A DNA stretch of 64,000 nucleotides from an uncultured Pseudomonadales bacterium (GTDB lineage: Bacteria; Patescibacteriota; Microgenomatia; UBA1400; PJMF01). Below are positions 1 to 64,000 of the stretch, in pieces. The stretch spans positions 73,440-137,439 of the forward strand of contig CAZMXT010000001.1 in NCBI GenBank assembly GCA_964570365.1. Direction: 5' to 3'. The position numbers and the translations under genes are program-made. How positions within the stretch are numbered: position 1 is the first letter of the stretch; the number at the start of each line of letters is the position of its first letter. The notes below the pieces were generated by a model, which ran no database searches, was not told where the DNA came from, and was given only the letters and a program-made list of their open reading frames with translations.

Positions 1-1394
1 ATTACAGAGGGGGCAAAGGGCATAAACCAATCCCTCCGCTTCATCACATCATTAATCTTCTCTCTGATATGAGGACCGCGAGGGTCAGCAAGAGCACTGC
101 GCTGGCCTAAAGCTCGAGGGCCCCACTCACCTCGTCCTTGAAACCAGCCAATTACCTTTCCAGAAACAATCTCTGTAGCAACCTTAGTCAAAAATGTTTT
201 GCGAGGAAAAGACTTAAAACTAACTTGCTTCTTAAATTTATCAAGTGCAATTTTTATCTCCGCATTACTAAAGCTACGACCAAAATCAGCTCTTTTGAGT
301 TCGGAACGGCGAAGTTGCTGAGAAACTTTTTGGTACCCTAAAAGTGCCGCACCGACCGCAATTCCGCTATCACCAGGGTTAGGATATACCCACAAATCCT
401 TTACTTTACCTTCATTTAGTAACTTCATACTCATCTTCACATTTAGGAAAAGGCCTCCTGCTGCTGAAAAGGTATTTAATTTATACTTTTTTTGTAGATA
501 CTTAAAGAACTTTAAAACTCGTTCTTCGAGAACTTGTTGTGCAGCTGCCGCTACATGGCGGTCACCATATTTTTCGACTAAATCTTTTAAATAACTGAAC
601 GTCTTTGTCTTGCTAAAAAACTCTATGGTCGAGACGCTGTTTACTTCTAACCAACTTGAACGACCCACCCACTTACCATCTATAAAATCTGGAAAGAACT
701 TACGCATTTCTTTAAGACATTTTTCTGGTTCGCCGTACACTGCTAGACCCATCGTCTTACCTTCACCATCATTTAACTTAAAACCTAACCCAACCGTTAC
801 CGCGCCATAATACAGGGCCAATGAAGCATAGATTGGGACTTCTTCGAGTTCTTGAAGTTGATTGTTCTTTCCAAGAAATATTTTGCCGCAGTTCGGCCGA
901 CCATCAGCGTTTGTACCGAAGCCGTCAAGCGCAACCACTAAGCAATGATCATGGGGACCACACCAATATGCAGTTGCAGCATGTGCGTCAGCATGAGAAA
1001 CACAGAGGATTTTAGAGTCATCTTTAACGAAGTTCTTCAAGGTAATGGTCTGTGGAGCCGAATATCTGACTATGGAAAAAGCACGTTGAAAAAACCAAGT
1101 CAAAAAATTCCAAACTCCACAATAGCGAATTCCTTCAAAGTATGCTTTGTAGTAAGCTAGAGAAGTGTACAAAGACATTGGGGAAGAAGTTGTTACAAAG
1201 TAGTCAACATGCTTTAGCTTCCAGTTTGTAAAACGAAAAGCATCCTCCATTGAGAGTACTGGAAATGATAGATCGTGTTTTTTCTTGCTCGCTCGTTCCT
1301 CTGCCTGGGCAAAAAGCAGTTCTCCATCTTCGAGTAGTGCAATTGAATTATCGTGATTATTCGAAAATTGGGACGTTAGCCCTATAATTTTCAT
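1..1394 (-). CDS. O-carbamoyltransferase, NodU/CmcH/TobZ family (partial; C-terminus runs beyond the window start)
   Basis: The minus-strand translation starts MKIIGLTSQFSNNHDNSIALLEDGELLF and contains GWFQGRGEWGPRALGQRSALADPR and RDWFMPFAPS, stretches typical of carbamoyltransferases. The ATG at 1392-1394 overlaps the TGA of the upstream ORF (ATGA). The forward-strand ORFs in the track at 138-1160 are antisense artefacts. Confidence 0.75.
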   Translation of the reverse strand, partial: MKIIGLTSQFSNNHDNSIALLEDGELLFAQAEERASKKKHDLSFPVLSMEDAFRFTNWKLKHVDYFVTTSSPMSLYTSLAYYKAYFEGIRYCGVWNFLTWFFQRAFSIVRYSAPQTITLKNFVKDDSKILCVSHADAHAATAYWCGPHDHCLVVALDGFGTNADGRPNCGKIFLGKNNQLQELEEVPIYASLALYYGAVTVGLGFKLNDGEGKTMGLAVYGEPEKCLKEMRKFFPDFIDGKWVGRSSWLEVNSVSTIEFFSKTKTFSYLKDLVEKYGDRHVAAAAQQVLEERVLKFFKYLQKKYKLNTFSAAGGLFLNVKMSMKLLNEGKVKDLWVYPNPGDSGIAVGAALLGYQKVSQQLRRSELKRADFGRSFSNAEIKIALDKFKKQVSFKSFPRKTFLTKVATEIVSGKVIGWFQGRGEWGPRALGQRSALADPRGPHIREKINDVMKRRDWFMPFAPSV

Positions 1395-3049
1395 AGAGAC
1401 CTTAGTTGGGCAGGGGTAATATATAATTGTTTATTAGAGTAATCAATTCGCAAAAGGTTATACCTTTCAGGACTAAGGGACTGTGCAGCTGCCTTAAGTG
1501 CTTCCAGCTCATAAAAGTATCCGAATCCATATTCGCCATCACTAAAATATCCTTGGCTTGATAAATCCCACATAAATCCTTGACTTAACAAACTTTGTGG
1601 TATTACGCCTTGAGAATAATAGATGACCATTAAGGTGTAACCTACGCCTTGCTGGAAAGGTAATTTTTGGTTAGGAATAATAAAATCTTCTTTCGAAGAA
1701 ACGTAGAAAAAGTTGATTTTTTTACTGCTAATATTTTGAGCCTGAAACTGCTCCACCATTGTACGACGCTGCATTGAGACAACTGTTTTCTCCTTTAAGT
1801 AAGATTGAATCTGGGTGGATTGAAATGTGATAAAAAGCAAGAAGAATATTAGAGTGCCTGCCAAGACCTTTACTGACCTTTTCTTCAACTCAAGTCCTGC
1901 TAGTATAATCGCTATTCCCACTAGTGGGAGATAGACATACCTACTTTCCATATATGCATTCCCTTTTTGAATAATAGTTAGCGGGAGCAAAGCCAAAAAA
2001 TAAAAAAATCCTCCAATAATGACGTTCTGCCACCGCAAATATCCTCTAACTAGTAAAAATACCCCTACAGCGAGCAATCCAAAAGTAAGTATCACAGAAA
2101 GCACTAGACTTAGGCTGAGCTCCACATATGGAGCTGAATATTTGCCATGAAAAAGGAGTGTGTTGATTTTATATCCCCAGCCAAATAGGAAGGGTGCTGG
2201 AATAAATAATTGACTAACTGTTGCAAGTGGAGCAGAAATAATATTTTTAAAAAGGACTTCCAGACCACTATTATTTGCAGTTGATTGTTTAACCATAATT
2301 CCGGACGCTTCAGAACTTAAAAAAAAGTAGTGCAAGTAACGCAGCAGCGTAGTGCAGGTAATTACCAAAAAGAATGAGGTAGTTTTTAAGTTAGAACGCC
2401 AGTTTCCCCCTCTTTGTAGATAGAAAAGAAAGATGTAGAAAAAGCTAAAAAGCGCATTCATTTCTTTTGTTAAGAAAGAAAGATAAAAAAGAAAGATAGA
2501 TAGGATAAGTTGATCTCTCCTATTTGTACTCAGGTAGTAGAGGAAAAAAAGTATTGAGACTAAGAGCAGGCAAGTTGCTAGCGGTACTGAAATAGAGGCA
2601 GCGAACCACGTAACAGCCTGGTGGGAGGTAATATTAATCAGAAAAATAACTACAGCAGCAAAATTAACGTACTTGGCCGAGCGAATTTTTTGAAGAACCA
2701 AGAAAAGAGAAAATCCAGTTAGACCGTGTAGCGTGATAGAAAAAATAGTTAATGGAATTAAGTTAAATCCAAAAGCTAGGTAAAAGAAAGTGTTAAATAT
2801 TTGAGTAAGTGGTCTTCCTTGGGCAAAGACTAGCGCATTCAAAATCCCCGACTCAGCTATTACCCCGAGCTCTTTTCCATATGTAAGTCCTAAGCCCATC
2901 CATTCATCTTGTTCAAAAAAATGAAAAAAAAGACGCCAGTAGGTAAGGAACGCGATACCTACAAAAACAACTAACCATCTTGACCATTCTGGAGTTTGAG
3001 TAAAAAAATTCAATAGGGAATTATTTGTTGGAGGTTTTCTTTTTTTCAT
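1391..3049 (-). CDS. polytopic integral membrane protein, function unknown (candidate GT-C-like glycosyltransferase)
   Basis: A 552-aa ORF, strongly hydrophobic along its whole length with many predicted TM helices. It sits in the glycosylation locus and is translationally coupled (ATGA) to the downstream carbamoyltransferase. Confidence 0.55.
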   Translation of the reverse strand: MKKRKPPTNNSLLNFFTQTPEWSRWLVVFVGIAFLTYWRLFFHFFEQDEWMGLGLTYGKELGVIAESGILNALVFAQGRPLTQIFNTFFYLAFGFNLIPLTIFSITLHGLTGFSLFLVLQKIRSAKYVNFAAVVIFLINITSHQAVTWFAASISVPLATCLLLVSILFFLYYLSTNRRDQLILSIFLFYLSFLTKEMNALFSFFYIFLFYLQRGGNWRSNLKTTSFFLVITCTTLLRYLHYFFLSSEASGIMVKQSTANNSGLEVLFKNIISAPLATVSQLFIPAPFLFGWGYKINTLLFHGKYSAPYVELSLSLVLSVILTFGLLAVGVFLLVRGYLRWQNVIIGGFFYFLALLPLTIIQKGNAYMESRYVYLPLVGIAIILAGLELKKRSVKVLAGTLIFFLLFITFQSTQIQSYLKEKTVVSMQRRTMVEQFQAQNISSKKINFFYVSSKEDFIIPNQKLPFQQGVGYTLMVIYYSQGVIPQSLLSQGFMWDLSSQGYFSDGEYGFGYFYELEALKAAAQSLSPERYNLLRIDYSNKQLYITPAQLRSL

Positions 3050-3082
3050 TCTAATTAATCAATAACTTCTTGAGTGTAACAT

Positions 3083-6000
3083 ATGCAGTTGACCTTTCAA
3101 AAATCTAGCTGTATTGTTATTTTGAAAATAGCATTCACTTATACTTCGGATTTTCACTTAAAGGCAAAAGGTCGTTTGAAGATACTATCCTTTTTTAAAT
3201 TTTTAAAAAGAATACCCAGTTGGGTAACTGAGGTGGTAATTCTTTTTTTTCTCTCATGGACTCCTTTTTTTTGGTTAAAAAGTGATCAAGTAATTTTAGG
3301 TCATGACGCGGGATTTCGCCTAGATATGACCAATTACTTACGTGACCTTTGGTATTCTTGGACCCCCTCACCAGGTTTTGGAGCTGATTGGACTCTTAAC
3401 AAGGGTTTTCTTATAGCACAAACTCCAGAAACTTTTTTTACTTTTGTGACTAATGATGTATCTCTAGGTCAAAGACTTTCATTTGTTTTTTGGTTTTTTA
3501 TGATTGGCTTATCTATGTATATCTTTGTTAAACATTTTTTCCCAAGAAAAGAATTCTTTACTTTCAGAATATTTTCAAGTTTATTTTATATGTACAACTT
3601 TTTCTTGCTGCAAGGCTGGTTTATTACCGAGAGAGGAAAGTTTTCTCTATATGTAGCACTTCCATTAGGACTACTTATCTTATACGAAACATTACTAAAA
3701 AAAATTCCTCCTTTGAAGGGTGCTACTTTATTTGGACTTATTTTCTTTTTTTTCAATGGAGGTGGCTCACCTCCTCTTTACGGAGCAATTTTAGTCGTCT
3801 ACAGTGTGAGTTTTTTCTACCTATCTTTTGTTAATATCTGGCAAAATGGAGCTAAGGGTTTACTCCATTCTTTAAAAACTATTTTTCTTTTTGGAGTAAT
3901 TACCGTACTTTTAAATTCTTATTGGATTATTCCGCAAATCCAGTTAGCAAAAAATCAATACGGAGCTAGACTAGCCGCATCTGGAGGAATTGAAAGCATA
4001 CTTAACTGGGAAAAGACTGTCAGTAAAAATGCAAGTCTTATAAATCTTTTCCGCCTACAGGGCATACCTGATTGGTACGATAGTCCTAACCACACTTATT
4101 CCCGCTTTTTTCTAGAAAATCCCCTCCTTATTGTATTAAGCTTCTTGCCCATTTCACTGATACTTCTTGGTCTTTTTCTTCATCACCGTTTTAGAGTTGA
4201 AGAAAGAAATGATCACTTATTTTTTCTCATTTTGCTTATTTTAATAGTGAGTTGTTTGTTTGCAGCAGGCTCGCACGACCCTTTTGGCTCAATCTACTTG
4301 CTCTTTATTAAGTATATTCCAGGATTTGCTATATTTCGTTCAGCGATATATAAATTTGGCCCAGGTGTTTGGTTCAGCATTATTTTCCTTTCTGGATACT
4401 CTCTCAACTTCTTACTCCTACATCTGAGATCTAGAAAAAAACTTTCCCTTGTAATAACTAGTCTGAGTATTTTCACTTTGTTGGCATATCACTTTCCTTT
4501 TTTTACGCATCAGTTCTTTCAGTTTGATCCACCATTTGGCACCCGCGTCGCGGTCCCAAAGTATGTGATTGAAACTGCCGGATACATGAATAAGAATGCT
4601 TCCTCAGATTCTCGGCTTTTACTATTACCCAAACTTTACCCTTCATTCCCTGTTGATAGTTATAAATGGGGCTTCTGGAGTTTTGACTTGCTTCCTAGAT
4701 TAAGTTTTTCTCACTCTGTTATCGTTAATGAGGCTGGAGCTCCTCCAATTATTGATTCCTTGTACAAAGCTGCTGATCAGCAGAATCTTTTAGTGTTCAA
4801 CCGAATTAGTCAGATGCTAGGAGTCAATTATGTGCTTTGGAGGTCTGACATTCTCTATCATGATAAAAAAACCCAAGCGAAAGAATTTTCAGATAATCTC
4901 TTCTCTCCAATGAACGCTAATCACCCCGAATCTGTAAAAGATTTTAATGAGTGGCAGCTGTACCCTTTAACTACCTCTTCCAAACTTTTTTCAACCCATC
5001 AGAGAGCCACTTTAACCCAAATCTCTGGTTCTGGATTTGCGAAAGTTCTTGAATCTGAGCCAGTCATGTCCCCGGGCAAGCTCTACTTGGATCAGGCTGA
5101 TTTAGAAGAAACTGCTTTAAGTAGAGAGCTCAGCCTTGATTCAGCTTATATTATTGAAGCACATTGTCTCAACTGTCATTACCTGACTGATCCCAACTTT
5201 CCCTTATTTGGTGTAAGTTTCCCATTTGTAAGATTCCTTCCAAACTCGCTTATATATCCGTATGTTATTTTTAAAGAAAACGAAGCCTTAGCAAATGCAA
5301 GCAATTCTCCAGTCAAAAAGATTGATACTGGTCTACTTTTTGCTGACAAAAGAATTAATGAAGTTTCGTTTCTTCTGCAAGAGCATCAGGACGCTAGATT
5401 AGCGGAGAGCCTTCAGGCAACTATCAACAGATATAAGTCTTTAATAGCAACGATACAGACTGAACTACCTGAGCTCTCAGGACTCACCCAGCGAGAAAAC
5501 CAAACTAAACTACTTTCTCATTTGTATGCACACCAGAAGTTACTGTATCAATCTTCCGGTGTTTCTAGTGAATTAAGTGAGTTTGTTCAAGCCACGCTCC
5601 GGAGCATCGAAGAAGAAGATAGTATTATTCAAAGGACAGGGTTTTTATCTTCCGCAGAAGCAGTGAATGTAAAGAAATTTCTGATTTCAGTTCCTGTATC
5701 TGGGACATACGAAGTACATTTAGTTAATACAGATGTCAAAAAAATAAAATCACTCTGGCAAGGAAAAGAAGTTGATCTTAGTAATGAGTTATCTCTTGAA
5801 GTAGGCGAGTATCAGCTAGAGATCATTTACCCAAAAGCCGAAAATCTCACTCTTTCTCGCCCAGTGGAAATTTCCGGAAAACTACAAGAAAAGAATAGTG
5901 AAAGAGTTGGGTTTAACATTCAAGACTTTGATCATGCCAGCGAGTACTTCATAAGCTTTGAGTACTTCAGCCAACAAGAACAATCCACCTCTTTTTCAAT

Positions 6001-6625
6001 CTTACAAGATAATGACCCACAACCAGAAAAGTACAAGCTGCAGCCTAAAACCAATGTCACACTAAAAAGCAATGGTCAATGGAACACCTATACACATTTC
6101 TTTGTACCCAATGAGTATGCAAAAGAAGTGAACCTCTTTATTACCTCCTTTAACTCTGAAGGAACAAATCCTGAAATAGAAATTCGGAATTTTGAGGTAA
6201 AGAAAATTGCTACACTAGATGTATTTTTAGTAAAGCAAGCTTCTCCAATCACCTCGAAGAATCTCAATTCAGAAAAAATTCCTATCAGTTTCACAACTTT
6301 GAATCCAACCAAACACTTGATACATCTCAACACTGCCCCAGAATCTTTCTTTCTACACTTTAATCAAAGTTACAATCCTGGATGGGCACTTTATCCTGCT
6401 GGAACCCCTTGGTGGCAGACACTCTGGAAAAAATCAATTGCGGCAGATGCTCACTTTATAGGGAACACCTATGCTAATACTTGGTACCTGAAAAATGCTC
6501 AACATCAAGACTTAATTGTTTTTTACCGACCTCAGGCCGTCTTTTACGCGGCTGCCTTAATTTCAACCATTATGATCATCTTTAGCACTTCCTACTTGAT
6601 TCTAATCACAAGAAAAAGAAAATGA
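3083..6625 (+). CDS. giant membrane protein: N-terminal multi-TM domain of about 480 aa plus a large C-terminal non-membrane domain of about 700 aa
   Basis: An 1180-aa ORF. The N-terminal half is hydrophobic, with GHDAGFRLDMTNYLRDLWYSWTPSPGFG in the first loop. The C-terminal half is hydrophilic and has one final TM segment (AAALISTIMIIFSTSYLILI). An alternative TTG start at 3176, preceded by AAAGG, would widen the 33-bp divergent gap. Confidence 0.65.
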   Translation: MQLTFQKSSCIVILKIAFTYTSDFHLKAKGRLKILSFFKFLKRIPSWVTEVVILFFLSWTPFFWLKSDQVILGHDAGFRLDMTNYLRDLWYSWTPSPGFGADWTLNKGFLIAQTPETFFTFVTNDVSLGQRLSFVFWFFMIGLSMYIFVKHFFPRKEFFTFRIFSSLFYMYNFFLLQGWFITERGKFSLYVALPLGLLILYETLLKKIPPLKGATLFGLIFFFFNGGGSPPLYGAILVVYSVSFFYLSFVNIWQNGAKGLLHSLKTIFLFGVITVLLNSYWIIPQIQLAKNQYGARLAASGGIESILNWEKTVSKNASLINLFRLQGIPDWYDSPNHTYSRFFLENPLLIVLSFLPISLILLGLFLHHRFRVEERNDHLFFLILLILIVSCLFAAGSHDPFGSIYLLFIKYIPGFAIFRSAIYKFGPGVWFSIIFLSGYSLNFLLLHLRSRKKLSLVITSLSIFTLLAYHFPFFTHQFFQFDPPFGTRVAVPKYVIETAGYMNKNASSDSRLLLLPKLYPSFPVDSYKWGFWSFDLLPRLSFSHSVIVNEAGAPPIIDSLYKAADQQNLLVFNRISQMLGVNYVLWRSDILYHDKKTQAKEFSDNLFSPMNANHPESVKDFNEWQLYPLTTSSKLFSTHQRATLTQISGSGFAKVLESEPVMSPGKLYLDQADLEETALSRELSLDSAYIIEAHCLNCHYLTDPNFPLFGVSFPFVRFLPNSLIYPYVIFKENEALANASNSPVKKIDTGLLFADKRINEVSFLLQEHQDARLAESLQATINRYKSLIATIQTELPELSGLTQRENQTKLLSHLYAHQKLLYQSSGVSSELSEFVQATLRSIEEEDSIIQRTGFLSSAEAVNVKKFLISVPVSGTYEVHLVNTDVKKIKSLWQGKEVDLSNELSLEVGEYQLEIIYPKAENLTLSRPVEISGKLQEKNSERVGFNIQDFDHASEYFISFEYFSQQEQSTSFSILQDNDPQPEKYKLQPKTNVTLKSNGQWNTYTHFFVPNEYAKEVNLFITSFNSEGTNPEIEIRNFEVKKIATLDVFLVKQASPITSKNLNSEKIPISFTTLNPTKHLIHLNTAPESFFLHFNQSYNPGWALYPAGTPWWQTLWKKSIAADAHFIGNTYANTWYLKNAQHQDLIVFYRPQAVFYAAALISTIMIIFSTSYLILITRKRK

Positions 6626-6978
6626 AGCGTCTTAACCTTCAGTTAATTAGGTTTATCCATAATAATCAGGAGCAAATTATTGTACTGATAGCGATATACA
6701 GTGTCATGAATTTTTTCTCTTCATTACCTTACCTCAACTTGTTTTTTACGCCTTGGACCACAATTCTTTTTGAAGGAATAGTTGCCACGTTGCTTTTTGG
6801 AAAAAGAGTTCCTTTTATTTTCGCTTTTATTTTATTGGGATTTTCCCTGTATGCAACTGTTTTTTCCTTTTATAGCTCTGCAGAAGATGCCGGAGTCTTT
6901 ATCTATATTTTTTTAACTCTTGGCTTTTTGATTCAGGTTGTAGGCTATTTACGCTCACTCCCTCACAGATCTAAATGA
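6622..6978 (+). CDS. small membrane protein (118 aa), hypothetical
   Basis: An ATGA overlap couples it to the upstream giant ORF. It has 3-4 predicted TM helices and no recognisable motif. Confidence 0.4.
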   Translation: MKRLNLQLIRFIHNNQEQIIVLIAIYSVMNFFSSLPYLNLFFTPWTTILFEGIVATLLFGKRVPFIFAFILLGFSLYATVFSFYSSAEDAGVFIYIFLTLGFLIQVVGYLRSLPHRSK

Positions 6979-6990
6979 TATGATAAAAAA

Positions 6991-8550
6991 ATGAAGAAAT
7001 GGTACTTTTTACTCTCACTGGGAATTATCTTACTCGCCTTTATCTTTCGCTTTCAACCACTCAAAGTACCCTTTTGGGTAGATGAGTTTAGTACCGCTTA
7101 CCAGGCTAATCTATTGCTCAAGTTTGGACCTTCGATTATTAGCAATCCCAATTATTACTTTGAACATCACAATGTAACTACACATGTTTTAGTGGCACTC
7201 TTTTTTCAGTTTTTTGGTCAAAGCGAGTTTGCGGCACGCTTCCCACTGATGATCATTGGCTCATTTGTTCCCCTGCTTATATTTTGGCTCGGAAAGAAGG
7301 TTTTTGACCCCCTCACTGGTATTACAGCCAGCGTTTTATCTATTTTTTCTTACTTTATGATTACTTGGTCCCGACAAGCAAGAGGATACGTTATTCAGCA
7401 GTTACTAGTTCTTTTACTTTTTCTGACATACTTCAGCATTTTAGAATCAAAAAGAAATCGCCCTTTCCTACTCTTTTTGTTAGGAATAATTATTCTGTTA
7501 GGAACGTTAACCCACATCATGTTTATGATTGCGTTCGGGACTATGATTCTGCACTTCTGCATATTTCATTTCTCAGAACTTAAAAAGTTTCTTAAGCAGC
7601 CATTTTTTTATCTGTGCATCGGCATATTTTTCTCGATCATTTGGTACGTTGGAATACTTGGCCAAGTAGGTGTTCAAGTAGCGACTATTGCAAGTGGACA
7701 GCTCTCAAATAACCTTTGGTATTATCACTCCTTTTTATGGCGTGAGTACTCCTTAATTACTTTTCTAGGCTTAATTGGACTAGGGCTTGCACTCATAACA
7801 AAAAAAAGATTTGCCTATTTGATTAGTCTCTACTTCTTTTTGCAGTTCATATTCTTGTGTTTTTTCTTTGGACCCTATGTTTCGCGTTACCTACTGCCAC
7901 TCTTCCCATTTTTATTACTAGGCGTTGCGTACTCGCTGACCTACTTTACCAATGCTCTTTTTAAAACCCAGCAGAAGTGGAAGGTACCCCAGCAGTTACA
8001 AAAAGCCCTACCGTTGATACTCGCCCTGCTGATCATTGCAAATGGAGATAAATTTACCCTTAAACCTAAAAGTTATTACTCAGTGAATCATGACTTCCGA
8101 GAAATTGCTGTGATCGACTACGATCAAGTCTATGACCTGATTAAAAAGAAAGGTGAGTTGGATAAAGGCCAGACTGCGGTTGTTGATACTTGGGGAGATC
8201 GTCTAGTTTGGTACTTGGGCACAGAGTTTGAAGGCTCGTACTTCTTTCGCTGGATTGATGGACAGGGATTAATGAAACAAACCTCATTTAGCTTTAACAC
8301 TCAGGGAGAAAAAGTATTGGGTAACCGAAATCAAGCTAAGTTTATGGGTGAGTTAGCCGATCTTCAACTGGCCATGAAAAAATATCCTAAAGGCTTCATT
8401 TGGATAGATGATTCTTCCCTTCCCAAAGAAGTTCTTGATTTTGCTGAAGCCAACTTTCACAAGGAGTTAGTCTTAGATCACTACACTTTAGATGATAATC
8501 CATACTCTATCTGGCCAGGGACACTTTACAGTTGGGGTATTAGTCTATGA
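6991..8550 (+). CDS. GT-C fold glycosyltransferase, PMT/ArnT-like (GT39/GT83-like)
   Basis: A 519-aa polytopic protein. The first extracytoplasmic loop reads PFWVDEFSTAYQA, with a DE motif after TM1 as in PMT/ArnT enzymes. The membrane domain is long and followed by a hydrophilic C-terminal domain. Confidence 0.55.
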   Translation: MKKWYFLLSLGIILLAFIFRFQPLKVPFWVDEFSTAYQANLLLKFGPSIISNPNYYFEHHNVTTHVLVALFFQFFGQSEFAARFPLMIIGSFVPLLIFWLGKKVFDPLTGITASVLSIFSYFMITWSRQARGYVIQQLLVLLLFLTYFSILESKRNRPFLLFLLGIIILLGTLTHIMFMIAFGTMILHFCIFHFSELKKFLKQPFFYLCIGIFFSIIWYVGILGQVGVQVATIASGQLSNNLWYYHSFLWREYSLITFLGLIGLGLALITKKRFAYLISLYFFLQFIFLCFFFGPYVSRYLLPLFPFLLLGVAYSLTYFTNALFKTQQKWKVPQQLQKALPLILALLIIANGDKFTLKPKSYYSVNHDFREIAVIDYDQVYDLIKKKGELDKGQTAVVDTWGDRLVWYLGTEFEGSYFFRWIDGQGLMKQTSFSFNTQGEKVLGNRNQAKFMGELADLQLAMKKYPKGFIWIDDSSLPKEVLDFAEANFHKELVLDHYTLDDNPYSIWPGTLYSWGISL

Positions 8551-9746
8551 TACGCAGCCTCTTTCAACGTTCTATTACTCTATTTATGGGTCTGGCTGCA
8601 GGCAAAGTGCTAAGTACGATAATCTTTATCTTACTGGCCCGCACCCTTTTACCAGAAAGCTTTGGACAAATCTTATTTTTAGCTACCTTTCTGCAAATAG
8701 TCACTGTCCTGGCTGATTTTGGGCTGGTCCAGTGGTATCAAGCTCACTATGAAAAAGAAAAAGACCATTTCCTCTTTCACCGCATTTTGAGAGCCCGCCT
8801 ACTGACTTTAATTGTATCGGCAGTAGCTGCGTTCACTTTCTTAACTTTAACCCGGACTTTTCCCCTTCCAGTAATAGTGCTCCTGATCTTTACACTGTTG
8901 CCGGATTCACTGCTGTCCATTGGAGATGCATATTACCTGCCTCGCCAAAAAACCAAGGCAATATCTTATAAGAATCCCTCGAGAATGCTCATCATCTTAG
9001 CTGGGTACCTCCTCACCCAAAAATTCTTTAACTTAGAGATCGCTGCTTGCCTCTTTCTCTTCAGCTCACTAATTACTGCTATCTGGTTTTTTCCTTGGAA
9101 GGTCCTAAAAGATTGGTTCTCATTTAATTTGATGGAGAGTTACGAAACTTTAAAATCTTCCGCTACTTTCGCCTTCTTAATTGTCACTTCATTCTTATAT
9201 GCCCGAAGCGACTCGTTTGTGATTCAGTATAGTCTTGGGAGCGGAGCTCTGGGTATCTATGGAGCTGCGTATAGATACTTGGAGAGCCTTAGCCTACTTC
9301 CAACCGCTTTGGCACAGAATCTTTTCCCCTTAGCTGCTCGAAAAGGCTTTATTACTGCGACGCAACTGCAAAAGATATTTGCCATTATGGCAGTGCTAGG
9401 TCTCGTGTTAGCTACTGGACTATATTTCAGTGCCGAGTTATTAACTACTACGTTATTAGGCGTAAACTATAGTGCTGCATCACCGCTCGTCAGAGTTTTC
9501 TCCTTTGTTGTTTTACTCTTCTTTATTAACTCTCCGCTGAGCATGGTGGTTCAGAGTTCAAGTTTAGTCAAAAAATTTCTGCCTTTTGGAATGATTAATA
9601 CGCTCCTGAATATTGGTGGTAACTTGTTTTTAATACCTCAGTACGGGATTATTGCAGCAGCATGGATGATGGTGGTAACTGAGCTAACAGGATTTCTGAT
9701 TAACTGCCTCTTTGTTCTGAAAGTTTACAGCCCTAAAAACACTTAA
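8547..9746 (+). CDS. Wzx-like polysaccharide/oligosaccharide flippase (MOP superfamily)
   Basis: A 399-aa protein with about 12 predicted TM helices and an N-terminus (GLAAGKVLSTIIFILLARTLLPESFGQI) typical of polysaccharide biosynthesis (PST) proteins. It overlaps the upstream gene by 4 bp. Confidence 0.6.
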   Translation: MIRSLFQRSITLFMGLAAGKVLSTIIFILLARTLLPESFGQILFLATFLQIVTVLADFGLVQWYQAHYEKEKDHFLFHRILRARLLTLIVSAVAAFTFLTLTRTFPLPVIVLLIFTLLPDSLLSIGDAYYLPRQKTKAISYKNPSRMLIILAGYLLTQKFFNLEIAACLFLFSSLITAIWFFPWKVLKDWFSFNLMESYETLKSSATFAFLIVTSFLYARSDSFVIQYSLGSGALGIYGAAYRYLESLSLLPTALAQNLFPLAARKGFITATQLQKIFAIMAVLGLVLATGLYFSAELLTTTLLGVNYSAASPLVRVFSFVVLLFFINSPLSMVVQSSSLVKKFLPFGMINTLLNIGGNLFLIPQYGIIAAAWMMVVTELTGFLINCLFVLKVYSPKNT

Positions 9747-9754
9747 ACGCCTCT

Positions 9755-11290
9755 ATGACCTTTACTTTAGTTATTATCCATTGGAACACCCCAGAGCTTC
9801 TAGAACAACAATTAACGGCACTTCATGATCTTAAGCATGGAGAAGTTATCGTGATTGATAATGCTTCCTCAGCCAGCATTCACTTACTAGAAGAAAGCTT
9901 TCCAAGAGTAAAGTTTATTTACAACCAGATAAATAAGGGCTTTAGCTTTGCTTGTAATCAAGGTTTAAGCCAAGCCACCGGAAACTGGGTCATGTTCCTT
10001 AACTCTGATGTGGAAATTGATGAACCCCGAATTGAGAATATGATCAGGTTTGTTGAGGAGAAAAACCTAGTCGCAGCTTCTCCAGACTTTTCTAACGATG
10101 ACTATAAAAAACCAATCCCGTCTTTTTGGAGTTTGTTCGTTGAGTTTACACCTCTCTCAACATTGATTTCTTTGAGTGAAGCGTCCCCTCTGACCTTAGT
10201 TGGTGGATGCTTACTGATAAAGAAAACCACGTTGCTAGGACTTCAAGGCTGGGATGAGCGGTTTTTCCTCTGGTTTGAAGATTCCGACTTATCTAAGCGC
10301 TTAGTTGAACAGAAACTGCCTTTTGAGTTAATCAAGGATACAGGAATTAACCATATTGGAGGGACCTCTCTTAGAACACTTACTACTCAAGAACAGAGGA
10401 CAATTTTCTTCCTCTCTTTAAGGCTCTATGCAGAAAAATACTTTTCCGGTTTTGGAAGAAATTTTCTGAGCGCTATGACCCAGAAATTTTCCAGTAATAA
10501 ATTACTTCCGTCAGATCCTAAAATAACTGCCAGTATTGTGGTCCCAAACCAAACTAACACTCTCTTAGAGAAATTTCTTCAGCATAATTACCAGTACTTT
10601 GATTTCTCGATGGAAGAACTAATTGTTGTGAGCAGCGCTGAGATATCATGGGACTTAAAAATGACTTACCCCGAAACAATTTTTATACACTCGAAGCAAC
10701 GGCTGGGCTTTGCTGCAGCAGTGAACTTGGGACTAAAACGCAGTCGTGGTTTATACCTTGGCACCGTAAATGATGATGTGACTCTAGAAAAGAACTGGCT
10801 TAAAAAGCTCGTCGCTCACTTCGAAGACAGCACTGCCAGTCTCTCCCCCCTGATTCTTAATAGATCAGGTGAAGTTGAATCACTAGGTATTAATGTATTA
10901 CCGTTTGGCCGGGCAGAGAGATTACGGGAGATCGCACTAGAAAGAAACTCTGATACATTTAATGGGGCATGTGTGATCTTTTGTAGAAAGGCATTAGAAG
11001 AAGTAGGTTTATTTGATGAGAACTTTCAGTCTTACTTAGAAGATATTGATTTAGGCTTACGTTTCAAAAAAGCTGGCTGGATAAACAAGACCGTCAGTCA
11101 AGTAAAAGTACTTCATCTTGGCCAACAAACCTCTCATGACATGGGAGCACAGAAGAACTTTCTGGACTTTCGCAATTGGTGGCTAGTCATGATAAAAAAT
11201 TTTCCAATCAGTCATTGGTTCCAACATCTCTTGCCCATTTTTCTGGAGAGAGGCAGGAACTTGTCAGGCTGGTTAAAAGCTAGAAACTAG
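9755..11290 (+). CDS. bidomain GT2 glycosyltransferase (two tandem GT-A domains)
   Basis: The first domain reads VIIHWNTPELLEQ...VIDNASS...FACNQG...NSDVEID...WFEDSDLSKR. The second reads IVVPNQTN...GFAAAVNLGL...TVNDDV...YLEDIDLGLR. Both are GT2-type layouts with DxD-like motifs. Confidence 0.8.
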   Translation: MTFTLVIIHWNTPELLEQQLTALHDLKHGEVIVIDNASSASIHLLEESFPRVKFIYNQINKGFSFACNQGLSQATGNWVMFLNSDVEIDEPRIENMIRFVEEKNLVAASPDFSNDDYKKPIPSFWSLFVEFTPLSTLISLSEASPLTLVGGCLLIKKTTLLGLQGWDERFFLWFEDSDLSKRLVEQKLPFELIKDTGINHIGGTSLRTLTTQEQRTIFFLSLRLYAEKYFSGFGRNFLSAMTQKFSSNKLLPSDPKITASIVVPNQTNTLLEKFLQHNYQYFDFSMEELIVVSSAEISWDLKMTYPETIFIHSKQRLGFAAAVNLGLKRSRGLYLGTVNDDVTLEKNWLKKLVAHFEDSTASLSPLILNRSGEVESLGINVLPFGRAERLREIALERNSDTFNGACVIFCRKALEEVGLFDENFQSYLEDIDLGLRFKKAGWINKTVSQVKVLHLGQQTSHDMGAQKNFLDFRNWWLVMIKNFPISHWFQHLLPIFLERGRNLSGWLKARN

Positions 11291-11291
11291 T

Positions 11292-12740
11292 ATGTTGTCA
11301 CCACCCCAAGATAGATACTTTACGCTTGCCTGCTTTTTAACTTTGAGTACTCTGTTTGTCTTCATCCGCTTATTTAATATCTCTAACTCTCTCCTTTACT
11401 TTAATGATATGGGTCGAGATTCTTTGGTATTACTGGAATGGGCTGAAACAGGAAAACCTCCATTATTAGGACCTCAAACAAGTGCATTACCTTTTAACCA
11501 GAGTGCGCTCTACTTCTATCTCCTTTATCCCATCTTTCTACTAACTCACTACTCTAGCTTTTCAGCCGTTCTGACGAATGTAGGTTTTTACCTCGTAACT
11601 TTTGCAACAGCTCTATACATTTCTCGTAAAAATAAAATCCTGACTAAAGTAAGCTTACTAGTTTTTTTCTTGCTTACAATCCATCCCCAGTTTATAATTC
11701 AAAATAGATTTGTTTGGAACCCCTCATTTGTGGGCCCTTCCATTTTGCTTGCCTTTCTCTTTTTTTACAGACTAAAAGAAAAGTTTTCTTTTAAGTATCT
11801 AGCTGCTTTTTCATTAAGCATCGCTGCTGCTACTGCCTTTAGTTACTCAGCTCTTCCAATCCTTTTAGCCTTTGGGGTAGCCAGCATTGTCTACTTCCGA
11901 GTTCGTTCATTCATAATAGGAGCTACGACTGCTATGGCTTTGGGGATTGTGAATTTGCCCACTATTTTCTTTGAACTCAGACATGGCTTTGTACTGACTC
12001 AGATGATGCTTACTAGAGAGAAACTTGCTCAGTCTGGTGCTGGCTTTTCACCACAACTGAGAGATCTAATCAGATACTCTCTATCGACCTCCAACGGTCA
12101 ACTTAATATTTTTGTAGTCTTTTTATTTGTCACTGCACTCATCATTTCATATTTTATTTTTCGTCGCCAAAAAGAGAGTTCAGCGCAAGAGAGTATTTTT
12201 CAGGTGGCTTTTTTAGTATTTAGTCTGGCAGTTGTGTTCACTTTGGTCATCCCAATTGGCATTCACGCTCACTATATATTTGGAGTAGTGACGCTCGGAT
12301 TTATAACTTTGGCAGTCATACCTAATCGGGTCCTAGCCCCACTACTTAGTTTGATAGTACTAGTCTGGCTCTTACCAATAGCGAAAGGCAATTATTTTTT
12401 GCCAGTAAGTCGAACAGTCTTTCAAATGGAAAGTTGTTTTGCCACAATTTGCAATCAAGAAAAAGAAGCCCTGTTTGTGAGCGTTCAATCTGATTTTCAT
12501 CCCTACCATAATGCCCCAGAACATCGATTTCTGCTAAGAAAAGCAGGCTGTAATGTCAAAAATATTGAAGCTAATCCTGAAGCCGCACAGCATATGGTTG
12601 TAGTGTTGGATAGTTCACTCTATGAACACGGTAGGACTACGTATAACGAGCTGAGTATGTTTGGACCAGCAAAGGAACTAAGAAAGTACACCTGCCTGCC
12701 TAACTTTGGAGTAGTATTGCTAGAGAAAAGTTTGGACTAG
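11292..12740 (+). CDS. polytopic membrane protein, GT-C candidate (GRD-motif family, paralog of 45982-47523)
   Basis: The 482-aa protein has FIRLFNISNSLLYFNDMGRDSLVLL...LLGPQTS...LYFYLLYPIFLL, which aligns with FLRLWNFRNTLEFLGDQGRDVIVAS...LIGPVTS...LYYYFMVPFLFL in the 45982 ORF. Confidence 0.55.
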   Translation: MLSPPQDRYFTLACFLTLSTLFVFIRLFNISNSLLYFNDMGRDSLVLLEWAETGKPPLLGPQTSALPFNQSALYFYLLYPIFLLTHYSSFSAVLTNVGFYLVTFATALYISRKNKILTKVSLLVFFLLTIHPQFIIQNRFVWNPSFVGPSILLAFLFFYRLKEKFSFKYLAAFSLSIAAATAFSYSALPILLAFGVASIVYFRVRSFIIGATTAMALGIVNLPTIFFELRHGFVLTQMMLTREKLAQSGAGFSPQLRDLIRYSLSTSNGQLNIFVVFLFVTALIISYFIFRRQKESSAQESIFQVAFLVFSLAVVFTLVIPIGIHAHYIFGVVTLGFITLAVIPNRVLAPLLSLIVLVWLLPIAKGNYFLPVSRTVFQMESCFATICNQEKEALFVSVQSDFHPYHNAPEHRFLLRKAGCNVKNIEANPEAAQHMVVVLDSSLYEHGRTTYNELSMFGPAKELRKYTCLPNFGVVLLEKSLD

Positions 12741-13657
12741 ATAGACTCGAAGATGCTTAAAAAATACTTTACTGTTTCTTCTAGCCCTTGACGCAACCCA
12801 ACCTGAGCTTTCCAACCCAGTAGTTCTTGCGCCTTGGTCGCATCAGCTACAAGTACTAAAGGATCTCCAGGCCTATTAGGGAAGTTCTTGATCTTAGCCT
12901 TCTTCTCCATAATCTCTTCTAGCAGCTGAATTACTTCAGCCACAGAGGCAGGTTTTTGAGTTGAAAAGTTAAAGTAGTGATACTTATGAGGTTGCTGCTG
13001 CGAAAATTCTAGCCCCCTGATATGTCCTGATACTATATCGTCTATGTGAATAAAGTCACGACGATGCTCACCACTTCCCCAGACAGTGACCTCTTCTCCC
13101 TTATAAATCTGTTTGATGAACCTTGGTATGGCGTGAGTTTCAGGTTGGTGATTTTCTTCTGGACCATAAAGATTAAAGTAACGCAAACCCATTCCCGTAA
13201 AACCGTAACTTTCTACATAGGACGACACAAGTCCTTCCATAGCCAACTTGGTCATTCCATAGGGGTTAATTGGAATTGTGCGATCATCTTCAAAAATTGG
13301 AGATCTGAGTGGCTCTCCATACACTGCTGCGCTAGAAGAAAAAATAAAAGTCGAAATATTGTTCTGACGCATCGCCTCGAGTACGGAAACTGTACCTGAA
13401 ATGTTAACGTCCACAAACTTTTGTGGGAACTTGACTGACTCCCCTGCCTCGATTAAGGCTGCTAAGTGAAAAACGGCATCGGCGTCTTTGACTTCTGCCA
13501 GCATTTTTTGAGTATCTTGGATATCTGCAATCACGGCTGGGAACTCTGGATTATCTCTTAAGTCTATGTTCTTTACTTCATGGCCTGCATGTTTCAAAGC
13601 TCTGCACAAATGTTTGCCCAGAAATCCTGAGCCACCTGTTACGATAATTTTTGACAT
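12737..13657 (-). CDS. NAD-dependent sugar epimerase/dehydratase (SDR family, UDP-hexose 4-epimerase-like)
   Basis: The N-terminus MSKIIVTGGSGFLGKHLC carries a GxxGxxG Rossmann motif, and a YxxxK-type catalytic region (PYGMTK) is present. It is 306 aa, a typical length for this family. Confidence 0.8.
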   Translation of the reverse strand: MSKIIVTGGSGFLGKHLCRALKHAGHEVKNIDLRDNPEFPAVIADIQDTQKMLAEVKDADAVFHLAALIEAGESVKFPQKFVDVNISGTVSVLEAMRQNNISTFIFSSSAAVYGEPLRSPIFEDDRTIPINPYGMTKLAMEGLVSSYVESYGFTGMGLRYFNLYGPEENHQPETHAIPRFIKQIYKGEEVTVWGSGEHRRDFIHIDDIVSGHIRGLEFSQQQPHKYHYFNFSTQKPASVAEVIQLLEEIMEKKAKIKNFPNRPGDPLVLVADATKAQELLGWKAQVGLRQGLEETVKYFLSIFESI

Positions 13658-13666
13658 AGAGACTCC

Positions 13667-14875
13667 TTAAGATACCCAATATCCCTGGATAAATAATACA
13701 GTATTAATCAGTAATAGAATGCACAAAATGCCTAGAAAGCATAGTGTAATCAGTGATTTTTTTGGTAAGAAATGAACGAGGACTAAGAAAATGGGGAAGC
13801 AAACTAATAAAAATCTGGGCATGCTTAAGAAGTTTCCCGTTAAAGTGGGGAGTAAAAATACACCAAGTCCAAAAAATACCCACGACGGTCTTACGTATTT
13901 GGCAGCTAATACTAGTAGAGGAAGCCCTAAAGTACCTGCCAAAAATTCATTCACCACAGTAAAGTACCGCCAGTTAAATGGCCGGAAGGTAAGCAGCGTC
14001 TTGAGCGATCTCCACCAGGTTTGGGGATATGTTATGAAGCCTTCTTGCCTACCCGCTCCAAAATCAGCCTGGACATGCAAAAAGTACAACGGATCTTTAA
14101 ACTCCTGCTGTAGAAAAAACATATAACTCAAAAGTCCTACGCTACTGCACAGAATCAGGACTGCTTGGGGCAATGATTTTTGGAAAAAGCTTTTTATAAG
14201 CTCAACGCTAAGAATTATCTTCTTTTTTTGCTGGCTCTGCTTTTCATAAAATTGAAGAGCAAGTTCAATGAGTAAAGCCGGAATCAAGAAGATTCCTACC
14301 ACCCGGGTAGCAGCAGCCAACATCGCAAAAAGACTAGCTCTAAACCACCAGCCCTTTCTGGCTGTATAAAATGAGCTAATAACTAATAAGAGAAATAATG
14401 ACTCAGTATAAAGAGCCCCTAAGAAAAAAGCTGTCGGGAAGAGAAAGAGTAGTAAGACTGCAAGCCATGCTTTATCTTTATCAAAAAATTCTTTGACAAA
14501 TGCATACCATACCCAAGCCAATAACAAACTAAAAACATTTGTTAGGACTAAACCACCTGCCAAAGAAATTAAGCTGGAGCCAAAGGTAAGATGCAAGAAA
14601 CCCAATATAATGTAGGGAAACAAAGGGAAAAAAGCCTGAACTAAACCGAACCCCACATATCCTTCAGCAGCAATCGTTAGATAATGAACTCCATCAAAGT
14701 TTGCCCAACTAAAAAGCCAACGAGGTAAATGTGTGCTTGGCAAAATAGTATCAAAGTAAGGAAACGATGGCTGATAAAGTAAAAAGCTGTCAGCAAAAAA
14801 ACTTAAACCAAATAGAGTTACCCGCCATATAATAAAAAAAAGGGTGATGAGAGCCAGCTCTTTTTTACTAAGCAT
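13667..14875 (-). CDS. polytopic membrane protein, candidate mannosyltransferase of the PIG-V/DUF2029-like GT-C type
   Basis: A 402-aa protein that is hydrophobic throughout. Its loop motif WANFDGVHYLTIAAEGY resembles the conserved loop of PIG-V/GT87-type membrane mannosyltransferases. This is recalled from memory, not searched. Confidence 0.45.
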   Translation of the reverse strand: MLSKKELALITLFFIIWRVTLFGLSFFADSFLLYQPSFPYFDTILPSTHLPRWLFSWANFDGVHYLTIAAEGYVGFGLVQAFFPLFPYIILGFLHLTFGSSLISLAGGLVLTNVFSLLLAWVWYAFVKEFFDKDKAWLAVLLLFLFPTAFFLGALYTESLFLLLVISSFYTARKGWWFRASLFAMLAAATRVVGIFLIPALLIELALQFYEKQSQQKKKIILSVELIKSFFQKSLPQAVLILCSSVGLLSYMFFLQQEFKDPLYFLHVQADFGAGRQEGFITYPQTWWRSLKTLLTFRPFNWRYFTVVNEFLAGTLGLPLLVLAAKYVRPSWVFFGLGVFLLPTLTGNFLSMPRFLLVCFPIFLVLVHFLPKKSLITLCFLGILCILLLINTVLFIQGYWVS

Positions 14876-16565
14876 TTATGATTTTTCTTCTAAACTGACT
14901 GATGCCACAGAGCGCTATTGCGATCAGAGTAAGTCCACTTGCTGAGTTCCCGATCAAACGCGGCCAAGTCCGTTGAGTGAAGCGTGTTTGAACTTGGTAC
15001 TGACCGGCTGGTAAAGTATATGCGAGCCTTCCTTTTATTTGTTCATTATTACTATAGCTCAGCTTGAGCCAACTCTGAACACCCACAGCTTTGACTCTTG
15101 TCTCCCAACCTGGGAAGTTCATAGTTGGCTCAGTTACTATTGAAGGCTCGGTTAACTGAAGTTCATAGTTACGATATGACCCCTTCCAGTTGTACACATT
15201 GATACTGCCTTTCCCCTCCAGTAAAGTAGGTGCTGGACTCCAGTCCGATATCTCGGTGTAGGTAAAGTTTTGAGGCAAGTTTTCGTTAGCTGTAGTTGTA
15301 CTTTGAGGAAAGTTATCATAACCAACAGACTCTTTATGAAAGTACGATACTGCCTCCACTCTAGTAAAAGTTAGGAGTTGAAGTAGTAATAGAATAACAA
15401 AGCAACTTTTTCCCCATTTTCCTAGTTGCTGATACACAAATGCAGCTAATGGAATCAAAAATACCACTAAGAATAAAGTTAACCGCCAAGGAAATTGTAT
15501 AAAATTAGCTAAGGGAACCAGCTGCCAAATCATTGCACTGAATTGAAGCTGCGCAACTAGAAGAATCCAAGCTATTCCTGTGCAAAAAAGCAGAGTTCTT
15601 TTACCATGCAGAGGAATTTTTTTCCAGATCTTAATTCCGATTACCTCAGTTGCTGCTACCAAAACAAAGAATTGGAGTAATCCAACGCTAAATGCTGCTG
15701 AGTCAATCCTCCCAGGATAAGAGAAACCAGACTTTAGTGGTGAAAAAAGGAGCTGTTTTAGAGTTGGGAAATGTTGCAAAAACCCTTGTGATATTCCCGC
15801 CCCATTAATCACTGTATATTTTTGCTCTAATAATGCTGGCAGCCAAAACCAAAGAGAAAGCAGACCTGCTAAGACAAGAACAATACTAAAATTACTCCAC
15901 ATCTTGGTTTTTTTTCCAAACCTCAACAACCCATAGGTGAACAGGAGCGGTGTCCCAAACAGAACAGTCACATTATGGGAAAGAAAAAATGCGGCTAAAA
16001 GGAAAACCAAAATAAGTTCAAACTTGAGACCTGGTGTCTTTGCCTTCTGAGCAATAGTGTCAATTCCAAGTAAGAGCCAAGGAAACAAGCTCAAAGCTAG
16101 TATCTCACCAATACTGCCACGGAAAAAAAATAACTGCAAAATATATGGGCTGGCAGCGAAGACTCCAATCCCAAAACGTCGGCTAGAAAGGTCAAATCCT
16201 AGCAGCTTTAACCAAAACCAAGCTCCAATCAAACCACTCACAATTGCTGTAGCAGCAAGTATTTTAAAAGTCAGCTCATACGAGACTTTGGCAAAAGAAA
16301 AAGGCAGTGACAGAATATTGGCTAACGGATAATTAAAGTTAAACACCGGATATCCGTAGTGATTCATAAGATTGGGAGCAAAACGAGGTGGAAACTGACC
16401 CTCACGCACCGCCGCCTTATAGTTCGCAAAACGAGCTAAGTGGTTCTCCCCATCGTGGGTAGTAGGAAAATCTGAGTGGAGAAAAACACGAGTAACAAAG
16501 AAAGCTAAAAATACAATCCAGCCAATAGTGGTGAGCATAGATTTAGCTAAAAGTTTTTTACGCAT
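14868..16565 (-). CDS. large polytopic membrane protein, GQFP-RW motif family (GT-C candidate; paralog of 32270 and 35399)
   Basis: N-terminal loop THDGENHLARFANYKAAVREGQFPPRFAPNLMNHYGYPVFNFNYPL. The same motif layout recurs in two other ORFs in the window. The membrane core is followed by a C-terminal domain of about 150 aa. Confidence 0.6.
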   Translation of the reverse strand: MRKKLLAKSMLTTIGWIVFLAFFVTRVFLHSDFPTTHDGENHLARFANYKAAVREGQFPPRFAPNLMNHYGYPVFNFNYPLANILSLPFSFAKVSYELTFKILAATAIVSGLIGAWFWLKLLGFDLSSRRFGIGVFAASPYILQLFFFRGSIGEILALSLFPWLLLGIDTIAQKAKTPGLKFELILVFLLAAFFLSHNVTVLFGTPLLFTYGLLRFGKKTKMWSNFSIVLVLAGLLSLWFWLPALLEQKYTVINGAGISQGFLQHFPTLKQLLFSPLKSGFSYPGRIDSAAFSVGLLQFFVLVAATEVIGIKIWKKIPLHGKRTLLFCTGIAWILLVAQLQFSAMIWQLVPLANFIQFPWRLTLFLVVFLIPLAAFVYQQLGKWGKSCFVILLLLQLLTFTRVEAVSYFHKESVGYDNFPQSTTTANENLPQNFTYTEISDWSPAPTLLEGKGSINVYNWKGSYRNYELQLTEPSIVTEPTMNFPGWETRVKAVGVQSWLKLSYSNNEQIKGRLAYTLPAGQYQVQTRFTQRTWPRLIGNSASGLTLIAIALCGISQFRRKIINA

Positions 16566-16571
16566 CTTGGT

Positions 16572-17660
16572 CTATTTGCTTGGAAAAAGCGAGTGATAAA
16601 CCTTAACTGTTTCTAGTGCGGTCTTTGCCCAACTGAACTCTTTACTCCATTTATAACCAGCTCTGACTCTTTCTTCTCTGCGAGTTTTCGACCAGCTCAG
16701 CACTTGTTTAATACCATTAGCTAATGACTCCGCATCATCTTCAACATACTCTGCCACTTCACCCCCTACTTCAACAAGTGACGAACTTCTGACTGCCACC
16801 ACGGGCGTGCGACACTGCATTGCTTCTAAAATTGGCAAGCCAAAACCTTCATAGAGTGATGGCTGGACATAGACTTGAGCACCAGCATAAACAGCAGCCA
16901 ATTCATTCGTAGCAGCAGCTGAAAGTTCAGTCAAGAAGTGAACTCTGTCAAGGACGTTACTCAGAGCTAGTTGAGTTTCAATGGCTTTCCATTCTGGAAT
17001 ATCTTGTGGAATAAAGTTTCGACCTACACATACTAAGTGAAGATGAGGCGGAAAGTACTTCATGGCCTTAATGAGTTGAGGAATATTCTTATTGTAATTA
17101 ATATCTCCCACATACAACACATACTCTTTGGGCAGTTGGTATTTCTTCATTGTCGTTAGAAGCACTTTTTCTTCAGGCTGTTGGAGCTCTGGATTAGCCG
17201 CTAAGTACACAACGTGAATCTTCTCCCTTCTGATATGTAAGTGTTTCACAATATCCTCTTTTGAACTCAACGAATCTGTGATAATCGCATCAGCTTTTCG
17301 TAGCGACAGCAACTGTCTAAAAAAGGTAAGCTTGCCTTTTTTTCCTGGAGGATACTGCTTAGGAAACTTCAAGGGGATTACATCATGAACTGTAACCACA
17401 CTTTTGGAACCTCTAAAAAATGGTAGAGTAGGAAAAAATAAATCAAAGTATGGGTAATGAACTAGGCTTTGCGATCCAGCTACCTTTGCTTTTAAAATCT
17501 TTTGAGATTTGCGCTCTGCAGAACTTTCTAACTGAATTACTTTCAAGTTATTTACTTGCTCTAGTTCTGCCGCTAAAAAACGCGTATACATGCCAACGCC
17601 TCTGCCGGAGTTTTCATTCACAAGCGGAGAAGTGTCAAGAAAGATGGTGATCTCGTTCAT
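16572..17660 (-). CDS. GT4 family glycosyltransferase (GT-B fold)
   Basis: The C-terminal signature YVQPSLYEGFGLPILEAMQCRTPVVAVRSS matches the EX7E region of GT4 enzymes. Confidence 0.85.
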   Translation of the reverse strand: MNEITIFLDTSPLVNENSGRGVGMYTRFLAAELEQVNNLKVIQLESSAERKSQKILKAKVAGSQSLVHYPYFDLFFPTLPFFRGSKSVVTVHDVIPLKFPKQYPPGKKGKLTFFRQLLSLRKADAIITDSLSSKEDIVKHLHIRREKIHVVYLAANPELQQPEEKVLLTTMKKYQLPKEYVLYVGDINYNKNIPQLIKAMKYFPPHLHLVCVGRNFIPQDIPEWKAIETQLALSNVLDRVHFLTELSAAATNELAAVYAGAQVYVQPSLYEGFGLPILEAMQCRTPVVAVRSSSLVEVGGEVAEYVEDDAESLANGIKQVLSWSKTRREERVRAGYKWSKEFSWAKTALETVKVYHSLFPSK

Positions 17661-18429
17661 AAATTTCCCATAACTTTAAGTACGCTACAGCATGATGCAA
17701 TCCACTAAAAATAGCAAAAACAAACCCCGCTGCTCCATCAAGTAAGCCTTTGTGCCGGAAAAAGATCATAAGAAAAGTAAAGACTGGCTTCCAAATCAAG
17801 AACTGAGCTGCCGTCAAAATATTCACCTTCGTACCAAGCTCTTTTAGTTGAGTACTTTTGAAGGTGGTATATGTGTTGAACTTGCGAAGGTACTCACTAA
17901 AGTTATGGTTACCATAATGAAGTAGGTGACCCTTTGCCCAAGCAACTTCCCCTTTTACTACCATTTGTTCATGCACGTCTTTCTGAGGAAGCTTGGCGAG
18001 TCCTTTTCGGTACAAACGAATTACCGCATCCGGATACTGACCTCCTTTAGAAAGAAACCTCCCTAAGAACCAGTTCTTCCGTTTAATCCACCACCCAGCT
18101 GGAAGGGCTGACTCAGATGAAGGTTTTTGAATCTCCTGATGAAGCACCTGAATGAATGCAGCCAATTCATCATCTACTACTTCGTCGGCATCTAACTGCA
18201 GAATCAAGTCGCCAGTTGCTAAGTCCATTGCTTGTTGCTTATTAATATGAAAGTTTGCTTTATTGGTGGTGGCCGTAACTTTAGCACCCAACTTTTCTGC
18301 CAACTCTACTGTTTTATCCTCAGACTCTCCGTCTACCACAATAATTTCATCTGCAAAACTTTTGACTGCGAGGAGACAGCGTGTAATATTTTTTTCTTCA
18401 TTGTGGGTAGCAAGGACGACTGAGATCAT
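17635..18429 (-). CDS. GT2 family glycosyltransferase
   Basis: It has MISVVLATHNEEKNITRCL...IIVVDGESEDKT...LDADE, a GT-A fold with DxD-like motifs. Confidence 0.8.
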   Translation of the reverse strand: MISVVLATHNEEKNITRCLLAVKSFADEIIVVDGESEDKTVELAEKLGAKVTATTNKANFHINKQQAMDLATGDLILQLDADEVVDDELAAFIQVLHQEIQKPSSESALPAGWWIKRKNWFLGRFLSKGGQYPDAVIRLYRKGLAKLPQKDVHEQMVVKGEVAWAKGHLLHYGNHNFSEYLRKFNTYTTFKSTQLKELGTKVNILTAAQFLIWKPVFTFLMIFFRHKGLLDGAAGFVFAIFSGLHHAVAYLKLWEIYERDHHLS

Positions 18430-18854
18430 AGTGACGGTAACGCTCCAAACTTACGAAGGGTTCTCTCTGTGCCTGTATTCAGATCATACTTCTGCAAATC
18501 ATCAGACTTTACCCAAGCAAAATCCACCCACTCATCATTAAGCTGAACACTTCCTTCAACACTCACATCAAAGTAGAGGTAAATTAAGTACTGTTCCTCT
18601 GTTGTCCCATCACGAAACTTTTTAAGTTTTTGATCGTCTGCAAAAAAAAGCGGTGAGAGTGTTTTTACATATAAAGCAGACTCTTCCCAAATCTCTCTTT
18701 TTAAAGCTTCCTCCACTGTTTCATTGTCTTCTACACCTCCACCAACTAAACCCCATTGTCCAGGAAAAACCCCATGGTCATTGGACATCTTACAGAGTAA
18801 GAACTCCCCTGCCTGATTTCTAATGACACCAACTGCAATTAAACGTCTGAGCAT
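18426..18854 (-). CDS. NUDIX hydrolase
   Basis: The Nudix box GGGVEDNETVEEALKREIWEES is present. At 142 aa it is the size of GDP-mannose mannosyl hydrolase-like Nudix enzymes found in sugar clusters. Confidence 0.8.
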   Translation of the reverse strand: MLRRLIAVGVIRNQAGEFLLCKMSNDHGVFPGQWGLVGGGVEDNETVEEALKREIWEESALYVKTLSPLFFADDQKLKKFRDGTTEEQYLIYLYFDVSVEGSVQLNDEWVDFAWVKSDDLQKYDLNTGTERTLRKFGALPSL

Positions 18855-18864
18855 AATTTTTTCT

Positions 18865-20478
18865 TTATAGAACCTTCACTTCCCAAGCATCCTGTTCTTT
18901 ATTCCACTCCACAATCACCGTTTCGTCCGGGAATCGGTCCGGAGTAGCTGCTATAAATCTATAGCGCCCCACCTTATAACCATACCTGAAACCTATTGTA
19001 TCAGGCAAGTGTCTTTGTATCGTAGTAAAGAAGGTTTCTGCAGACATTTTTTTGTACCACGCTGCGGAAATATATTGGTAGCCACTTTCGTCTACAATCG
19101 CAATTTTCCTGCCTTCAGCTTGAGTTTCTGCTTGGACCAAGGCAGCTGCAAACCCTGCCTTTAAGACCTTTGCACTTTGTTGGGGATAGGCAGTAAAGTA
19201 ATCGTTAAAGTAGCTCACAGCTTGGAAAAGCAGCACAACTGACACTAGTGCGGTTAACACATGCTTTTTAGTGAGAAACTGTAGCTGGGAATTTCTTTCT
19301 AGTACCCGCCAAGTCCAGCAAAGACCTTCTACTGCTATCAATACCCAGAAAAAGAAAAAGCCCAAACTCCGAGTGGCATGTGGTGCATCTACTGTTATAA
19401 CAGCTGGGAGGGGTGTAACCAATAAAAAGAAGAGCAGTAAGGCAGGAACCTTTGCTGAAATAGATTTCTTTTGTTGCAACGCTAGCAAGCATCTAGCCAC
19501 TGACCAGGTGATTCCCACCCAACCGAAAACATACACTATGGGTAGCAAGTGGCCATGAAAGGCAATTGTATGCCAAGGATGCCCACCACCTTCTCTAACT
19601 AAAAATTGAGCGCCAAATGTCGCTCGGTAGTTACTAACCACTTTTTGACCAAAGAAAAAAAACTTACTTCCGACTAACTTTTGGCTGAATCCACTTAGCT
19701 GACCTCTGTACTTGGTGTACTCCATCCAAGTGGATTCGTCAGAGAAAATAGTAATTCCACTCTTTTGTTGAGAGAGAGAGGCAAAAGAAACTAGTCCAAT
19801 TGCTAACACCAGTAGTAAGCCCGCGATAGGCAACCTCCATTTTGAGAACTGCCTATAACCTCGCCAGAAAATGATTGTTGGAACTAGAAAGGGTGCCAGT
19901 AATAGTGGTGTGTTGTAGACAAAAACTGAGCTCAAAATGAAAGTAATACCTAAAAAATCAATAATGAATCTTTTATTTGAGTGCTGTATTAGTAAGAGGA
20001 GTACGCCGGTTAAAAAAAGACTCAAAGCCACATTTGCTTCCCAAGCCATTCGAGAGTAGAAAAAGAATACTGGCTGAGTAGCTATCAGCACTGCTACCAG
20101 CAAACTGTATTTTTTTGAAAAGCCGAGAACTCTAAACGAAAACAGGTATCCAATTAACACCAAGGCTGTCCCAGCAACTACCGAAGGCAACCTCACTACT
20201 AAATCTGAAGTCCCAAAGACTGAAAAAAAGGCAACTAGGATAAATGGATAGCCCGGCAGTTTGTAGTCACCAAAAGACTTCAAGCTCAGCGGCCACGACA
20301 TCCCCCACTCATCCGTCCCTGTCCCTTTTAAAAGTAAGGCATTGTAGGCTAAGGCCGCTTCATCTCTATTTAAAGTAGCAGGTAAAGTAGACGCTCCCCA
20401 GATTCGAACTAAAAAAGCCATGCACAGAATGAGCGAAAGTAAAAATGAAGGAGGAAGTTTTTTAATCATATGTGACAA
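18865..20478 (-). CDS. GT-C glycosyltransferase, PMT/ArnT-like (GT39/GT83 family)
   Basis: Loop 1 reads LNRDEAALAYNALLLKGTGTDEWGMSWPLSLKSFGDYKLPGYPF, the DE...FGDYK(L)P pattern of ArnT/PMT_2. It is 537 aa and polytopic. Confidence 0.75.
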   Translation of the reverse strand: MSHMIKKLPPSFLLSLILCMAFLVRIWGASTLPATLNRDEAALAYNALLLKGTGTDEWGMSWPLSLKSFGDYKLPGYPFILVAFFSVFGTSDLVVRLPSVVAGTALVLIGYLFSFRVLGFSKKYSLLVAVLIATQPVFFFYSRMAWEANVALSLFLTGVLLLLIQHSNKRFIIDFLGITFILSSVFVYNTPLLLAPFLVPTIIFWRGYRQFSKWRLPIAGLLLVLAIGLVSFASLSQQKSGITIFSDESTWMEYTKYRGQLSGFSQKLVGSKFFFFGQKVVSNYRATFGAQFLVREGGGHPWHTIAFHGHLLPIVYVFGWVGITWSVARCLLALQQKKSISAKVPALLLFFLLVTPLPAVITVDAPHATRSLGFFFFWVLIAVEGLCWTWRVLERNSQLQFLTKKHVLTALVSVVLLFQAVSYFNDYFTAYPQQSAKVLKAGFAAALVQAETQAEGRKIAIVDESGYQYISAAWYKKMSAETFFTTIQRHLPDTIGFRYGYKVGRYRFIAATPDRFPDETVIVEWNKEQDAWEVKVL

Positions 20479-22177
20479 TTACAAATCTAGCTACGTTACC
20501 CACTCCATATACTTGATGTACAGAACTTGGTTGACGGGTACTTTTCTCAGATAACTCTTTAATCTCATCAGGTTTCCCAGCAACTAAGAAAGCAGACTCA
20601 GAGGTAAGTGTTTTCTGATCGGGAATTCCAAATGTAATATCAGGAATACTAGCTTGAAATTGATATGATTGGCTTGACCAGCTCTGGAACTCGTTTCCAG
20701 TATACGGCCCGTACGCCATTAGCCACAAATAAAACCTATCATCAAAACGAGAAATAAATACTTTTCGATTACTTTTTTGTTGAAAAATATCTTTAGCTAA
20801 ACTCTTGTAGCCATCCTGCCACTCTAGAGCTGACTCCCTGGGATAAATCTTAAAGTAATGAAAGGAAAAACTAAAAATAAAGCTCAGTACCAGTACGCAA
20901 AAAAGAGCTACCGGTAAAAATCCTAAAATTACCGTTCTGGAACCCTGTACATAAGAACTTAACCAGCTGAGCACTTTTACAGTTCCAATACCAATCAACA
21001 CCGATAGCGGCACTAGTGCATTTAAAGAACGAAGTGCATGGGGTGTTCCTTCAGGTACAGCAGCGGGTAGTAATGCTATAACCCACCATGTAATCAAGAA
21101 TAGGAGTACTCGCTTATTCTCAAACCAAAGACTAAAAACTCCTCCGACTAAAAAGGGCAGTAAAAATAAAGGAAAGAGGCCATGAATTCCAGTCCCATGC
21201 CGTAAGTTGGGATCTCCACTTAAAAATAAAAAATTCAGCGATAGGTGGTCACTGTAGTTCATTGCTAACTCTCTAGCTGTTAGCCAAGCTCGATGAAAAT
21301 ACACTCTATCAATAGCAGTATTACCTGCTAACTCGCGGTAAACATTGGATTGTAGGACTTCCTGATCATTTTTGAGAATTGAGTCAGTCCCCAACCTAAA
21401 CCGATTGCTGTCAGCGTAAAGCGGTGATTGGAACATTGGCACCAAACAGAGGAGGAAAAGTAGGACCGGTAGAATAATATGAGGCAGACTCTTCTTCAAG
21501 TTGTTGGCAAATCCCTGATGATTAAAGAGTGGCAGTAACAGAGTCGCTGCTACAAAGACAGCTAGCCAAACAAAGCGCACCGAGAAGTACGTGTAGGTTG
21601 CCACACTACCTAATACAGCTGAGAGAAAGAACCACCTTGGATTTTGACGAGCACATAGTAAAGATCCGACAGAAAGAGCTAACAAAAATTGTCCCAAATG
21701 ACCCTCAAAGGCCGTGCGAGAAAACATGATTGACCAGGGCGCAATCGTTATTACCAGCATCGTGGCCAAGGCGATCAGAGTGGCTCGAGAGACGAGTGTT
21801 CCGTGACGAACTTTTTGCCTCAGACCTAGGGTACTGAGTTGCCATGCAATCCAAGCTGCTGCAATAATTGTTCCTATGCCAGACAAACTACTCACTAGTC
21901 GCAAACTGAACTCACTCACTCCAACTAGCTTCGCTACTGCTGAAGCAAACCAAATATAAACGGGTAACTTGTAGTCCCCATAAGAAGGGTAAATCACCTG
22001 AAACCAAGGCCTGCCATGCATATCTTTGCCTGTCTGAGCCACTGACTTGACGTCCACCAGCATGGCTGCTTCATCCCAATAAAGAGAGCTCGGCACTTCG
22101 CCGAGTTTATACAGACGCAGAGTCAAGGCTAAGAACAAGATACACCCAACAATCAACCCCAGATACTTTCGCGGCAT
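20462..22177 (-). CDS. GT-C glycosyltransferase, PMT/ArnT-like (GT39/GT83 family)
   Basis: Loop 1 reads LYWDEAAMLVDVKSVAQTGKDMHGRPWFQVIYPSYGDYKLPVYIW. It is 571 aa with a polytopic domain followed by a C-terminal soluble domain. Confidence 0.8.
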   Translation of the reverse strand: MPRKYLGLIVGCILFLALTLRLYKLGEVPSSLYWDEAAMLVDVKSVAQTGKDMHGRPWFQVIYPSYGDYKLPVYIWFASAVAKLVGVSEFSLRLVSSLSGIGTIIAAAWIAWQLSTLGLRQKVRHGTLVSRATLIALATMLVITIAPWSIMFSRTAFEGHLGQFLLALSVGSLLCARQNPRWFFLSAVLGSVATYTYFSVRFVWLAVFVAATLLLPLFNHQGFANNLKKSLPHIILPVLLFLLCLVPMFQSPLYADSNRFRLGTDSILKNDQEVLQSNVYRELAGNTAIDRVYFHRAWLTARELAMNYSDHLSLNFLFLSGDPNLRHGTGIHGLFPLFLLPFLVGGVFSLWFENKRVLLFLITWWVIALLPAAVPEGTPHALRSLNALVPLSVLIGIGTVKVLSWLSSYVQGSRTVILGFLPVALFCVLVLSFIFSFSFHYFKIYPRESALEWQDGYKSLAKDIFQQKSNRKVFISRFDDRFYLWLMAYGPYTGNEFQSWSSQSYQFQASIPDITFGIPDQKTLTSESAFLVAGKPDEIKELSEKSTRQPSSVHQVYGVGNVARFVIVTYD

Positions 22178-22234
22178 TTATTGATCATAGCATTTCTCAT
22201 TGCGAGTGGGAAAAGAGACAGGTAAGATGATCTG

Positions 22235-23485
22235 ATGACTTCGTTCCGTCCTATTCATTTATTGATCGTGATTTACTTAATCTCCAGATTATTCATTTGG
22301 GTTTTTCGACCCCAAGCCTTTAGCGAAATCATTTACAGTTATATGCCTTATGCCCATCTCTGGGCCAGTGGCACCAAACCATACCTGGAGCAGTGGTACG
22401 AATATCCACCAGTGACAATTCCGTTGTTTTACATACCCCATATCATTGATCGAGAAACTCGTGAAACTCCTTTTCACTTGAACTACCTACAAAGTTATCG
22501 AGGTTTGCTATTGATTGTTGATCTACTCCTTTTTGGATTGATCTGGAAAACACTACAAAAGCAAAAAGTTGCCTTACCAATTTTTATTACTGCTGTACTC
22601 TATTACATTGGGGTTACCACAAAAGCTCACCACTTTCTGTATGACACCATGGACCTGACTTTTGCCGCTTCGCTCACTCTAGCAGCAGCCGCACCAGTGA
22701 TTTTATCTGCCAAAACTGCCAGCTTTTTTTCTTGGCTGGGCACTTTTTTGGCAATTGGCTTAAAGTACGTCAACGCCCCCCTAATACCGATCTATGCTTT
22801 GTTAGAGCGACAGAACTGGAAACGACTAGTGGTGTCTGGCTTTATTGCCTTTGCGTTAGTCTGGGCATTGCCACTCAGTTTGTTCCGATCTTCCTTGTCT
22901 GTCAGCTTGGTTTACCACGATATGCGCGGAATTCAAGTTGATAGTGCAGCAGCCATTCTCCTCAGAACTATTGACCAATTTACTCAGAGTGAGCGGATCA
23001 TCGAGATTTATAAGAATTATGAAGTTACTGGCCCGCTGACGGATCAAGCCAAGAGCGTAATGAAAGTTCTTTTTCCAGCTTCACTGCTTATTTACGTAGC
23101 TATCGCATGTTGGTTAGTGCTTAAGGTAACTCACAAACGCAGTCAGTTTCTCCGTATTCATCTCACTCTAGGGTATATCTTACTTTTTATGCTCACTGGA
23201 AAAGTGCTTTCGACCCCATTTCTCCTCTGGCATATTCCTTTACTCGCCATCTACCCTTTTACAAGCCTCAAGAGGCAACTGAGCTTTCTCGTCCCTTCGG
23301 CCATCATTATCTTTGTATCAATGACTCAAGTTTCCAATGATCTGATTGGTATTTTTCCTATTCCCTTAATTGTAGGATGGATTCGAACCCTCGCTTTTGG
23401 CTTTCTGTTTATTCAATGGCTCTGTCTGACTAGAGATGAACAAAGAGAAGCTCATTCTCCAGTTACTAGTGCAACTGATAAATAA
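22235..23485 (+). CDS. polytopic membrane protein, candidate GT-C (GT87/DUF2029-like)
   Basis: A hydrophobic 416-aa protein. Its loop motif YEYPPVTIPLFYIPH resembles the YPP-containing loop of GT87-like membrane glycosyltransferases. This is recalled from memory. Confidence 0.45.
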   Translation: MTSFRPIHLLIVIYLISRLFIWVFRPQAFSEIIYSYMPYAHLWASGTKPYLEQWYEYPPVTIPLFYIPHIIDRETRETPFHLNYLQSYRGLLLIVDLLLFGLIWKTLQKQKVALPIFITAVLYYIGVTTKAHHFLYDTMDLTFAASLTLAAAAPVILSAKTASFFSWLGTFLAIGLKYVNAPLIPIYALLERQNWKRLVVSGFIAFALVWALPLSLFRSSLSVSLVYHDMRGIQVDSAAAILLRTIDQFTQSERIIEIYKNYEVTGPLTDQAKSVMKVLFPASLLIYVAIACWLVLKVTHKRSQFLRIHLTLGYILLFMLTGKVLSTPFLLWHIPLLAIYPFTSLKRQLSFLVPSAIIIFVSMTQVSNDLIGIFPIPLIVGWIRTLAFGFLFIQWLCLTRDEQREAHSPVTSATDK

Positions 23486-25118
23486 CCCAGACCACTTTAC
23501 CTTGCAGGTCTCGTACTTCTGATACTTCCTGGGCAACCGAACCTTGTTGGGTAAGACGATTGAATTCTGTACGCGAAGATGCAATGATTCCCTTATTGCT
23601 ACTACTTAATGCATCCACAAACTCGATGTTCTGAAATTGTAGAAACTCACCTTGATCTTTTTTAGCCCACTCATTTTCACCCTGAACTAGGCTTGGGTCG
23701 GTCTTCGTGTAAAACCAGTAATACATTGCAGGACGACCTTGCTCGCGGGTAATAAAGACTGGCAGGTTTGGAGCGCTATGCTGCCTTTTCTTTACTTCAG
23801 CTACCATTTCTTTATACCCATATTGCCATTCAGAGGCATAGAGTTGTGGAAACACTAAGGAGTAAAACCTCCAGAATTGGCCGAATTGGATTAAGAAAAA
23901 AAGAGCTAGTGGAACTGTTAAGATTTCCGGACTTACTCGGGGCCACTTTTGTTTCAGCCACACTACTGAGTACATCACTCCAAAACTGAGGATTAACAAC
24001 AGAGCAGGCATCACTGGCAAAATGCGCAAAGCGTGGGGTGCTGCTTTGGTTAGACCAGCTGGAACAACTCCAATTAAAATCCAGAAAAAAAGAAATGCGA
24101 CTTTCCGATCGCGCATCTTGAATAAATAAAAAATACCTAGCGACAAAAACACCGCATCTAGTAAATAAAATTGACCCACTATTTGAACTGAGTGACGCGG
24201 ATTCTGGTCACCTTGGATAAAAAGAAAAGTTGGTGAAAAATGCTTAAAGTAATTTTCAATAAAGCCGCGACCGTAAAAAAAGTAACGATGGTATAGCAAG
24301 CGGGCGATGTGTGTATCCCCAGCTGCCTCACGATAGGTATTACTCTGCTCTACAAAAATTGGATCACTAAAGAGATTTGTTTCTTTAAAGCGTTGTTGTT
24401 GAATTGGATCCCGGAAACTTAGTAACAGCGGAAGAATGAGTAAAATAAAGAAAATACCCATAGGAAAGATTTTTTTTAAGTTCGCCTTCCAGTCACCTTC
24501 TAATAACCACAGTCCCAATAACCCCATCGCTAAAAATGGAGCGATTAAACGAGTAGCATGATAAGCGTACATGGAGAGTGCTAACAACCCAAAACTAATA
24601 AAGTAGGTTCTTCTGCTCGCTCCTGCTTTCAATCCTAAATAAACTCCCCAAGTAACTAAACAGGTAGCTAAGTTTACCTCCCAAGCAGCGCGCGAGAACT
24701 GAATCGCCCAGGGAGAAATGCTGACTACAAACATCGTTAAGAGTTGAACAATGTCTGGTGAAAAACGAAGCTTTTTAGCGAATACACGAGCGATTAATCC
24801 TGTCCCGATTACTATCAGCAGTCCAGCTATAGCACTCGGAAATCGCACCGCCTCCTCATTTAATCCAAGTAAAGCCACTGCCGGAACTACCACATAAAAG
24901 TACAATGCTGGTTTATAATCACCAAATGACTCAAATGCTGAAATGGGCCAATTATGTCCATGATGATCTTTACCCGTTTTTAAGATTGAGTAAGCATCGT
25001 AACCTAAAGCTACCTCTTCCCAATAAAGAGCCGGGGGGGAACTTGATATGTTATAAAAACGAGTGAATACAGCCAGACCTAAAATAGTAATGAATCCCAG
25101 CAAAAAGATTTTTTTCAT
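23466..25118 (-). CDS. GT-C glycosyltransferase, PMT/ArnT-like (variant EE motif)
   Basis: Loop 1 reads LYWEEVALGYDAYSILKTGKDHHGHNWPISAFESFGDYKPALYFY. It is a paralog of 20462 and 25125, with EE in place of DE. Confidence 0.75.
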   Translation of the reverse strand: MKKIFLLGFITILGLAVFTRFYNISSSPPALYWEEVALGYDAYSILKTGKDHHGHNWPISAFESFGDYKPALYFYVVVPAVALLGLNEEAVRFPSAIAGLLIVIGTGLIARVFAKKLRFSPDIVQLLTMFVVSISPWAIQFSRAAWEVNLATCLVTWGVYLGLKAGASRRTYFISFGLLALSMYAYHATRLIAPFLAMGLLGLWLLEGDWKANLKKIFPMGIFFILLILPLLLSFRDPIQQQRFKETNLFSDPIFVEQSNTYREAAGDTHIARLLYHRYFFYGRGFIENYFKHFSPTFLFIQGDQNPRHSVQIVGQFYLLDAVFLSLGIFYLFKMRDRKVAFLFFWILIGVVPAGLTKAAPHALRILPVMPALLLILSFGVMYSVVWLKQKWPRVSPEILTVPLALFFLIQFGQFWRFYSLVFPQLYASEWQYGYKEMVAEVKKRQHSAPNLPVFITREQGRPAMYYWFYTKTDPSLVQGENEWAKKDQGEFLQFQNIEFVDALSSSNKGIIASSRTEFNRLTQQGSVAQEVSEVRDLQGKVVWVIYQLH

Positions 25119-25124
25119 GCTTGT

Positions 25125-26777
25125 TTAGTATGTCACCTCATTTGGTGTCCTAGTAACTGTAAATCGAACTTTTCCGTCTGTACCCCTCACAACTGCCATT
25201 GCTTTTTCAGCTGGAATTTCACTCGGAGTGGCAATGATTAAAACGTTTTTCCGACCTAAATCCCCTTCATTAATGCTGCGACTAAACTCATACTTAACCA
25301 ACGAACCCCCGTGGTACCAAATCGGATTTGTTTTCCGAGAGAAAAGTGCAAAGATATAAGGTTGTTGATAAAAATCTGTAAAGAGAATTCTTTCAACCTC
25401 TGGCTCATACTGCTTGGCATACTCCATTACTTCTAAGTACCCATCGAGAAAGTCTACACTCACTTCCCGTTGATAGCTGCCATAGTAGCGGTGTAAGTAG
25501 CTGAGCGAAAAGAGACAGTGTAAAAGCAGCCAAGTACCTACAACTGACTTAACCAGTAATTCTTTTTCTGACTTCGTTCCATTAACTCGCTGATTTAATG
25601 AAAGTGGCTGCAGTAACTTCCAAAGTGAGTCTGCGCCTGCCACAGCTAAAAGCAGGAATCCTGGCAAAGCTAGTAGTGCACGATTACTATGTGGAATATC
25701 TCGGCCAATAGCTGCTGGCAATAAGCCAATAAGAATCCAACCCACTGCAATTAACCAGAGTTGCTTTTCATCTGCGATGACCGAAATTTTTTTACGCAGA
25801 AATATAGGAGAGAGGACTCCCGCTACAACCAGCAAGAAAGTTGTTGGCAACAAGACTCCCCAATGACCATCACCGTGACGCAAAGAATTTGTCCATCCAA
25901 AACTCAAAAAAGCTGGCGAGATATGTGCCGAAAAATGGTAGATAAATGCTTCTAATTTTTCCACTGGACTCAGTGGTAATGTAAAAATGGTACTCTGCCA
26001 GAACCTATCAGCTCCGTGACCAAATAGTGAATCTTGAATGAGTGGTAAGAGACCAATGCTGGTTAGTACTCCCACGCAGAGCAGACTTTTGCGCTCAATC
26101 CAAAATACTTTTCTCTTTAAAAATATGAACAGTAGTACTAAAAGAGGCACCACAATTTTAGTACTGTGATAACTATATAAAGCAGCTGCTAAAAAAGTAC
26201 TAGTTGCACCAATATTAAAAAAGCGCTGCCATGCTTTAACTACCTGATTTAATCTAAGTAAGAAAACCAGGGACCAAATCAAAAAGCAGAGAGCAATCCC
26301 ACTTTCGAAACCAATTCGAGAAAAATGAATATGCCACGGAGAGAGGGCAATTAATAATCCTGAGAGTAATGAAAGTGAAGCCGCCGAGAGAAAAACATTC
26401 TCCTCCTTATTTACTACCGACTTGCGTTCTAACAACTGGTAGGTAAGCAAAATCATCCCTCCAACCGCTGCAACCCCAGCCAGTGCAAAAGGTAATCTCA
26501 CTGCCCAGAGGTTCATTCCAAATACAACAGTGAAAAAACCATTTAGATAGATTGGTAACGGCGCTTTGTAGTCGCCAAAAGAACGAAATGAAGTAGGCAA
26601 TCGATTCAACCACTCATCACGGCGCGTGGTCCAGACAGCATACCCATTGTAACCAATTGCAGCTTCATCCCAGCTCATACCATGTGGAACTTCTCCAATT
26701 TTGTAGAGACGTAAAACTGTGGCCAAAATCAAGATTAAGCCCACAAGAATCAGCCATCGTTTAGAAAGCAGATTCAT
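25125..26777 (-). CDS. GT-C glycosyltransferase, PMT/ArnT-like (GT39/GT83 family)
   Basis: Loop 1 reads MSWDEAAIGYNGYAVWTTRRDEWLNRLPTSFRSFGDYKAPLPIY. The start is placed at the internal Met (MNLLSKRW), where the ATG at 26775-26777 forms an ATGA overlap with the stop of the upstream GT2 gene. The longer track ORF running to 26855 is probably an artefact. Confidence 0.75.
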   Translation of the reverse strand: MNLLSKRWLILVGLILILATVLRLYKIGEVPHGMSWDEAAIGYNGYAVWTTRRDEWLNRLPTSFRSFGDYKAPLPIYLNGFFTVVFGMNLWAVRLPFALAGVAAVGGMILLTYQLLERKSVVNKEENVFLSAASLSLLSGLLIALSPWHIHFSRIGFESGIALCFLIWSLVFLLRLNQVVKAWQRFFNIGATSTFLAAALYSYHSTKIVVPLLVLLFIFLKRKVFWIERKSLLCVGVLTSIGLLPLIQDSLFGHGADRFWQSTIFTLPLSPVEKLEAFIYHFSAHISPAFLSFGWTNSLRHGDGHWGVLLPTTFLLVVAGVLSPIFLRKKISVIADEKQLWLIAVGWILIGLLPAAIGRDIPHSNRALLALPGFLLLAVAGADSLWKLLQPLSLNQRVNGTKSEKELLVKSVVGTWLLLHCLFSLSYLHRYYGSYQREVSVDFLDGYLEVMEYAKQYEPEVERILFTDFYQQPYIFALFSRKTNPIWYHGGSLVKYEFSRSINEGDLGRKNVLIIATPSEIPAEKAMAVVRGTDGKVRFTVTRTPNEVTY

Positions 26778-27697
26778 ACTTGATCCCTTTTCCACCACCA
26801 GTATGGCTGCCATAAAATAAAAAGCATTTTTTGAGTCAAACTTCCATTTCTCCAAGTAAAGACACGGGCATTGCGCCAGCTCATTTGAGTAATTCTCTGC
26901 TCACCAAAAACCTCCGCGTTAGTCGTTTCATGATAATGTTTCACTCTAGCCTGATTCTCAAAGAGAACTTGCCAACCTTTTTTCCTGGCTCTAAAAGATA
27001 AATCTACGTCTTCCCAATAGGCTGGGTAGTAAACTGGGTCAAACCCTTTTAGCTCTAACCACTTCTGTTTATCAAAGATGCCACTCCCCCCGCTCACCCA
27101 GGCCGTAGGGCCGGATGCAAACTCTGTGGCTCGTGCATGGATGAAAAGTCCTCTCTCAAACCACAACGAATTTTTGCCTCCCACCACCTCTTCTTCTCCT
27201 TCAAGCGTTTGCTCTTTTTCTAGACAGCCCACCGCAAACACTGCTGAGTTATTAAAATGAGGCAGAAGATACTTGAGAATATCGGCAGCTGGCTGAACGT
27301 CAGTATTAATCAAAAAAACTAGTTCATGTTTTGCTTGCTCTACAGCCCGATTACAGGTTGCCGCAAAGCGAAGATTCTGTCGGTTTTTTATCAAAGTAAT
27401 TGTTACACTTTTATTTGGATGAGTTAACTCAGTTCGCATCATCTCAAACTCTGAGGAAGAAGATTTTTGAGTATTGTCCGCTTGAGCATCGGAGAAGAAC
27501 TGCTGTTTTAACCACTCGCAGCTATTGTCTGAACTGGCATCGTCCATAATGACAATTTCATCCCCACTTCGGAGCATGGCAATTACCGAGGCTAAGTTAT
27601 CTGCCAGTAACGCCTGACCATTAAAGTTTGGAATAATAGCAGAGACATTACGACCACCATAAACTGGGTCGTTCGCAAAAGAAGAAATCGAAGTCAT
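26774..27697 (-). CDS. GT2 family glycosyltransferase
   Basis: It has VSAIIPNFNGQALL...IVIMDDASSDNS...NTDV and a C-terminal YWEDVDLSFRARKKGW region typical of GT2 enzymes. Confidence 0.8.
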   Translation of the reverse strand: MTSISSFANDPVYGGRNVSAIIPNFNGQALLADNLASVIAMLRSGDEIVIMDDASSDNSCEWLKQQFFSDAQADNTQKSSSSEFEMMRTELTHPNKSVTITLIKNRQNLRFAATCNRAVEQAKHELVFLINTDVQPAADILKYLLPHFNNSAVFAVGCLEKEQTLEGEEEVVGGKNSLWFERGLFIHARATEFASGPTAWVSGGSGIFDKQKWLELKGFDPVYYPAYWEDVDLSFRARKKGWQVLFENQARVKHYHETTNAEVFGEQRITQMSWRNARVFTWRNGSLTQKMLFILWQPYWWWKRDQV

Positions 27698-27704
27698 AAT
27701 GCTA

Positions 27705-28802
27705 TTACCTTTTTATCATTTGTTGCAAGGTCTTTTCAAAGCGATCTTGCGAGAACTGCCTTACTTGCGCTCTAGCCATTTCTCTAAGCGATGTACAAAG
27801 TTGTGTGTCCGTAATTAATTTTGTGGTTAACTCCAAACATTCATTTTCTGTCTGCCATAAATATGCAGTGAACTCAGCGCCTACTACCTCAGTTTGACCA
27901 CCCTTACCTACCACGACTGGGATGCAACCGCTAGCCATTGCTTCTCCTGTACTAATTCCAAAGTGCTCTACTTTTTCAGGCGCCTCAGCTTCATTTACCT
28001 CAAACCCAGCCGCGTGCCAATAAATACTCGCTTTAGCATACCATTCCAAGAGTTGACTACGCGCCACATCGTGCAGAAAAGTAATTGGCAAGTCTTTTGC
28101 AAGTTGATAAAGCTGACTCACATACTCTTGATCTTCTATCCCACCAATCAAAACTAGCCTCCAATCTGCCATCAGCTCCGGGTTAGACTGCAACATCTTC
28201 TGAAAGATTTTTATCAAAAGATCTTGCCTTTTTGCATGTGTATGTTGAAAAAAACGCCCCACACTTAAAATCACTTTTTGTTTTTTTGGAGCATGCTGGA
28301 AACAATCCTCCTCTATCACAGGATAGTGAACAAACGGAACAGAAGTCTGCCAAGCTTTTTCAACTACGTTTTGAGTAAACTGTGAGTTCGCATTTTTAAC
28401 AGACCAATTTTTGAGCTTTAATCTTTCCAAAACTGAGGTTTTACGGTTGGTGAATGGAATCTGGATGTGTAAAACATTATTCTTTGCTGCACTAAAAAAT
28501 AAACTGCCGTCAGTGACGTAGTAGAGCAAGTCATACTTGCGAGTCCAATCTAGCTTCCTAAAAAAAGAAGTCTGAGTGCCTAACGGGCTAGCAATAAACC
28601 CAACTACATCAAGTGAAGAGCCTAAGAAGCGACTGTAGTTCTGGCGATATTGAGCCACTTGGTCAGAGGTCAGTGGGTCAGTGGCAGAGATGGCTACTTC
28701 AACTTGGTGTGAGTTGCCCAAAGCCTGTGCGACTTTAAATAAATATCTTTCGCCGCCACCAAAGTGTTTGGGAATATATGGCGAGTATAAACAAACCCTC
28801 AT
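27705..28802 (-). CDS. GT-B fold glycosyltransferase (GT4-like)
   Basis: The C-terminal domain contains EHFGISTGEAMASGCIPVVVGKGG, a GT4/GT1-like nucleotide-sugar binding region. It is 365 aa. Confidence 0.7.
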   Translation of the reverse strand: MRVCLYSPYIPKHFGGGERYLFKVAQALGNSHQVEVAISATDPLTSDQVAQYRQNYSRFLGSSLDVVGFIASPLGTQTSFFRKLDWTRKYDLLYYVTDGSLFFSAAKNNVLHIQIPFTNRKTSVLERLKLKNWSVKNANSQFTQNVVEKAWQTSVPFVHYPVIEEDCFQHAPKKQKVILSVGRFFQHTHAKRQDLLIKIFQKMLQSNPELMADWRLVLIGGIEDQEYVSQLYQLAKDLPITFLHDVARSQLLEWYAKASIYWHAAGFEVNEAEAPEKVEHFGISTGEAMASGCIPVVVGKGGQTEVVGAEFTAYLWQTENECLELTTKLITDTQLCTSLREMARAQVRQFSQDRFEKTLQQMIKR

Positions 28803-29680
28803 GTCACCTCTTCGTCTTTTTTGAGTTCTTTCTTCTCAACAGCAAGCACAGGTGATAAGTCTTCAGGTTTGACACTTTTCCATTGGTTATTAATTTCTAA
28901 CTCTACCCGTTGATACTTCTCGGCTAACGACGGTTTCTGTTGTAATTCCCAAACTTGGATGTAAACCAAAATTCTATTTATTGCCTGCACTAGCGCCTCA
29001 ATCAGACCCTCTAAACCATCCTGGTAGCCTTTTTTGAGAACGGCGCGTCGAAAGAACTCCATGCTCCCTTTTCGTAGCAGCGTCATAAAAGAAACTGGCG
29101 CAACACTTGATTCATACAAAAGTCTAGCTTCGATGGGGGTCCAACTCGCACTCTTGAGTAAGCCATCTACCGTATTTCGGTGGGTCAGATGTACAAGCGA
29201 ACTATGCAGCTGTACTGATTCACCAGTAAAAACTGGACTCTCATGAATATCACCTTGCCACTTCTCTAGGGCACTCAATCTAAATACTCGGGTAATAAAC
29301 TCACTTTGCCAGCCACCGGATTGAAAGACTTTTCCATACATCATGTTCTGTCGATGGAAAACCAAGGCATTTGCGGTACTGGTCTCAGTTTGGACCAGAA
29401 TTTCTTTAGCGAGTCGTGGAGTCACTCGTTCATCAGCATCAATGTAAAAAACCCACTCAGAACTGGCAGCCTCTTTGCCAATATTTCTCTTCTCTGAAAA
29501 AGAGTGAGTCTGTGAGGCAATTACTTTCGCTCCAGCTCGCTCTGCTATCCCAACAGTTTGATCTTCAGAGTCTGAGTCCACCACGATAATCTCGCTGCAC
29601 CATTGCAGTGCTTCCAAGCAATTCGCGAGCATGAGCTCTTCGTTTTTGGTGATGATGATGGCTGAGATGCTAGGTCGCAT
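28799..29680 (-). CDS. GT2 family glycosyltransferase
   Basis: It has MRPSISAIIITKNEELMLANCLE...IIVVDSDSEDQT...IDADE and is a paralog of 17635-18429. Confidence 0.8.
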   Translation of the reverse strand: MRPSISAIIITKNEELMLANCLEALQWCSEIIVVDSDSEDQTVGIAERAGAKVIASQTHSFSEKRNIGKEAASSEWVFYIDADERVTPRLAKEILVQTETSTANALVFHRQNMMYGKVFQSGGWQSEFITRVFRLSALEKWQGDIHESPVFTGESVQLHSSLVHLTHRNTVDGLLKSASWTPIEARLLYESSVAPVSFMTLLRKGSMEFFRRAVLKKGYQDGLEGLIEALVQAINRILVYIQVWELQQKPSLAEKYQRVELEINNQWKSVKPEDLSPVLAVEKKELKKDEEVT

Positions 29681-29687
29681 GGTATAG

Positions 29688-30692
29688 CTAGATGATTGTC
29701 TGCTTACCCATTCTACCTAAAAGAAAATCAATTGTCGCCCGTCGTTCCGTTGCGTCTCCTAGAACTAGGAAGCGCAGAGCTAAGCGAAAAATATTTGCCT
29801 GGAAGAAGAAGATCTCCGGAACTGCTTTCCAGGCAGGTTTGGGAATTTTTTTGGTTTTTGTTGCAAGAGGGTTGTGCATTTTCTGCAATTCTTGCATAGA
29901 GTAGGAGTATCTTAAGAAAAAGTAAAATCTATTTCGAGTTTGATAGTATCTATTGAGCTCAGAGCCTGCTCCACCTGAGGAACTGGCGTTGGCATGCCAA
30001 ACTTTGGCATCTGGCGCATAAAGAACCTTAAATCCAGCTTGTCGAACTCGGATACTCCAATCCACATCCTCTAAGTAGAGGAAGTACTTTCCCTCAAGTA
30101 CTCCTACTTTTTCGATGACTGAGTAGGGCATGAGCACACAGCAGCCGGTAGCAAAATCTGTTTCTTGAGCTTGATCAAAGTGGCCGCGATCTAGTTCATC
30201 CACTCCCCGATGAAACGCATCCAAGTTTGCCCAGTCAATACTTCCCCCTGCATACCACAAGACTTTTCCTTTTTGCGATGGGGTATAGCTAGCATGGTGG
30301 TACTCGTTACCTGGGGCAAAGTAGATTTTGGGAGTAATCATCCCAACTTTTTCGCTTGACTCAGCGCAGGCGATCAGCTTAGTAAGAAACTCTTCATCTT
30401 GGGTTGTGTCATTGTTTAAAATCAAGATATAATCCGGCTTCTTTTCTCGAGCTACATACTCAATTCCTAAGTTGTTACCATCAGTAAACCCTAAGTTGGT
30501 ATCACTTCTGACAATCACGGTATTTTTAGGCAGCTGTTTCTGAGGAATGATCAGCGCGTCTTTAGAGCCATTATCAACTACCACTGTTGAGACGGTGTAA
30601 CTCTTTCTCTTTATTTTACGCAGTGAATCCAAGCACGCCCGAGTGTCTTGATCGTTATTGTAGTGAACAATGATAATAGCAACGTGAACCAT
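29688..30692 (-). CDS. GT2 family glycosyltransferase
   Basis: It has VAIIIVHYNNDQDTRACLDSL...VVVDNGSKD...ILNNDT...YLEDVDWSIR, a classic GT2 layout. Confidence 0.85.
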   Translation of the reverse strand: MVHVAIIIVHYNNDQDTRACLDSLRKIKRKSYTVSTVVVDNGSKDALIIPQKQLPKNTVIVRSDTNLGFTDGNNLGIEYVAREKKPDYILILNNDTTQDEEFLTKLIACAESSEKVGMITPKIYFAPGNEYHHASYTPSQKGKVLWYAGGSIDWANLDAFHRGVDELDRGHFDQAQETDFATGCCVLMPYSVIEKVGVLEGKYFLYLEDVDWSIRVRQAGFKVLYAPDAKVWHANASSSGGAGSELNRYYQTRNRFYFFLRYSYSMQELQKMHNPLATKTKKIPKPAWKAVPEIFFFQANIFRLALRFLVLGDATERRATIDFLLGRMGKQTII

Positions 30693-30724
30693 GATTGATT
30701 ATTGTACCGCACTTCTGAGGTGCT

Positions 30725-31666
30725 TTACCTTTTTAATCGGCGTCGGAGTTGCCACCAGAGCTTCATCAAGCCATTTGTGTGCTGGACTTGCCAATCAGCA
30801 ATCCAGTAGTTAAGGTCTCTTTGAGAACTTCGCAACCCGGCAATAATATCTCTAGGGACATTCTGTGGATCAGTTGTCTTGAAACCATGTTGCTGCCAGC
30901 TCTTGAGTACCACGCTTAACTGATAAAAAGATTGTAGGTAGCTCAGACTCAAACCATGCATACCCTCTTCAATTCCTTTTTCCGCAAAGCATCTGCGAAA
31001 AAACTCATCCCAGAATGTCTTAATTGTTTTGGCAGGCGAGGTAGAAAATGAAGCTACACTCCCACTAGTAAGCTCGATGGTGCTATAGCGATTTAACCGT
31101 TCGATATACTGCTCGATTGTTTGATAGTGGTGGTGCCGAATTGCCCACTCTTCTTTGGCAGCGAGCTCCTCACAACGTCCGGAGACTTGAGGGGCTGCGT
31201 GAATTGTGTCTTCCCACTGTACGGCACCTCGTCGAAACAAGCGCAGTTGATAGTCTGGCCACCAGCCAGTTTTTTCAATCCAACGATCAAAAATAATGTT
31301 TTTCCGAGGTAAAAAGTATGCGAATGTTTCAGAGTTTTTGTCCTCAACTATAGCGAGAATTTTCTGAGCAAGTTGAGGTGGCACTTCTTCATCAGCATCA
31401 ATCACCAACACCCATTCACCTTTTGCCTTACTAACTGCAAAGTTCCGGGCTGGCTCTACATACTGAACATCTTTATGGGGAAATATATCAGCTGAAAAAT
31501 CTTTAGCTATCTCCAAGGTGTTGTCAGTACTCTCCATATCAACGACAACAATCTGATCTACAAACATCAAAGAACTTAAACACCTTCTCAGCGTTTCCGC
31601 AGAGTTTTTTGTGTTTATAACAGCCGAAATTTTGACGGAATTTTTGTGTTCAATCACATGCCTCAC
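30725..31666 (-). CDS. GT2 family glycosyltransferase
   Basis: It has ISAVINTKNSAETLRRCLSSL...IVVVDMESTDNT...VIDADEE. Confidence 0.8.
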   Translation of the reverse strand: MRHVIEHKNSVKISAVINTKNSAETLRRCLSSLMFVDQIVVVDMESTDNTLEIAKDFSADIFPHKDVQYVEPARNFAVSKAKGEWVLVIDADEEVPPQLAQKILAIVEDKNSETFAYFLPRKNIIFDRWIEKTGWWPDYQLRLFRRGAVQWEDTIHAAPQVSGRCEELAAKEEWAIRHHHYQTIEQYIERLNRYSTIELTSGSVASFSTSPAKTIKTFWDEFFRRCFAEKGIEEGMHGLSLSYLQSFYQLSVVLKSWQQHGFKTTDPQNVPRDIIAGLRSSQRDLNYWIADWQVQHTNGLMKLWWQLRRRLKR

Positions 31667-32271
31667 TTATTAATTTTTATGACTGTCTCATTTAACCACA
31701 TTTTATCTTTTAAGAACTCCACTTCATGTTTGCGGTAATCAAAGAGCCCATTTGCCCGACGAAGGTCATCAGAACTACGTAAAAAAAATAGCTGGATATT
31801 TCCAGCACCATCTTGGAAAACTGCAGTACCCTCATTTTGGAAGCGAGTTGTTTGGTTTGGAAGCTTTCTTTCCACCAGTAACTCTGAGAGGGAGGGTCGG
31901 CCACGCACAATGATCTCCTGACTACTTAATAACGGCGAGTGAAATTCTAGCAAGACTGTCTCTTGAGCTTCAGGATTGGGAATCGGGTTCTTCATCTCTA
32001 GTGTGCCAGTTAAAGTAACCAGCTCGCGGTTAAAGGTAAAGTTGCCAGGAGAATAATGTTCTCGGAACTTCCAGTACTTTTGCGGATCTAGAGTTTGGGT
32101 TTCTTCCAGTTGCTTTAGAAAAGTCTCTAGAGTCATTGCCCTGCGCGCTGCAAAAAGTTGGTGCGAGAAGCTGGGTACTAGGAGCAAGGCCAGCAACAAC
32201 ATACTTAGACCCACGAAAGCAGTAAAAAATACTGAGACGGATTTTTTAGCTCTAGGATACAATGAGGACAT
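31663..32271 (-). CDS. membrane-anchored hypothetical protein (N-terminal TM plus soluble domain)
   Basis: A 202-aa protein with one N-terminal TM helix (VFFTAFVGLSMLLLALLLVP) and no recognised motif. Its start codon overlaps the start of the divergent 32270 gene (CATG). Confidence 0.45.
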   Translation of the reverse strand: MSSLYPRAKKSVSVFFTAFVGLSMLLLALLLVPSFSHQLFAARRAMTLETFLKQLEETQTLDPQKYWKFREHYSPGNFTFNRELVTLTGTLEMKNPIPNPEAQETVLLEFHSPLLSSQEIIVRGRPSLSELLVERKLPNQTTRFQNEGTAVFQDGAGNIQLFFLRSSDDLRRANGLFDYRKHEVEFLKDKMWLNETVIKINK

Positions 32272-33994
32272 GCGATTTTTAGCTCAGCAACTTTGGCGTA
32301 GCAAAGATATTTTATACTGTCTACTCCTTTTCATTGTAGCACTGGTTTTCTCCCTAGACCTCTTCTTACATCAGGGGCGGCCAGCTACTTTTGATGGACC
32401 AACTCACCTAACAACGATGGCTCAATTCTTCTTAGGGATGAAAGATGGGCAGTTCCCAGTCAGCTGGGCAGATGGCTTTGCAAACTATGGCATGCCTATT
32501 CCTTTGATTGCTCAGCAACTGACTTCTTACTTAGGTGGTGCATTCATTTTTTTTACTCGGGATGTGGTTTTGGCCTATAACCTGGTAGTATTGCTCGGAG
32601 CAGTCCTTTCTACTTGCTTTTTTTACGCTTTTCTACGCTTATTTTTTAAACAAGAAAGCTCCTTAGCGGGGAGTATTCTGTTCAGTTTAGCGCCCTATCG
32701 AATCATCAACATTTATACTCGTGGAGCCATCCCTGAATTTTTTGTGGCGGTTTTTATTCCCTTAATTGCGATTGGTATGGTCACTTTTTTTCGTGATAAA
32801 AAGAACTGGGGTTTACCCGTTTTTCTAATAGGACTGTGTGGACTAATTTTGAGTCACCCCATGATGCTCGTACCTGCCAGTTTTATCTTAGCTCCGGTCG
32901 CTCTGGTAGCCAGCTGGTCTTGCTGGAAAAACTGGCGTCAAGTACTTGTGATTGGCTTTTTGACTGGAGCCGCTTTTGCGCTTACTGCCTACTACTTGGT
33001 TCCGCTATTTGGAGAAATTAAGTATTTATATTATGGACAAGGAACCAAGCACTTTATTTCCAACAACTTCCTGACCTGGAAGAACTACTTCCAACCTGCA
33101 TGGCCGTACTACACTGCTACAGATATTGGACCACGCGGCCAGTACTTTCATCTTGGAACAGTGGAAATGGTGGCACTACTTGCCGGTGCTGTGGTCACCG
33201 TTATCCGCTTTATAAGAAAACCGCACCGAAACCTGACGGTGTTAGATGGCGCATTAATCGTCACCGGAGTTATTATTTTCTTCACTCTCTCTGTGTCTGA
33301 ACCGTTATACAGAGCTCTTTTACCATTAAATAATATTCAACATCCCTGGCGCATGTTAACTGCGCTGATTTTTTTGCCACCATTTATTTTGGCCTATCTT
33401 CTGGATCAAATGAAAGCTCTGCAAAAATACCAATACTGGTTGGCCGGCGCAGCCGTCCTCCTAATTTGTGGTCTTCGCTTCCCTCAGCTCTACGGCAAGA
33501 ATTATATCTGGTATCCAGATTCTTTTTACTACTTCACCCCGATTAACTTGCATGGCGAGGTCTTAAATACGATCTGGACCGGGAGCAGCAGAGACTACTC
33601 GATCCAGTCCCAAAAGGCTCAGATTATTGGCGGCAACGGGCAGATCGCACAGATGAACGTACTGACCGGCCAACGTCAGTATCAAGTTTCCGCCACGACT
33701 CCGATCCGAATGGTGGACTACACCTTCTACTTCCCTGGTTGGAAGGCATATGTAGATGGACAAGAAGTACCCATAGAGTTCCAAGATATGAATTACCGGG
33801 GCGTAATTACGTATCAAGTTCCAGAAGGAAACCATCAGGTAATGTTGCGTTTTGAAGATACGAAGATGAGACTCTTGGGTAAAGTGGTGACCGTATCTAC
33901 GGTGATCAGCCTAGTTATGATCTACTTTTGTCTTAGACTGCGTAACTCAGCAAAGAGTTTTTCCCGACCGAGCAAGAAGAAAACAGCTAAGTAA
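32270..33994 (+). CDS. large polytopic membrane protein, GQFP-RW motif family (GT-C candidate)
   Basis: N-terminal loop FDGPTHLTTMAQFFLGMKDGQFPVSWADGFANYGMPIPLIAQQL. It is a paralog of 14868 and 35399 and is 574 aa. Confidence 0.65.
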   Translation: MRFLAQQLWRSKDILYCLLLFIVALVFSLDLFLHQGRPATFDGPTHLTTMAQFFLGMKDGQFPVSWADGFANYGMPIPLIAQQLTSYLGGAFIFFTRDVVLAYNLVVLLGAVLSTCFFYAFLRLFFKQESSLAGSILFSLAPYRIINIYTRGAIPEFFVAVFIPLIAIGMVTFFRDKKNWGLPVFLIGLCGLILSHPMMLVPASFILAPVALVASWSCWKNWRQVLVIGFLTGAAFALTAYYLVPLFGEIKYLYYGQGTKHFISNNFLTWKNYFQPAWPYYTATDIGPRGQYFHLGTVEMVALLAGAVVTVIRFIRKPHRNLTVLDGALIVTGVIIFFTLSVSEPLYRALLPLNNIQHPWRMLTALIFLPPFILAYLLDQMKALQKYQYWLAGAAVLLICGLRFPQLYGKNYIWYPDSFYYFTPINLHGEVLNTIWTGSSRDYSIQSQKAQIIGGNGQIAQMNVLTGQRQYQVSATTPIRMVDYTFYFPGWKAYVDGQEVPIEFQDMNYRGVITYQVPEGNHQVMLRFEDTKMRLLGKVVTVSTVISLVMIYFCLRLRNSAKSFSRPSKKKTAK

Positions 33995-35406
33995 ACCAGC
34001 ACCGTTAAGATCATTCCAGAGACCATATTTGGAAAACTTCTGGACCACACCCCACTTAAACTCACCCCAACTAAGGCCATTGCCCCTGCAGCTACTAACT
34101 GTCGCCAGGTATTTTCCCAGACCTGAACTGGCAGTATCTTACGCACATACCAAATTGGTAACACGGAACTAAACGAGATAATAAATGCCGCAATTGCCAC
34201 TCCTTGAAAGCCAAACCACCAAATCATTAAAGGCGTTAAAATCCAGGTTAAAGAGGTCCACATAATCATTAACTTTAATGTCACATCAATCTTACCAATT
34301 GCACTCAGCGTATTGGTCAGGGGAGTAGAAATTGCTCCCCAGCCAATGCTTAAGGTAAACAGAATAAAGGTCAATAATGCTGGCTGCCACTTTTGATACT
34401 TCGCCACCAGTGATATGAAGGGTCCAATAAAAACACACATCCCAATGAGTAGTGGGAAAATGGAGAGTGAGATAAAAAATAAGGTTTTTTCGATTGCCTT
34501 GCGCAGCAGATTACGATCGTGTTGCAATCTTGAGTATGTGGGGAAGGTAATTGCAATCACGTTCTGGACCGTCAACTGGTAGGGAACTTGAGACCATTGC
34601 TTGGCAAAGTTAATGTAGCCAAATTCCTGTAAAGGCAAAAATAAGCCCAGGAAAAGATAAAAAAGCTGATCCTTAATCCTTGCTAGAAAATCATTGAGCT
34701 GGAACTTGGTACCCGTCCCCAGCATAGTCCGCAAAGCCACCCGATTGAGTGCAAAGCCAATTGGCCACCGTTGAATTAGATACATGACCAGTACTCCGAG
34801 TATAGAGCGCAGCAAAATCGCATACATATAGGACTGGACCCCGAAGCCATTTACGGCTAAATAAACCAAGATGCCATAGTACGTTAGCTGCTCAACTACC
34901 TGGGGAAAAACCATTTTAGAGAAATCTAACCTGCGTTCGAGAATTACTGAAGGAATAGTTTTTAAACTGGCTAAAGGGAAAGAGATACCCAAGGCGAGTA
35001 AAACGAATACGCCATTGGCGCCAATCTTTGGGGTTAAAACCCCACTCATCGCTAAACCTACCGTAATCAAGAAGATGAACCAAGATAAGATCTGCTGAAC
35101 CGTAAAAACGGTACGGTACTCGGTGACCGTCGGCGAGTCTTTTTTCTGAATCAGCGCAGACGCTAAACCAATATCAGAAAAAAACGTCAGTAAACCAATA
35201 ATGCTGGTCACCACTCCGTAAATGCCAAACTCTTGAACTGTTAGGTATGCTCCCAAGACAAAAGATGCACCTAAACCAATAAGGTGTAGCAGCAGTGTAC
35301 GAGCCATGTACGAGGCAGCCCCAGAAACGGATTTGCGCTTAATCTCTTGGACTTCTTCTGCGCCAATTCCTTCTAGCGAAGTTGTGACAGCAGCTGTTTC
35401 AGACAT
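33922..35406 (-). CDS. Wzx-like flippase / polysaccharide biosynthesis protein (MOP superfamily)
   Basis: It has about 12-14 predicted TM helices. The start is placed at MSETAAV (ATG 35404-35406), giving an 8-bp overlap with the upstream gene; the track's longer ORF starts at 35442. No soluble domain is present. Confidence 0.6.
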   Translation of the reverse strand: MSETAAVTTSLEGIGAEEVQEIKRKSVSGAASYMARTLLLHLIGLGASFVLGAYLTVQEFGIYGVVTSIIGLLTFFSDIGLASALIQKKDSPTVTEYRTVFTVQQILSWFIFLITVGLAMSGVLTPKIGANGVFVLLALGISFPLASLKTIPSVILERRLDFSKMVFPQVVEQLTYYGILVYLAVNGFGVQSYMYAILLRSILGVLVMYLIQRWPIGFALNRVALRTMLGTGTKFQLNDFLARIKDQLFYLFLGLFLPLQEFGYINFAKQWSQVPYQLTVQNVIAITFPTYSRLQHDRNLLRKAIEKTLFFISLSIFPLLIGMCVFIGPFISLVAKYQKWQPALLTFILFTLSIGWGAISTPLTNTLSAIGKIDVTLKLMIMWTSLTWILTPLMIWWFGFQGVAIAAFIISFSSVLPIWYVRKILPVQVWENTWRQLVAAGAMALVGVSLSGVWSRSFPNMVSGMILTVLVYLAVFFLLGREKLFAELRSLRQK

Positions 35407-37096
35407 TATTTTGTTTACTTTCTGTGTGGTGGAAGATAACATACCCGAGTAAGATAACTCCGCTAATCGCAGAAATCGTATCGGCTAAACTTCTAATTGG
35501 GGTACTGCCAAACTCAAAACCCAGTAAATGTTCACCCGCTGGCACGTCTGCGGCGATCGTACCGTGTTGACCCAGTCTTTTCACTAATGGCGTTTTGCCA
35601 TCCAGTTCTACCTGCCAACCTGGAAAGTCAGCCACCATCAGATCAAATGTCGCCGGACTCGTAAATGTAGTTCTAAATAACTTCTGATGTCCCCGATCGA
35701 CCAGCACCTCCACCTTTGACTCTGTACCTCCTGGAACTAAGTACTTTTCAGTTGGAGGTGTTAATTCTGAAGCCATCTGGATAGGAATATAATCTGGCAG
35801 AATACTGCTCATCTCGCTTCTAATCCGTTCTGGAGAACTGTAGTAAAAGCTATCCGTATTTTCTAAGTAGCTTTCGGGGCGAAAAAAGAACGTATTTCCA
35901 ATCAGCAACACTCCGCCAAGTAGCAGCACATATAAGTACCGGACCATTTTGTGTGTAATTAAAGTTACGCTTGCTCCAGCCAGTAGGGCGATAAAAACGG
36001 CGGCCACTGACAAATACCGCCAAGGGAACTGAACAAAGTGGAGCAAAGGAATGTGATCCCAGATTGGTTGGGACTTCAGCAACGTCATAAATAAACTCAG
36101 TCCCAGAAGAGCTAAAAGTACTGCATAGAATCCATTTCGGGAACGTAAGAATTGCTTGGGGGATAGAGTTTTTGCTCTGCGCAGCAACAACACTGCTAGA
36201 ACTATCAGAGCAATTATTTGGCCTGCACCCAAGAAAAAAGAAATATCATCTTGAGGCCCCCAGCTCGAACCGCCGTACTTCCAGTTGGCAGAAAAGAACT
36301 GACGAATATAGAGGAAGTGTTGCGAGTAATGGAAGTAGCCAGTCAGGATTTTATCAATTTGGGTAAATGACTTTTCGGCAAAAGAAGGAAGCAAGTAAAA
36401 GGCAGCACTACCAAGTGCTAGAAGGTAGGCACCTCCTACTTGAGCGATTGCTCTACCAATACTTAGCTGTTTATTTCTCTCCCAGAACCAAATCGCAACG
36501 GCAAAAGCCAAACTAAAAGGTAAAAAGATCAAAGTAGACACATTGTGGCTTAAAAACAGCGTAATCAAGCTGAGCGTTAAAGTAATGAACCCAGTCTTTT
36601 CTTTGCGATAAATCTGCAAAATTCCGAGCAAAATCCACGGCATGGCCATAATGGCCCATGACTCGCTCAAAGCTCCTCGGACAAACAGATTCACTGCCCG
36701 GTACGGAGCCAACGTAAGGCAAAAAGCGGTGAAAATGCCACCTGACCGACCAAACATTCTCGCACCTAATTTATAAGCTCCCAAGGCAGTACCCACAGCT
36801 GTCATCAAGTAAAGTAGCTTAATTGAAGCAACTAAATCAAAACCTAGCCAGTGCCAAAAGGCACCCACATAGTAAGGAAGTGGCGCATAAAACTCATATA
36901 AAGGCATTCCATATCCATACCCGAAGTTGGCTGACCAGCGCACTGGGAACTGACCTTCTTGAAGAGCCAAAAGCATCTCCCCAATTCTGGCTCCATGAAC
37001 ATAGTCATGAACTCGAAAAAAACTAGGATGCAGCAACGACCAGGAACTAGCCAAGACAGCGAGCAGGAGAGAAAAACCAACCAATACTTTTTTCAT
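35399..37096 (-). CDS. large polytopic membrane protein, GQFP-RW motif family (GT-C candidate)
   Basis: N-terminal loop FRVHDYVHGARIGEMLLALQEGQFPVRWSANFGYGYGMPLYEFYAPLPYY. It is 565 aa. Confidence 0.65.
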   Translation of the reverse strand: MKKVLVGFSLLLAVLASSWSLLHPSFFRVHDYVHGARIGEMLLALQEGQFPVRWSANFGYGYGMPLYEFYAPLPYYVGAFWHWLGFDLVASIKLLYLMTAVGTALGAYKLGARMFGRSGGIFTAFCLTLAPYRAVNLFVRGALSESWAIMAMPWILLGILQIYRKEKTGFITLTLSLITLFLSHNVSTLIFLPFSLAFAVAIWFWERNKQLSIGRAIAQVGGAYLLALGSAAFYLLPSFAEKSFTQIDKILTGYFHYSQHFLYIRQFFSANWKYGGSSWGPQDDISFFLGAGQIIALIVLAVLLLRRAKTLSPKQFLRSRNGFYAVLLALLGLSLFMTLLKSQPIWDHIPLLHFVQFPWRYLSVAAVFIALLAGASVTLITHKMVRYLYVLLLGGVLLIGNTFFFRPESYLENTDSFYYSSPERIRSEMSSILPDYIPIQMASELTPPTEKYLVPGGTESKVEVLVDRGHQKLFRTTFTSPATFDLMVADFPGWQVELDGKTPLVKRLGQHGTIAADVPAGEHLLGFEFGSTPIRSLADTISAISGVILLGYVIFHHTESKQNNV

Positions 37097-37119
37097 TGCT
37101 TCAGTTATTCTAATACAGT

Positions 37120-38190
37120 ATGCCGCAAAGGTCTGAACTTCTCAAAGTGATTCTTCAAACTGTTGCAGTGACTTTGCTTTTGGTCATTCTACTCTTTGGC
37201 GCCACTGCTGGGGTACTAGGATTCTATGCGTACAGACAAGCAAAGCTTTTTAGCGACAGCGCAGGCGTGTCTATTCCAGAGCTGATTGAAGTTGCTCGAG
37301 CTGGCTGGAGAGTCCAACCGCGTCAAAATAATCAACGAGTCAATTTTTTAATCTTAGGCACTGATGAACTTGCTTCCCGCGGAACTGTACCAGTCCTAAC
37401 AGACACCATGATGGTGGCATCTTTGAACCTGAATAATGGTCAACTAAATATGCTCTCTGTACCTCGAGATCTTTGGTCTGCTGAGTACCAAACTCGAATT
37501 AACGCCTTATATACTTATGGAAAAGACCGCTACCCTGACGAACCCGCGCGATTTCCTCGTGAAGTCATTGAAGAGCTCTTCGAGCTCCAAACTAATTACA
37601 CAGTCATTTTAAAGTTAGAGACTGTTGGAGAATTGATTGATGCTATCGGCGGAGTAGAAGTTGAAGTACAAGAAACATTTGTCGACCCGCTCTTTCCTCG
37701 CCCAGAAGTTGACGTGACAGTTGAACGAGATCCTCAAAAGCTCTATCAAACCGTCATTTTTACGGAAGGAACAGAAAAGATGACTGGCGAACGAGCCCTA
37801 CAGTACATCAGGAGCCGTCACTCCACAGGGAATCAGGGGGATGACGTAGCTCGCTCTGTCCGCCAACAAGCGGTCATCACCAGTTTGATCGCAACCCTGC
37901 GGCAACCTTCATTTTATAAAGATTTTTCTCGAGCCGGAAAGCTGTACTCTTTTTATCAAAAAGAATTTGCACAGTTTATTCCTATTACCGAGGTAATTGG
38001 CATGGTAAAACAGTTATATCCAGTGAAAAATCAAGTCAGCCTACAAAGCCACTCATTAAGTATATTTCCTGACGAACCAACTGGGTCAATTACTCACCCT
38101 CCAGTTAATAGGTATCAAGGCCAATGGGTATATGAAGTTCGAGATAAAGCAGCGCTGGAGCAAGAGGTCCATCAAAAATTACAACTATGA
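37120..38190 (+). CDS. LytR-CpsA-Psr (LCP) family glycopolymer/phosphotransferase ligase
   Basis: An N-terminal TM anchor is followed by NFLILGTDE...VLTDTMMVASLN...LSVPRDL, the hallmark LCP motifs. Confidence 0.85.
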   Translation: MPQRSELLKVILQTVAVTLLLVILLFGATAGVLGFYAYRQAKLFSDSAGVSIPELIEVARAGWRVQPRQNNQRVNFLILGTDELASRGTVPVLTDTMMVASLNLNNGQLNMLSVPRDLWSAEYQTRINALYTYGKDRYPDEPARFPREVIEELFELQTNYTVILKLETVGELIDAIGGVEVEVQETFVDPLFPRPEVDVTVERDPQKLYQTVIFTEGTEKMTGERALQYIRSRHSTGNQGDDVARSVRQQAVITSLIATLRQPSFYKDFSRAGKLYSFYQKEFAQFIPITEVIGMVKQLYPVKNQVSLQSHSLSIFPDEPTGSITHPPVNRYQGQWVYEVRDKAALEQEVHQKLQL

Positions 38191-38390
38191 CACTTCGCCA
38201 ATCTCACCAGCCACTCAGTCACAAGCTAGTCATGCGGATATCTGTTACAATCATCATCATTCTGACTCTTCTAGTTGGCTACTACGAATCAACTTTATAT
38301 ATTTGGCAGACCAATCACCGAAGCGCGCTAGAAAAATTTAACGTCAATACAACCAAAGAATTACTTAAGTTAGAGGTGGAGACCAAATGA
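38187..38390 (+). CDS. small membrane protein (67 aa), hypothetical
   Basis: One TM helix ([14 protein letters not shown]). ATGA overlaps at both ends (38187-38190 and 38387-38390) suggest translational coupling between the LCP gene and rmlB. Confidence 0.35.
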
Positions 38391-39397
38391 AATTACTTGT
38401 GACAGGAGGCGCCGGCTTCATCGGTTCAAACTTTATTCACTATTGGCTCAGGAATCATCCCGATGATCAGGTAACGAACTTCGATAAGCTCACTTACGCG
38501 GGCAATCTTGAAAACTTAAGAGCAATTGAGAAAAACCCTGCCTACCACTTTATCCAGGGTGATATTACCTCTCCAGAACAAGTCGCTCAAGCTCTCAATA
38601 ATATTGATGTCGTGGTCCACTTTGCGGCCGAGACTCACGTAGACCGGTCAATTTTGGGACCTGGCATTTTTTTACAGACCAACGTGATTGGGACTCAAGT
38701 CCTGCTCGACGCTGTCCTAAAAGCAGGAATCCAGCGCTTTCATCACATCTCTACTGACGAAGTATTTGGTTCGCTAGAACTTGGTTCTCAAGAGAAATTC
38801 ACTGAACAGACCGCATATGATCCTCGCAGTCCTTATTCTGCCAGCAAAGCAGCCTCAGATCACTTAGTTCGTGCCTATGGAGAAACCTATGGCTTGCCCT
38901 ACACTATTACCAACTGCTCAAACAACTACGGCGAGTATCAATTCCCGGAGAAACTTTTTGGCTTAACTATCACCAACCTGATCGAGGGCAAGAAGGTTCT
39001 GGTGTATGGAGATGGTCTAAATGTGCGCGACTGGTTATATGTACAGGATCATTGCCGAGCCATTGAAGCCGTGCTGCTCAAAGGTCAGTTGCAAGAAACC
39101 TACACGGTCGGCGGCTTAAAAGATGATGTCAGTAACCTCGAAGTAGTCAAAATGATAATGAGAATTATGGGTCAGAACGAGCAAATGATTGAGTTCGTCA
39201 AGGACCGACCAGGTCATGATCGTCGCTATGCAGTAAATTGGGACAAGATCCATGATCAGCTCGGCTGGTCGCCTTCTGTAACTTTAGAAGAAGGTTTAGT
39301 CAAAACCATTGCTTGGTATCAAGAAAATGAAGCTTGGTGGAAACCCTTGAAAGAGAATACTCAAGCTTTTTTTGCGCAAAACTATAAAAAAGCCTAA
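38387..39397 (+). CDS. rfbB: dTDP-glucose 4,6-dehydratase
   Basis: It has [16 protein letters not shown]...[14 protein letters not shown]...[10 protein letters not shown]...ITNCSNNYG, the canonical RmlB-type extended SDR. Confidence 0.9.
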
Positions 39398-39415
39398 AAA
39401 CTTCTAAGGAAAAAT

Positions 39416-39949
39416 ATGAAGATTGCAGATACCTACGAGCATCAATTAACCACTCAAGCCTATGGCCAGAAACCATTCATTGAAGGTGTTGAGATCATTG
39501 AGCTGTCTTTTCATAATGACGATGGAGGCAATTTTGTCGAGCTTTTCCGCCTAGAAGAGGGCCGCATCGCGGGTGTCAAAGAGCCTTTTACAGCTAAACA
39601 AATTAGTGCATCTGTTTTAACTCCTGGTACGATTAAGGCCTTTCATATCCACAAAAAACAAAATGATTTATGGTATGTCTCACCCTACGACCGCTTGCTC
39701 GTGAACTTGCGTGACTTGCGAGAAGACTCTCCTACCTTCAATGCGCATGTACGATTGGTTCTGGGAGGCGGTAAGAACTCAATGCTTCGGATCCCTCATG
39801 GCGTAGCTCACGGCGCCGCCAATGCGTACGAACGCAACATGACACTTTTGTATGCCACCAGCGAACAATTTAACCCTTCTGAGCCTGACGAACATCGCCT
39901 ACCCTGGGATGCATTTGGCGCAGAAATCTGGGCGCTGGTAAAAGGTTGA
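39416..39949 (+). CDS. cupin-fold dTDP-sugar epimerase/isomerase (RmlC-like; could instead be a 3,4-ketoisomerase)
   Basis: A 177-aa protein. HNDDGGNFVELFRLEE aligns with the DERGFFMETY region of RmlC. A possible RBS (aaggaaaaat) lies upstream. Confidence 0.55.
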   Translation: MKIADTYEHQLTTQAYGQKPFIEGVEIIELSFHNDDGGNFVELFRLEEGRIAGVKEPFTAKQISASVLTPGTIKAFHIHKKQNDLWYVSPYDRLLVNLRDLREDSPTFNAHVRLVLGGGKNSMLRIPHGVAHGAANAYERNMTLLYATSEQFNPSEPDEHRLPWDAFGAEIWALVKG

Positions 39950-39950
39950 G

Positions 39951-40829
39951 ATGAAAACTTCAATTATCGGAACCGGTCTTTCTGGTTTAGTCGGCTCTAA
40001 ATTAGTTACAGATTTTGAAGCCTCCTACGACTTCCAAAACCTAGATGTCACTCACCCCACTAAACCAGTAGATATTACCAATTTGGAACAACTTCGACAG
40101 GTATTTACTGCTTCTGAGGCACCAGTGGTGGTTCATTTCGCTGCCTTTACTGACGTTAATAAAGCTTGGGAAGATCGAGACAATAAAGAAGGCATCGTCT
40201 ATAAAGTGAACGTGACCGGCACTGAAAATATTGCCCGGGCAGCCAAAGAAACGAATAAGCATTTAATCCATATTTCCACTGCCTACGTCTTTGATGGCAA
40301 GAAATCTGAGTCATATACAGAAGAAGATCAGATGAGCCCGATTGAGTGGTATGGCCAAACGAAATCCTGGGCCGAAGAGAAAGTGATGAAAGTAGGTGGC
40401 AGCTGGACAATTCTGCGAATTGATCAGCCTTTCCGCAGTGACTCCTTTCCGAAAAAAGATATTGCCCACCGAATTATTGCTGGGCTGCAAGACAAGACGC
40501 TGTATCCGTTATTTACTGATCATTTTTTTGGCCCTACCTACATTAATGACTTTGCGAAAGTGATTGATTGGGTGATTCGGACCAAGACTGCTGGACTCTT
40601 TCATGCTTCTTCTGGCGAGCGCTGGACTGATTATGATTTTGCCAGCCTCATTTCCCAAACACTGAACTTACCTGGAGAGCTTCAAGTAGGCGACTTAGAT
40701 GAGTATCTGAGAACTTTGACCAGACCATATCAGCGAAATACCGCTTTAAATACGACTAAACTTTTTGCAAAACTGGACTTCCAGCCAAAAAGTATTAAAC
40801 GAGCAATCGCAGAAATAACCGATTTTTAA
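39951..40829 (+). CDS. dTDP-4-dehydrorhamnose reductase-like (RmlD family)
   Basis: It has MKTSIIGTGLSGLVGSKL...HISTAYVFDG...YGQTKSWAE, matching the RmlD pattern STDYVFDG...YGKTK. Confidence 0.75.
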   Translation: MKTSIIGTGLSGLVGSKLVTDFEASYDFQNLDVTHPTKPVDITNLEQLRQVFTASEAPVVVHFAAFTDVNKAWEDRDNKEGIVYKVNVTGTENIARAAKETNKHLIHISTAYVFDGKKSESYTEEDQMSPIEWYGQTKSWAEEKVMKVGGSWTILRIDQPFRSDSFPKKDIAHRIIAGLQDKTLYPLFTDHFFGPTYINDFAKVIDWVIRTKTAGLFHASSGERWTDYDFASLISQTLNLPGELQVGDLDEYLRTLTRPYQRNTALNTTKLFAKLDFQPKSIKRAIAEITDF

Positions 40830-41506
40830 TTTTTCTCCTGCCGACTTTGAGATTTGCGCCACGCCTCAATGAGCTTGTGATGCCCTTGGAGCAAGATTTC
40901 CGGAACTTGCCAACCCTGGTACTCTACTGGTCGAGTGTATTGAGGATGTCCAAGAAAGCCCACTGCCGAGTGTGACTCATTCGTCGTGCTACTTTCATTT
41001 CCTAGCACTCCTTCGATGAGTCTGCTAATCGCGTCCACCATCACTAAAGCGGCAGGCTCACCGCCAGTCAACACGAAATCTCCTATCCGCAACTCTTCAT
41101 CTGCCAAGTGCCAAGCTACACGCTCATCGACGCCTTCATAGTGTCCACAAATAATCACCAGCTCATCCAGCTGTGACAACTCAACTGCTTTTTCTTGAGT
41201 AAAGGCCTGACCTTTGGCTGAAGTTAAGATTACTCGGGACTTACGTGCTGCTCGATTTGGGTCATGCTCTTTATCTTTGTACCCTAAATCATACAACGCT
41301 GCATGGATGGGTTCTACCTTCATTACCATCCCTGGACCGCCACCAAATGGTCGGTCATCAGTGGTTTGATGCTTATCGGTCGCAAAGTCACGGATATTAA
41401 TAAGCTGGTACTCATTGATCCCTTTTGCATCTGCGCGCTTCAACATTGACGTCGAAAAAGGAGAGCTAAAAAACTCTGGAAAAAGGGTCAGTACTTTAAA
41501 TCTCAT
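40826..41506 (-). CDS. trmD: tRNA (guanine37-N1)-methyltransferase
   Basis: It has MRFKVLTLFPEFF...RPFGGGPGMVMKVEPI...ICGHYEGVDERV...GDFVLTGGEPAALVMVDAI, a classic SPOUT TrmD. Confidence 0.9.
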   Translation of the reverse strand: MRFKVLTLFPEFFSSPFSTSMLKRADAKGINEYQLINIRDFATDKHQTTDDRPFGGGPGMVMKVEPIHAALYDLGYKDKEHDPNRAARKSRVILTSAKGQAFTQEKAVELSQLDELVIICGHYEGVDERVAWHLADEELRIGDFVLTGGEPAALVMVDAISRLIEGVLGNESSTTNESHSAVGFLGHPQYTRPVEYQGWQVPEILLQGHHKLIEAWRKSQSRQEKN

Positions 41507-41557
41507 GACAGAATTATACTCGCCCTGCTATACTCTACCAATTAGCGTCTTAGACTT
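41507..41557. promoter_or_regulatory. divergent promoter region between trmD (-) and the UDP-sugar dehydrogenase gene (+)
   Basis: A 51-bp AT-rich spacer containing TATACT-like -10 hexamers (gaattatactcgccctgctatactct). Confidence 0.35.
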
Positions 41558-42850
41558 ATGAATATTTGCATCATTGGTACTGGTTTTGTAGGAGTTGTAG
41601 CGGCTGCTGTGTATGCCTCACTTGGGCATACTGTGATTGGATTGGATGTCGATTTGGCCAAAATTGAGAAGTTGCGTCAGGGAATCGTGCCTTTTTTTGA
41701 ACCTCAGTTAAAAGAGTTACTGATTGAGCAACAAAGCTTGGGTAAACTAAGCTTCACCACTGAGTATAAAGTGGCTATTTCCAACTCTGAAATTGTGATT
41801 ATTGCCGTAGGAACTCCTTCTGCTCCTGACGGTCAAGCCGATTTAAAGTATGTGGTTGCTTCGGCAGAATCATTAGCACCTTTTCTGAAAGAAAAAGCCA
41901 TCGTCATCATCAAGTCTACGGTTCCACCCGGCACATTGCCTAAAATAGAAGATGTAATTCGCCGGAAGACACAGGTAAAGTTTTTTACTGCTTCACTGCC
42001 TGAATTCTTGAAAGAAGGCAGCGCTGTGCATGACACCCTTAATCCAGATCGAATCGTGATTGGTGCAACCGACCCTTTTGTTTTTGCAACACTGGAAGCT
42101 CTGCACGCTCCATTTGAAGCCCATATCGTTAAAGTTCGACCTGAGTCTGCTCAAATGGCCAAGTATGCTGCCAATGCTTACCTAGCTACTAGAATTACCT
42201 TTATTAATCAAATTGCTGATTTGTGCGAAAAGAATGGAGCTGACATTCAGGATGTGATCGAGGCCATTGGCTATGACAAAAGAATTGGCAAACATTATTG
42301 GTATCCTGGATTTGGCTATGGTGGCTCCTGTTTTCCCAAAGATGTCAAAGAGCTAGCTGCCTACTCACGTGCCATAAATGAAGAGCATAATCTCTTGAAT
42401 AAAATTAATGAACTGAATGAGCAACGAGTAGCTAAACTGCTGGATTCATACAAAGATAGAATTGGTGGTTGGCAAGGCAAAAAAGTGGCTGTTCTCGGCC
42501 TGTCTTTCAAACCAAATACTGATGACATGCGTGAGGCCCCCAGCACTAGAGTTATTCCTTATTTGCTAGAACACGGAGCTATGGTTACTGGATATGACCC
42601 AAAAACCGTTGAGGTTGCGCCCCACTTCATTCCCGCCAATGAGCACTTGAGTTTCACCGAAGATCTCAATGCTGCAGTCGAAGGTACAGACGTGATTTTC
42701 AGCTTAATTGAGTGGCCAGAAATTACCACCTACGACTTTAGCTCGGCTAGAAATAAGGATAAAACACAGTGGTTTATTGATGCCCGCAATCAATTCTCGC
42801 CTGCCAGAGTCAGTGAGTGGGGTTTTGAGTACATTGGAATAGGAAGATAG
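41558..42850 (+). CDS. UDP-glucose/UDP-sugar 6-dehydrogenase
   Basis: It has MNICIIGTGFVGVV (NAD-binding) and GFGYGGSCFPKDVKEL (catalytic Cys), typical of the UDP-glucose/GDP-mannose dehydrogenase family. It could equally be a WbpA-like UDP-GlcNAc 6-dehydrogenase. Confidence 0.85.
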   Translation: MNICIIGTGFVGVVAAAVYASLGHTVIGLDVDLAKIEKLRQGIVPFFEPQLKELLIEQQSLGKLSFTTEYKVAISNSEIVIIAVGTPSAPDGQADLKYVVASAESLAPFLKEKAIVIIKSTVPPGTLPKIEDVIRRKTQVKFFTASLPEFLKEGSAVHDTLNPDRIVIGATDPFVFATLEALHAPFEAHIVKVRPESAQMAKYAANAYLATRITFINQIADLCEKNGADIQDVIEAIGYDKRIGKHYWYPGFGYGGSCFPKDVKELAAYSRAINEEHNLLNKINELNEQRVAKLLDSYKDRIGGWQGKKVAVLGLSFKPNTDDMREAPSTRVIPYLLEHGAMVTGYDPKTVEVAPHFIPANEHLSFTEDLNAAVEGTDVIFSLIEWPEITTYDFSSARNKDKTQWFIDARNQFSPARVSEWGFEYIGIGR

Positions 42851-42861
42851 AAATTGCGAAT

Positions 42862-43824
42862 ATGGCAAACCAGACTAAAATTTTAATTACTGGTGGAACG
42901 GGCTTTGCTGGCTCTCACTTGATAGCGGCGCTAAAAAAGAAGGAGTATCAAAATATTCATGTGACTCACTTTGCCTCAACCCAGAACGCGGAGCTAGGCA
43001 AAGAAGTCGTAGTCCATCAGCTTAACTTGACAGACAAATCGAGTGTGGCTGCTTTAATCAAAGAAGTTCAGCCGGAGCAGATATATCACCTGGCTTCGTT
43101 CGCAGCTGTAGGAAAAAGTTTCCAACAGGCTTCGATGATCCTCGAAAATAACATTACTTTGCAGTTGAATGTCCTTGAAGCCATGCGCGAGCACGCTCCT
43201 AAAGCTCGACTTTTATCAATTGGCAGCGCTGAAGAGTATGGTCTGGTCTCTACGGAGATTGCCAAAGCTCACCGTAAAATTAATGAAGAAACAGCCTTAA
43301 ATCCAGTCAATCCATATGCTGTTTCCAAAGTTGCTCAGGATTTGCTGGCAAACGCCTATTTTTTGTCATTTCAACTAGATATTGTCAGAGTCAGACCCTT
43401 CAATCACATTGGCGAAAATCAATCGCCTGATTTTGTCATCCCAGCTTTTGCTAGCCAGATTGTAAAGATTGAAAAAGACCCAGAAAGCAAGCTGAAAGTT
43501 GGCAATTTGGAGAGCATTCGTGACTTTACTGATGTCAAAGATATGGTTCAGGCCTATATTGTTTTGATGGAGAAAGGCAGAGCTGGAACTGTGTACAATA
43601 TTGGTAGTGGAAGGGGGGTAAGAATTAAAGAAGTGCTCGAGACACTGCTTCAATTGGCCAATCAACCCATTCAAGTGGAAGAAGATCCCTCTAGACTACG
43701 CCCTTCAGATGTACCCTACTTTGTAGCTGACATCACCAAGATTCGGGAGCTTGGCTGGGAGCCCAAGATTGAGTTATCACATACTTTAGAACGAGTACTA
43801 AATGAATGGAGATCCAAAGCATGA
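42862..43824 (+). CDS. NAD(P)-dependent 4-keto-6-deoxy sugar reductase/epimerase (Rmd/Fcl-like SDR)
   Basis: It has [14 protein letters not shown] and PYAVSK (YxxxK). It lies immediately upstream of gmd and is translationally coupled to it (ATGA at 43821-43824). Confidence 0.7.
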
Positions 43825-44795
43825 AAAAAGCGTTTATAACTGGGATAACCGGCCAAGATGGTTCGTACCTAGCTGAATCACTCTTAGAAAAGGGCTATCA
43901 AGTGTATGGCTTAAATCGCCGGACAAGCACCCAAAATTTTGAACGGATTCAATCAATTATTCACAACCCAAACCTGCAGTTGGTTTCTGGTGACTTACTC
44001 GATCAGCATTCCCTGACTGTCGCCTTGAAGGATATTCAACCTGATGAAGTGTACAACTTGGCTGCTCAGTCATTTGTTAAAACGAGTTGGGACCAACCAG
44101 TTCTGACTGGTGAGTTCACTGCTCTGGGGGTGACGCGAATGCTTGAAGCCGTGCGTTTTGCTTGCCCACAAGCTCGTTTCTACCAAGCTAGTTCTTCCGA
44201 GATGTTTGGTAAAGTTCAGGAGGTACCTCAAACCGAAGACACGCCTTTCTACCCTCGCTCGCCTTACGGCGTTGCGAAGGCATACGGACACTGGATTACA
44301 GTCAACTACCGCGAATCTTTTGATCTCTTTGCGTGCTCGGGCCTACTCTTTAATCATGAGTCTCCTCGCCGTGGCTTAGAGTTCGTAACTCGCAAAATTG
44401 CCAATGCCGTAGCTCGAGTGAAGTTAGGAAAACAACAGCATGTAGAACTGGGCAATATGGAAGCCAAGCGTGACTGGGGCTATGCCAAAGACTATGTTGA
44501 AGCCATGTGGTTAATGCTTCAACAAGATAAGCCTGAAGACTATGTCATTGCTACCGGAGAAACTCATTCTGTACAAGAATTTTTAGAGCTGTCATGTCAA
44601 GTGGCTGGGATTCAAGATTGGCAATCTATTTATAAACATAACCCTAGCTATGACCGACCAGCAGAAGTAGATCTCCTGATCGGAAACCCTTCAAAAGCCA
44701 AGCAAAAATTAGGTTGGAAACCCACCATTACCTTCTCACAACTAGTTGAGTTAATGGTTTTAGCTGAGCTTAAAATAGAAAGTGCTGCTCAATGA
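43821..44795 (+). CDS. gmd: GDP-mannose 4,6-dehydratase
   Basis: It has [36 protein letters not shown]...YNLAAQSFV...[21 protein letters not shown]...NHESPRRG, the canonical Gmd. Confidence 0.9.
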
Positions 44796-45964
44796 AGAAG
44801 GCCTTTGTCATCATTCCCACCTACAATGAGCGTGAGAACATCGCCAAAGTAATCCCTTTGCTACTAGAAGTGTTTAGTAAAGTAGCTGATTGGGACATGA
44901 ATATTTTGGTGGTAGATGATAATTCTCCAGATAGAACTTCTGAAGTGGTTCAAGAACTACAAAAAAAATCCAAAAATATCTTCTTACTCTTAAACCCTCA
45001 CAAGTCGGGTCTGGGCGGAGCCTACTTAAAAGCTATGGCCAAGGCTTTTGATGAACTCAATGCCGACGTGGTTTTTGAGTTTGATGCAGATCTATCTCAT
45101 GATCCAACCAAAATTCCCAATTTCCTTAAAAAAATTGATCAGGGGTATGACATGGTACTGGGTTCTCGCTATATTTCTGGTGGTGGCATACCAGAAAACT
45201 GGGGACTCCATCGAAAGCTTTTAAGCGTCATTGGAAACTTGAGTATTATGTTAGTCCTGACAGACTTCCGAATCAGAGACTGGACCGGTGGCTACCGCGC
45301 TATCACCCGCAAAGTCTATGAAGCAGTTCATCCCGAGCTGCACAGTGAGCGATTCACCGGCTACACTTTTCAGATTGGCTTTTTACACAAGGCAGTTAAA
45401 AAAGGATTTAGCATTACCGAAGTACCTTTTAAGTTTGTAGATCGAGAGGTGGGTGAATCCAAGCTTGGGATGGAGTATATTAAAAATACGCTGTTATACA
45501 TTTTTCGCGTTCGCACTAAAGAAATCCTAACTAATCGAATTTTTAAGTTTATCGTGACTGGTAGCGTGGGAGCTCTTGTTCAGCTCTTATCCCTGCAGTT
45601 CTGGCGCAAATCATTCCCATATGAAGCTGCGTATTTTATCTCCTTAGAGACTGCTATTCTCTCTAACTTTATCTTAAGTAACTTCTGGACCTTTGCTGAC
45701 CGGAAGCCCAAACTTAGTCAGTACCCTAGTAAATTCGCCCAGTTTAACTTTGCATCAGCTGGATCGATCGTTGTCCAATTAATTATTGCGACAGCTGGTA
45801 AAAATCTGATTGGTTTGCATAGTCTCCTTACTGTACCGTTCATTAACTTAGAGATTGATACTGGTCTGATTTATGCAGTGATTGGGATTCTGGTCGGCAT
45901 GTCCTGGAACTTCTTCGCCTATAGTCGTTTTATTTGGAAAAAGCCACCAACTAAGGGGTCTTAG
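44792..45964 (+). CDS. polyprenyl-phosphate sugar synthase (Ppm1/DPM1-like GT2) fused to a C-terminal GtrA-like membrane domain
   Basis: The N-terminus [12 protein letters not shown]...VVDDNSPD...[10 protein letters not shown]...GSRYI matches DPM1-like enzymes. The C-terminus [15 protein letters not shown]...NFWTFADRK is a GtrA-family 4-TM domain. Confidence 0.8.
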
Positions 45965-45981
45965 TCTAGAGTTAACCTTAT

Positions 45982-47523
45982 ATGCTCGGTTTTCCCACTC
46001 TTTCTTCCATAAAACAGCGGATCAAAAAAATGAGTGTGATTGAGTGGATTTTAGTGGTGTTGTTGCTCGGGGGAGGCTTTTTACGTTTGTGGAACTTTCG
46101 CAATACTTTGGAGTTTCTCGGTGATCAAGGTCGTGACGTAATCGTCGCCAGTCGTATCTTTAGAGACCATGACCTTGTTTTGATTGGACCGGTCACCAGT
46201 ACAGGAGACATGTATCTGGGTCCCCTGTACTACTACTTCATGGTTCCATTTCTGTTTCTTAGTTTCCCCAATCCCATTGGACCAGCCTACGCAGTTGCAG
46301 CCCTTTCTATTCTGACTATCTTCCTGATGTACCAGCTAGGGAAGGAAATCGTCGGCCAAAAAGCGGCCATACTTGGGGCATTCTTTTTTGCGTTTTCGAG
46401 TGTCGCGGTCAGGTTTGCCCGCTTTAGTTGGAACCCTAATCCTGCGCCTTTACTCTCAATCATTTTTATCTGGGCATTGTGTAGAGCGCGCCTGAAAAGC
46501 CATTGGTACTTTGTACTGGCTGCTGCCTGCATTGCCATCTTAATCCAACTTCACTACGTAGCTTTATTGACCGTGCCAATGGCAGGTCTGGTGTGGCTAG
46601 CAGAGGCATTTAAACTGCGTCAGAAAGCAAGTATGGCGAAAAGATTCCTTGCTGCCACTCTAGTCTCACTGCTCCTGTTTGTGGCTTCATTGGCACCTTT
46701 AATTGCCTTTGACATTCGACACGATTACTTGAACTTTAACTCTTTAAAGTCCTTTATTGCTGACAGCCAGGACCCGCTGGAAGCCCAATCTATCAGCGAA
46801 AAGATTGCTACCACCCTCAAAGAGACACATGGCAGAAGTTTGCACATCTTCTTTGAAGTCTCCATTGGTAAACAAAGAACCCTAAATACTGTACTACTCA
46901 TCGGTGTCTTAGCAGCTCTAGTCATCATGTTAACTAAAAAGAAGAATGAGTGGAGAGATGGCCTCAGGTTACTTTTTCTTATCTACGTCGTGAGTGTTTT
47001 GGGTTTGTCTTTCTATCGCGGTTCTGTCTTTGACCACTATATTTCCTTCTTATTTCCCGCCACTTTCCTCATCTTTGGCAGTGTCCTAACCTGGATTAGT
47101 CAACATAAACTTGGAAAGCTGCTTGCAATCATTTTGATTGGAATTTTCCTTGGGTGGAATATTCCGCGCTACCCTTTGCGCACTCTGGGCTGGACAGTAG
47201 ATGAAATGCAGCAAACCAGCCAGACAGTGCTAGATCGAGTGAAACCAGGAGAAAAATATAACGTAATTTTACTTTCAGAATCAAAGGATATTTACGGTCA
47301 GAATTATCAGTACTTTCTACATGCTTCTGACAAACCGCCAGTACGACTTGAACAACTAGGAGAGGCCAGTAAATTATTTATAATTGATGAGCAACGACTG
47401 CCGATTGATGTAACCCAAATGCCAATTTATGAAATTGTCGTATTTCCCAATAAGAAGCCGACTGAAGTGTATACTATACAAGACGGTCCCCGTATTACAG
47501 TTCTGAAGAAAGAAGATGACTAA
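45982..47523 (+). CDS. polytopic membrane protein, GT-C candidate (GRD-motif family, paralog of 11292)
   Basis: See 11292; the two share the GDQGRD...LIGPVTS block. It is 513 aa with a hydrophilic C-terminal domain of about 150 aa. Confidence 0.55.
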   Translation: MLGFPTLSSIKQRIKKMSVIEWILVVLLLGGGFLRLWNFRNTLEFLGDQGRDVIVASRIFRDHDLVLIGPVTSTGDMYLGPLYYYFMVPFLFLSFPNPIGPAYAVAALSILTIFLMYQLGKEIVGQKAAILGAFFFAFSSVAVRFARFSWNPNPAPLLSIIFIWALCRARLKSHWYFVLAAACIAILIQLHYVALLTVPMAGLVWLAEAFKLRQKASMAKRFLAATLVSLLLFVASLAPLIAFDIRHDYLNFNSLKSFIADSQDPLEAQSISEKIATTLKETHGRSLHIFFEVSIGKQRTLNTVLLIGVLAALVIMLTKKKNEWRDGLRLLFLIYVVSVLGLSFYRGSVFDHYISFLFPATFLIFGSVLTWISQHKLGKLLAIILIGIFLGWNIPRYPLRTLGWTVDEMQQTSQTVLDRVKPGEKYNVILLSESKDIYGQNYQYFLHASDKPPVRLEQLGEASKLFIIDEQRLPIDVTQMPIYEIVVFPNKKPTEVYTIQDGPRITVLKKEDD

Positions 47524-47532
47524 TTCTTTTGT

Positions 47533-48309
47533 ATGGCTAACTATCGCCTTCACCTCTCAATTGTAATTCCTTCTTATAATGAAGCCAAAAATATTCATCG
47601 AGGAGTTCTTACATCTCTGGCGGAACATTTGTCAAAACTAGAAGGCTCATGGGAAGTTATTTTTAGTGACGATGGCTCAAACGATGAAACAGTTCCCTTA
47701 ATTCGCGAGTTTATTCAAAAGTATTCCAAGCAATTTCCTGACCAGCTTTCCATCTTAGAGAACATTCACGCTGGCAAGGGACCAACCGTCCAAGCTGGAA
47801 TGTTAAAGGCTCAAGGAAAGTATCGTCTTTTTACCGACTTTGACCAATCTACACCCCTAAATGAAGTCAAGAAGTTACTCAAGCATGCTCAGGAAAATTA
47901 CCCAGTAGTGATTGGTTCTCGAGAGATTGAAGGCGCCCATCGAGACCGCGAACCCCTACATCGTCACTTAATGGGACGGGGCTTCAACTTGCTCGTCCAG
48001 ATATTAGCCATACCCGGCATCTATGACACCCAGTGTGGCTTTAAACTTTTCAGCGCAGAAGCTACTGAGCAACTTTTTAGTAAGTTGTATGTGTACGGCA
48101 AACGATCTGCTCGTCAAGATGCTTTCACTGGTGCTTTTGACGTCGAGGCCCTTTACCTAGCAAAAAAATATGGCTTCAAAATTAAAGAAGTCCCTATTCA
48201 GTGGGAGCACAATGAAACCGATCGAGTTAGTCCTGTGAGAGACTCAGTCAGGATGCTCCGAGATATCTTCAGAATCAGGATTGCAGATCTAAATGGAAAG
48301 TATACATAA
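47533..48309 (+). CDS. GT2 polyprenyl-phosphate glycosyltransferase (DPM1/GtrB-like)
   Basis: It has LSIVIPSYNEAKNI...VIFSDDGSNDET...FTDFDQSTP...QCGFKLFS. The DxD and QxGFK arrangement is typical of Dol-P/undecaprenyl-P hexose synthases. Confidence 0.75.
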   Translation: MANYRLHLSIVIPSYNEAKNIHRGVLTSLAEHLSKLEGSWEVIFSDDGSNDETVPLIREFIQKYSKQFPDQLSILENIHAGKGPTVQAGMLKAQGKYRLFTDFDQSTPLNEVKKLLKHAQENYPVVIGSREIEGAHRDREPLHRHLMGRGFNLLVQILAIPGIYDTQCGFKLFSAEATEQLFSKLYVYGKRSARQDAFTGAFDVEALYLAKKYGFKIKEVPIQWEHNETDRVSPVRDSVRMLRDIFRIRIADLNGKYT

Positions 48310-48311
48310 AG

Positions 48312-49532
48312 ATGCGCAGCTCTGCCTTTCTACTTGCCTGTAGTTTTTACTTTATACTCCTTACTTTTTACGCCGTTGCTTCTTTTGCGCTAACCGATCC
48401 AAATTTGGTGCTGACGAGCTGGCCACCCTTCTGGAACTTCCAACAGTGGATGTGGCAAACTTTCTTTCTCAATCGCCAACTTTTAGCTAGCACCTTTGGC
48501 GCTTTATTCATCGGCATGTTTGCTTCCTACTTATGCGTTGTACGAGCAGTTCAGCAACAAAGTCCCAAGCAAATTTTCTTGATCAGCTTGGTATTCGCTT
48601 TTCCATTACTCCTTTCCTATAACGCTTTATCGCACGACGTTTTCAATTATATTTTTAATGCCAAGATGGCTGTAATCTATCACGCCAACCCACATCAGCA
48701 CGTCGCCCTTGATTTTGCTCAAGATACCTGGACACGTTTCATGCATAACACACACACACCCGCACCGTATGGGTATGGCTGGACTCTATTTTCGCTCATA
48801 CCATTTCTGCTAGGAGTGGGTAAATTTACTTTCACTTGGCTTCTTTTCCGACTTACTAGCGTACTTAGCTTAGCTGTGCTTTTCTTCTCGCTCCAGCAAT
48901 TTCTAAAACAGGACACAAAGTCAGGAAAAAAATTTGCACTTCTTTTTTTTAATCCTTTGCTTTTAATCGAGGTCGTTAGCAACTCCCACAATGACCTCTG
49001 GATGATTGCGCCAGCTATCCTCGGGTTTAGTCTCGTTTTGAGATTAAAAAACAAACTATTTAATACACTTTTCGACCAGATCCTTATTTCCGCCGGACTG
49101 CTTCTCTTTTCTATCTCAGTCAAGTTAGCCACAGTGACTTTACTCCCATTTTGGGCTATCCTTGTCGCAGTTCGGGCGGTTCCTATGAACAACTGGGTTG
49201 GGCGCCCTCAGGACTTCTTAAAAAGGAACCTTCCACTGCTCTGTTCGCTCTGTCTATTCTTACTGCTCTTAACCCCTAGATCTCAACAATTCCATCCTTG
49301 GTACTTGGTTTGGATTTTGGCTTGGCTACCCCTGATTAAACAAAGATTTTGGACGTATGGGGTAGTGATTTTATCCGCCAGCTCTTTACTTCGTTATTTA
49401 CCCTGGATCTGGGCAGGAGGCTTTTCCCCTCTGATTATTCAGCAACAAAAAATGATCACTTGGATCCCACTACTGGTCTTTTCCGTAAGCTGGCTAACTC
49501 TGAGATTCATCAAACCCCGGCTTCAGCTATAA
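48312..49532 (+). CDS. polytopic membrane protein, hypothetical (possible GT-C)
   Basis: A 406-aa protein, hydrophobic throughout, with loop motif LSHDVFNYIFNAKMAVIYHANPH. It is coupled to the upstream DPM1-like gene by a 2-bp gap. Confidence 0.5.
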   Translation: MRSSAFLLACSFYFILLTFYAVASFALTDPNLVLTSWPPFWNFQQWMWQTFFLNRQLLASTFGALFIGMFASYLCVVRAVQQQSPKQIFLISLVFAFPLLLSYNALSHDVFNYIFNAKMAVIYHANPHQHVALDFAQDTWTRFMHNTHTPAPYGYGWTLFSLIPFLLGVGKFTFTWLLFRLTSVLSLAVLFFSLQQFLKQDTKSGKKFALLFFNPLLLIEVVSNSHNDLWMIAPAILGFSLVLRLKNKLFNTLFDQILISAGLLLFSISVKLATVTLLPFWAILVAVRAVPMNNWVGRPQDFLKRNLPLLCSLCLFLLLLTPRSQQFHPWYLVWILAWLPLIKQRFWTYGVVILSASSLLRYLPWIWAGGFSPLIIQQQKMITWIPLLVFSVSWLTLRFIKPRLQL

Positions 49533-49539
49533 TCAAATA

Positions 49540-51093
49540 GTGAAAACTCGTTACCTCTACCTCGGAATCATTTTAACTTACCTGCTTTCTCACTTATGGA
49601 ATCTGAGTGTATTTCCAGTTTTTTCTGATGAAGCTATCTATATTCGCTGGTCGCAATTGATACTAGACGACTGGAAACAGTACTTATTTTTTGCCATGAA
49701 TGACGGCAAAACACCATTATTTATTTGGCTACTTACTCCCTTACAGTTGTTTTTTAGCAATCAATTGGTAGCCGGCAGAATTTTGTCTGTAGCAGTTGGG
49801 CTTGCTCAAGTTCTCGTCATGGGCCAGCTAGTGAAGCAACTTGGTGGGCGACGGCAGACTCAATTTCTGGCCATGCTCTTTTCTACTCTGCTACCATTTT
49901 GGTTTTTTTCTCACCGCGTTGCTTTGATGGACGGTTTATTGACTCTCTTTCTTTCCTTAGCATTTTGGTCGGGGCTGAGGTTGGTTCAAGGGTCACAGAA
50001 AAATCTGCGGCACGCTGCCCCACTAATTACCTTGACTGGCATCTTTACTGGCTTAGCAGTTTGGAGCAAGCTCCCAGCCATTTTCTTTGTCGGTGCATTA
50101 CCACTATTGAGCTCACTGCCTGCCCAGCTAAGTCGGGAGGAAAGGGTCCGTAGATTCTTGTACTTAGGAGTGGCAGCAGGAATCGGTATTTTTATGTTGT
50201 TGCTACTGCGAGTTAGTCCCGCTTTTGGTCAACTGTTCAGTCGTAGTCAAGACTTTACCTACTCTCTAAGTGAAATCATGGTTGAAGGTAAATGGACCCA
50301 GACCTTGCCCAGCTTCCCTACTTACTTTGCATACTTTGGTCAGTATCTCACCTGGCCGGTAGTAGTCTTAAGTTTGGCTGGACTTTTTATGGATACAACC
50401 AGGAGGAAAGTAGCCATATTACTGCTATTTGCTGTAGCCTTCTGTCTGCCCATTACCTTGCTTGGAAAAGTCGTGTACCCTCGCTACTTATTGCCTGGAG
50501 CTATTTTCTTTACCTTGGCCAGCGTACTGACACTCCAAGCAATGCACGATCAAATATTTGTCCTAAAAAAAGCAAAGTCTATGCTTTATCAAGTGATGAT
50601 TGCATTGCTGTTTGCAGCTATTCTGGGAAATATTTTTACTGCTTCTGCCAGCTTTACTGCAGCCTTTACTTTTGCTCCCAATGCAACCCCGTTTGTCTCC
50701 GCTGACCGTCAACAGTACTTGGAGGAATGGTCATCAGGACACGGTATTTCCGAAGTAGCAGCAATGATTAAAGAGGCAGCCAAGACAAGAAAAATTGCAG
50801 TGGCCACAGAAGGCAGATTCGGCACTTTGCCTGACGGCCTACTGCTTTTCTTTCATCGTACGAATACCGAAAACATTTATATTGAAGGCACTGGTCAGTA
50901 CCCAGTCAAGACCTTGCCTGAATTCTTTGTCCAACGAGCTAAATTAGCCAACCAATCATGGTTAATAGTCAACTCCCATCGGATGGAGCTTCCCCTAGAC
51001 GAGTCCAAGTTAATTCGAGAATTTTGCCGACCCAACAACGCGCCCTGTCTTCAGGTCTGGGATGTAACGGATGAGGTGAAAAAGGCCCCTTAG
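49540..51093 (+). CDS. GT-C glycosyltransferase, PMT/ArnT-like
   Basis: Loop 1 reads VFPVFSDEAIYIRWSQLILDDW...DGKTPLFIW, a DE motif in the correct position. It is 517 aa with a C-terminal soluble domain. Confidence 0.65.
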   Translation: MKTRYLYLGIILTYLLSHLWNLSVFPVFSDEAIYIRWSQLILDDWKQYLFFAMNDGKTPLFIWLLTPLQLFFSNQLVAGRILSVAVGLAQVLVMGQLVKQLGGRRQTQFLAMLFSTLLPFWFFSHRVALMDGLLTLFLSLAFWSGLRLVQGSQKNLRHAAPLITLTGIFTGLAVWSKLPAIFFVGALPLLSSLPAQLSREERVRRFLYLGVAAGIGIFMLLLLRVSPAFGQLFSRSQDFTYSLSEIMVEGKWTQTLPSFPTYFAYFGQYLTWPVVVLSLAGLFMDTTRRKVAILLLFAVAFCLPITLLGKVVYPRYLLPGAIFFTLASVLTLQAMHDQIFVLKKAKSMLYQVMIALLFAAILGNIFTASASFTAAFTFAPNATPFVSADRQQYLEEWSSGHGISEVAAMIKEAAKTRKIAVATEGRFGTLPDGLLLFFHRTNTENIYIEGTGQYPVKTLPEFFVQRAKLANQSWLIVNSHRMELPLDESKLIREFCRPNNAPCLQVWDVTDEVKKAP

Positions 51094-51776
51094 GTAAGCT
51101 CATGGAGTGTTAATTCTTTAACGATGTACCCAAATCCCCGAATGGTTTGAATGATTGTGTTGTGGGAACCTAGCAGGATCCTGATCCGTCGCATGTAGAC
51201 GTCAATCGTGGTAAACGAAGGAGTATCTGCTTCCCCCCAAATATTATCGATGATCATTTCTCGGTTGATGACACAATTTTTATGACGAACTAAAAAAGCT
51301 AAAAGCTCAAACTCCCGCTTCCGAAGCTGGACAGTTCTCTGACCTACATGCACTAATCCAGCCCTGGGAAACAAACTCAGCTGGCCAGCTCTTAAAGGAC
51401 CGCTATCTAGATTCTTGGTTCTAGCTAACAGCTTCTGCACACGCAGTAGTAACTCAACACTAGAGAAGGGCTTCGCCAAGTAATCGTCTGCTCCTTTTTG
51501 TAGGCCAAAAATGCGATCAGGGATAGAGCACTTCTCGGAGAGAATCAAAATTGGAGAGGTTGATAGCGAATGGTGTAGATACTCAGCAATTTCTACCCCG
51601 TCACCGTCTGGCAATCGGCGATCGAGCATCACCAAGCTGGGACGATGAGTCGCCAAAAAAGTATATCCTTCCTCCAAGTTGGCTGCCGTAAAAACCCTAT
51701 ACTCGGACTTGGGTAATAGCTGCTGAATGGAGTGGGTCAACTGGGTATCATCTTCCACTACCAAAATATTGTGCAT
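51090..51776 (-). CDS. OmpR/PhoB-family response regulator (receiver plus winged-helix DNA-binding domain)
   Basis: The receiver domain reads ILVVEDDTQL...VMLDRRLPDGDG...KPFS. The C-terminal winged-helix domain reads TVQLRKREFELLAFL...TIRGFGYIV. No histidine kinase is adjacent. Confidence 0.9.
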   Translation of the reverse strand: MHNILVVEDDTQLTHSIQQLLPKSEYRVFTAANLEEGYTFLATHRPSLVMLDRRLPDGDGVEIAEYLHHSLSTSPILILSEKCSIPDRIFGLQKGADDYLAKPFSSVELLLRVQKLLARTKNLDSGPLRAGQLSLFPRAGLVHVGQRTVQLRKREFELLAFLVRHKNCVINREMIIDNIWGEADTPSFTTIDVYMRRIRILLGSHNTIIQTIRGFGYIVKELTLHELT

Positions 51777-51851
51777 ACCCTGACTATATCAAAGAAGATT
51801 AAATTATTCTTAAATTTTGGGAGAAATTGGCGAGCAGATTTTGAAACTTTG

Positions 51852-51922
51852 ATCCCAGGCTAGGATTCGAACCTAGAAGAACAGGGTCAGAACCTGTTGT
51901 GATGCCATTTCACTACCTGGGA
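51852..51922 (-). tRNA. tRNA-Gln (anticodon CUG)
   Basis: The reverse complement folds as a cloverleaf: acceptor TCCCAGG/CCTGGGA, D-stem GTGA/TCAC, anticodon stem ACAGG/CCTGT with loop TTCTGAC, and T-arm CTAGG-TTCGAAT-CCTAG. It has a U1-A72 pair and no encoded CCA. Confidence 0.75.
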
Positions 51923-52072
51923 GCTCAGCACTTAACCGAGGAATTATAACAAAACTCCTCCATTCCTACAGCTAGGGCTTCATTTAATAATCTTTTAATA
52001 TTGCTGTCATTGTTTTGTCATCTATTTTAAATAGAATTTGTCTATTATTACTCTACGAATAAAAGAACTCTT

Positions 52073-52666
52073 ATGAGCAGAGAAAAAAAGAATCCCGTTG
52101 TGCAGGGTGACCTAGCAGAAACAGCTCGTACCCAACCACTTCCCTTTATTTTAATGAACGGGGAGTGGCAGGATGGCACTCCTTGGCAGTTTGTGGCCAC
52201 TCCATCTTCAGAAAACTTTCCCAACCCTAGTCTGTGTACAGCTGCCTTCTGTGTGGTGACTTATCAAGAAAAACTCGTCGTGGTTGAGCACACCAAACGA
52301 GGGATCGAGCTCCCCGGCGGGCATGTTGATCCAGATGAAGAAATTCCCCGGACCGTTGAGCGGGAGGTACTAGAAGAATCTGGCGCCAGAGTCCTCCAGC
52401 CCACCTTTTTTGGCTACAAGAAAGTCTCACCAGCGAATCCAATTCCTCATCGAGATGATCAAAGCAAATTTTATCCTTTTCCTCATTCCTTTGTTCCCTA
52501 CTACTTCTGCGAAGCTGCAGAGATGCTCAATGTGCCGTTGGCAGCGGACGTGAAGGCTGTCCACTTAGTTACCCTCCAGGAAGCTCGCCAGCTCTTCACG
52601 CCAGGACAGAATCATCACGTAATCATTCAACACTTACTCCAACAAGGAGTCATCAGACTGCAATGA
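52073..52666 (+). CDS. NUDIX hydrolase
   Basis: The Nudix box GGHVDPDEEIPRTVEREVLEESG is present. It is the first gene of the aminosugar operon. Confidence 0.85.
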   Translation: MSREKKNPVVQGDLAETARTQPLPFILMNGEWQDGTPWQFVATPSSENFPNPSLCTAAFCVVTYQEKLVVVEHTKRGIELPGGHVDPDEEIPRTVEREVLEESGARVLQPTFFGYKKVSPANPIPHRDDQSKFYPFPHSFVPYYFCEAAEMLNVPLAADVKAVHLVTLQEARQLFTPGQNHHVIIQHLLQQGVIRLQ

Positions 52667-53643
52667 TGAAGCCAACTCCACCAATCACCCGACCTATTTC
52701 TATTGGCTTGATTGGCTATGGAAAGCAAGGTAGTCAGCACTTTGAGAGCCTACTTCCACTGATCAAACAGCATCGAATCCAGATCTGCGGTATTTGTGAC
52801 CTACTCCAGCCTGGAACATTTCAAAATATCCCCTTTTTTCAGGATTACCGTGATCTGTTGGCAGAGCAAAAACCAGATGCGGTCATTATCACCACTCCTA
52901 ACTACTTACACCAAGAGATCGGCATGGCAGCGCTCAGCGCAGGTTGTGACATCATTAAGGAAAAGCCATTGGCAACTTCGTATGCCGAGGGCAAAGAGCT
53001 GATTCAACGAGCAGAAACGCTGGACCGATTGGTCATTACTGCCCAGCAGCGTTTCTACTCTCCATTTTTTCAAAAGGTAAAGCAGCTCATTCCTGAGCTG
53101 GGAGAAATCTTGGACTTCTCTTATCACTTCACCGTCAATGATGAAACCAATAGCTGGTACTGGGAACTGGCAAAAGCCGGCGGAGGTAGCTGGTTAAATA
53201 TGGGCTGGCACGGCATTACGATTTTGCAGTGGCTGCTTGGTCCAGTCACCGATGTCCAACTGACCTGGAACACAGGCGGCAAACGCAACTGGGTGTATGA
53301 CACTGACCACAGCTCATTCGCCCGCCTTACTATTAACCAGAACACTACCGGTCATGTGTTCTTCAGCTGTATCTACCCAAAAGAAGAGTCGCTCAAGATT
53401 GTTGGCAATAATGGCACAATTCTCCTGACGCGGGAAAAGTTGAAGTTTATTACTTCTACCAAGGTTCGCGTTTACCGCTCCTTTCAACCCACTACCACTG
53501 CCTATGTCCGCCAGTATCAGCGCATCTTTCAACAGTTGGGGACGCGAGAGCACCGCATGCAGGCAGATCTTCAAACGTTGGCCGTTATCTCACAGGGAAT
53601 CGAGTCCCTCAATAAAGGAGGCTTCCATGCCAAAAAAAACTGA
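52663..53643 (+). CDS. Gfo/Idh/MocA-family NAD(P)-dependent sugar oxidoreductase (WbpB/WlbA-like candidate)
   Basis: It has ISIGLIGYGKQGSQH (Rossmann) and ITTPNYLHQEIGMAAL...EKPLA, a typical Gfo/Idh/MocA N-domain. Confidence 0.8.
   Translation: MMKPTPPITRPISIGLIGYGKQGSQHFESLLPLIKQHRIQICGICDLLQPGTFQNIPFFQDYRDLLAEQKPDAVIITTPNYLHQEIGMAALSAGCDIIKEKPLATSYAEGKELIQRAETLDRLVITAQQRFYSPFFQKVKQLIPELGEILDFSYHFTVNDETNSWYWELAKAGGGSWLNMGWHGITILQWLLGPVTDVQLTWNTGGKRNWVYDTDHSSFARLTINQNTTGHVFFSCIYPKEESLKIVGNNGTILLTREKLKFITSTKVRVYRSFQPTTTAYVRQYQRIFQQLGTREHRMQADLQTLAVISQGIESLNKGGFHAKKN
53612..53620 (+). promoter_or_regulatory. Shine-Dalgarno sequence (AAAGGAGG) for the aminotransferase gene
   Basis: A perfect AAGGAGG core lies 7 nt upstream of the ATG at 53627, inside the 3' end of the preceding gene. 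Confidence 0.5.
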
Positions 53644-54901
53644 AGCGATCTTGGCCATTAATGGTGGTATCCCCGCCGTTACACTTACCCCACCCCATCA
53701 TATCTGGCCACCTGCTCCGACCGAAGATGAAAGACGGGATTTAATGCAGCAACGAGAGCTTGATATCGGCATTAAAGGCCGCGTCGGACCTATCCGAGTT
53801 TTTGAGGAACTGTTTAAAGACTTTCTGGAACACCAGGTTCAGTATGCGATTACCTTCAACTCCGGCACCTCAGCGCTCCTGGCAGCGTACTTTGCACTAG
53901 GTATTGAAGAAGGTGATGAAGTGATTGCCCCAGCAATTACCTACCATGCGGCTGTTAGTTGCCTATATTTTTTACGCGCCAATCCTGTCCTCGTAGATGT
54001 AGAACTAGATACCTGGACGATTGATCCGGCCAAGATTGAAGCCGCAATTTCTCCGCGGACCAAAGCAATTATTGTCGTTCATCAATGGGGGCATCCCGCT
54101 GACATGGATCGCATCCTTGCAATCGCCAAGAAGCATCGCCTCAAAGTCATTGAGGATTGTTCTCATGCTCACGGCAGTCGGTACAAGGGGAGACTAGTGG
54201 GCACATTCGGTGAGGTGGCAGTCTTCTCACTCCAAACCAATAAGCTGATCTTCGCTGGAGAAGGGGGGATTTTAGTCACGAATAGCATGGAGGTGCACGA
54301 TCGGGCGACCTTGCTCGGACATTATCGAGATCGTTCTAAAAATGAAGTTATCTCTAAGTTCTATCAGCAATTTTGGGTGACGGGCTATGGTCTAAAACTT
54401 CGCATGTCTCCCTACAATGCCATTACCGCCATCCATTCTTTAGCGGCTGCTCATACGCGAATTGCCATGCGCAAAGCTTGTTTGGAGTACTTTTCTGAGA
54501 AACTACGAGTCTTTCCAGAACTAACTATTCTGCAACCGAGAACTGAAGTGGAACTAGGTGCCTGGTATGGCTTCAAGCCTCGGTATGATTCCAGCAAGTT
54601 TCATAGTATTTCTCGTCAAAAATATATTGATGCGTTAGTTGCAGAAGGGGTAGATGTGAGTGAGCCAGGTTCGCCAGCCTTTTCGAGCTTGCCTCTTTTT
54701 ACTCTCAAAGATGACCAGATGTTTCGCAATCGTGATACTAAAAAAGTCTATCAGCCTGGTGACTTTCCTCAGGCAGAAAGATTAGCTCGTGAAAGCCTTT
54801 CCCTCCCGACATTCTCACGTTGGCCAGATGACAAAAAAGCTATGAATCAGTATGTCGCTGCGTTTCAAAAGTTACATGATAACTGGCAGGAATTAGCATG
54901 A
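53627..54901 (+). CDS. DegT/DnrJ/EryC1/StrS-family PLP-dependent sugar aminotransferase
   Basis: It has ITFNSGTSALLAAYFALGIEEGDEVI...HQWGHPADM...FSLQTNKLI (PLP-lysine region). The start is set at MPKK (ATG 53627-53629), 7 nt downstream of AAAGGAGG. The track's longer ORF starting at 53504 overlaps the previous gene. Confidence 0.85.
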   Translation: MPKKTEAILAINGGIPAVTLTPPHHIWPPAPTEDERRDLMQQRELDIGIKGRVGPIRVFEELFKDFLEHQVQYAITFNSGTSALLAAYFALGIEEGDEVIAPAITYHAAVSCLYFLRANPVLVDVELDTWTIDPAKIEAAISPRTKAIIVVHQWGHPADMDRILAIAKKHRLKVIEDCSHAHGSRYKGRLVGTFGEVAVFSLQTNKLIFAGEGGILVTNSMEVHDRATLLGHYRDRSKNEVISKFYQQFWVTGYGLKLRMSPYNAITAIHSLAAAHTRIAMRKACLEYFSEKLRVFPELTILQPRTEVELGAWYGFKPRYDSSKFHSISRQKYIDALVAEGVDVSEPGSPAFSSLPLFTLKDDQMFRNRDTKKVYQPGDFPQAERLARESLSLPTFSRWPDDKKAMNQYVAAFQKLHDNWQELA

Positions 54902-55464
54902 CCAAGATCTTATTCACTGGTACTACTAGCTCGGGAAAAACCACCCTCCTGCGTCACTTTAAAGCAAACTCGAGAGTTGGCGTCACCGTTATTGATGAAG
55001 TAGCCCGACCAATTCTGGAAAATCATCCTGAGCTCCTCAAAAGCCCCCAACTACAAAGCATTATTTTTGCCGAACAAACCAGGCTAGAAAAAGAGGCGGC
55101 GGCGGCGGGAGCAGGGGTCATTCTCTGCGACCGAGGCAGCGTAGACGTTCTGGCACATGCAAAACTTTTTGGTCAGGAACTTCTCCCAGAGTGGCGCACC
55201 TGGAGCCAGCAGGAATATGACCAAATTTACTTGCTTGACCAGAAGGACATTCGGTTCCAGCGAACACCCCTTCAGCAACACCTGGAAGAACAGGACTGGG
55301 GAAAGTTCCGGATGGACTTAGAAGCGCAACTCCACCTTACCTTAGCTGAGTGCGGTTTGGCCTACACTATTCTCTCTGGGAGCGTAGAGCATCGAATTGC
55401 TCAGGTTGAAGAGAAAATCTGGCAAAGCTTGTGGGAAGCAGAAAGACGGCATCAGAAAGAGTAA
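54898..55464 (+). CDS. P-loop NTPase / predicted kinase (AAA_28/NadR-kinase-like)
   Basis: It has the Walker A motif FTGTTSSGKTT and a Walker B-like VILCDRG. It is 188 aa and ATGA-coupled to the aminotransferase. Confidence 0.55.
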   Translation: MTKILFTGTTSSGKTTLLRHFKANSRVGVTVIDEVARPILENHPELLKSPQLQSIIFAEQTRLEKEAAAAGAGVILCDRGSVDVLAHAKLFGQELLPEWRTWSQQEYDQIYLLDQKDIRFQRTPLQQHLEEQDWGKFRMDLEAQLHLTLAECGLAYTILSGSVEHRIAQVEEKIWQSLWEAERRHQKE

Positions 55465-55465
55465 G

Positions 55466-56227
55466 ATGCCCATTTTTAATCAAAGCATTTTCTTTTGGTG
55501 CTGCAAGCCACTAGGTGCTCTTTGTCTGGAATTCCTTCTCCAGACACTTGAAAAACAGTACTCAATCACCAAGCTTCTTGGTGTCTGTACTGCTACAACT
55601 GATTCCTCTCATCAGCAGATTAGTGAGATCGCCCAAAAGTATAACGTTCCTGTTTTTACGGAAGACCAGCCGATCGATCTACATGCTGATCTAGGTCTAG
55701 TGATAGGCTTTCCACAGCGCATCCCACTCAGTACCATCCAACGTTTTTCGCATGGAGTAATCAACCTGCACTTTGCCCCCCTGCCCGAATATCGGGGCTC
55801 GGGTACTCTCACTCATGCCATCATTAACCAAGCAGAGACGTATGGCCTGACCTTCCACTATATTGACGAGAAACTAGATACTGGACCAATCATTGCTACG
55901 CGACTGATTCCACTTTCTCCCACCAAAATAGCCTCACAGGTAATCGAAGAGCTGGAGGAACTTGGCTTTAGTTTTTTCCAGGAGTATCTAGAGCGCTTTA
56001 TCACTACTAAACTGCCGACTACCCCACAAGCAGAGTTGATCAGGCACTTTCAGATCATTCCGAAGTTCTGCACGCGGAAATCCATTGAAGAATTATATGA
56101 GCTCTCTCCAGCTTGGTCACTCGAAAAAATCCACCGCTATGTACGAGCGCTGAGTCTGGGAAAAAATCGCCAACCATACTTCAAGTTTGGAGAACAGAAA
56201 ATCTTTTTGAGCCTTAGGCAAACGTAA
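55466..56227 (+). CDS. formyltransferase (Fmt/ArnA-N/PurN-type N-10-formyl-THF-dependent sugar N-formyltransferase candidate)
   Basis: NLHFAPLPEYRGSGTLTHAIIN matches the HxSLLPxxRG formyltransferase core, and the catalytic Asp region DEKLDTGPII is present. The start is placed at MPIFNQ (ATG 55466), immediately after the upstream stop. Confidence 0.7.
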   Translation: MPIFNQSIFFWCCKPLGALCLEFLLQTLEKQYSITKLLGVCTATTDSSHQQISEIAQKYNVPVFTEDQPIDLHADLGLVIGFPQRIPLSTIQRFSHGVINLHFAPLPEYRGSGTLTHAIINQAETYGLTFHYIDEKLDTGPIIATRLIPLSPTKIASQVIEELEELGFSFFQEYLERFITTKLPTTPQAELIRHFQIIPKFCTRKSIEELYELSPAWSLEKIHRYVRALSLGKNRQPYFKFGEQKIFLSLRQT

Positions 56228-57437
56228 ACATGCCCTTTTCGTAAATCACTCGGCGTGTACCGTTGGTCATGACAGCTGTCACAGTTCGATCAGTTGTGGA
56301 GATAATGTCAGTGTGCTCAGGAGAGTCGTTGAAGCCATGAGCTTCCCAGTCTTCCTTACTCAGATCTGCCGGGTTACCGCGATAACAATCCTTGTATGCC
56401 ATCCCAATTGCTAAGTGAGTATTCCCAAAAGGGCCACCGATATTTTCATCATAGAGCGTCTCTGCCATCACGTGTGTGATCCGAGACATTCGCTTGTCGG
56501 TGAGGGAGTATTCACCAATTTTATTGGCGTTCTTACTCTTGAGCATCTGTTGCAGTAATTTGTTGCCGACTCGAGCATGAGCCTGCGTCACTATGCCATC
56601 TTTAAATGTCAGCGAAATATCTCGCAGGACATTGCCATAACGGTAAAGTGGTTGATTAAACTTAATCCACCCTTCAGTGCCTCGCCAATCCGGTGACGTA
56701 AAAAACTCAAAGCTGGGAATATTGCGACCACCTCCCCCATTCCAGATTCGATTGGCACCGAGCTTGACCCGCAAATCCACGTCTTTCCCTTTTACTTCCA
56801 AGTAATCAATCTCCATCTCGTTGAGTTTTGCTTTGATCTGACGTTGGAAGATGAGTAACTCTTGCCACTCAGCCACGGGATTTGCCTTGTCCAGGAAGCA
56901 AGCCTTAATGATTTGTTGCCAGTAGTCTTTTAAGGAAAGACCAACTTCTCTGGCTGCTGCCTCTACTCCCCAGAGTCCAATCGTCCAGGTAAACTTTCCT
57001 TGAGTTTCTTTCTCAACTAACCACTCGCGATACTTGGTTTTTGAGTCGCGGGACAAAGTGATTTTCTGTGGATCAATATTCTTCAATTCTTGAGGATCCA
57101 CGTCAGCAATGATCGAGATATGATGATTCAATAAGGCAACTTTGGCTTTGGTGAACTCTGCTGGAAAGAACTCTAGTTGGTCATTTGATGCCAGCTGGAA
57201 AAAGTCTTTGCTAAAACCGGTCGGGGTTAAGCGGATAATCGGATGTCCGCCTGCTTCCAGGATGACATTCTGCAACTCCCGCGCTAGGGGTTTGGCCACA
57301 TCTGGGACTGTACACTCCACGACTTCCCCAGCCTTCATTCCTTTCCCTGAGTTCAGGGCGAACTTAACTAATACTTCCGCATATCGACGTAAAATTTTGG
57401 TAGGAGGTAGATAAAAAGAAGTATCTAAAGTTTTCAT
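56214..57437 (-). CDS. aminopeptidase, M29 (AmpS/PepS) family
   Basis: A 407-aa protein whose N-terminus (RRYAEVLVKFALNSGKGMKAGEVV) matches the conserved M29 start. It contains the metal-binding His/Glu/Asp-rich segments. Confidence 0.65.
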   Translation of the reverse strand: MKTLDTSFYLPPTKILRRYAEVLVKFALNSGKGMKAGEVVECTVPDVAKPLARELQNVILEAGGHPIIRLTPTGFSKDFFQLASNDQLEFFPAEFTKAKVALLNHHISIIADVDPQELKNIDPQKITLSRDSKTKYREWLVEKETQGKFTWTIGLWGVEAAAREVGLSLKDYWQQIIKACFLDKANPVAEWQELLIFQRQIKAKLNEMEIDYLEVKGKDVDLRVKLGANRIWNGGGGRNIPSFEFFTSPDWRGTEGWIKFNQPLYRYGNVLRDISLTFKDGIVTQAHARVGNKLLQQMLKSKNANKIGEYSLTDKRMSRITHVMAETLYDENIGGPFGNTHLAIGMAYKDCYRGNPADLSKEDWEAHGFNDSPEHTDIISTTDRTVTAVMTNGTRRVIYEKGMFTFA

Positions 57438-58021
57438 TTCTTTTCCTGTAGATAAATAAATAGCTTGGCCATTGCCATAGCTCGGTGACTAATTAGCCCT
57501 TTGACCTGATCTCCAAGCTGGCCAAATGAGTCCTGATAGCCGGTCGGCACAAAAATGGGATCATAGCCAAAACCGGCTTCACCTTCAGTTGCTAGAGCTA
57601 TAGTACCGGTCACTTCACCTTCAAAAAACTGACATATATCAATCTGGGGATCATACCATGCGATCACGCTCACAAACTTGGCGCTACGATCTGAGTGAGT
57701 TTCCAGCTGGCGCAAAACTTCATTTACCCGATCTTTATCTGAACCTGGAAAAAAGCGCTTTGAGTGCACGCCGGGACGATTATTGAGGGCAGTAACTAAC
57801 AGTCCGCTATCATCTGCTATGGCCAGCAGACCTGATTGTTGACTAAAGCCACGGGCTTTGAGCTCAGCATTTTCCTCAAAAGTCTGCCCCGTTTCTTCGA
57901 CGTCAAATTCCTCAGGAACTCCAACCTCTGCCGGAGAAACTACCGTAATGGGCAGAACCTGAAAAGCGGTTCTGATCTCTTGAATTTTTTCGGGATTGCG
58001 ACTGGCTACCAGCAACTGCAT
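57434..58021 (-). CDS. rdgB: non-canonical purine NTP pyrophosphatase (dITP/XTP pyrophosphatase)
   Basis: It has LLVASRNPEKIQE...DDSGL...GFGYDPIF, Ham1/RdgB family motifs. Confidence 0.85.
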   Translation of the reverse strand: MQLLVASRNPEKIQEIRTAFQVLPITVVSPAEVGVPEEFDVEETGQTFEENAELKARGFSQQSGLLAIADDSGLLVTALNNRPGVHSKRFFPGSDKDRVNEVLRQLETHSDRSAKFVSVIAWYDPQIDICQFFEGEVTGTIALATEGEAGFGYDPIFVPTGYQDSFGQLGDQVKGLISHRAMAMAKLFIYLQEKK

Positions 58022-58320
58022 TAATCCGCCTGTTGTCCACCACCACCACCCAACATACCACCAAGTCCACCCGTCATGCTCTGCAACTTCTTGGCTGCCA
58101 GCTCTTGGGACTTCTTAATTGCTCTGTTCAGGATGTCGATCACATCTGGGCTACTAATGCCTTGGACTGATAATTGTTTGATTTTTTGATCACCCGAGAT
58201 CACCACTAAAATATCACCTTCTTCGATTCGAATTTCCTCTTCCGAGAGCTCTTGCTGCATCTGCTTGGCTTGTTTGCGAAGTTGGTTTAAGTCACCCAGG
58301 GCTTTGAATGGATTTGCCAT
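58021..58320 (-). CDS. ybaB: YbaB/EbfC nucleoid-associated protein
   Basis: A 99-aa protein: MANPFKALGDLNQLRKQAKQMQQEL...GGGLV-like core ending in a Gly-rich tail. It sits immediately after dnaX, as in the canonical dnaX-ybaB arrangement. Confidence 0.85.
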   Translation of the reverse strand: MANPFKALGDLNQLRKQAKQMQQELSEEEIRIEEGDILVVISGDQKIKQLSVQGISSPDVIDILNRAIKKSQELAAKKLQSMTGGLGGMLGGGGGQQAD

Positions 58321-58361
58321 ATATCTCCTTTAATTTTTTGGTCTCTCTTGGAGAGATTCTA

Positions 58362-60038
58362 CTACAAGAAAACTTCTTTAGCGAGCTTAATTAAGTGATC
58401 ATCCTCATTGACATCTCCAGATATCGTAGAAAGTTTTGCCCCAGCCTCAGATTGCGGAGCCAGGCTAAACTCAAAAAGGACTCTTCCCCCCAGGACTTCG
58501 ACACAACACTCTTCTAAGATGGTAAGAAATTTTGGTTGGCGGAGCTGATCACGATGAAACTGATAGTAAACTTCAATCTTCGCCTCCCCATTCTGATTGA
58601 CTGAAGGTTTCGCTGACTGCAAAAATGCTCCAATCGAAGAGTTCCGCTGTCGAACTCGCTGAATGAACTCTTCCCAGCGCAGCAAAAGCACTGCACCGTT
58701 CAGCAACTCACCAGTCTCTACCATTCTGCTAGTGGTGACTGGAACAGGATGATGAATTTCATCAGGAATCTGCAGATTTACCGACACGACATTTTGTATG
58801 ACTACTGTTTCAGTCAAGCTAGAAAATATTTCTGCAGTTGACTCTTTCGATGCACTTTTGCGGGACTCTGGTGGGCTAGCAGGTTTGGCCTTACTAGAAG
58901 GAGAAACTGCCGTCACTGAACTCCCACCCTCCCTATCTTTGGCTTTAAAAACCAGCTCCAGTGCTTTCAGTTCTAAAGCCAGAAATGGTAGAGCAACTGC
59001 ACTCACGAGCAAGCTCATAAACTGGGTCAACAAGAAATGGGAAATTTTTTTACTAAAATGTGGAGTTTCTTGGGTGGTCACCGCCTGAATTAAGTCATCA
59101 TGCAGCAGCTCGAGCAGCTGTTGGTGAAAGTAGCTTTGGTCACTGCCGGTAATACGCAGCTCTTGAAAAAGTGCTACTACTTGCTGCTCATCCTTCTTCA
59201 CCACTGCATCCAGTAACTCCCAAATTTTTTGCTCTGGCGCTGAGTGAAGCAGGTTTTGGACCCGGTCCAGCGTAAGCTTGGACTGACCAGCCGCCACTGA
59301 TTCTAGCAACTTAACTCCATCTCGGAAGCTGCCATCTGCTACTCGCGAAATTTGCTTGAGCGCAGCTTGGTCGTACTCAATACGTTCTTTCTCTAAAATC
59401 TGGGCAAGCGCTTGAGTCAGCTCTACCTCAGTCGCTTTGCCAAACTGCACTGTCATGCAGCGAGACAGAATCGTGGCTGGCACCTTATGCAGTTCCGTAG
59501 TGGCCAAAATAAAAACCAAGTGCGCTGGCGGCTCCTCCAAGATCTTGAGTAAGGCATTGAACGCCTCGGTGGTGAGCATGTGCACTTCATCCAAGATAAA
59601 GACAGAAACTTTGCCTTCCTGAGGTGGCAAGTACGCTCGTTCCTTGAGTTGCCGAATATCGTCAATCCCTCGATGACTCGCCGCATCCAGCTCAGTGACC
59701 ACAAATGAGCTGCCTCGATAGATTCGTTGCACGATCTCGCTGGCAGGTACAGGCTCTTGGAGTTGTGGATTAAGTGTTTTTTTAGCTTTGATGGCGGCTG
59801 CAGGAGCCTGAAAAAAAAGCGTCTCCACGGCGGCTTCATTGAGCGGCTCGTTGAGGATGGCCGCAACAATTCTGGCAGCTGAGGTCTTGCCAGTACCCTT
59901 AGGGCCAGTAAAAAGCAGCGCATGAGGAAACGAACCACTTTCCATTAAAGATTGTAGATTTTGGCGAACAGAGCCGAGATGTAGGCCGGCTACAGTAGTA
60001 GGTCGATACTGGCGATACCAGGACATAGGAATAACCAC
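58362..60038 (-). CDS. dnaX: DNA polymerase III subunit gamma/tau
   Basis: It has YRQYRPTTVAGLHLG...FTGPKGTGKTS (Walker A)...LDEVHMLT...SRC, clamp-loader AAA+ motifs. Confidence 0.85.
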   Translation of the reverse strand: MVIPMSWYRQYRPTTVAGLHLGSVRQNLQSLMESGSFPHALLFTGPKGTGKTSAARIVAAILNEPLNEAAVETLFFQAPAAAIKAKKTLNPQLQEPVPASEIVQRIYRGSSFVVTELDAASHRGIDDIRQLKERAYLPPQEGKVSVFILDEVHMLTTEAFNALLKILEEPPAHLVFILATTELHKVPATILSRCMTVQFGKATEVELTQALAQILEKERIEYDQAALKQISRVADGSFRDGVKLLESVAAGQSKLTLDRVQNLLHSAPEQKIWELLDAVVKKDEQQVVALFQELRITGSDQSYFHQQLLELLHDDLIQAVTTQETPHFSKKISHFLLTQFMSLLVSAVALPFLALELKALELVFKAKDREGGSSVTAVSPSSKAKPASPPESRKSASKESTAEIFSSLTETVVIQNVVSVNLQIPDEIHHPVPVTTSRMVETGELLNGAVLLLRWEEFIQRVRQRNSSIGAFLQSAKPSVNQNGEAKIEVYYQFHRDQLRQPKFLTILEECCVEVLGGRVLFEFSLAPQSEAGAKLSTISGDVNEDDHLIKLAKEVFL

Positions 60039-60086
60039 ATTGTGGCGAGATGAGGTGTGAGTGTCAACTGGAAACTCCAGCTGAGC

Positions 60087-60482
60087 TTACTCTTCCTCGT
60101 GGTGATACCCCAGCAAATGCATGATCCCGTGCTCCACAAAAAAGCAAATCTGCTCATCGACACGCTTGCCATACCGCCGAGCATGACTCACAGCTTCAGG
60201 GAAGCTCACCACAATATCTCCTAGATGCGGTGGCATGCCCTCTGGCAGAGGGAAGTCATTATATTGGTGTCGTTCGTGCTGAGGGAAGGACAGCACATCC
60301 GTCGTTCCTTCATGAAGCAGCTTTGACTCATTGAGCGTCTTGATCTTCCGCGCTCCAACAATCGAGATATCAACTTGGGCGTCAAAGACTGTATTTTCCT
60401 GCAAAATACTCTCAATCCGCTGCCGAATAAGCTTGCGGTTAACTGGATAGCGTGACTGGACGAAGAGGTTAACGACGATCAT
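60087..60482 (-). CDS. ybeY: endoribonuclease YbeY (rRNA maturation factor)
   Basis: The C-terminus is HGIMHLLGYHHEEE, the H3xH5xH zinc motif. The start is set at MIVVNL (ATG about 60480-60482); the track's longer ORF overlaps the upstream gene. Confidence 0.85.
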   Translation of the reverse strand: MIVVNLFVQSRYPVNRKLIRQRIESILQENTVFDAQVDISIVGARKIKTLNESKLLHEGTTDVLSFPQHERHQYNDFPLPEGMPPHLGDIVVSFPEAVSHARRYGKRVDEQICFFVEHGIMHLLGYHHEEE

Positions 60483-61278
60483 AACGAAGGCTAAGTAGGC
60501 CAAGTGGAATCGTATCATGTGGGTCATTGATAAACATGACCAGCACATGGCCACGACTGTTGGGGCTCCAAATTTTTGCTGAACGAATCACTTCGGGAGC
60601 ACCACCAAACTGAGCTCGCATCCAGTCTGCTGGGCCAATATCTCCAACTGCAGACACGACGGCGCACTGCTCAGCCGGGTTAATCACCAACATCTTGCGG
60701 AACTTCATCCAGTTTTTTAGAACATCATTCTGTGTTTGCCAGGTTGGCAAAAAGCTTATGGGTACAGAAATATAGTACTTTTCTCGGGCTATGGCAGCAG
60801 GAGTCAGCTGTCCCATCTCAGTAAACCAGCCAAAACCGCCGCGACTCTCGCGAATTCCAGCTTCCAGATAAGTAACGTGGTTCATTAACAAATCAGTGGG
60901 ATGTCTTCGTAAATGAGGTTGGGCAGCCATCATCCCGATCGAGTAGGGTAACCGAACTCCTTCCAGTTCAGCCACTACCTCAAAACCCAGCATGTCTGTC
61001 AGCTGCTGCTCTAAGTACAGCTCCTCTTGGCGAGGTAAGTGACCGGCCGGAGTTTGTACAATCCCCACCATTTTTTGCAGCACTGCTTCGTGCTCTTCTT
61101 GGGTCAGCGTTTGATACATGCTTTGATCCGCTGCAGCTGCATCGTGTTGCAGCTGTTGGGCAACATAGCTATCTACAGCCAGAACCGAAGCCTGCGGGAA
61201 AGGAACAGTAACGGAATTCGCCGGAAAACTCGGATTCCCGGGCTGAATTGTAGGCGTGGGCTGTAAGTACGCGTCCAT
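60469..61278 (-). CDS. hypothetical protein (269 aa), no recognised domain
   Basis: It has a Q/A/P-rich N-terminus and no TM helix or nucleotide-binding motif. It occupies the position usually taken by phoH upstream of ybeY. Confidence 0.5.
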   Translation of the reverse strand: MDAYLQPTPTIQPGNPSFPANSVTVPFPQASVLAVDSYVAQQLQHDAAAADQSMYQTLTQEEHEAVLQKMVGIVQTPAGHLPRQEELYLEQQLTDMLGFEVVAELEGVRLPYSIGMMAAQPHLRRHPTDLLMNHVTYLEAGIRESRGGFGWFTEMGQLTPAAIAREKYYISVPISFLPTWQTQNDVLKNWMKFRKMLVINPAEQCAVVSAVGDIGPADWMRAQFGGAPEVIRSAKIWSPNSRGHVLVMFINDPHDTIPLGLLSLRYDRR

Positions 61279-61293
61279 AATGTAAAAGTAATC

Positions 61294-62751
61294 CTACAAA
61301 GTTTCCTGGCGCTTGAGTAGCTCCAATGCAGTCTGAAGTCGCTTGAGTACTTCTTCACGACCCAGCACAGCAAAAGTATCAAAAAGAGGTGGAGTAGCTT
61401 CCTGACCGGTGACGCTGACACGCAGCAACATAAAGTACTGACTCTTTTTATAGTCTTTCTCTGCTTGGAGGGTCCGAAGTTTTTCTTCTAACGCTGATAT
61501 TTGCCATTCTTTTAAATCTTGCAAAACCATCAGAGTTTCCCCTAACTGTTGCAACACCTCAGCCGCTGAAGACTTGCGTAACAAGACTTGTGGCTCCACG
61601 GTAATGGCGCGATAAAAGAAACTAGTCAAGCTCTCAACGTCTTTTAAAGTGACTAAACGCTCTGTCACTAACGGCAAGATACTGTCAATTCGATCGTGTG
61701 GAAAGTCAGCGGGTAAGTACGGCTGAATTCTGACTTTCAGTTCCGCAAATGAGAGATTGCGAATATACACACCGTTCATCCAGTCCAATTTTTTCTGATC
61801 AAAGACGGGACCAGTTTTTTGAACACGATCCAAAGTCATCACTTTCAGAAACTCAGCAAACGAGAAGATCTCTGACTTTTCTGGATGTGACCAACCTAGC
61901 AATGCAATGAAGTTCAGCAGCGCCTCCGGCAAGTACCCCTTCTCCCGGTAGCTTAAAATAGAGACATCATTCTTGCGCTTGGATAACTTACTCTTGTCAG
62001 CATTACGAATCAGTGGCAAATGAGCAAAAATCGGCATCTCCCAATTAAAGTACTGGTAAATTAGCAGATGCTTGGGTGTACTGCTAATCCACTCTTCACC
62101 TCTGAGTACGTGGGAGATCTCCATTAAGTGGTCATCAACGACCACCGCAAAATGATAGGTGGGAAAGCCATCTGACTTGATCAGGACTTGATCATCGACG
62201 CTCTGAAACTCAAAGCTGACCTTCCCGCGAATCGAATCATTCCAGTTAATACTTCCAGTTTCTGGAACTTTAAGTCGTACGACTGAAGGCAACCCAGCCG
62301 CTCTTTTCTCTGCTACTTCTGCCACTGAGAGATGGCGACAGGTTTTGTCATAGCGCGGTAACTGGCCAGCTTTTTGTTGGGCATCTCTCATTTGAGTCAG
62401 ACGCTCGCTACTACAAAAGCAGTAGTAGGCATTGCCAGACTCCAGCAACTGCTCAATATATTTGTGGTAAATATCTAAACGCTCTGATTGTTTATATGGG
62501 GCGTATGGACCACCTTTTTTGACACCCTCGTCATACTCAATCCCCAACCACTCGAAGGCTTCATAGATTTTTTCTTCAGCTCCCTCAACAAAGCGACCTC
62601 GATCAGTGTCTTCAATTCTAATCACAAATTGACCACCATTCTGACGCGCTAGAGCTAGGTCAAACATCGACATCCAAGCAGTCCCAACGTGAGCAATTCC
62701 AGTCGGGCTGGGAGCAATTCGGGTGCGGACCACTTTCTTTTCCATGGACAT
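61294..62751 (-). CDS. gltX: glutamate--tRNA ligase
   Basis: It has RIAPSPTGIAHVGTAWMSMF (a HIGH-type motif) and KLSKRK (KMSKS) plus the conserved GluRS core. Confidence 0.9.
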   Translation of the reverse strand: MSMEKKVVRTRIAPSPTGIAHVGTAWMSMFDLALARQNGGQFVIRIEDTDRGRFVEGAEEKIYEAFEWLGIEYDEGVKKGGPYAPYKQSERLDIYHKYIEQLLESGNAYYCFCSSERLTQMRDAQQKAGQLPRYDKTCRHLSVAEVAEKRAAGLPSVVRLKVPETGSINWNDSIRGKVSFEFQSVDDQVLIKSDGFPTYHFAVVVDDHLMEISHVLRGEEWISSTPKHLLIYQYFNWEMPIFAHLPLIRNADKSKLSKRKNDVSILSYREKGYLPEALLNFIALLGWSHPEKSEIFSFAEFLKVMTLDRVQKTGPVFDQKKLDWMNGVYIRNLSFAELKVRIQPYLPADFPHDRIDSILPLVTERLVTLKDVESLTSFFYRAITVEPQVLLRKSSAAEVLQQLGETLMVLQDLKEWQISALEEKLRTLQAEKDYKKSQYFMLLRVSVTGQEATPPLFDTFAVLGREEVLKRLQTALELLKRQETL

Positions 62752-62792
62752 ACAGTTTTTCCTTTTCCGAATTATACCGTACCTCTGGTAAA

Positions 62793-63881
62793 TTACTCTG
62801 TAAGAGCCGGTGCTAACTGCACATACCGGGGGTCGATGGCCGGAACAAAACCTAAAAAGTTATTATCACCCTCAAAAACATAGATTGGCTGTAAGTATTC
62901 TTGTTCCTCAAAGTCATCGTAGTAGCCTAAGTAGACATCTCGAATGATGATATTCTCATCACTCCCCCGCACTGCAATGAATCCCTCACCACCTTGGAGA
63001 AGCTGCCAAGCATTCTGAACCGTGCGCAGCGGGTACGTGTGACGCTGTAAGTAATCTGCTGCTTGGTAATGATACTCAGCGTGGACGATGCTGTCACTGC
63101 CACCTAAACTGCTACTGAGCACTGCATGAATAATCCCTTTTCGCCCCTCGGGTGAGTAAAATTGATACTTTCCATCAACTGGCTGTCGCATAATATCAAC
63201 TTGGGCAAAATCTGCATCTGAGAGTGAAACAGCAGGGATAAACTCATTCCCTAGCGATCTCAGGTACGTCACACTCCCCGAAGACGTCGCAATATCTGAG
63301 CTGAGACTCACGCCAGAGTTAATAAAAGATTTTACATTTTCCAGTGCTGAGACCTCATCTGGGAGGTTCTGCCCCCCCAAGAGTTCAGGCTTATTCAAGT
63401 AATTGGTGGTGAGAGTAAAGTTATGATCTAAGAGATCCATCTCGAGAGTACTGTCTAAAGGAGCAGATTTATTCCAACGATATGTTCGATCATTCAGAAT
63501 AGTGGGGGCGAAGACAAAGCCATATCCAGCGGCAATTTCTTTAATACGTTGGTCCGCCAATAGACTGGTGCTGGCGTGCAGCATCAAGAAAACTTTGGCC
63601 CGATCTTCAAACTTCGGTAGCTGCCCATTAAACGTTTCCAAGGTGTAGGAGCTGGGTTTATTGGCAGCGTCTTGTTCTGGAAGACGAATCTGCGGCAGTA
63701 CTCCGAAACCAACGGTTGGAGGGGGAGGGGCTGGCGGGTGGGTCGCGCGCCAATAGCCACTGGCAGCTATTAGGAATGTCCGGCCGACCATTAAGGCAAC
63801 AATCGCAATTGCACCAAACTTAATAGTTCGACGACCAATATACGCTGCACGAGTAAGGGTAAGACCAGCTTCTGTTGCCAT
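62793..63881 (-). CDS. membrane-anchored extracytoplasmic protein, hypothetical
   Basis: It has an N-terminal TM anchor (FGAIAIVALMVGRTFLIAASGYW), then a proline-rich linker (HPPAPPPPTVG), then a soluble domain of about 300 aa with no recognised motif. Confidence 0.5.
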   Translation of the reverse strand: MATEAGLTLTRAAYIGRRTIKFGAIAIVALMVGRTFLIAASGYWRATHPPAPPPPTVGFGVLPQIRLPEQDAANKPSSYTLETFNGQLPKFEDRAKVFLMLHASTSLLADQRIKEIAAGYGFVFAPTILNDRTYRWNKSAPLDSTLEMDLLDHNFTLTTNYLNKPELLGGQNLPDEVSALENVKSFINSGVSLSSDIATSSGSVTYLRSLGNEFIPAVSLSDADFAQVDIMRQPVDGKYQFYSPEGRKGIIHAVLSSSLGGSDSIVHAEYHYQAADYLQRHTYPLRTVQNAWQLLQGGEGFIAVRGSDENIIIRDVYLGYYDDFEEQEYLQPIYVFEGDNNFLGFVPAIDPRYVQLAPALTE

Positions 63882-64000
63882 ATCTCAAGTGTAGCAAACT
63901 TTCGTCCTTTTTACTGGAGTTTTATTGTGATGACTGAGAGGGGAACGAGAGATTCTTCCAGACGTAGTGTTGATCTAGCCAAGTGAGCAACTGCCGAGTG

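Follow-up and report, generated by a model that had tools for sequence, protein, structure and literature searches.

A modular locus dominated by sixteen GT-C-type membrane glycosyltransferases in an ultra-small-genome Patescibacteria bacterium

What does a Patescibacteria (CPR) bacterium with an ultra-small genome, kin to Pacebacteria, build with a conserved locus that spans at least 50 kb and devotes over half of its DNA to 16 GT-C-type membrane glycosyltransferases? The window analysed here is a stretch of 64,000 nucleotides; genes are designated by their first coordinate and given with their strand (+ or -). Within the interval 1391-51093, the ORF listing and hydropathy analysis yield exactly 16 large polytopic membrane proteins other than flippases, which sum to 8,925 aa and 54% of the interval. 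A previous sequence-only reading had delimited a super-locus at these coordinates with at least 16 GT-C-like proteins: the count and the content stand, but the locus, whose genes are tightly packed in an operon-like way, runs further at both ends. To the left of 1391 are found a methyltransferase, a GT2, a GT4 and a carbamoyltransferase (3..1394, -; Carbam_trans_N 1e-40 and Carbam_trans_C), cut at its C-terminal end by the window edge and whole in L089 (585 aa) and L090. To the right of 51093, sugar-modification genes (52663..56227, +) encode a GFO/IDH/MocA oxidoreductase, a DegT-type sugar aminotransferase, an AAA_28 protein and a formyltransferase-domain protein (Pfam matches; NCBIfam matches generic only). 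The accessory set around the 16 GT-C genes comprises seven soluble GT2 and two GT4 enzymes (about ten had been announced), two Wzx-type flippases, an LCP ligase and several nucleotide-sugar pathway genes (RmlB, RmlC, RmlD, Ugd, GMD and two more SDRs), all in agreement with the earlier reading.

The 16 polytopic proteins have 402-1180 aa and 7-11 TM helices predicted by hydropathy analysis, and share a topology in which a short, mostly basic N-terminus precedes TM1 and a long first loop of 39-73 aa. As previously proposed, they fall into three families plus singletons: phmmer groups 18865, 20462, 23466 and 25125 (family A), 14868, 32270 and 35399 (family B) and 11292 and 45982 (family C), and leaves seven singletons. 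The motifs reported earlier were recovered: the three proteins of family B all have GQFP, the two of family C have GRD, and six proteins (1391, 6991, 18865, 20462, 25125 and 49540) have DE behind TM1, a total that becomes seven once the EE of 23466 is counted. Pfam GT-C models (PMT, PMT_2, PTPS_related, Mannosyl_trans2) are matched at or above the gathering score by six of the 16 (6991, 13667, 18865, 32270, 35399 and 49540). The other ten are assigned through sub-threshold HMM matches (45982 to PMT_2, 48312 to TIGR03459), paralogy detected by phmmer (20462, 23466, 25125, 14868 and 11292), Pfam content of the wider family (PMT_2 for 1391, PF11847 in homologs of 3083) or fold. Family A members match PMT_2 in 5 of 13 cases, and hhalign aligns family B with family A at a probability of 90%.

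One could still object that most of these proteins are transporters, paralogs without activity, or else polymerases or ligases of Wzy, WaaL or SEDS type: ten lack an above-threshold GT-C match, the PDB yields no sequence match for the family A and family B profiles, and since no Wzy was identified, one of the proteins could be it. We give this objection very little probability, because none of the 16 matched any transporter, Wzy or O-antigen-ligase family in HMM searches, because acidic residues of loop 1 are conserved in every GT-C family examined, and because the two proteins that were modelled (22235 and 3083), picked as the least classifiable, both display clear GT-C folds. All 16 can be tied to the GT-C superfamily, including the five that had been left unclassified, and each paralog is presumably catalytically active.

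At the left end, the first GT-C gene (1391..3049, -) encodes a divergent PMT_2-like singleton of 552 aa with QDEW after TM1. The protein itself has no direct Pfam match; its profile retrieves 9,631 relatives, PMT_2 is found in 16 of 43 sampled relatives, D48 is invariant, and some members of the family are fused to F5/8-type-C lectin domains. It is followed by an AftD-like protein of 1180 aa (3083..6625, +), composed of a GT-C N-terminal domain, alpha/beta and helical domains, beta-sandwiches that resemble CBM4/CBM22 in the structure model, and one C-terminal TM helix. Its stop is overlapped by a gene for a small membrane protein of 118 aa without Pfam match (6622..6978, +), also called in L089 and comparable to a 120-aa gene directly after the AftD-like homolog in L088. 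Then come a PMT_2 GT-C of 519 aa with a VDEF motif (6991..8550, +; 1.3e-9, 38.9 bits vs cut-off 26.1), the first Wzx-type flippase (8547..9746, +; Polysacc_synt 4e-15 and Polysacc_synt_3), a 511-aa protein with two GT2 domains (9755..11290, +; Glycos_transf_2 3e-32 in two stretches, NCBIfam generic only) and a 482-aa family C GT-C with the GRD motif (11292..12740, +; phmmer vs 45982 1e-10).

The central block (12737-33994), collinear in L084 and L085, opens with a GalE-like SDR epimerase (12737..13657, -; Epimerase 1e-61; TIGR01179 210 bits, below the equivalog cut-off of 262) and a PIG-V/Mannosyl_trans2-like GT-C of 402 aa (13667..14875, -; Mannosyl_trans2 1.6e-7, 31.5 bits vs cut-off 22.4; PMT_2 weak). 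A PTPS_related-like family B GT-C of 565 aa with GQFP (14868..16565, -; phmmer vs 35399 and 32270, 1e-29 to 1e-31) precedes a GT4 (16572..17660, -; Glycos_transf_1 1e-24), a GT2 of 264 aa (17635..18429, -; Glycos_transf_2 7e-19) and a NUDIX hydrolase of 142 aa (18429..18854, -; NUDIX 1e-20). The four family A genes follow: 18865..20478 (-, 537 aa, RDEA motif; PMT_2 29.4 bits vs cut-off 26.1), 20462..22177 (-, 571 aa, WDEA; phmmer vs 23466 1e-66), 23466..25118 (-, 550 aa, WEEV; phmmer) and 25125..26855 (-; phmmer), with a compact GT-C of 416 aa (22235..23485, +) among them that adopts an ALG3/PIG-M/PimE-like fold in its structure model and whose family, without Pfam model, is so far known only from Patescibacteria. 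Judging from the sequence, the true start of 25125 is probably the ATG at 26777, in an ATGA overlap with the stop of the upstream, translationally coupled GT2 (26774..27697, -; Glycos_transf_2 and Glyco_tranf_2_3); in L085 and L086 the two genes form a single fused ORF. The block ends with a GT4 (27705..28802, -; Glycos_transf_1 2e-20), three GT2 (28799..29680, -, Glycos_transf_2 4e-15; 29688..30692, -, Glyco_tranf_2_3 3e-17, weakly rhamnosyltransferase-like with TIGR01556 at 2.6e-14, below cut-off; 30725..31666, -, Glycos_transf_2 7e-20), a conserved protein of 202 aa that has a single TM helix, no Pfam match and an ortholog in L084 (31663..32271, -), and a family B GT-C of 574 aa (32270..33994, +; PTPS_related 28.6 bits vs cut-off 26.4).

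The compact enzymes raise the question of whether the locus chiefly makes a lipoglycan anchored in the membrane (lipomannan/LAM-like, or a glycosylated lipoteichoic acid), started by a GT4 on a cytoplasmic glycolipid and extended outside by the GT-C. Indeed, three of them resemble PimE/ALG3, MptA and PIG-V, and the characterised relatives work on glycans with a lipid anchor; the AftD-like enzyme parallels both LAM and arabinogalactan assembly; the GT4 16572 resembles, below threshold, the glycolipid-forming GT4 enzymes MshA, IagA/BgsA and GlcN-PG synthase; and the left flank carries the fatty-acyl-processing enzymes LuxC, LuxE, AMP-ligase and Fe-ADH. We nevertheless regard a lipoglycan as doubtful, considering that the GT4 matches in NCBIfam are all far below their cut-offs, that no LtaS, PimA or inositol-related gene was recognised, and that an LCP ligase lies within the conserved core.

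This core, the most conserved part of the locus, consists of the LCP, RmlBCD, Wzx and one PTPS_related GT-C. The second Wzx-type flippase (33922..35442, -; Polysacc_synt_3 8e-47) is followed by the family B protein 35399..37096 (-, 565 aa; PTPS_related 2e-14), the most conserved GT-C, which always adjoins LCP and Wzx genes in relatives. The LCP (LytR-CpsA-Psr) glycopolymer-to-peptidoglycan ligase (37120..38190, +) has an N-terminal anchor (TM helix 15-33) and matches LytR_cpsA_psr (2.6e-28) and TIGR00350 (86.9 bits vs cut-off 62.3). RmlB, RmlC and RmlD (38387..40829, +; GDP_Man_Dehyd/Epimerase, dTDP_sugar_isom 7e-18, RmlD_sub_bind 7e-50) provide steps 2-4 of the dTDP-rhamnose pathway. The tRNA methyltransferase TrmD (40826..41506, -; tRNA_m1G_MT 2e-58), equally placed in relatives, is a housekeeping landmark inside the locus and outside the pathway.

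Beyond TrmD, the module 41558-51776 begins with a UDP-glucose 6-dehydrogenase-type nucleotide-sugar dehydrogenase, Ugd (41558..42850, +; three UDPG_MGDP_dh domains, TIGR03026 417 bits vs cut-off 190), an SDR nucleotide-sugar dehydratase, epimerase or reductase (42862..43824, +; Pfam, NCBIfam generic only) and a GDP-mannose 4,6-dehydratase, GMD (43806..44795, +; TIGR01472 433.5 bits vs equivalog cut-off 415). The DPMS-like polyprenyl-phosphate sugar synthase (44792..45964, +) associates a GT2 domain (Glycos_transf_2) with a C-terminal GtrA/DPMS TM domain (GtrA_DPMS_TM 5e-16) and aligns almost end to end with P. furiosus DPMS (5MLZ, 1.9e-42). After a family C GT-C of 513 aa with GRD and orthologs in eight relatives (45982..47523, +; PMT_2 2.3e-5, 25.1 bits, below the cut-off of 26.1), a GT2 of 258 aa reduced to its catalytic domain (47533..48309, +) is a candidate second, GtrB/ArnC-like synthase: its best PDB matches are DPMS, ArnC and GtrB at about 1e-10, and PgfS and ArnC of NCBIfam are matched below cut-offs. 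Homology thus backs the two polyprenyl-phosphate hexose synthases previously noted. An MptA/GT87-like GT-C of 406 aa (48312..49532, +; TIGR03459, MptA, 3.1e-9, far below the equivalog cut-off), with SHDVFNY and HNDLW motifs invariant among its orthologs, a PMT-family GT-C of 517 aa with SDEA (49540..51093, +; PMT 37.4 bits vs cut-off 22.7) and, at the module edge, an OmpR-type response regulator (51090..51776, -; Response_reg and Trans_reg_C, in equal position in L008 and L013) complete the module.

The locus might instead mainly serve protein O-glycosylation, in which PMT/PMT_2 GT-C would transfer sugars from polyprenyl-phosphate donors to Ser/Thr of pilins, S-layer or other surface proteins and other GT-C would extend the glycan. 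The protein 49540, a true PMT by score with its DE motif, adjoins a DPMS-type synthase and so mirrors the actinobacterial Ppm1/Pmt O-mannosylation pair, at least as outlined in PMC5882110; the PMT-type DE/EE motif occurs in seven proteins, and pilin glycosylation is suspected and unexplored in CPR (PMC11623550). However, the pair sits among wall-polymer genes, the synthase has an archaeal DPMS-like 4-TM domain unlike the Ppm1/Ppm2 arrangement, the window holds no candidate gene for a glycoprotein substrate, the CBM-like domains of the AftD-like protein suit glycan acceptors, the most conserved core points to a peptidoglycan-linked polymer, and wall polymers are common PMT_2 targets (PMC8035078, Table 2). 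We therefore consider this explanation unlikely.

In relatives, gene order is kept on contigs of about 1.1-1.4 Mb, and the block running through RR, PMT, MptA-like, GT2, GT-C, DPMS-like, GMD, SDR, Ugd, TrmD, RmlDCB, LCP, GT-C and Wzx is present in about eight Patescibacteria MAGs. Several independent glycan systems, instead of one assembly line, might be co-located: a conserved core for a wall polymer would stand next to a mobile module for mannosylation and a serotype-like module that varies between strains. Indeed, 41558-51776 adjoins TrmD in some relatives and is missing in others, homologs of 1391 and 3083 occur in different glycan-gene contexts in L087 and L088, there are two Wzx flippases, and the GC content of 0.35-0.39 at 2-8 kb contrasts with 0.42-0.45 for the core and 0.47-0.48 for the housekeeping flank. 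On the other hand, a central stretch of 20 kb that contains nine or ten of the GT-C genes stays collinear between genomes with ortholog identities of only 55-57%. We retain such a plurality as a tentative possibility, one that refines the reading developed below and does not exclude it.

On balance, we consider it somewhat probable that the locus, conserved and modular, supplies the cell envelope with a peptidoglycan-linked wall polysaccharide, extended extracytoplasmically by GT-C enzymes, in essence the multi-step assembly line outside the cytoplasm proposed earlier from the number of paralogs. Cytoplasmic GT2 and GT4 would use dTDP-rhamnose and UDP-GlcA- and GDP-mannose-derived sugars to assemble lipid-linked oligosaccharide or polysaccharide precursors, which the two Wzx flippases would move across the membrane. 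In parallel, the DPMS-like and GtrB/ArnC-like GT2 would load single sugars onto polyprenyl phosphate; on the outer side, as many as 16 GT-C, among them the AftD-like enzyme with its carbohydrate-binding-type domains, would use these lipid-monophosphate donors for polymer extension and branching, and the LCP ligase would finally join the finished polymer to peptidoglycan. Whereas each component is assigned by protein family or fold, the product, donors, acceptor and order of steps are inferred, and the paralogs presumably share a single product. The conserved LCP, RmlBCD and Wzx core, the CBM4/CBM22-like sandwiches of 3083 and the lectin fusions of the 1391 family favour a wall polysaccharide as acceptor. 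Counting against this reading, PMT-family and MptA-like enzymes of Actinobacteria use protein or lipid acceptors, and several products may therefore come from the locus. Moreover, none of the following was recognised in the window: a priming phosphoglycosyltransferase (WecA/TagO or WbaP type), RmlA, a Wzy polymerase or a chain-length regulator; and only two synthases are recognisable for 16 GT-C.

Searches of the CPR literature yielded no description of such a locus, consistent with the pathway having been judged undescribed; its logic is that of known systems. A GT-A synthase that works with a flippase and a GT-C on wall polymers is an established template (PMC8035078), and the layout of 44792-51093 is exactly that of the multi-component transmembrane glycosylation systems (GtrA/GtrB/Gtr*, CsbB/GtcA/YfhO, GacI/J/K/L, Csd pairs; PMC8035078), in which a GT-A synthase and a GtrA-type or Wzx flippase adjoin a PMT_2/YfhO-like GT-C. 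Those systems add one side-chain sugar with one GT-C per synthase, whereas GT-C dominate here, which suggests backbone building and not decoration alone. With the rgp/gac/cwps loci for rhamnose-rich cell-wall polysaccharides of streptococci and lactococci, the locus shares rml genes, a Wzx-type flippase, several GT2 and GT4, GT-C for side chains, LCP attachment to peptidoglycan and a monoderm-type envelope; here, however, the host is unrelated, GT-C genes are far more numerous, and neither an RgpCD-type ABC exporter nor, in the window, a GacO/TagO primer was found. Also close in design is the mycobacterial and corynebacterial assembly of arabinogalactan and LM/LAM (Emb, AftA-D, PimE, MptA-C), which has in common with this locus, as proposed here, many different GT-C working in series at the outer face with polyprenyl-monophosphate donors, an AftD-type enzyme with carbohydrate-binding modules, compact MptA- and PimE-like GT-C, early steps performed by cytoplasmic GT-A and GT-B, and an LCP (Lcp1 in those bacteria) that joins the polymer to peptidoglycan. 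The differences are a Patescibacteria host with a genome of roughly 1.1-1.4 Mb, one locus instead of dispersed genes, identity of about 10% to the mycobacterial enzymes, DPA (UbiA/DprE) and inositol genes not seen here, rhamnose, mannose or 6-deoxyhexose and uronic acid as the implied sugars, and a single C-terminal TM helix in the AftD-like protein vs the 5-TM bundle of AftD (10.1101/2019.12.22.885152).

Since GT-C genes make up more than half of the locus, most of a complex surface sugar polymer is probably built outside the cytoplasm. If this is true, an ultra-small-genome CPR bacterium would construct its surface much like mycobacteria construct their cell wall.

By ORF listing, nearly all of the interval 1391-51093 is coding, and short overlaps of a few nucleotides between neighbouring genes are frequent, a packing suggestive of operon-like blocks. 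Hydropathy analysis identified 18 polytopic proteins in this interval; two are Wzx-type flippases and the other 16 are GT-C candidates, so that the earlier approximate count of 16 large polytopic proteins proved exact. These 16 proteins (402-1180 aa, with 7-11 TM helices each as predicted by crude Kyte-Doolittle hydropathy rather than by a dedicated topology predictor) sum to 8,925 aa, i.e. 54% of the interval, and all of them share a layout in which a short, mostly basic N-terminus is followed by TM1 and by a first loop of 39-73 aa. Named by the start coordinates of their genes, nine of the 16 were clustered by phmmer into three families: family A (18865, 20462, 23466 and 25125), family B (14868, 32270 and 35399) and family C (11292 and 45982). 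Both the family structure and the motifs proposed in the sequence-only reading were borne out. The acidic loop-1 motif is present in 7 of the 16 proteins, as DE following TM1 in six of them and as EE in the other; GQFP is found throughout family B, with HD/FDG upstream of it, and GRD in both members of family C, as D..GRD. The corresponding motif reads GHD in the AftD-like protein 3083 and EYPP..D in the compact ALG3/PIG-M/PimE-like protein 22235. Residues of these loop-1 motifs are invariant in the family alignments (D48, H74/D75, E56/D72, D31 and E40/D56) and, for the PIG-V-like protein 13667 and the MptA/GT87-like protein 48312, the candidate Asp is given, by sequence only, as SHDVFNY. Two features of the GT-C superfamily, whose members have about 8-13 TM helices, were found: a polytopic architecture in which a long first extracytoplasmic loop comes after a short cytoplasmic N-terminus, and a conserved acidic residue or (modified) DxD/DE motif in that loop.

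The HMM searches placed six of the 16 proteins above the gathering cut-off of a Pfam GT-C model, namely PMT_2 (6991 and 18865), PMT (49540), PTPS_related (32270 and 35399) and Mannosyl_trans2/PIG-V (13667). Two more had sub-threshold matches, 45982 to PMT_2 (25.1 bits for a cut-off of 26.1) and 48312 to the MptA model TIGR03459 (3e-9). The remaining eight have no direct match and are linked to curated GT-C models only through paralogs or family members; Pfam at E-values up to 5 added nothing useful for the eight unannotated proteins. Of the 16, 20462, 23466, 25125, 14868 and 11292 are tied to GT-C by paralogy (phmmer), and a PMT_2 match was found in 5 of 13 members of the extended family A alignment. 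PTPS_related is counted in the Pfam GT-C clan; the one support for its GT-C nature in this analysis is the hhalign probability of 90% between family B and the PMT_2-like family A. Single-sequence searches of the PDB with 1391, 22235 and 3083 returned nothing meaningful, and profile searches of the PDB with five family alignments (A1, A3, A4, A5 and A6) gave no GT-C match by sequence. Where these searches failed, fold comparison succeeded: structure prediction, which had been proposed for every ORF, covered two of the 16 proteins (3083 and 22235), and the GT-C three-dimensional fold was found in both. The competing reading, in which most of the polytopic proteins would be transporters or unrelated membrane proteins, was not borne out, as none of the 16 matched a transporter, Wzy or O-antigen-ligase family. 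A split of the 16 into GT-C_A and GT-C_B subclasses was dropped in view of a study in which PimE, ALG6, ArnT and PglB are all placed in GT-C_A (PMC12041525).

Several of these enzymes have distinctive features. For 1391-3049, a word-indexed search found four close homologs only and a full HMMER scan with its profile retrieved 9,631 relatives. Among 43 sampled relatives (alignment A3), 16 match PMT_2, D48 of the QDEW motif is invariant and three carry F5/8 type C (discoidin, galactose-binding) domains, which are lectin modules fused to a GT-C. Protein 3083 (1180 aa) combines an N-terminal GT-C super-domain with a large extracytoplasmic domain containing CBM-like modules, an arrangement also found in AftD, with its CBMs. 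It has no PF11847 match itself, and about 15 of 120 homologs among the matches listed (32-38% identical) carry PF11847. AftD ends in a multi-TM bundle (TM12-16) with ACP binding, whereas 3083 has one C-terminal TM helix (1149-1179), and we therefore describe it as AftD-like and not as an AftD orthologue. The survey in the AftD paper put this family in Actinobacteria (10.1101/2019.12.22.885152), in contrast with the patescibacterial host of 3083. Directly after the AftD-like gene, and overlapping its end, lies a gene for a small membrane protein of 118-120 aa without Pfam match (6622-6978, plus strand); the same arrangement recurs in a distant homologous context (L088, 13341-13703), and this protein may be a partner subunit. 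The 22235 family (416 aa in the window) comprises 107 members, 106 of them without any domain match. Finally, a GT2 gene (26774-27697) and the downstream family-A GT-C gene (25125, minus strand) are separate in the window, where an ATG at 26777 forms an ATGA stop/start overlap with the GT2 stop. This ATG is likely the true start of the GT-C, and the TTG at 26855, the start listed for this gene, probably lies too far upstream. In two relatives, GT2 and GT-C form one fused ORF of 821-829 aa (L085, 13022-15487; L086, 13022-15511), which indicates functional coupling of a cytoplasmic GT2 with an extracytoplasmic GT-C.

The soluble glycosyltransferases of the locus are seven GT2 (one with two GT2 domains) and two GT4 proteins; NCBIfam gave no equivalog-level name to any of them, only generic, sub-threshold matches. 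Protein 44792-45964 carries a GT2 domain fused to a GtrA_DPMS_TM domain (5e-16) and matches the Pyrococcus furiosus dolichol-phosphate mannose synthase 5MLZ over residues 3-361, nearly its full length (1.9e-42), and ArnC at about 1e-14. The best solved relatives of the 258-aa GT2 47533-48309 are DPMS, ArnC and GtrB (about 1e-10). From these similarities, both are predicted to be GT-A polyprenyl-phosphate-monosaccharide synthases, and the presence of such DPMS/GtrB-like synthases gives indirect support to the predicted extracytoplasmic use of a polyprenyl-phosphate-linked donor by the GT-Cs. Flippase functions of GtrA or Wzx type are represented by the GtrA_DPMS_TM domain of 44792 and by the two Wzx genes (8547-9746 and 33922-35442), with matches to Polysacc_synt and Polysacc_synt_3. 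The LytR-CpsA-Psr (LCP) ligase belongs clearly to its family (Pfam, 99.5 bits for a cut-off of 24.6; TIGR00350, 86.9 bits for a cut-off of 62.3) and has an N-terminal anchor with a TM helix at 15-33. No priming phosphoglycosyltransferase, Wzy, chain-length regulator or ABC exporter was found within the window, where Bac_transf, Glycos_transf_4, Wzy_C and Wzz have no match; of the parts of a Wzx/Wzy-dependent pathway the window holds Wzx only, in two copies, and the others could sit elsewhere in the genome.

Concerning nucleotide sugars, RmlB-, RmlC- and RmlD-type domains are present in the window; the nucleotidyltransferase RmlA was not found there, and an NTP_transferase gene occurs in the variable region of one relative (L087). 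The locus also encodes a nucleotide-sugar dehydrogenase, a GDP-mannose 4,6-dehydratase (GMD) that passes the equivalog cut-off and two further SDR enzymes. A "UXS-like" label for the SDR enzyme 42862 was withdrawn, its matches being to generic models only. Two NUDIX hydrolases inside or beside the locus (18429-18854, minus strand; 52073-52666, plus strand) might act on nucleotide sugars. Just past the interval (52663-56227, plus strand) are genes for a GFO/IDH/MocA oxidoreductase, a DegT-type aminotransferase, an AAA_28 protein and a formyltransferase-domain protein, which resemble a pathway for a formylated or acylated amino sugar and probably supply the same glycan locus. An Arn (L-Ara4N) pathway assembled from Ugd, SDR 42862, the DegT aminotransferase, the formyltransferase, a GT2 and a PMT_2 enzyme was considered and dropped as unsupported, since the SDR, aminotransferase and formyltransferase match generic models only and the ArnA and ArnB models score far below their cut-offs.

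The TrmD encoded in the locus shares 60-66% identity with its closest relatives, which come from Patescibacteria (CPR) MAGs, including Candidatus Pacebacteria, of the NCBI phylum Minisyncoccota. The trmD gene (40826-41506, minus strand) stands alone on the opposite strand in mid-locus, between rmlD and ugd and outside the usual rpsP-rimM-trmD-rplS context, and its placement inside a glycan locus is kept in related Patescibacteria. In about eight related genomes, the neighbours of TrmD and their order are conserved: response regulator, PMT, MptA-like, GT2, family-C GT-C, DPMS-like, GMD, SDR and Ugd on one side, then RmlD(C)B, LCP, family-B GT-C, Wzx and GT2s on the other. In six other genomes (loci L006, L009, L011, L012, L021 and L022) the Ugd-to-PMT module with its response regulator (41558-51776) is absent and TrmD directly adjoins homologs of window genes 56214-63881. 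Present in some relatives and cleanly absent in others, this module behaves as a cassette. It is closed by an OmpR-type response regulator gene (51090-51776, minus strand), no histidine kinase gene being recognised anywhere in the window, and at its edge is a tRNA-Gln (51852-51922); Rfam found this tRNA alone and no regulatory RNA in the window. Several of the MAGs (L005, L009-L012, L016, L022 and others) are titled "uncultured Pseudomonadales", "Bdellovibrionales" or "Gammaproteobacteria", labels that look wrong given the TrmD identity and the detailed synteny shared with Patescibacteria loci.

The central block (12737-33994) is gene-for-gene collinear in an NCBI MAG (L084) and in a 1.17-Mb JGI contig (L085), with 22235 orthologs only 55-57% identical where the block stays collinear. 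The left part (1391-12740) looks variable, as judged from its lower GC and from the homologs of 1391 and 3083, which sit among other glycan genes in other MAGs. Over positions 2001-8000, which hold the AftD-like and PMT_2 genes, GC falls to 0.35-0.39, compared with 0.42-0.45 elsewhere in the locus and 0.47-0.48 for the housekeeping flank; such a dip would fit a serotype-like variable region subject to horizontal exchange. According to sibling assemblies, the locus reaches leftwards past the window by 10 kb or more. There (L089/L090, 11656-21659) we observed genes for a full carbamoyltransferase, a methyltransferase, a GT2, a GT4 and a glyoxalase-like protein, together with LuxC (acyl-CoA reductase), LuxE (acyl-protein synthetase), an Fe-alcohol dehydrogenase and an AMP-dependent ligase; these genes could provide a fatty aldehyde or fatty alcohol, as a substituent or as an anchor. 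Homologs of 22235 were found on contigs of 1.08-1.41 Mb and, if these are near-complete genomes, the locus would represent about 4-5% of the genome.

The layout would join two established schemes. In the first, a lipid-linked glycan would be assembled in the cytoplasm, flipped by Wzx and ligated to peptidoglycan by LCP; in the second, a GT-A synthase, a flippase and a GT-C would add sugars outside the membrane from polyprenyl-monophosphate donors, a route reviewed in PMC8035078. The canonical three-component system has one GT-C per synthase and a single decorating sugar, whereas the window has 16 GT-C for two recognisable synthases and thus exceeds it. Moreover, each decoration takes a single GT-C in the known examples of the second scheme, whereas GT-C enzymes dominate here, so that the closest functional analogy is the assembly of mycobacterial arabinogalactan and LAM, where much of the polymer is made outside the cell by GT-C enzymes acting one after another. 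The CBMs of AftD have been read as binding a complex glycan acceptor (10.1101/2019.12.22.885152); by analogy, the CBM-like domains of 3083 would argue for such an acceptor here too, as would the F5/8-C lectin-type domains on some 1391 relatives. The extracytoplasmic multi-step assembly line proposed earlier agrees with the family and fold identity, gene packing and synteny observed; donors, acceptors, order of action and the activity of each paralog are inferred. On balance, we slightly favour a peptidoglycan-linked heteropolysaccharide as the main product. Protein O-glycosylation, in which the sugars would be attached to proteins, and a lipoglycan are both real alternatives to this heteropolysaccharide, and several products may come from the one locus.

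In line with the sequence-only reading, which did not recognise a described pathway, no such locus was found in the open-access papers and preprints on GT-C, mannosyltransferases, LCP, rhamnose, teichoic acids and the cell surface in CPR/Patescibacteria. Described systems differ from this one in how many GT-C genes a single locus contains and how densely they are packed. Further differences are the host, which belongs to a CPR lineage of reduced genome and little-charted envelope chemistry, the AftD-like enzyme outside Actinobacteria and the GT-C families without a Pfam model. Since all of the components fall into known enzyme classes, the novelty lies in scale, arrangement and host lineage and not in a new mechanism. 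We advance, as a speculation more doubtful than the product assignment, that a Pacebacteria-like CPR lineage makes its main wall glycopolymer largely extracytoplasmically, mycobacterium-style, through about 16 GT-C steps in succession, with an AftD-like enzyme and one or more GT-C families so far confined to Patescibacteria among them, at an investment of about 4-5% of a roughly 1.2 Mb genome, and that the polymer could mediate attachment to host cells.

CPR/Patescibacteria, which live attached to other microbes, account for a large part of bacterial diversity, and to our knowledge their cell-surface chemistry is essentially unknown. Glycosylation in Saccharibacteria has been called "unexplored" (PMC11623550). 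With this locus, the range of AftD-like and ALG3/PimE-like GT-C enzymes now includes a phylum distant from both Actinobacteria and eukaryotes; the locus also adds protein families without Pfam coverage, such as that of 22235, and supplies concrete gene targets for finding the CPR surface glycan. Genomes of about 1.1-1.4 Mb that have lost most biosynthesis nevertheless conserve this GT-C-dominated locus of 50 kb or more, which speaks for a central role of an elaborate surface glycan in CPR biology.

Follow-up and report, generated by a model that had tools for sequence, protein, structure and literature searches.

A probable divergent AftD-like GT-C glycosyltransferase of Patescibacteria: proposed mechanism, partners and TTG start

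The cell envelopes of the Patescibacteria (CPR) are almost uncharacterized. These ultra-small, episymbiotic bacteria live attached to host cells, and their surface glycans likely mediate the contact. The stretch of DNA analyzed here (64 kb, referred to as the window in the following) represents a 50-kb glycan island, which encodes GT2 and GT4 enzymes, several PMT_2 GT-Cs, two Wzx-like flippases, an LCP ligase, nucleotide-sugar enzymes and a GT2-GtrA fusion. It also contains an open reading frame of 1180 codons with an ATG start (3083..6625, + strand), for which an earlier note had described a membrane-embedded half, a large extracytoplasmic domain and a single C-terminal transmembrane (TM) helix, and had placed a divergent neighbor 33 bp away. 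We found the reading frame and its neighbor as described; the latter lies on the minus strand with its start at 3049, and exactly 33 bp (3050..3082) separate the two. What, then, does this gene encode?

Judged by its sequence conservation, the reading frame is a genuine conserved gene and not a chance ORF. We retrieved 382 homologs of the 1180-aa protein, and a full HMMER scan returned 9744 clusters (50% identity) with E ≤ 1e-3, and 1903 with E ≤ 1e-30; these roughly 1900 clusters form a family that is annotated merely as ‘hypothetical’. We estimate a probability of about 75% that the gene product is a divergent AftD-like GT-C glycosyltransferase of Patescibacteria, with the mechanism, partners and TTG start proposed below.

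The earlier note had likened the architecture to that of AftD/EmbC-type arabinosyltransferases or YfhO, and of these, the resemblance to AftD held. In Foldseek searches with a full-length AlphaFold2 model (pLDDT 84.9, pTM 0.86), AftD was the closest solved structure (6w98_A; E 5e-14, TM 0.44/0.40 over the whole chain, 9–10% identity). The top rows 6w98_A, 6wby and 6wbx range from 5e-14 to 1.4e-13, followed at a distance by OST/STT3 (~1e-6) and PglB, and by AftA at rank 36 of the top 50. The EmbC-type alternative remained unsupported, with no Emb chain in the Foldseek top 50 and no Emb Pfam match in 25 family members at E ≤ 0.1, as did YfhO, whose Pfam model (PF09586) matched neither the protein nor these 25 members at the same threshold.

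On the sequence level, searches of the protein itself against Pfam and NCBIfam gave no glycosyltransferase model, and GT-C_AftD (PF11847, gathering threshold 26 bits) was absent even at E ≤ 0.1. Likewise, phmmer searches of the PDB gave no match with the protein or with P0013, the homolog with the best Pfam match, and a full-length profile did not find AftD in the PDB, its best match being a CBM4 at E 0.26. Several full-length homologs with 35–39% identity to the protein, however, score above the GT-C_AftD gathering threshold: P0013 with 41.1 bits (residues 53–594), P0063 with 33.2, P0057 with 33.1, P0084 with 32.3, P0014 with 30.1 and P0054 with 28.5 bits. At E ≤ 0.1, GT-C_AftD is found in 10 of 25 members, and it is the sole glycosyltransferase family that members match. 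As direct Pfam, NCBIfam or PDB sequence matches are absent, membership thus rests on transitive homology and predicted structure, by which the protein would be a divergent relative of AftD.

A profile of the N-terminal part also has AftD as its top match in the PDB, albeit at a non-significant E of 0.12. This weak alignment is colinear in EL1 and the soluble domain: the first-loop region runs parallel to AftD residues 46–107, and profile positions 452–583 pair with AftD 439–569, which places ‘WGFWSFD’ opposite the AftD motif ‘WGLTRDE’. In AftD, K39 and D41 in the first external loop are essential, and ‘WGLTRDE’ holds the putative catalytic residues D474/E475 (bioRxiv 10.1101/2019.12.22.885152). 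An equivalence of D75 with AftD D41 would be an extrapolation from the end of this alignment and is uncertain by about two residues. The AlphaFold2 model contains both elements required for a GT-C_A fold, an 11-TM module and a soluble α/β domain.

The features of the protein and its neighbors are compiled in Table 1. Where the earlier note had counted about 12 N-terminal TM helices, the membrane module itself stands, but hydropathy and DSSP of the AlphaFold2 model yield 11. This module is modelled mostly with a pLDDT above 90, is preceded by an amphipathic N-terminal helix (28–43) and is followed by a hydrophilic stretch of 674 aa (475–1148). The five short, predicted cytoplasmic loops are all rich in K/R, the N-terminal segment has nine K/R and the tail reads RKRK; therefore, the 674-aa domain is assigned to the outside. 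By these positive-inside charges, as the earlier note had expected, it is extracytoplasmic and lies at the outer face of the cytoplasmic membrane, as in AftD, while the protein begins and ends in the cytoplasm.

The loop GHDAGFRLDMTNYLRDLWYSW, to which the earlier note had drawn attention, comprises residues 73–93 directly after TM1. In this first external loop, G73, D75, G77 and E116 are invariant in 97 sequences, and D75 (3305..3307) is a candidate catalytic or donor-binding Asp. It forms part of a cluster of external-loop charged residues, D75, E116, E183, R184, K186, D525 and D589, which are invariant across the same 97 sequences. Conservation peaks in the membrane module's external loops and in the neighboring α/β domain, and not in the distal binding domains.

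The α/β domain contains the invariant residues D525 and D589 and the motif W529-G-F-W-S-F-D535, in which the position of D535 is acidic (D or E) in a 25-sequence alignment; the GT-C_AftD matches of the homologs extend across this domain. In the following loop, at least 90% of the 97 sequences retain C695 and C698, and residues 702–708 have a pLDDT below 50. The subsequent bundle is built of helices 725–738, 743–766, 773–797, 800–824 and 829–852. Its match to Pfam DUF5667 is below threshold here (E 1e-3), and the same family is found in 21 of 25 members, with a best E of 3.4e-7. Neither this bundle nor the conserved gene partners had been foreseen in the earlier note.

For the distal β domains, we used a separate model of residues 855–1150 (pLDDT 84.7). 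Its Foldseek matches include β-sandwich and CBM domains from carbohydrate-active enzymes, such as GH31 (5f7u, E 3.8e-5) and GH101 EngBF, and the stand-alone modules CBM4 (1gui, E 3.6e-4, TMt 0.46; 3p6b), CBM16 (2zew, TMt 0.47) and CBM22 (4xup). With 1e-5 to 1e-3, the E-values of these CBM and β-sandwich matches are modest, and β-sandwiches of MAM domains and toxins score alike. The search for carbohydrate-binding modules that the earlier note had suggested thus led to a jelly-roll (919–1044), which matches CBM4, CBM16 and CBM22 with E-values of 1e-4 to 1e-3 and a TMt of up to 0.47. The corresponding sequence signals are weak (1gui, E 0.26; Pfam CBM_4_9 in two of 25 members), and short-form homologs lack exactly these residues. 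The two other β-sandwiches have no specific assignment. Overall, the distal β domains resemble CBMs in the models, and sugar binding is putative. The C-terminal β-sandwich is, besides the GT-C domain, the sole extracytoplasmic part shared with paralogs of 640–680 aa, one of which (L005, 9601–11601) matches residues 1068–1179.

Table 1. Coordinates in the window of the AftD-like gene, its predicted domains and its neighbors; residues are numbered from the annotated ATG
Feature	Residues	Position	Strand	Basis or remark
PMT_2-like GT-C, divergent neighbor (552 aa)		1391..3049	-	invariant D48-E49-W50 after TM1
Annotated first 31 codons		3083..3175	+	probably untranslated (5' leader and divergent promoter region)
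Proposed CDS of the AftD-like GT-C glycosyltransferase (1149 aa)		3176..6625	+	TTG start
Membrane module, 11 TM helices	46–474	3218..4504	+	DSSP of AlphaFold2 model, hydropathy, loop charges, Foldseek
TM helices of the module	46–65, 126–152, 156–170, 184–204, 210–223, 230–255, 257–277, 347–365, 377–394, 421–447, 452–474			
First extracytoplasmic loop	66–125	3278..3457	+	motif G73-H74-D75-x-G77-F78-R79
α/β domain, soluble half of GT-C super-domain	480–692	4520..5158	+	mixed α/β secondary structure (AlphaFold2 model)
C695-x-x-C698 motif	695–698	5165..5176	+	in poorly modelled loop
Five-helix bundle, DUF5667-like	725–852	5255..5638	+	DSSP and Pfam
β-sandwich region	863–1052	5669..6238	+	sub-model and Foldseek
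CBM4/16-like jelly-roll insert	~919–1044	5837..6214	+	Foldseek; absent from short forms
Membrane-proximal C-terminal β-sandwich	1068–1148	6284..6526	+	invariant W1101, N1132, W1134
C-terminal TM helix, then cytoplasmic tail RKRK	1149–1176	6527..6610	+	hydropathy, DSSP, loop charges
Small membrane protein (118 aa), probably four-pass		6622..6978	+	3–4 hydrophobic segments; conserved P36-Y37

The earlier note had also put forward an in-frame TTG preceded by AAAGG (3176–3178, codon 32) as an alternative start, and comparison with homologs favors this choice. Residues 1–31 have no counterpart in any aligned homolog and are modelled with a pLDDT of about 30 (residues 1–26/1–31), and the profile match begins at residue 46 here, compared to residues 1–20 in most other members. 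An invariant Glu (E50) is preceded by 49 residues with the annotated ATG and by 18 with the TTG; in 51 homologs, even the longest possible ORF has a median of 11 residues before this Glu, and 46 of them have 21 or fewer. There is no further ATG, GTG or TTG between 3176 and E50. Close relatives leave the start undecided, as the nine cluster members of 1180 aa have at most three residue differences and none within residues 1–100. AAAGG is indeed present (3160–3164, with AAAAGG at 3166–3171), but it carries little weight as an argument, since few genes of the window are preceded by a Shine-Dalgarno-like motif and most lack one; we consequently dropped it as decisive proof. Promoter-like hexamers lie at 3089..3117 (+) and 3100..3073 (-), although four sites compared to 2.1 expected is only weakly above background. 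On this comparative and model-based evidence, TTG 3176 is the better start, and the annotated one probably lies about 31 codons too far upstream. In a public copy, which NCBI calls from M82 (P0121, 1099 aa), TM1 and the invariant D75 are missing, and this start thus seems to be mis-called as well.

The gene belongs to a conserved module of Patescibacteria that includes a PMT_2-like GT-C and a small membrane protein. The start of the small-protein gene overlaps the stop of the large one by 4 bp, and homologs are found directly downstream in 31 of 34 long-form loci versus one of 14 short-form loci, a distribution that marks a conserved partner. We considered a GtrA- or SMR-type flippase, but no Pfam family recurs in the 31 members, and none of their matches is GtrA or SMR. 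The PMT_2-like neighbor shares 26–32% identity with the gene that immediately precedes the enzyme in three other loci (L001, L004 and L005; E 1e-47 to 1e-57). Such a partner flanks the enzyme in 22 of 34 long-form loci, with an inverted orientation in the present genome. Pfam PMT_2 is matched by five of 20 members of the neighbor family (best E 1.7e-6), and the profile of this family gave nothing significant against the PDB. In other genomes, the module also features a GT2 of ~308 aa that carries two TM helices at its C-terminus and so has the layout of a polyprenyl-phosphate sugar synthase, and in many of them a shorter AftD-like paralog lies beside the enzyme. The PMT_2 gene at 6991..8550 was considered as a counterpart of the 640–680-aa paralog that lies downstream in other genomes, and discarded, since the two are not homologous. 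Within the window, no donor synthase or flippase is assignable specifically to the enzyme gene; the only GtrB/GtrA-type gene (44792..45964) is 38 kb away and adjoins another GT-C.

By analogy with known GT-C enzymes, the protein most likely acts outside the membrane and attaches sugars to a cell-surface polysaccharide. A polyprenyl-phosphate-linked sugar would be made at the inner face, flipped outward and bound in a groove that the first external loop (with the invariant H74-D75) forms with the soluble α/β domain (D525, D535, D589). The acceptor may be held by the distal β-sandwich/CBM-like domains on their helical-bundle stalk, and the sugar would be passed on to the growing cell-surface or cell-wall polysaccharide. 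In doing so, the enzyme probably cooperates with the PMT_2-like GT-C and the small membrane protein coupled at its 3' end.

It is conceivable, if unlikely, that the entire module is one dedicated extracytoplasmic machine that builds or decorates a surface polymer, composed of the PMT_2-like GT-C, the AftD-like GT-C and the small, probably four-pass protein, with the shorter AftD-like paralog and a GtrB-like GT2 in many genomes. The small protein might then replace AftD TM13–16 as a subunit or be a lipid-linked-sugar flippase of a new type. If true, its strict association with the CBM-bearing long form, in 31 of 34 loci versus one of 14 for the short form, would mirror a functional coupling of acceptor capture with the membrane subunit.

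A different acceptor, namely a protein such as an S-layer protein or pilin, would make the enzyme oligosaccharyltransferase-like. The oligosaccharyltransferases STT3, PglB and AglB have 13 TM helices. They share the GT-C_A fold, in which the membrane module is followed by a soluble domain, and STT3, OST and PglB come next after AftD in Foldseek (E 8e-7 to 8e-4, TMt 0.39–0.48); furthermore, the family of the PMT_2-like partner includes protein O-mannosyltransferases. AftD, however, has an E-value lower by about seven orders of magnitude and an alignment that spans the whole chain, the module has 11 TM helices as in the N-terminal module of AftD, and the stretch corresponding to the WWDYG-type motif reads WGFWSxD instead. 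As the distal domains are also CBM-like, whereas STT3, PglB and AglB have neither CBMs nor a helical bundle, we regard a protein acceptor as quite improbable.

With AftD as the closest structure and GT-C_AftD as the only matching glycosyltransferase family, the enzyme could also be a true AftD counterpart, that is, an arabinofuranosyltransferase using a polyprenyl-phospho-arabinofuranose donor. The mycobacterial cell-wall enzyme AftD takes arabinofuranose from decaprenyl-phospho-arabinose and adds it to arabinan. Nothing in our results indicates arabinofuranose as the transferred sugar here, and we consider this very improbable. The identity to AftD is just 9–10%, and the ectodomain differs, with a helical bundle, one clear CBM-like module rather than three and no TM13–16. 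Moreover, the ~50 scanned ORFs of the 64-kb window carry no Pfam signature of a UbiA-type phosphoribosyltransferase or DprE1/E2-type epimerase, and the nucleotide-sugar genes suggest rhamnose, GDP-mannose-derived sugars, UDP-glucuronate and amino or formylated sugars. To our knowledge, no arabinan is known in Patescibacteria, and our literature search for AftD or GT-C enzymes in these bacteria found none.

Finally, a non-catalytic membrane scaffold or glycan-binding anchor with a retained GT-C fold would fit the large binding-type ectodomain, the lack of a direct match to a curated glycosyltransferase model and the adjoining second GT-C (plus the shorter paralog in other genomes), which could supply catalysis, but it is highly improbable given that conservation across 97 sequences is strongest where GT-C active sites lie (D75, E116, E183-R184-K186, D525, D589).

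An AftD-like glycosyltransferase acting on a surface polysaccharide is therefore our preferred reading. It ties a large ‘hypothetical’ family to the AftD branch of GT-C enzymes, which yields a testable predicted active site (D75, D525, D535, D589), a domain map and conserved partners, and it takes AftD-type enzymes beyond the mycobacteria and corynebacteria in which they have been studied, into a distant phylum where the ectodomain is built differently.

Like AftD (PDB 6W98, 6WBX, 6WBY; PF11847, formerly DUF3367), the protein has 11 N-terminal TM helices, and its extracytoplasmic region opens with the GT-C α/β domain, bears β-sandwich/CBM-like modules and re-enters the membrane with a single helix. 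Its invariant first-loop Asp may correspond to that of AftD, and in the weak alignment, the soluble domains of both would have a conserved W-G followed by an acidic motif. Unlike AftD, for which no such element has been described, it contains a DUF5667-like helical bundle of ~130 aa, and it combines one clear CBM-like jelly-roll with two β-sandwiches, whereas AftD has three CBMs and a structural sandwich. The C-terminal TM helix matches AftD TM12 in position; AftD adds TM13–16, a module that the protein lacks, as it ends after its twelfth TM helix. Directly behind the gene lies a separate one for a small membrane protein.

A further parallel is offered by the three-component systems GtrA/GtrB/Gtr* and the GT136 enzyme ORF12 of Citrobacter youngae, in which a CBM-appended GT-C acts outside on the finished polymer, while a membrane-anchored GT2 makes its lipid-linked donor and a small or MATE transporter does the flipping (PMC11127046). 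Beside the enzyme, related loci likewise encode small membrane proteins and a GT2 that has two TM helices at its C-terminus, although no GtrA, SMR or MATE character is detectable in the small partner. The likeness is one of architecture and gene content.

The 1180-residue protein of the earlier note was recovered as an open reading frame with ATG as its first codon, from which residues are numbered here. Its annotated start lies 33 bp from that of a divergent neighbour, as had been described, and the loop GHDAGFRLDMTNYLRDLWYSW is found at residues 73–93. Hydropathy and the secondary structure of an AlphaFold2 model place 11 transmembrane (TM) helices within residues 46–474, so that the 'about 12' first counted become 11 plus an amphipathic N-terminal helix. 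They are followed by 674 hydrophilic residues (475–1148), close to the 700 estimated, and by the expected single C-terminal TM helix. If the N-terminus is set inside, each of the five short cytoplasmic-side loops of this model is rich in K/R (FPR, LKKIP, an AKG turn, LHHRFRVEERN, LRSR-KK), nine K/R precede TM1, and the C-terminal tail reads RKRK. Since these loops, the N-terminal segment and the tail mark the cytoplasmic side, the 674-residue domain is extracytoplasmic, as in the mycobacterial arabinofuranosyltransferase D (AftD); the cytoplasmic placement that would have spoken against the original proposal was not found.

No glycosyltransferase model of Pfam or NCBIfam and no PDB sequence matches the enzyme. 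Sequence searches yielded 382 homologues, and an exhaustive HMMER scan with a profile of 97 sequences retrieved 9744 clusters (50% identity) at E<=1e-3 and 1903 at E<=1e-30. The top non-identical relatives share only 39% identity, yet align over the full length. One homologue, P0013, scores 41.1 bits against Pfam GT-C_AftD (gathering score 26 bits; residues 53–594, profile positions 23–541 of 661), and five further homologues reach 28–33 bits. The AlphaFold2 model, built from the 97-sequence alignment (mean pLDDT 84.9, pTM 0.86), retrieves the AftD cryo-EM entries as its first three Foldseek matches in the PDB (6w98_A: E 5e-14, whole-chain TM 0.44/0.40). The proposed likeness to AftD is thus borne out by both routes; the alternatives Emb and YfhO find no support, with no Emb structure among the Foldseek top 50 and no corresponding Pfam match in 25 family members at E<=0.1. 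After AftD come STT3-type oligosaccharyltransferases (~1e-6), PglB (8e-4) and AftA (4e-3). An oligosaccharyltransferase-like enzyme that glycosylates protein, the reading these lower-ranking matches bring to mind, appears improbable to us.

All named homologues belong to Patescibacteria, mostly of the Microgenomates group (Levy-, Gottesman-, Roizman-, Woese- and Dojkabacteria), with one Parcubacteria genome. The window itself (43% G+C) encodes a glutamyl-tRNA synthetase with 71–72% identity to proteins of 'Patescibacteria group bacterium' and ~61–64% to those of Saccharimonadia/Microgenomates. Many TPA metagenome records carrying the Patescibacteria-type gene (loci L006–L057) are titled 'uncultured Gammaproteobacteria bacterium', and one such record corresponds to the contig in GCA_964416505.1 (L005/L008); we read these titles as probable mislabelling, not as a sign of the family in Proteobacteria.

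The top PDB sequence match of an N-terminal profile (first 620 residues, sequences from 45 genomes) is again AftD, at a non-significant E of 0.12. In this weak alignment, the first external loop (profile 41–104, AftD 46–107) and the start of the soluble domain (452–583, AftD 439–569) are colinear, and in the latter the family motif WGFWS(L/F)D stands opposite AftD WGLTRDE. Should the deposited chain run +3 against the numbering of the paper, the DE of the AftD motif would be D474/E475, which the AftD authors named among the most plausible catalytic residues; K39, D41, E251, K361 and D474 were shown to be essential (bioRxiv 10.1101/2019.12.22.885152). Among the 97 sequences, conservation is strongest at G73, D75, G77, E116, R162, N172, Q177, E183, R184, K186, D525 and D589, that is, in the external loops and the α/β domain and not in the distal ectodomain. 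Such a pattern fits an active enzyme, and a scaffold without catalysis seems very unlikely.

The ectodomain is modelled as an α/β domain, a five-helix bundle and β-sandwiches (Table). The bundle has sub-threshold matches to DUF5667 in the window protein and 21 of 25 relatives. Modelled separately (pLDDT 84.7), residues 855–1150 match the β-sandwich domains of GH31, GH101 and GH66 enzymes in Foldseek; the search for carbohydrate-binding modules (CBMs) that the earlier note had proposed also gave stand-alone CBM4 (1gui, 3.6e-4, TMt 0.46; 3p6b, 3k4z), CBM16 (2zew, TMt 0.47) and CBM22. Sequence signals for a CBM in the family are weak and point the same way. Short-form members (890–1055 aa) lack exactly residues 919–1044, and the CBM-like jelly-roll is therefore an insertion module. 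The conserved CxxC, followed by His in the window protein, may form a disulfide or a metal site.

Features of the enzyme and its surroundings (window positions unless given as residues of the enzyme)
Feature	Position	Strand	Remarks
Enzyme, 1180 aa	3083..6625	+	ATG start
Divergent partner, 552 aa	1391..3049	-	
Membrane protein, 118 aa	6622..6978	+	4-bp overlap with enzyme stop; three to four hydrophobic segments
Mixed α/β domain	residues 480–692		soluble half of GT-C super-domain; AlphaFold2 model
C695-x-x-C698	5165..5176		≥90% conservation among 97 sequences; extracytoplasmic, poorly modelled loop
Five-helix bundle	residues 725–852		AlphaFold2 model
β-sandwich region	residues 863–1052		AlphaFold2 models
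Membrane-proximal β-sandwich	residues 1068–1148		invariant W1101, N1132, W1134
C-terminal TM helix	residues 1149–1176		followed by the tail; hydropathy and AlphaFold2 model
Tandem polytopic paralogues	18865–20478, 20462–22177, 23466–25118, 25125–26855	-	interrupted by 22235..23485 (+)

As to the start codon, we favour the in-frame TTG at 3176 (codon 32), which had been raised as an alternative to the annotated ATG. A counterpart of residues 1–31 occurs in no homologue; N-termini align from about residue 32–43 on, and residues 32–49 resemble those of homologues such as P0028 and P0084. In a representative-library search, the profile match starts at residue 46 of the window protein and at residues 1–20 in most others. 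When the longest possible reading frame was taken for 51 homologous genes from species-representative genomes, a median of 11 residues preceded the invariant Glu (E50 here), with at most 21 in 46 of the 51 and at least 47 in only three; the window protein has 49 from the ATG and 18 from the TTG. Residues 1–26 are modelled at a pLDDT of ~30, and no further canonical start codon lies between the TTG and E50. The AAAGG cited in favour of the TTG is present (AAAAGG ends 4 nt before it) but is weak evidence because such motifs are rare in the window. The later start would widen the divergent intergenic region to 126 bp, which holds promoter-like hexamers for both genes in a scan that barely exceeds background. 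Close relatives, >99.7% identical, are uninformative here. The 90%-identity cluster of the enzyme holds eight such full-length 1180-aa members and also P0121 (NCBI MDZ4785704.1), whose annotation, in another assembly, begins at Met82 and loses TM1 and the invariant D75: what looks like a second miscall for the same gene, in the opposite direction. Elsewhere in the window, longest-frame starts overlap upstream genes by 140 bp (52663..53643/53504..54901) and 82 bp (25125..26855/26774..27697), and these are probably over-extended like that of the enzyme.

Two neighbours recur with the enzyme. The 552-aa partner shares 26–32% identity (E 1e-47 to 1e-57) with a gene found immediately upstream of the enzyme elsewhere, which in most related genomes is on the same strand and often overlaps the enzyme start; in the window it is inverted. 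It flanks 22 of 34 long-form loci, those with the CBM-like insert. Because an invariant D48-E49-W50 immediately follows its TM1 and 5 of 20 family members match Pfam PMT_2, we predict a second, PMT_2-like GT-C. Its annotated N-terminus is about 12–14 residues longer than in homologues. Homologues of the 118-aa protein, which is probably four-pass, immediately follow 31 of 34 long-form versus 1 of 14 short-form enzymes. Only a P-Y motif is kept among them. The protein could not be matched to any known family, and even its weak Pfam matches do not include GtrA or SMR. It may represent a detached counterpart of AftD TM13–16, or a flippase. In many other genomes, next in order are a 640–680-aa paralogue, which shares the membrane module, last β-sandwich and TM helix of the enzyme and lacks helical bundle and CBM, and a ~308-aa GT2 with two C-terminal TM helices, the architecture of a polyprenyl-phosphate sugar synthase; both are absent from the corresponding position in the window. 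Three genomes carry a tandem duplicate of long-form enzyme and small gene (L034 4447..12200, L035 1383..9129, L055 4447..12239).

A glycan-synthesis island occupies the first ~50 kb of the window. It encodes many GT2/GT4 enzymes, polytopic proteins of the PMT/PMT_2 type (at least five) and of the PTPS_related type (at least three), two Wzx-like flippases, an LCP ligase, rml genes, UDP-glucose dehydrogenase, GDP-mannose dehydratase, an aminotransferase, a formyltransferase and a GT2-GtrA fusion. Four tandem paralogues (537–576 aa, 25–30% mutual identity, one matching PMT_2) appear to form a GT-C-like gene array. Three further membrane proteins of ~565–574 aa (14868..16565, -; 32270..33994, +; 35399..37096, -; ~25–28% mutual identity), two of which match PTPS_related or DUF6541, are probable extracytoplasmic glycan-modifying enzymes. 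The clearest candidate donor-synthase/GT-C pair lies 38 kb from the enzyme: a GT2 fused to a GtrA/DPMS TM domain (44792..45964, +), a candidate polyprenyl-phosphate sugar synthase, and directly downstream a PMT_2 GT-C (45982..47523, +).

We consider it probable (about 75%) that the enzyme is an AftD-like GT-C that transfers sugar at the outer face of the cytoplasmic membrane from a flipped polyprenyl-phosphate donor, its distal modules holding a polysaccharide acceptor. Behind this reading stand a fold of the GT-C_A/AftD type, a large domain that lies outside, charged residues conserved where the active site is expected, CBM-like distal domains and surroundings rich in glycan-synthesis genes. 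By analogy with GT-C enzymes (bioRxiv 10.1101/2019.12.22.885152, PMC11127046), the polyprenyl-phosphate sugar would reach the outer face by flipping; donor, cation or acceptor may be bound by the invariant Asp in the first external loop together with acidic residues in the soluble domain, and the acceptor on the distal modules may be a long polysaccharide. Nearby nucleotide-sugar genes suggest rhamnose, mannose-derived, uronic or amino sugars. Nothing in the analysis points to arabinofuranose, and a true arabinofuranosyltransferase, for which the AftD likeness might speak, is unlikely.

We found no AftD-like or GT-C enzymes described in CPR bacteria in the literature. The fold assignment itself will not surprise a specialist; what makes it a useful entry into Patescibacteria envelope biology is that the family is large and wholly unannotated, the ectodomain distinct and the small membrane partner tightly linked. 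The enzyme is a distant relative of AftD with a probably AftD-like way of working, not a clean member: it misses the Pfam GT-C_AftD threshold, lacks TM13–16, contains a helical bundle with no described counterpart in AftD, and carries only one clear CBM-like module.

Follow-up and report, generated by a model that had tools for sequence, protein, structure and literature searches.

The three large membrane proteins encoded at 14868–16565 (reverse strand, paralog A), 32270–33994 (forward strand, paralog B) and 35399–37096 (reverse strand, paralog C) of the 64,000-nucleotide stretch of DNA analyzed here (the window) are, in our reading, extracytoplasmic glycosyltransferases of the GT-C fold, belonging to the Pfam family PF10131 (PTPS_related), which would draw on lipid-linked sugars for the building or decoration of a cell-wall glycopolymer; we put the probability of this reading at roughly 0.65. 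What is directly supported for the trio is its homology and fold, the conserved motif, a predicted topology, and the synteny and fusions of its genes, and from there we infer the enzymatic activity, the lipid-linked donor and the glycan acceptor. In this Patescibacteria (CPR) genome, the three genes belong to a cell-surface glycan island of some 50 kb, and the island holds 13 or more GT-C enzymes (the window as a whole encodes 18 polytopic membrane proteins, mostly GT-C-like). They form part of two gene modules whose conservation extends over Pacebacteria, Woesebacteria, Daviesbacteria and related lineages.

The open reading frames are real and have exactly the boundaries given in the initial annotation, with lengths of 565, 574 and 565 aa for A, B and C, respectively. 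Pairwise BLASTP over the full length gives 28% identity between B and C (E 6e-35), 26% between A and C (E 5e-27) and 25% between A and B (E 3e-27), and when each protein was searched with phmmer against all 74 open reading frames of at least 80 aa in the window, its only matches were the other two. Because the similarity is full-length and confined to these proteins, we take it to reflect homology rather than chance, in agreement with the original description of three paralogous large membrane proteins. No other such trio occurs in the window. A chance origin of the motif that they share is likewise ruled out, as the proteins are homologous from end to end. A, B and C are real, anciently duplicated GT-C paralogs of the PF10131 branch; B has an orthologue group of its own, whose members are 42–52% identical to it.

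The name PTPS_related refers to a pterin synthase, to which A, B and C are unrelated. The family had been suggested for all three proteins, and this holds for two of them: against a gathering cut-off of 26.4 bits, C reaches 53.4 and B 28.6, with matches over positions 1–316 and 10–300, respectively, of the 621 positions of the model, so that its C-terminal half, including the beta-sandwich, is unmatched in both. A by itself has no direct match at E ≤ 1; we would nevertheless place it in PF10131, because it is homologous to B and C from end to end (E about 1e-27 to 1e-31) and because part of its orthologues carry the domain. In alignment A1, 43 of the 51 members match PF10131 at E ≤ 1e-3. The companion suggestion of YfhO needs correction, in that its model (PF09586) matches none of A, B and C at E ≤ 1, with weak matches in 16 of the 51 aligned members and also in precomputed lists. 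NCBIfam returned nothing meaningful for the three proteins, and a single-sequence search of the PDB gave only a spurious match at E 0.8. A profile built from these proteins reaches 20,980 clusters at 50% identity. When the family profile was compared by hhalign with the PMT_2-like protein encoded at 18865–20478, the similarity was weak (probability 6%, E 0.006); we note as a lead only that this alignment paired FGYGYGMP with FGDYKLP and VRGALSE with SRMAWEA. PF10131 is a member of the GT-C clan (CL0111) and is listed as of unknown function (PMC7801869), and we found no biochemical or genetic data for any of its members in the searchable literature. The earlier statement that no function is established for such proteins is thus accurate for PF10131, as far as that literature goes, but not for YfhO, which genetic evidence links to the decoration of teichoic acids with GlcNAc (PMC5836110, PMC8035078).

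The motif of the first external loop reads TTHDGENHLARFANYKAAVREGQFPPRFAPNLMNHYGYPVFNFNYP in A (16326–16463, reverse strand), FDGPTHLTTMAQFFLGMKDGQFPVSWADGFANYGMPIPLIAQQL in B (32390–32521, forward strand) and VHDYVHGARIGEMLLALQEGQFPVRWSANFGYGYGMPLYEFYAPLPYY in C (36869–37012, reverse strand), and translation thereby confirms the peptides quoted previously. Each loop contains an invariant Asp, namely D38 in A (encoded at 16452–16454), D42 in B (32393–32395) and D31 in C (37004–37006), which is 100% conserved in 138 sequences from the three orthologue groups. The consensus HD...GQFPxRW...GYGxP, as first drawn up, is slightly idealized, since B has FD in place of HD, A reads GQFPPRF and B GQFPVSW, and the last element is YG-x-P; in the looser form [H/F]D-x2-3-H...G-x-x-P-x-[R/S]-[W/F]...YG-x-P, however, the motif is kept in homologues family-wide. 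Across the same 138 sequences, the Asp, a His three or four residues further on, and the G and P of YG-x-P are at least 93% conserved (in A, these are the invariant positions D38, H42, G71 and P73), while within GQFP the G is at least 90% conserved and the Q, F and P only partly so. The conserved Asp and His that were expected in this loop are therefore present, and the acidic position is one Asp with a conserved His behind it rather than a DxD motif. At the stricter level of at least 99% conservation in all three groups, the set comprises (in C numbering) D31, H34, G63, P65, Y132, R140, G141, E145, H184, P237, E241, Q356, W359 and R360.

Structural models agree with a GT-C fold, showing the conserved multi-helix membrane module and a long first external loop with juxtamembrane helices. 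The predicted architecture of each protein comprises 12 transmembrane helices with both termini in the cytoplasm, a first external loop of 65 residues that holds the likely catalytic Asp and the nearby His, and a small, carbohydrate-binding-like beta-sandwich of about 80 residues outside the membrane, just ahead of the last helix. All polar residues of the at least 99% conserved set fall on predicted extracytoplasmic loops, and the N-in topology predicted from the model helices obeys the positive-inside rule. Taking these results together with the PF10131 scores of B and C, the loop 1 Asp and His, and the conserved motif, the family and fold interpretation of the initial annotation was largely right.

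AftD is a top fold match and has the longest aligned stretch (416–428 residues, at about 12–14% identity); Pmt4, Pmt1/2, STT3, PglB, AglB and DPY19 are also among the best, and AglB and STT3/STT3B score as high as AftD. Such matches, together with the GT39 label that NCBI gives to some relatives, and a weak similarity of the adjacent Wzx flippase to the NCBIfam "O-glycosylation flippase" (83.7 bits, far under the cut-off of 720), would fit protein glycosyltransferases of the PMT or oligosaccharyltransferase type, acting on S-layer or pilus-type surface proteins. We consider this very unlikely, however, as A, B and C have no STT3 or PMT Pfam match at E ≤ 1 and no MIR domain, their translations lack the WWD motif of STT3, PglB and AglB (no WWDYG-type motif was found), and their models lack a large C-terminal alpha/beta domain. 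The extracellular domain of the models resembles carbohydrate-binding accessory domains, and the genes conserved nearby, for dTDP-rhamnose and for an LCP ligase, are those typically met with wall glycopolymers. PglB, AglB and STT3 are GT-C enzymes with a diphosphate-linked donor, and neither the fold nor the sequence of A, B and C tells such diphosphate-linked oligosaccharides apart from monophosphate-linked monosaccharides.

Directly downstream of A, and overlapping it by 8 nt, is a PIG-V/Gpi18-like GT-C membrane protein (13667–14875, reverse strand; Pfam Mannosyl_trans2, E 1.6e-7), a counterpart of which follows the A-type gene, or is fused to its product, in most related loci; the fusions (P0156, P0134 and P0145) are 924–951 aa long. 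Upstream of A are, on the reverse strand and assigned by Pfam, a GT4 gene (16572–17660, directly adjacent) and, beyond it, a GT2 gene (17635–18429), which together with two PMT_2-like genes (18865–22177) make up conserved module 1. The commonest order in 80 metagenome loci is memb571, PMT2, GT2a, GT4a, A, PIG-V-like, epimerase. In six related loci, by contrast, the A-type gene (46–50% identity to A at the protein level) and its PIG-V-like neighbor stand behind genes for a WecA-like transferase and for an equivalog of decaprenyl-phosphate phosphoribosyltransferase, the latter scoring 224.8 bits where the cut-off is 207. This second arrangement raises the question of whether A-type proteins transfer a pentofuranosyl unit (ribofuranosyl or arabinofuranosyl) from a polyprenyl-phospho-pentofuranose, in the manner of AftD, AftA, Emb or the GT136 enzymes. 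Among PDB sequences, the family profile reached AftD alone (E 0.16, not significant), which is also a top fold match, and in alignment A1, 12 of the 51 sequences weakly match the Pfam model GT-C_AftD. Nevertheless, no UbiA homologue (UbiA/DPPR synthase type) was found in the window, GT2 and GT4 genes precede A both here and in the majority of related loci, and similarity to A is the same whichever of the two contexts a protein comes from, such that the neighboring gene may not define the donor of A-type proteins. We therefore regard a pentofuranosyl donor as doubtful.

C, in turn, is the conserved partner of a Wzx-type (MOP family) flippase encoded directly downstream of it (33922–35442, reverse strand; Pfam Polysacc_synt_3, E 8e-47, with NCBIfam similarity to MOP flippases). 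The two genes overlap by 44 nt if the flippase is taken to span 33922–35442, and by 8 nt in the JGI gene call. Of 80 related GTDB loci, 60 have a Wzx gene directly behind a PF10131-like gene in the same orientation. In P0271, a C-like protein and Wzx are fused into a single protein of 1097 aa; its cluster, with sequences from NCBI, JGI, Logan and ENA, contains three full-length members and one fragment of 344 aa. An assembly artifact is unlikely given this recurrence in several sources, and the fusion is thus probably real. Tandem fusions of two to three PF10131 modules also occur, and these fit a topology in which both ends of the protein are cytoplasmic. Separately, a fusion protein of 3329 aa (P0351) was seen once only. 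Downstream of C and Wzx lies the remainder of conserved module 2 (23466–31666, reverse strand; from Pfam and synteny in GTDB loci), with GT2e, GT2d, GT2c, GT4b and GT2b followed by two PMT_2-like GT-C proteins (25125–26855 and 23466–25118, reverse strand) that cluster by sequence with the PMT_2 member at 18865–20478. NCBIfam comparison assigns no type to the GT2 genes beside C and Wzx. Divergent from C is an LCP (LytR-CpsA-Psr) ligase, which joins glycopolymers to peptidoglycan (37120–38190, forward strand; Pfam LytR_cpsA_psr, E 2.6e-28; NCBIfam LCP domain, 86.9 bits against a cut-off of 62.3), and which is divergently adjacent in 33 of the 80 related loci; it is followed by RmlB, RmlC and RmlD (38387–40829, forward strand), assigned from their translations and synteny.

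A conserved membrane protein that adjoins Wzx, and is even fused to it, could also serve a Wzx-dependent pathway as its glycan polymerase or ligase. C-type proteins, or perhaps the whole family, would then stand in for Wzy or WaaL, polymerizing an undecaprenyl-diphosphate-linked repeat unit or moving it en bloc. The five cytoplasmic GT2/GT4 genes further along the C operon would suit repeat-unit assembly, the three invariant acidic residues and the Arg could bind a metal and a diphosphate, and AglB and STT3B are as near in fold as AftD. In addition, no polytopic protein of the window has a Wzy-type or O-antigen-ligase-type Pfam match (PF04932 and related), even at E ≤ 5, although Wzy is so divergent that Pfam may miss it, or it may be encoded elsewhere in the genome. 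Against this, Woesebacteria and Daviesbacteria have two to four tandem PF10131 copies ahead of Wzx, which better fits several linkage-specific transferases, and no Wzx gene adjoins the A-type proteins. Wzx-type/MOP flippases have, moreover, also been assigned to monophosphate-linked sugars, as in the case of GacK (PMC8035078) and of the GT136 MATE flippase (PMC11127046). On balance, we find a polymerase or ligase unlikely. A related and similarly speculative scenario is that Patescibacteria have a Wzx pathway without Wzy, in which a C-type PF10131 protein would polymerize or pass on the lipid-linked glycan as it leaves the flippase, and most of the wall glycan would, as in mycobacteria, take shape outside the cell through the island's GT-C enzymes. 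If this were true, the translationally coupled and sometimes fused C–Wzx pair would be a flippase–transferase machine of a hitherto undescribed kind.

Returning to our preferred reading, in which A, B and C are wall-glycopolymer glycosyltransferases, a flippase would carry a polyprenyl-phosphate-linked sugar across the membrane, and A, B and C would take the sugar on the outer face and hand it to a growing, rhamnose-containing cell-wall glycopolymer, which the LCP enzyme would then join to peptidoglycan. C would directly partner the Wzx flippase encoded next to it, A would work in tandem with the adjacently encoded PIG-V-like GT-C protein, and B would be an accessory paralog that some lineages have gained by insertion into the operon of C. 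A possible donor source for the GT-C enzymes is a GT2 protein fused to a GtrA/DPMS transmembrane domain (44792–45964, forward strand; Pfam Glycos_transf_2, E 5.5e-29, and GtrA_DPMS_TM, E 5.2e-16), which from its domains is a candidate polyprenyl-phosphate-sugar synthase, and whose best NCBIfam similarities are to PgfS, AglJ, ArnC and a Dol-P-hexose transferase, all below their cut-offs. This is the only clear gene of the type; it lies about 8 kb from C, and none of the loci examined shows it in synteny with A, B or C. Of the three components of such a system, the GT-C protein and the flippase are adjacent or fused, and the candidate lipid-sugar synthase lies some way off. A lipid-linked donor is suggested indirectly, by the adjacency and fusion to Wzx, by the presence of this GT2–GtrA gene in the island and by the DPPR-synthase neighbor of A-type genes in some relatives. 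No initiating phosphoglycosyltransferase was found in the window.

Patescibacteria have genomes of about 1 Mb and are nearly all uncultured, and to our knowledge their cell-envelope chemistry is essentially unknown; in this setting, about 50 kb of the window is given over to glycan assembly. PF10131 is a large family in which the searchable literature describes no characterized member, and the set of invariant residues and the partners described here (the Wzx flippase, PIG-V-like GT-C protein, LCP ligase and rhamnose genes) offer concrete hypotheses for its first biochemistry. The analysis of the trio overturns no current view.

Several known systems bear comparison with these loci, and two of them, the Gac and GT136 systems described below, offer precedents for our preferred reading. 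The mycobacterial arabinofuranosyltransferases AftD and AftA are GT-C enzymes, but AftD is about 1400 aa long, carries three CBMs and partners an acyl carrier protein, and the features of its family (a PF11847 match, here absent at E ≤ 1, and a large periplasmic domain containing CBMs and a bundle that binds ACP) were not found in A, B or C. Genetic evidence ties YfhO, a GT-C protein, to the addition of GlcNAc to LTA in B. subtilis and S. aureus, and to WTA in L. monocytogenes. Its partners there are a flippase and a lipid-sugar synthase of the GT2 type, and its extracellular domain is thought to bind the polymer (PMC5836110, PMC8035078). It resembles A, B and C in its clan, size, polytopic nature and extracellular domain, and differs in having GtcA/GtrA as its flippase, rather than a Wzx-type protein, and in its host. 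The GT136 system of Citrobacter youngae (ORF12, ORF14 and ORF15) combines a GT-C protein bearing a CBM, a MOP-superfamily flippase and a UbiA-type lipid-sugar synthase for post-polymerization glycosylation (PMC11127046); a subset of A-type loci carry a UbiA-type synthase, which is missing from the window, and the likeness is one of components, not of compared sequences. The C locus can be set beside GacI, GacK (Wzx-type) and GacL (GT-C), the side-chain system of the streptococcal group A carbohydrate, a rhamnose polysaccharide: in both, a GT-C protein and a Wzx-type flippase are encoded beside rhamnose-polysaccharide genes, and LCP enzymes attach the product (PMC8035078). GacL is, however, a PMT_2-type GT-C protein and not a member of PF10131, and no GacI/GacJ-like pair was identified next to C. 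A further difference from the Gac system is that C and Wzx overlap translationally here and are fused in some relatives.

The initial annotation described three paralogous large membrane proteins, an observation that is confirmed here: A (14868–16565, minus strand, 565 aa), B (32270–33994, plus strand, 574 aa) and C (35399–37096, minus strand, 565 aa) are open reading frames whose translations contain all of the loop peptides quoted there. They align end to end in BLASTP at 26% identity for A/C (E 5e-27), 25% for A/B (E 3e-27) and 28% for B/C (E 6e-35), and when each is run with phmmer against the window's 74 ORFs that are 80 aa or longer, just the other two are retrieved. A, B and C are true paralogs, and within the window they make up a sequence family of their own. 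The N-terminal loop motif attributed to them, HD...GQFPxRW...GYGxP, is present but idealized: B carries FD instead of HD, A has PRF and B has VSW in place of xRW, and the final element is actually YG-x-P. Homologues keep the motif as a looser consensus, [H/F]D-x2-3-H-x12-G-x-x-P-x-[R/S]-[W/F]-x6-7-YG-x-P. Counted over 138 sequences from all three orthologue groups (C numbering), the residues conserved at ≥96% are D31, H34, G63, P65, Y132, R140, G141, E145, H184, P237, E241, G290, Q356, W359, R360, Y418, G493, W494, G512, G521 and R535, with 99–100% conservation at all positions, including the loop 1 Asp and His, save G290 (96%), Y418 (98%) and G493 (97%).

The accompanying interpretation as PTPS-related or YfhO-like proteins is also supported, with the qualification that B and C match PF10131 (PTPS_related; 28.6 and 53.4 bits, respectively, above the Pfam curated cut-off of 26.4 bits) over the first half of the model only, whereas A has no Pfam match at E ≤ 1; NCBIfam gave nothing useful for A, B or C. 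PF10131 is a member of the Pfam GT-C clan, with its function listed as unknown (PMC7801869). A Pfam scan of the 51 members of a C-centred alignment returned PF10131 in 43, PMT_2 in 19, YfhO in 16 and GT-C_AftD in 12, which places the family among the GT-C families, with PF10131 closest. AlphaFold2 models of C (pLDDT 91.7, pTM 0.93) and A (pLDDT 90.3, pTM 0.92) both contain some 12 membrane helices; the first external loop is long and carries two short helices, and a beta-sandwich (about residues 460–530) precedes the last membrane helix. Both match known GT-C enzymes, the C model matching AftD (19.5, 428 residues aligned), AglB (19.4), STT3B (19.0), Pmt4 (18.9), ALG12 (18.3), ArnT (18.0) and AftA (17.2), and the A model ALG12 (20.5), AglB (20.1), STT3B (20.0) and AftD (19.8). 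Homology and the GT-C fold are joined by an invariant set, the loop 1 Asp/His and R/E/H/E/Q-W-R; taking the model helices and the positive-inside rule together, all invariant polar residues fall on predicted outer loops, and both termini are predicted to be cytoplasmic. The essential residues of AftD are K39, D41, E251 and K361 (bioRxiv 10.1101/2019.12.22.885152), strikingly close in number to H30, D31, E241 and R360 of C, a lead that reflects likeness by numbering alone. A, B and C add uncharacterised members to a known superfamily and to a Pfam family that is known but unstudied, and we propose that they would be active glycosyltransferases at the outer face, using lipid-linked sugar donors.

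Searched with a profile, 1.84 billion representative proteins yielded 20,980 clusters with E ≤ 1e-3; with E ≤ 1e-30 there were 6,515. Homologues with a named source come nearly all from Patescibacteria (Pacebacteria/Paceibacterota, Woesebacteria, Daviesbacteria, Collierbacteria, Roizmanbacteria and Microgenomates). Orthologues of each paralog form a separate group at ~42–57% identity, compared with 25–28% between paralogs; orthologues of different paralogs are often found on contigs of exactly equal length and so probably share a source genome, which would make the duplications older than the split of these lineages. GTDB records with the Patescibacteria-type cluster (loci L006, L008, L009, L042 and others) are often titled “uncultured Pseudomonadales”, “Gammaproteobacteria” or “Vitreimonas sp.”, probably as mislabelled bulk MAG submissions.

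C is tightly coupled to Wzx, and A to a second GT-C protein, by genome position or physical fusion. Across 80 GTDB loci collected with a C-centred profile, the recurrent order (module 2) is a divergent RmlD-RmlB-LCP block, C, Wzx, GT2, GT2, GT2, GT4, GT2 and two PMT_2-like GT-C genes. Wzx lies directly 3′ of the PF10131-like gene on the same strand in 60 of the 80 (median 32 nt between hit ends), LCP is adjacent and divergent in 33, and Woesebacteria and Daviesbacteria carry 2–4 tandem copies ahead of Wzx. In P0271 (1097 aa), a relative of C from outside the window, a C-like protein (residues 12–576) is fused to Wzx (610–1086); three members of its cluster are full-length and a fourth is a 344-aa fragment, the sources being NCBI, JGI, Logan and ENA. 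The window yielded no Wzy-type protein, and likewise no WecA/WbaP-type initiating transferase or UbiA-type protein. The natural fusion and the lack of a Wzy make a Wzy-replacing polymerase or ligase with diphosphate-linked donors an attractive alternative for C, although the tandem multi-copy arrays weaken it, as does the precedent for Wzx/MOP flippases on monophosphate-linked sugars. The position of B between Wzx and GT2 genes recurs in only some genomes (L008, L085). Its ATG (32270) overlaps that of a divergent 202-aa ORF (31663–32271) at 32269–32272, with no intergenic promoter space, and at its 3′ end it shares 73 nt (33922–33994) with the convergent Wzx gene; B appears to have been inserted into the C-Wzx-GT2 operon.

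Module 1, surveyed in 80 metagenome loci collected with an A profile, has the window's own arrangement as its dominant order: PMT_2-like, PMT_2-like, (NUDIX), GT2, GT4, A, PIG-V-like, epimerase. The small NUDIX hydrolase gene (18426–18854, minus strand) sits between the PMT_2-like genes and GT2-GT4-A, and recurs there in L088 and L094; a second window NUDIX gene lies at 52073–52666. The PIG-V/Gpi18-like gene is next downstream of A, with an 8-nt overlap, and in P0156, P0134 and P0145 (924–951 aa) an A-like protein is fused to a PIG-V-like one (46% identity to window 13667–14875). Six loci (L087, 4000–8782; also L089, L091, L095, L111 and L152) show a minority order of WecA-like transferase, UbiA, A-type and PIG-V-like genes, in which the UbiA protein scores 224.8 bits with the NCBIfam equivalog model for decaprenyl-phosphate phosphoribosyltransferase (cut-off 207). 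This operon is a hint that some Patescibacteria may have a polyprenyl-phospho-pentofuranose pathway of the mycobacterial kind, and it is in this minority context only that A-type enzymes find support as pentofuranosyltransferases. Tandem fusions with two or three PF10131 modules also occur (P0242 and P0263, each about 1100 aa, and P0377, 1670 aa); P0351 (3329 aa), with two full modules and several weak partial matches, was recovered once and could be artefactual. The C-Wzx, A-PIG-V-like and tandem PF10131 fusions support functional coupling, and they are independently consistent with both termini lying in the cytoplasm.

The trio lies in a ~50-kb glycan-assembly island (window about 1391–51093, ~1.4 to 51 kb) with two GT4 genes, at least seven GT2 genes, a pair of Wzx-type flippases, one LCP ligase, and genes for RmlB, RmlC, RmlD, UDP-glucose dehydrogenase, GDP-mannose dehydratase and epimerases. 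It encodes 18 polytopic membrane proteins, mostly GT-C-like (the PF10131 trio alongside PMT_2, PMT or PIG-V types), and takes up a very large part of what is a small genome. Four GT-C-like paralogs (537–576 aa) cluster by sequence, one of them (18865–20478) matching PMT_2; there are three further PMT_2/PMT-type proteins (6991–8550, 45982–47523 and 49540–51093) and one PIG-V-like protein. Five polytopic proteins, one of 1180 aa, have no Pfam family even at E ≤ 5 (1391–3049, minus strand; 3083–6625, 11292–12740, 22235–23485 and 48312–49532, plus strand); that at 11292–12740 is related to the PMT_2-like protein at 45982–47523, and the other four are orphans. A GT2 fused to a GtrA/DPMS transmembrane domain, of polyprenyl-phosphate-sugar-synthase type (44792–45964, plus strand), is followed by a PMT_2-like GT-C, a GT2, a family-less 406-aa membrane protein and a PMT-like GT-C, and may form with them a self-contained lipid-sugar glycosylation module. 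A second GT-C-then-Wzx pair (6991–9746, plus strand) consists of the PMT_2-type gene 6991–8550 and a Wzx-like flippase gene (8547–9746) overlapping by 4 nt, an arrangement like that of C-Wzx but with a different GT-C family.

In this setting, A, B and C would build or decorate a rhamnose-containing glycopolymer, which LCP would attach to peptidoglycan. The fold matches would allow them to glycosylate proteins, but the LCP and rhamnose context speaks against this, as does their lack of STT3 or PMT features. While nothing here is categorically new, the conserved partners and invariant residue set open a large orphan GT-C family in CPR bacteria to experiment. For glycosyltransferases working on lipid-linked donors at the outer face, the nearest precedents in function are GacI, GacK (Wzx-type) and GacL, which act on streptococcal rhamnose polysaccharide, and YfhO, which acts on teichoic acids (PMC8035078, PMC5836110), together with the mycobacterial arabinan enzymes and the GT136 pentofuranose system, made up of a CBM-bearing GT-C together with a UbiA-type synthase and a MOP-superfamily flippase (PMC11127046).
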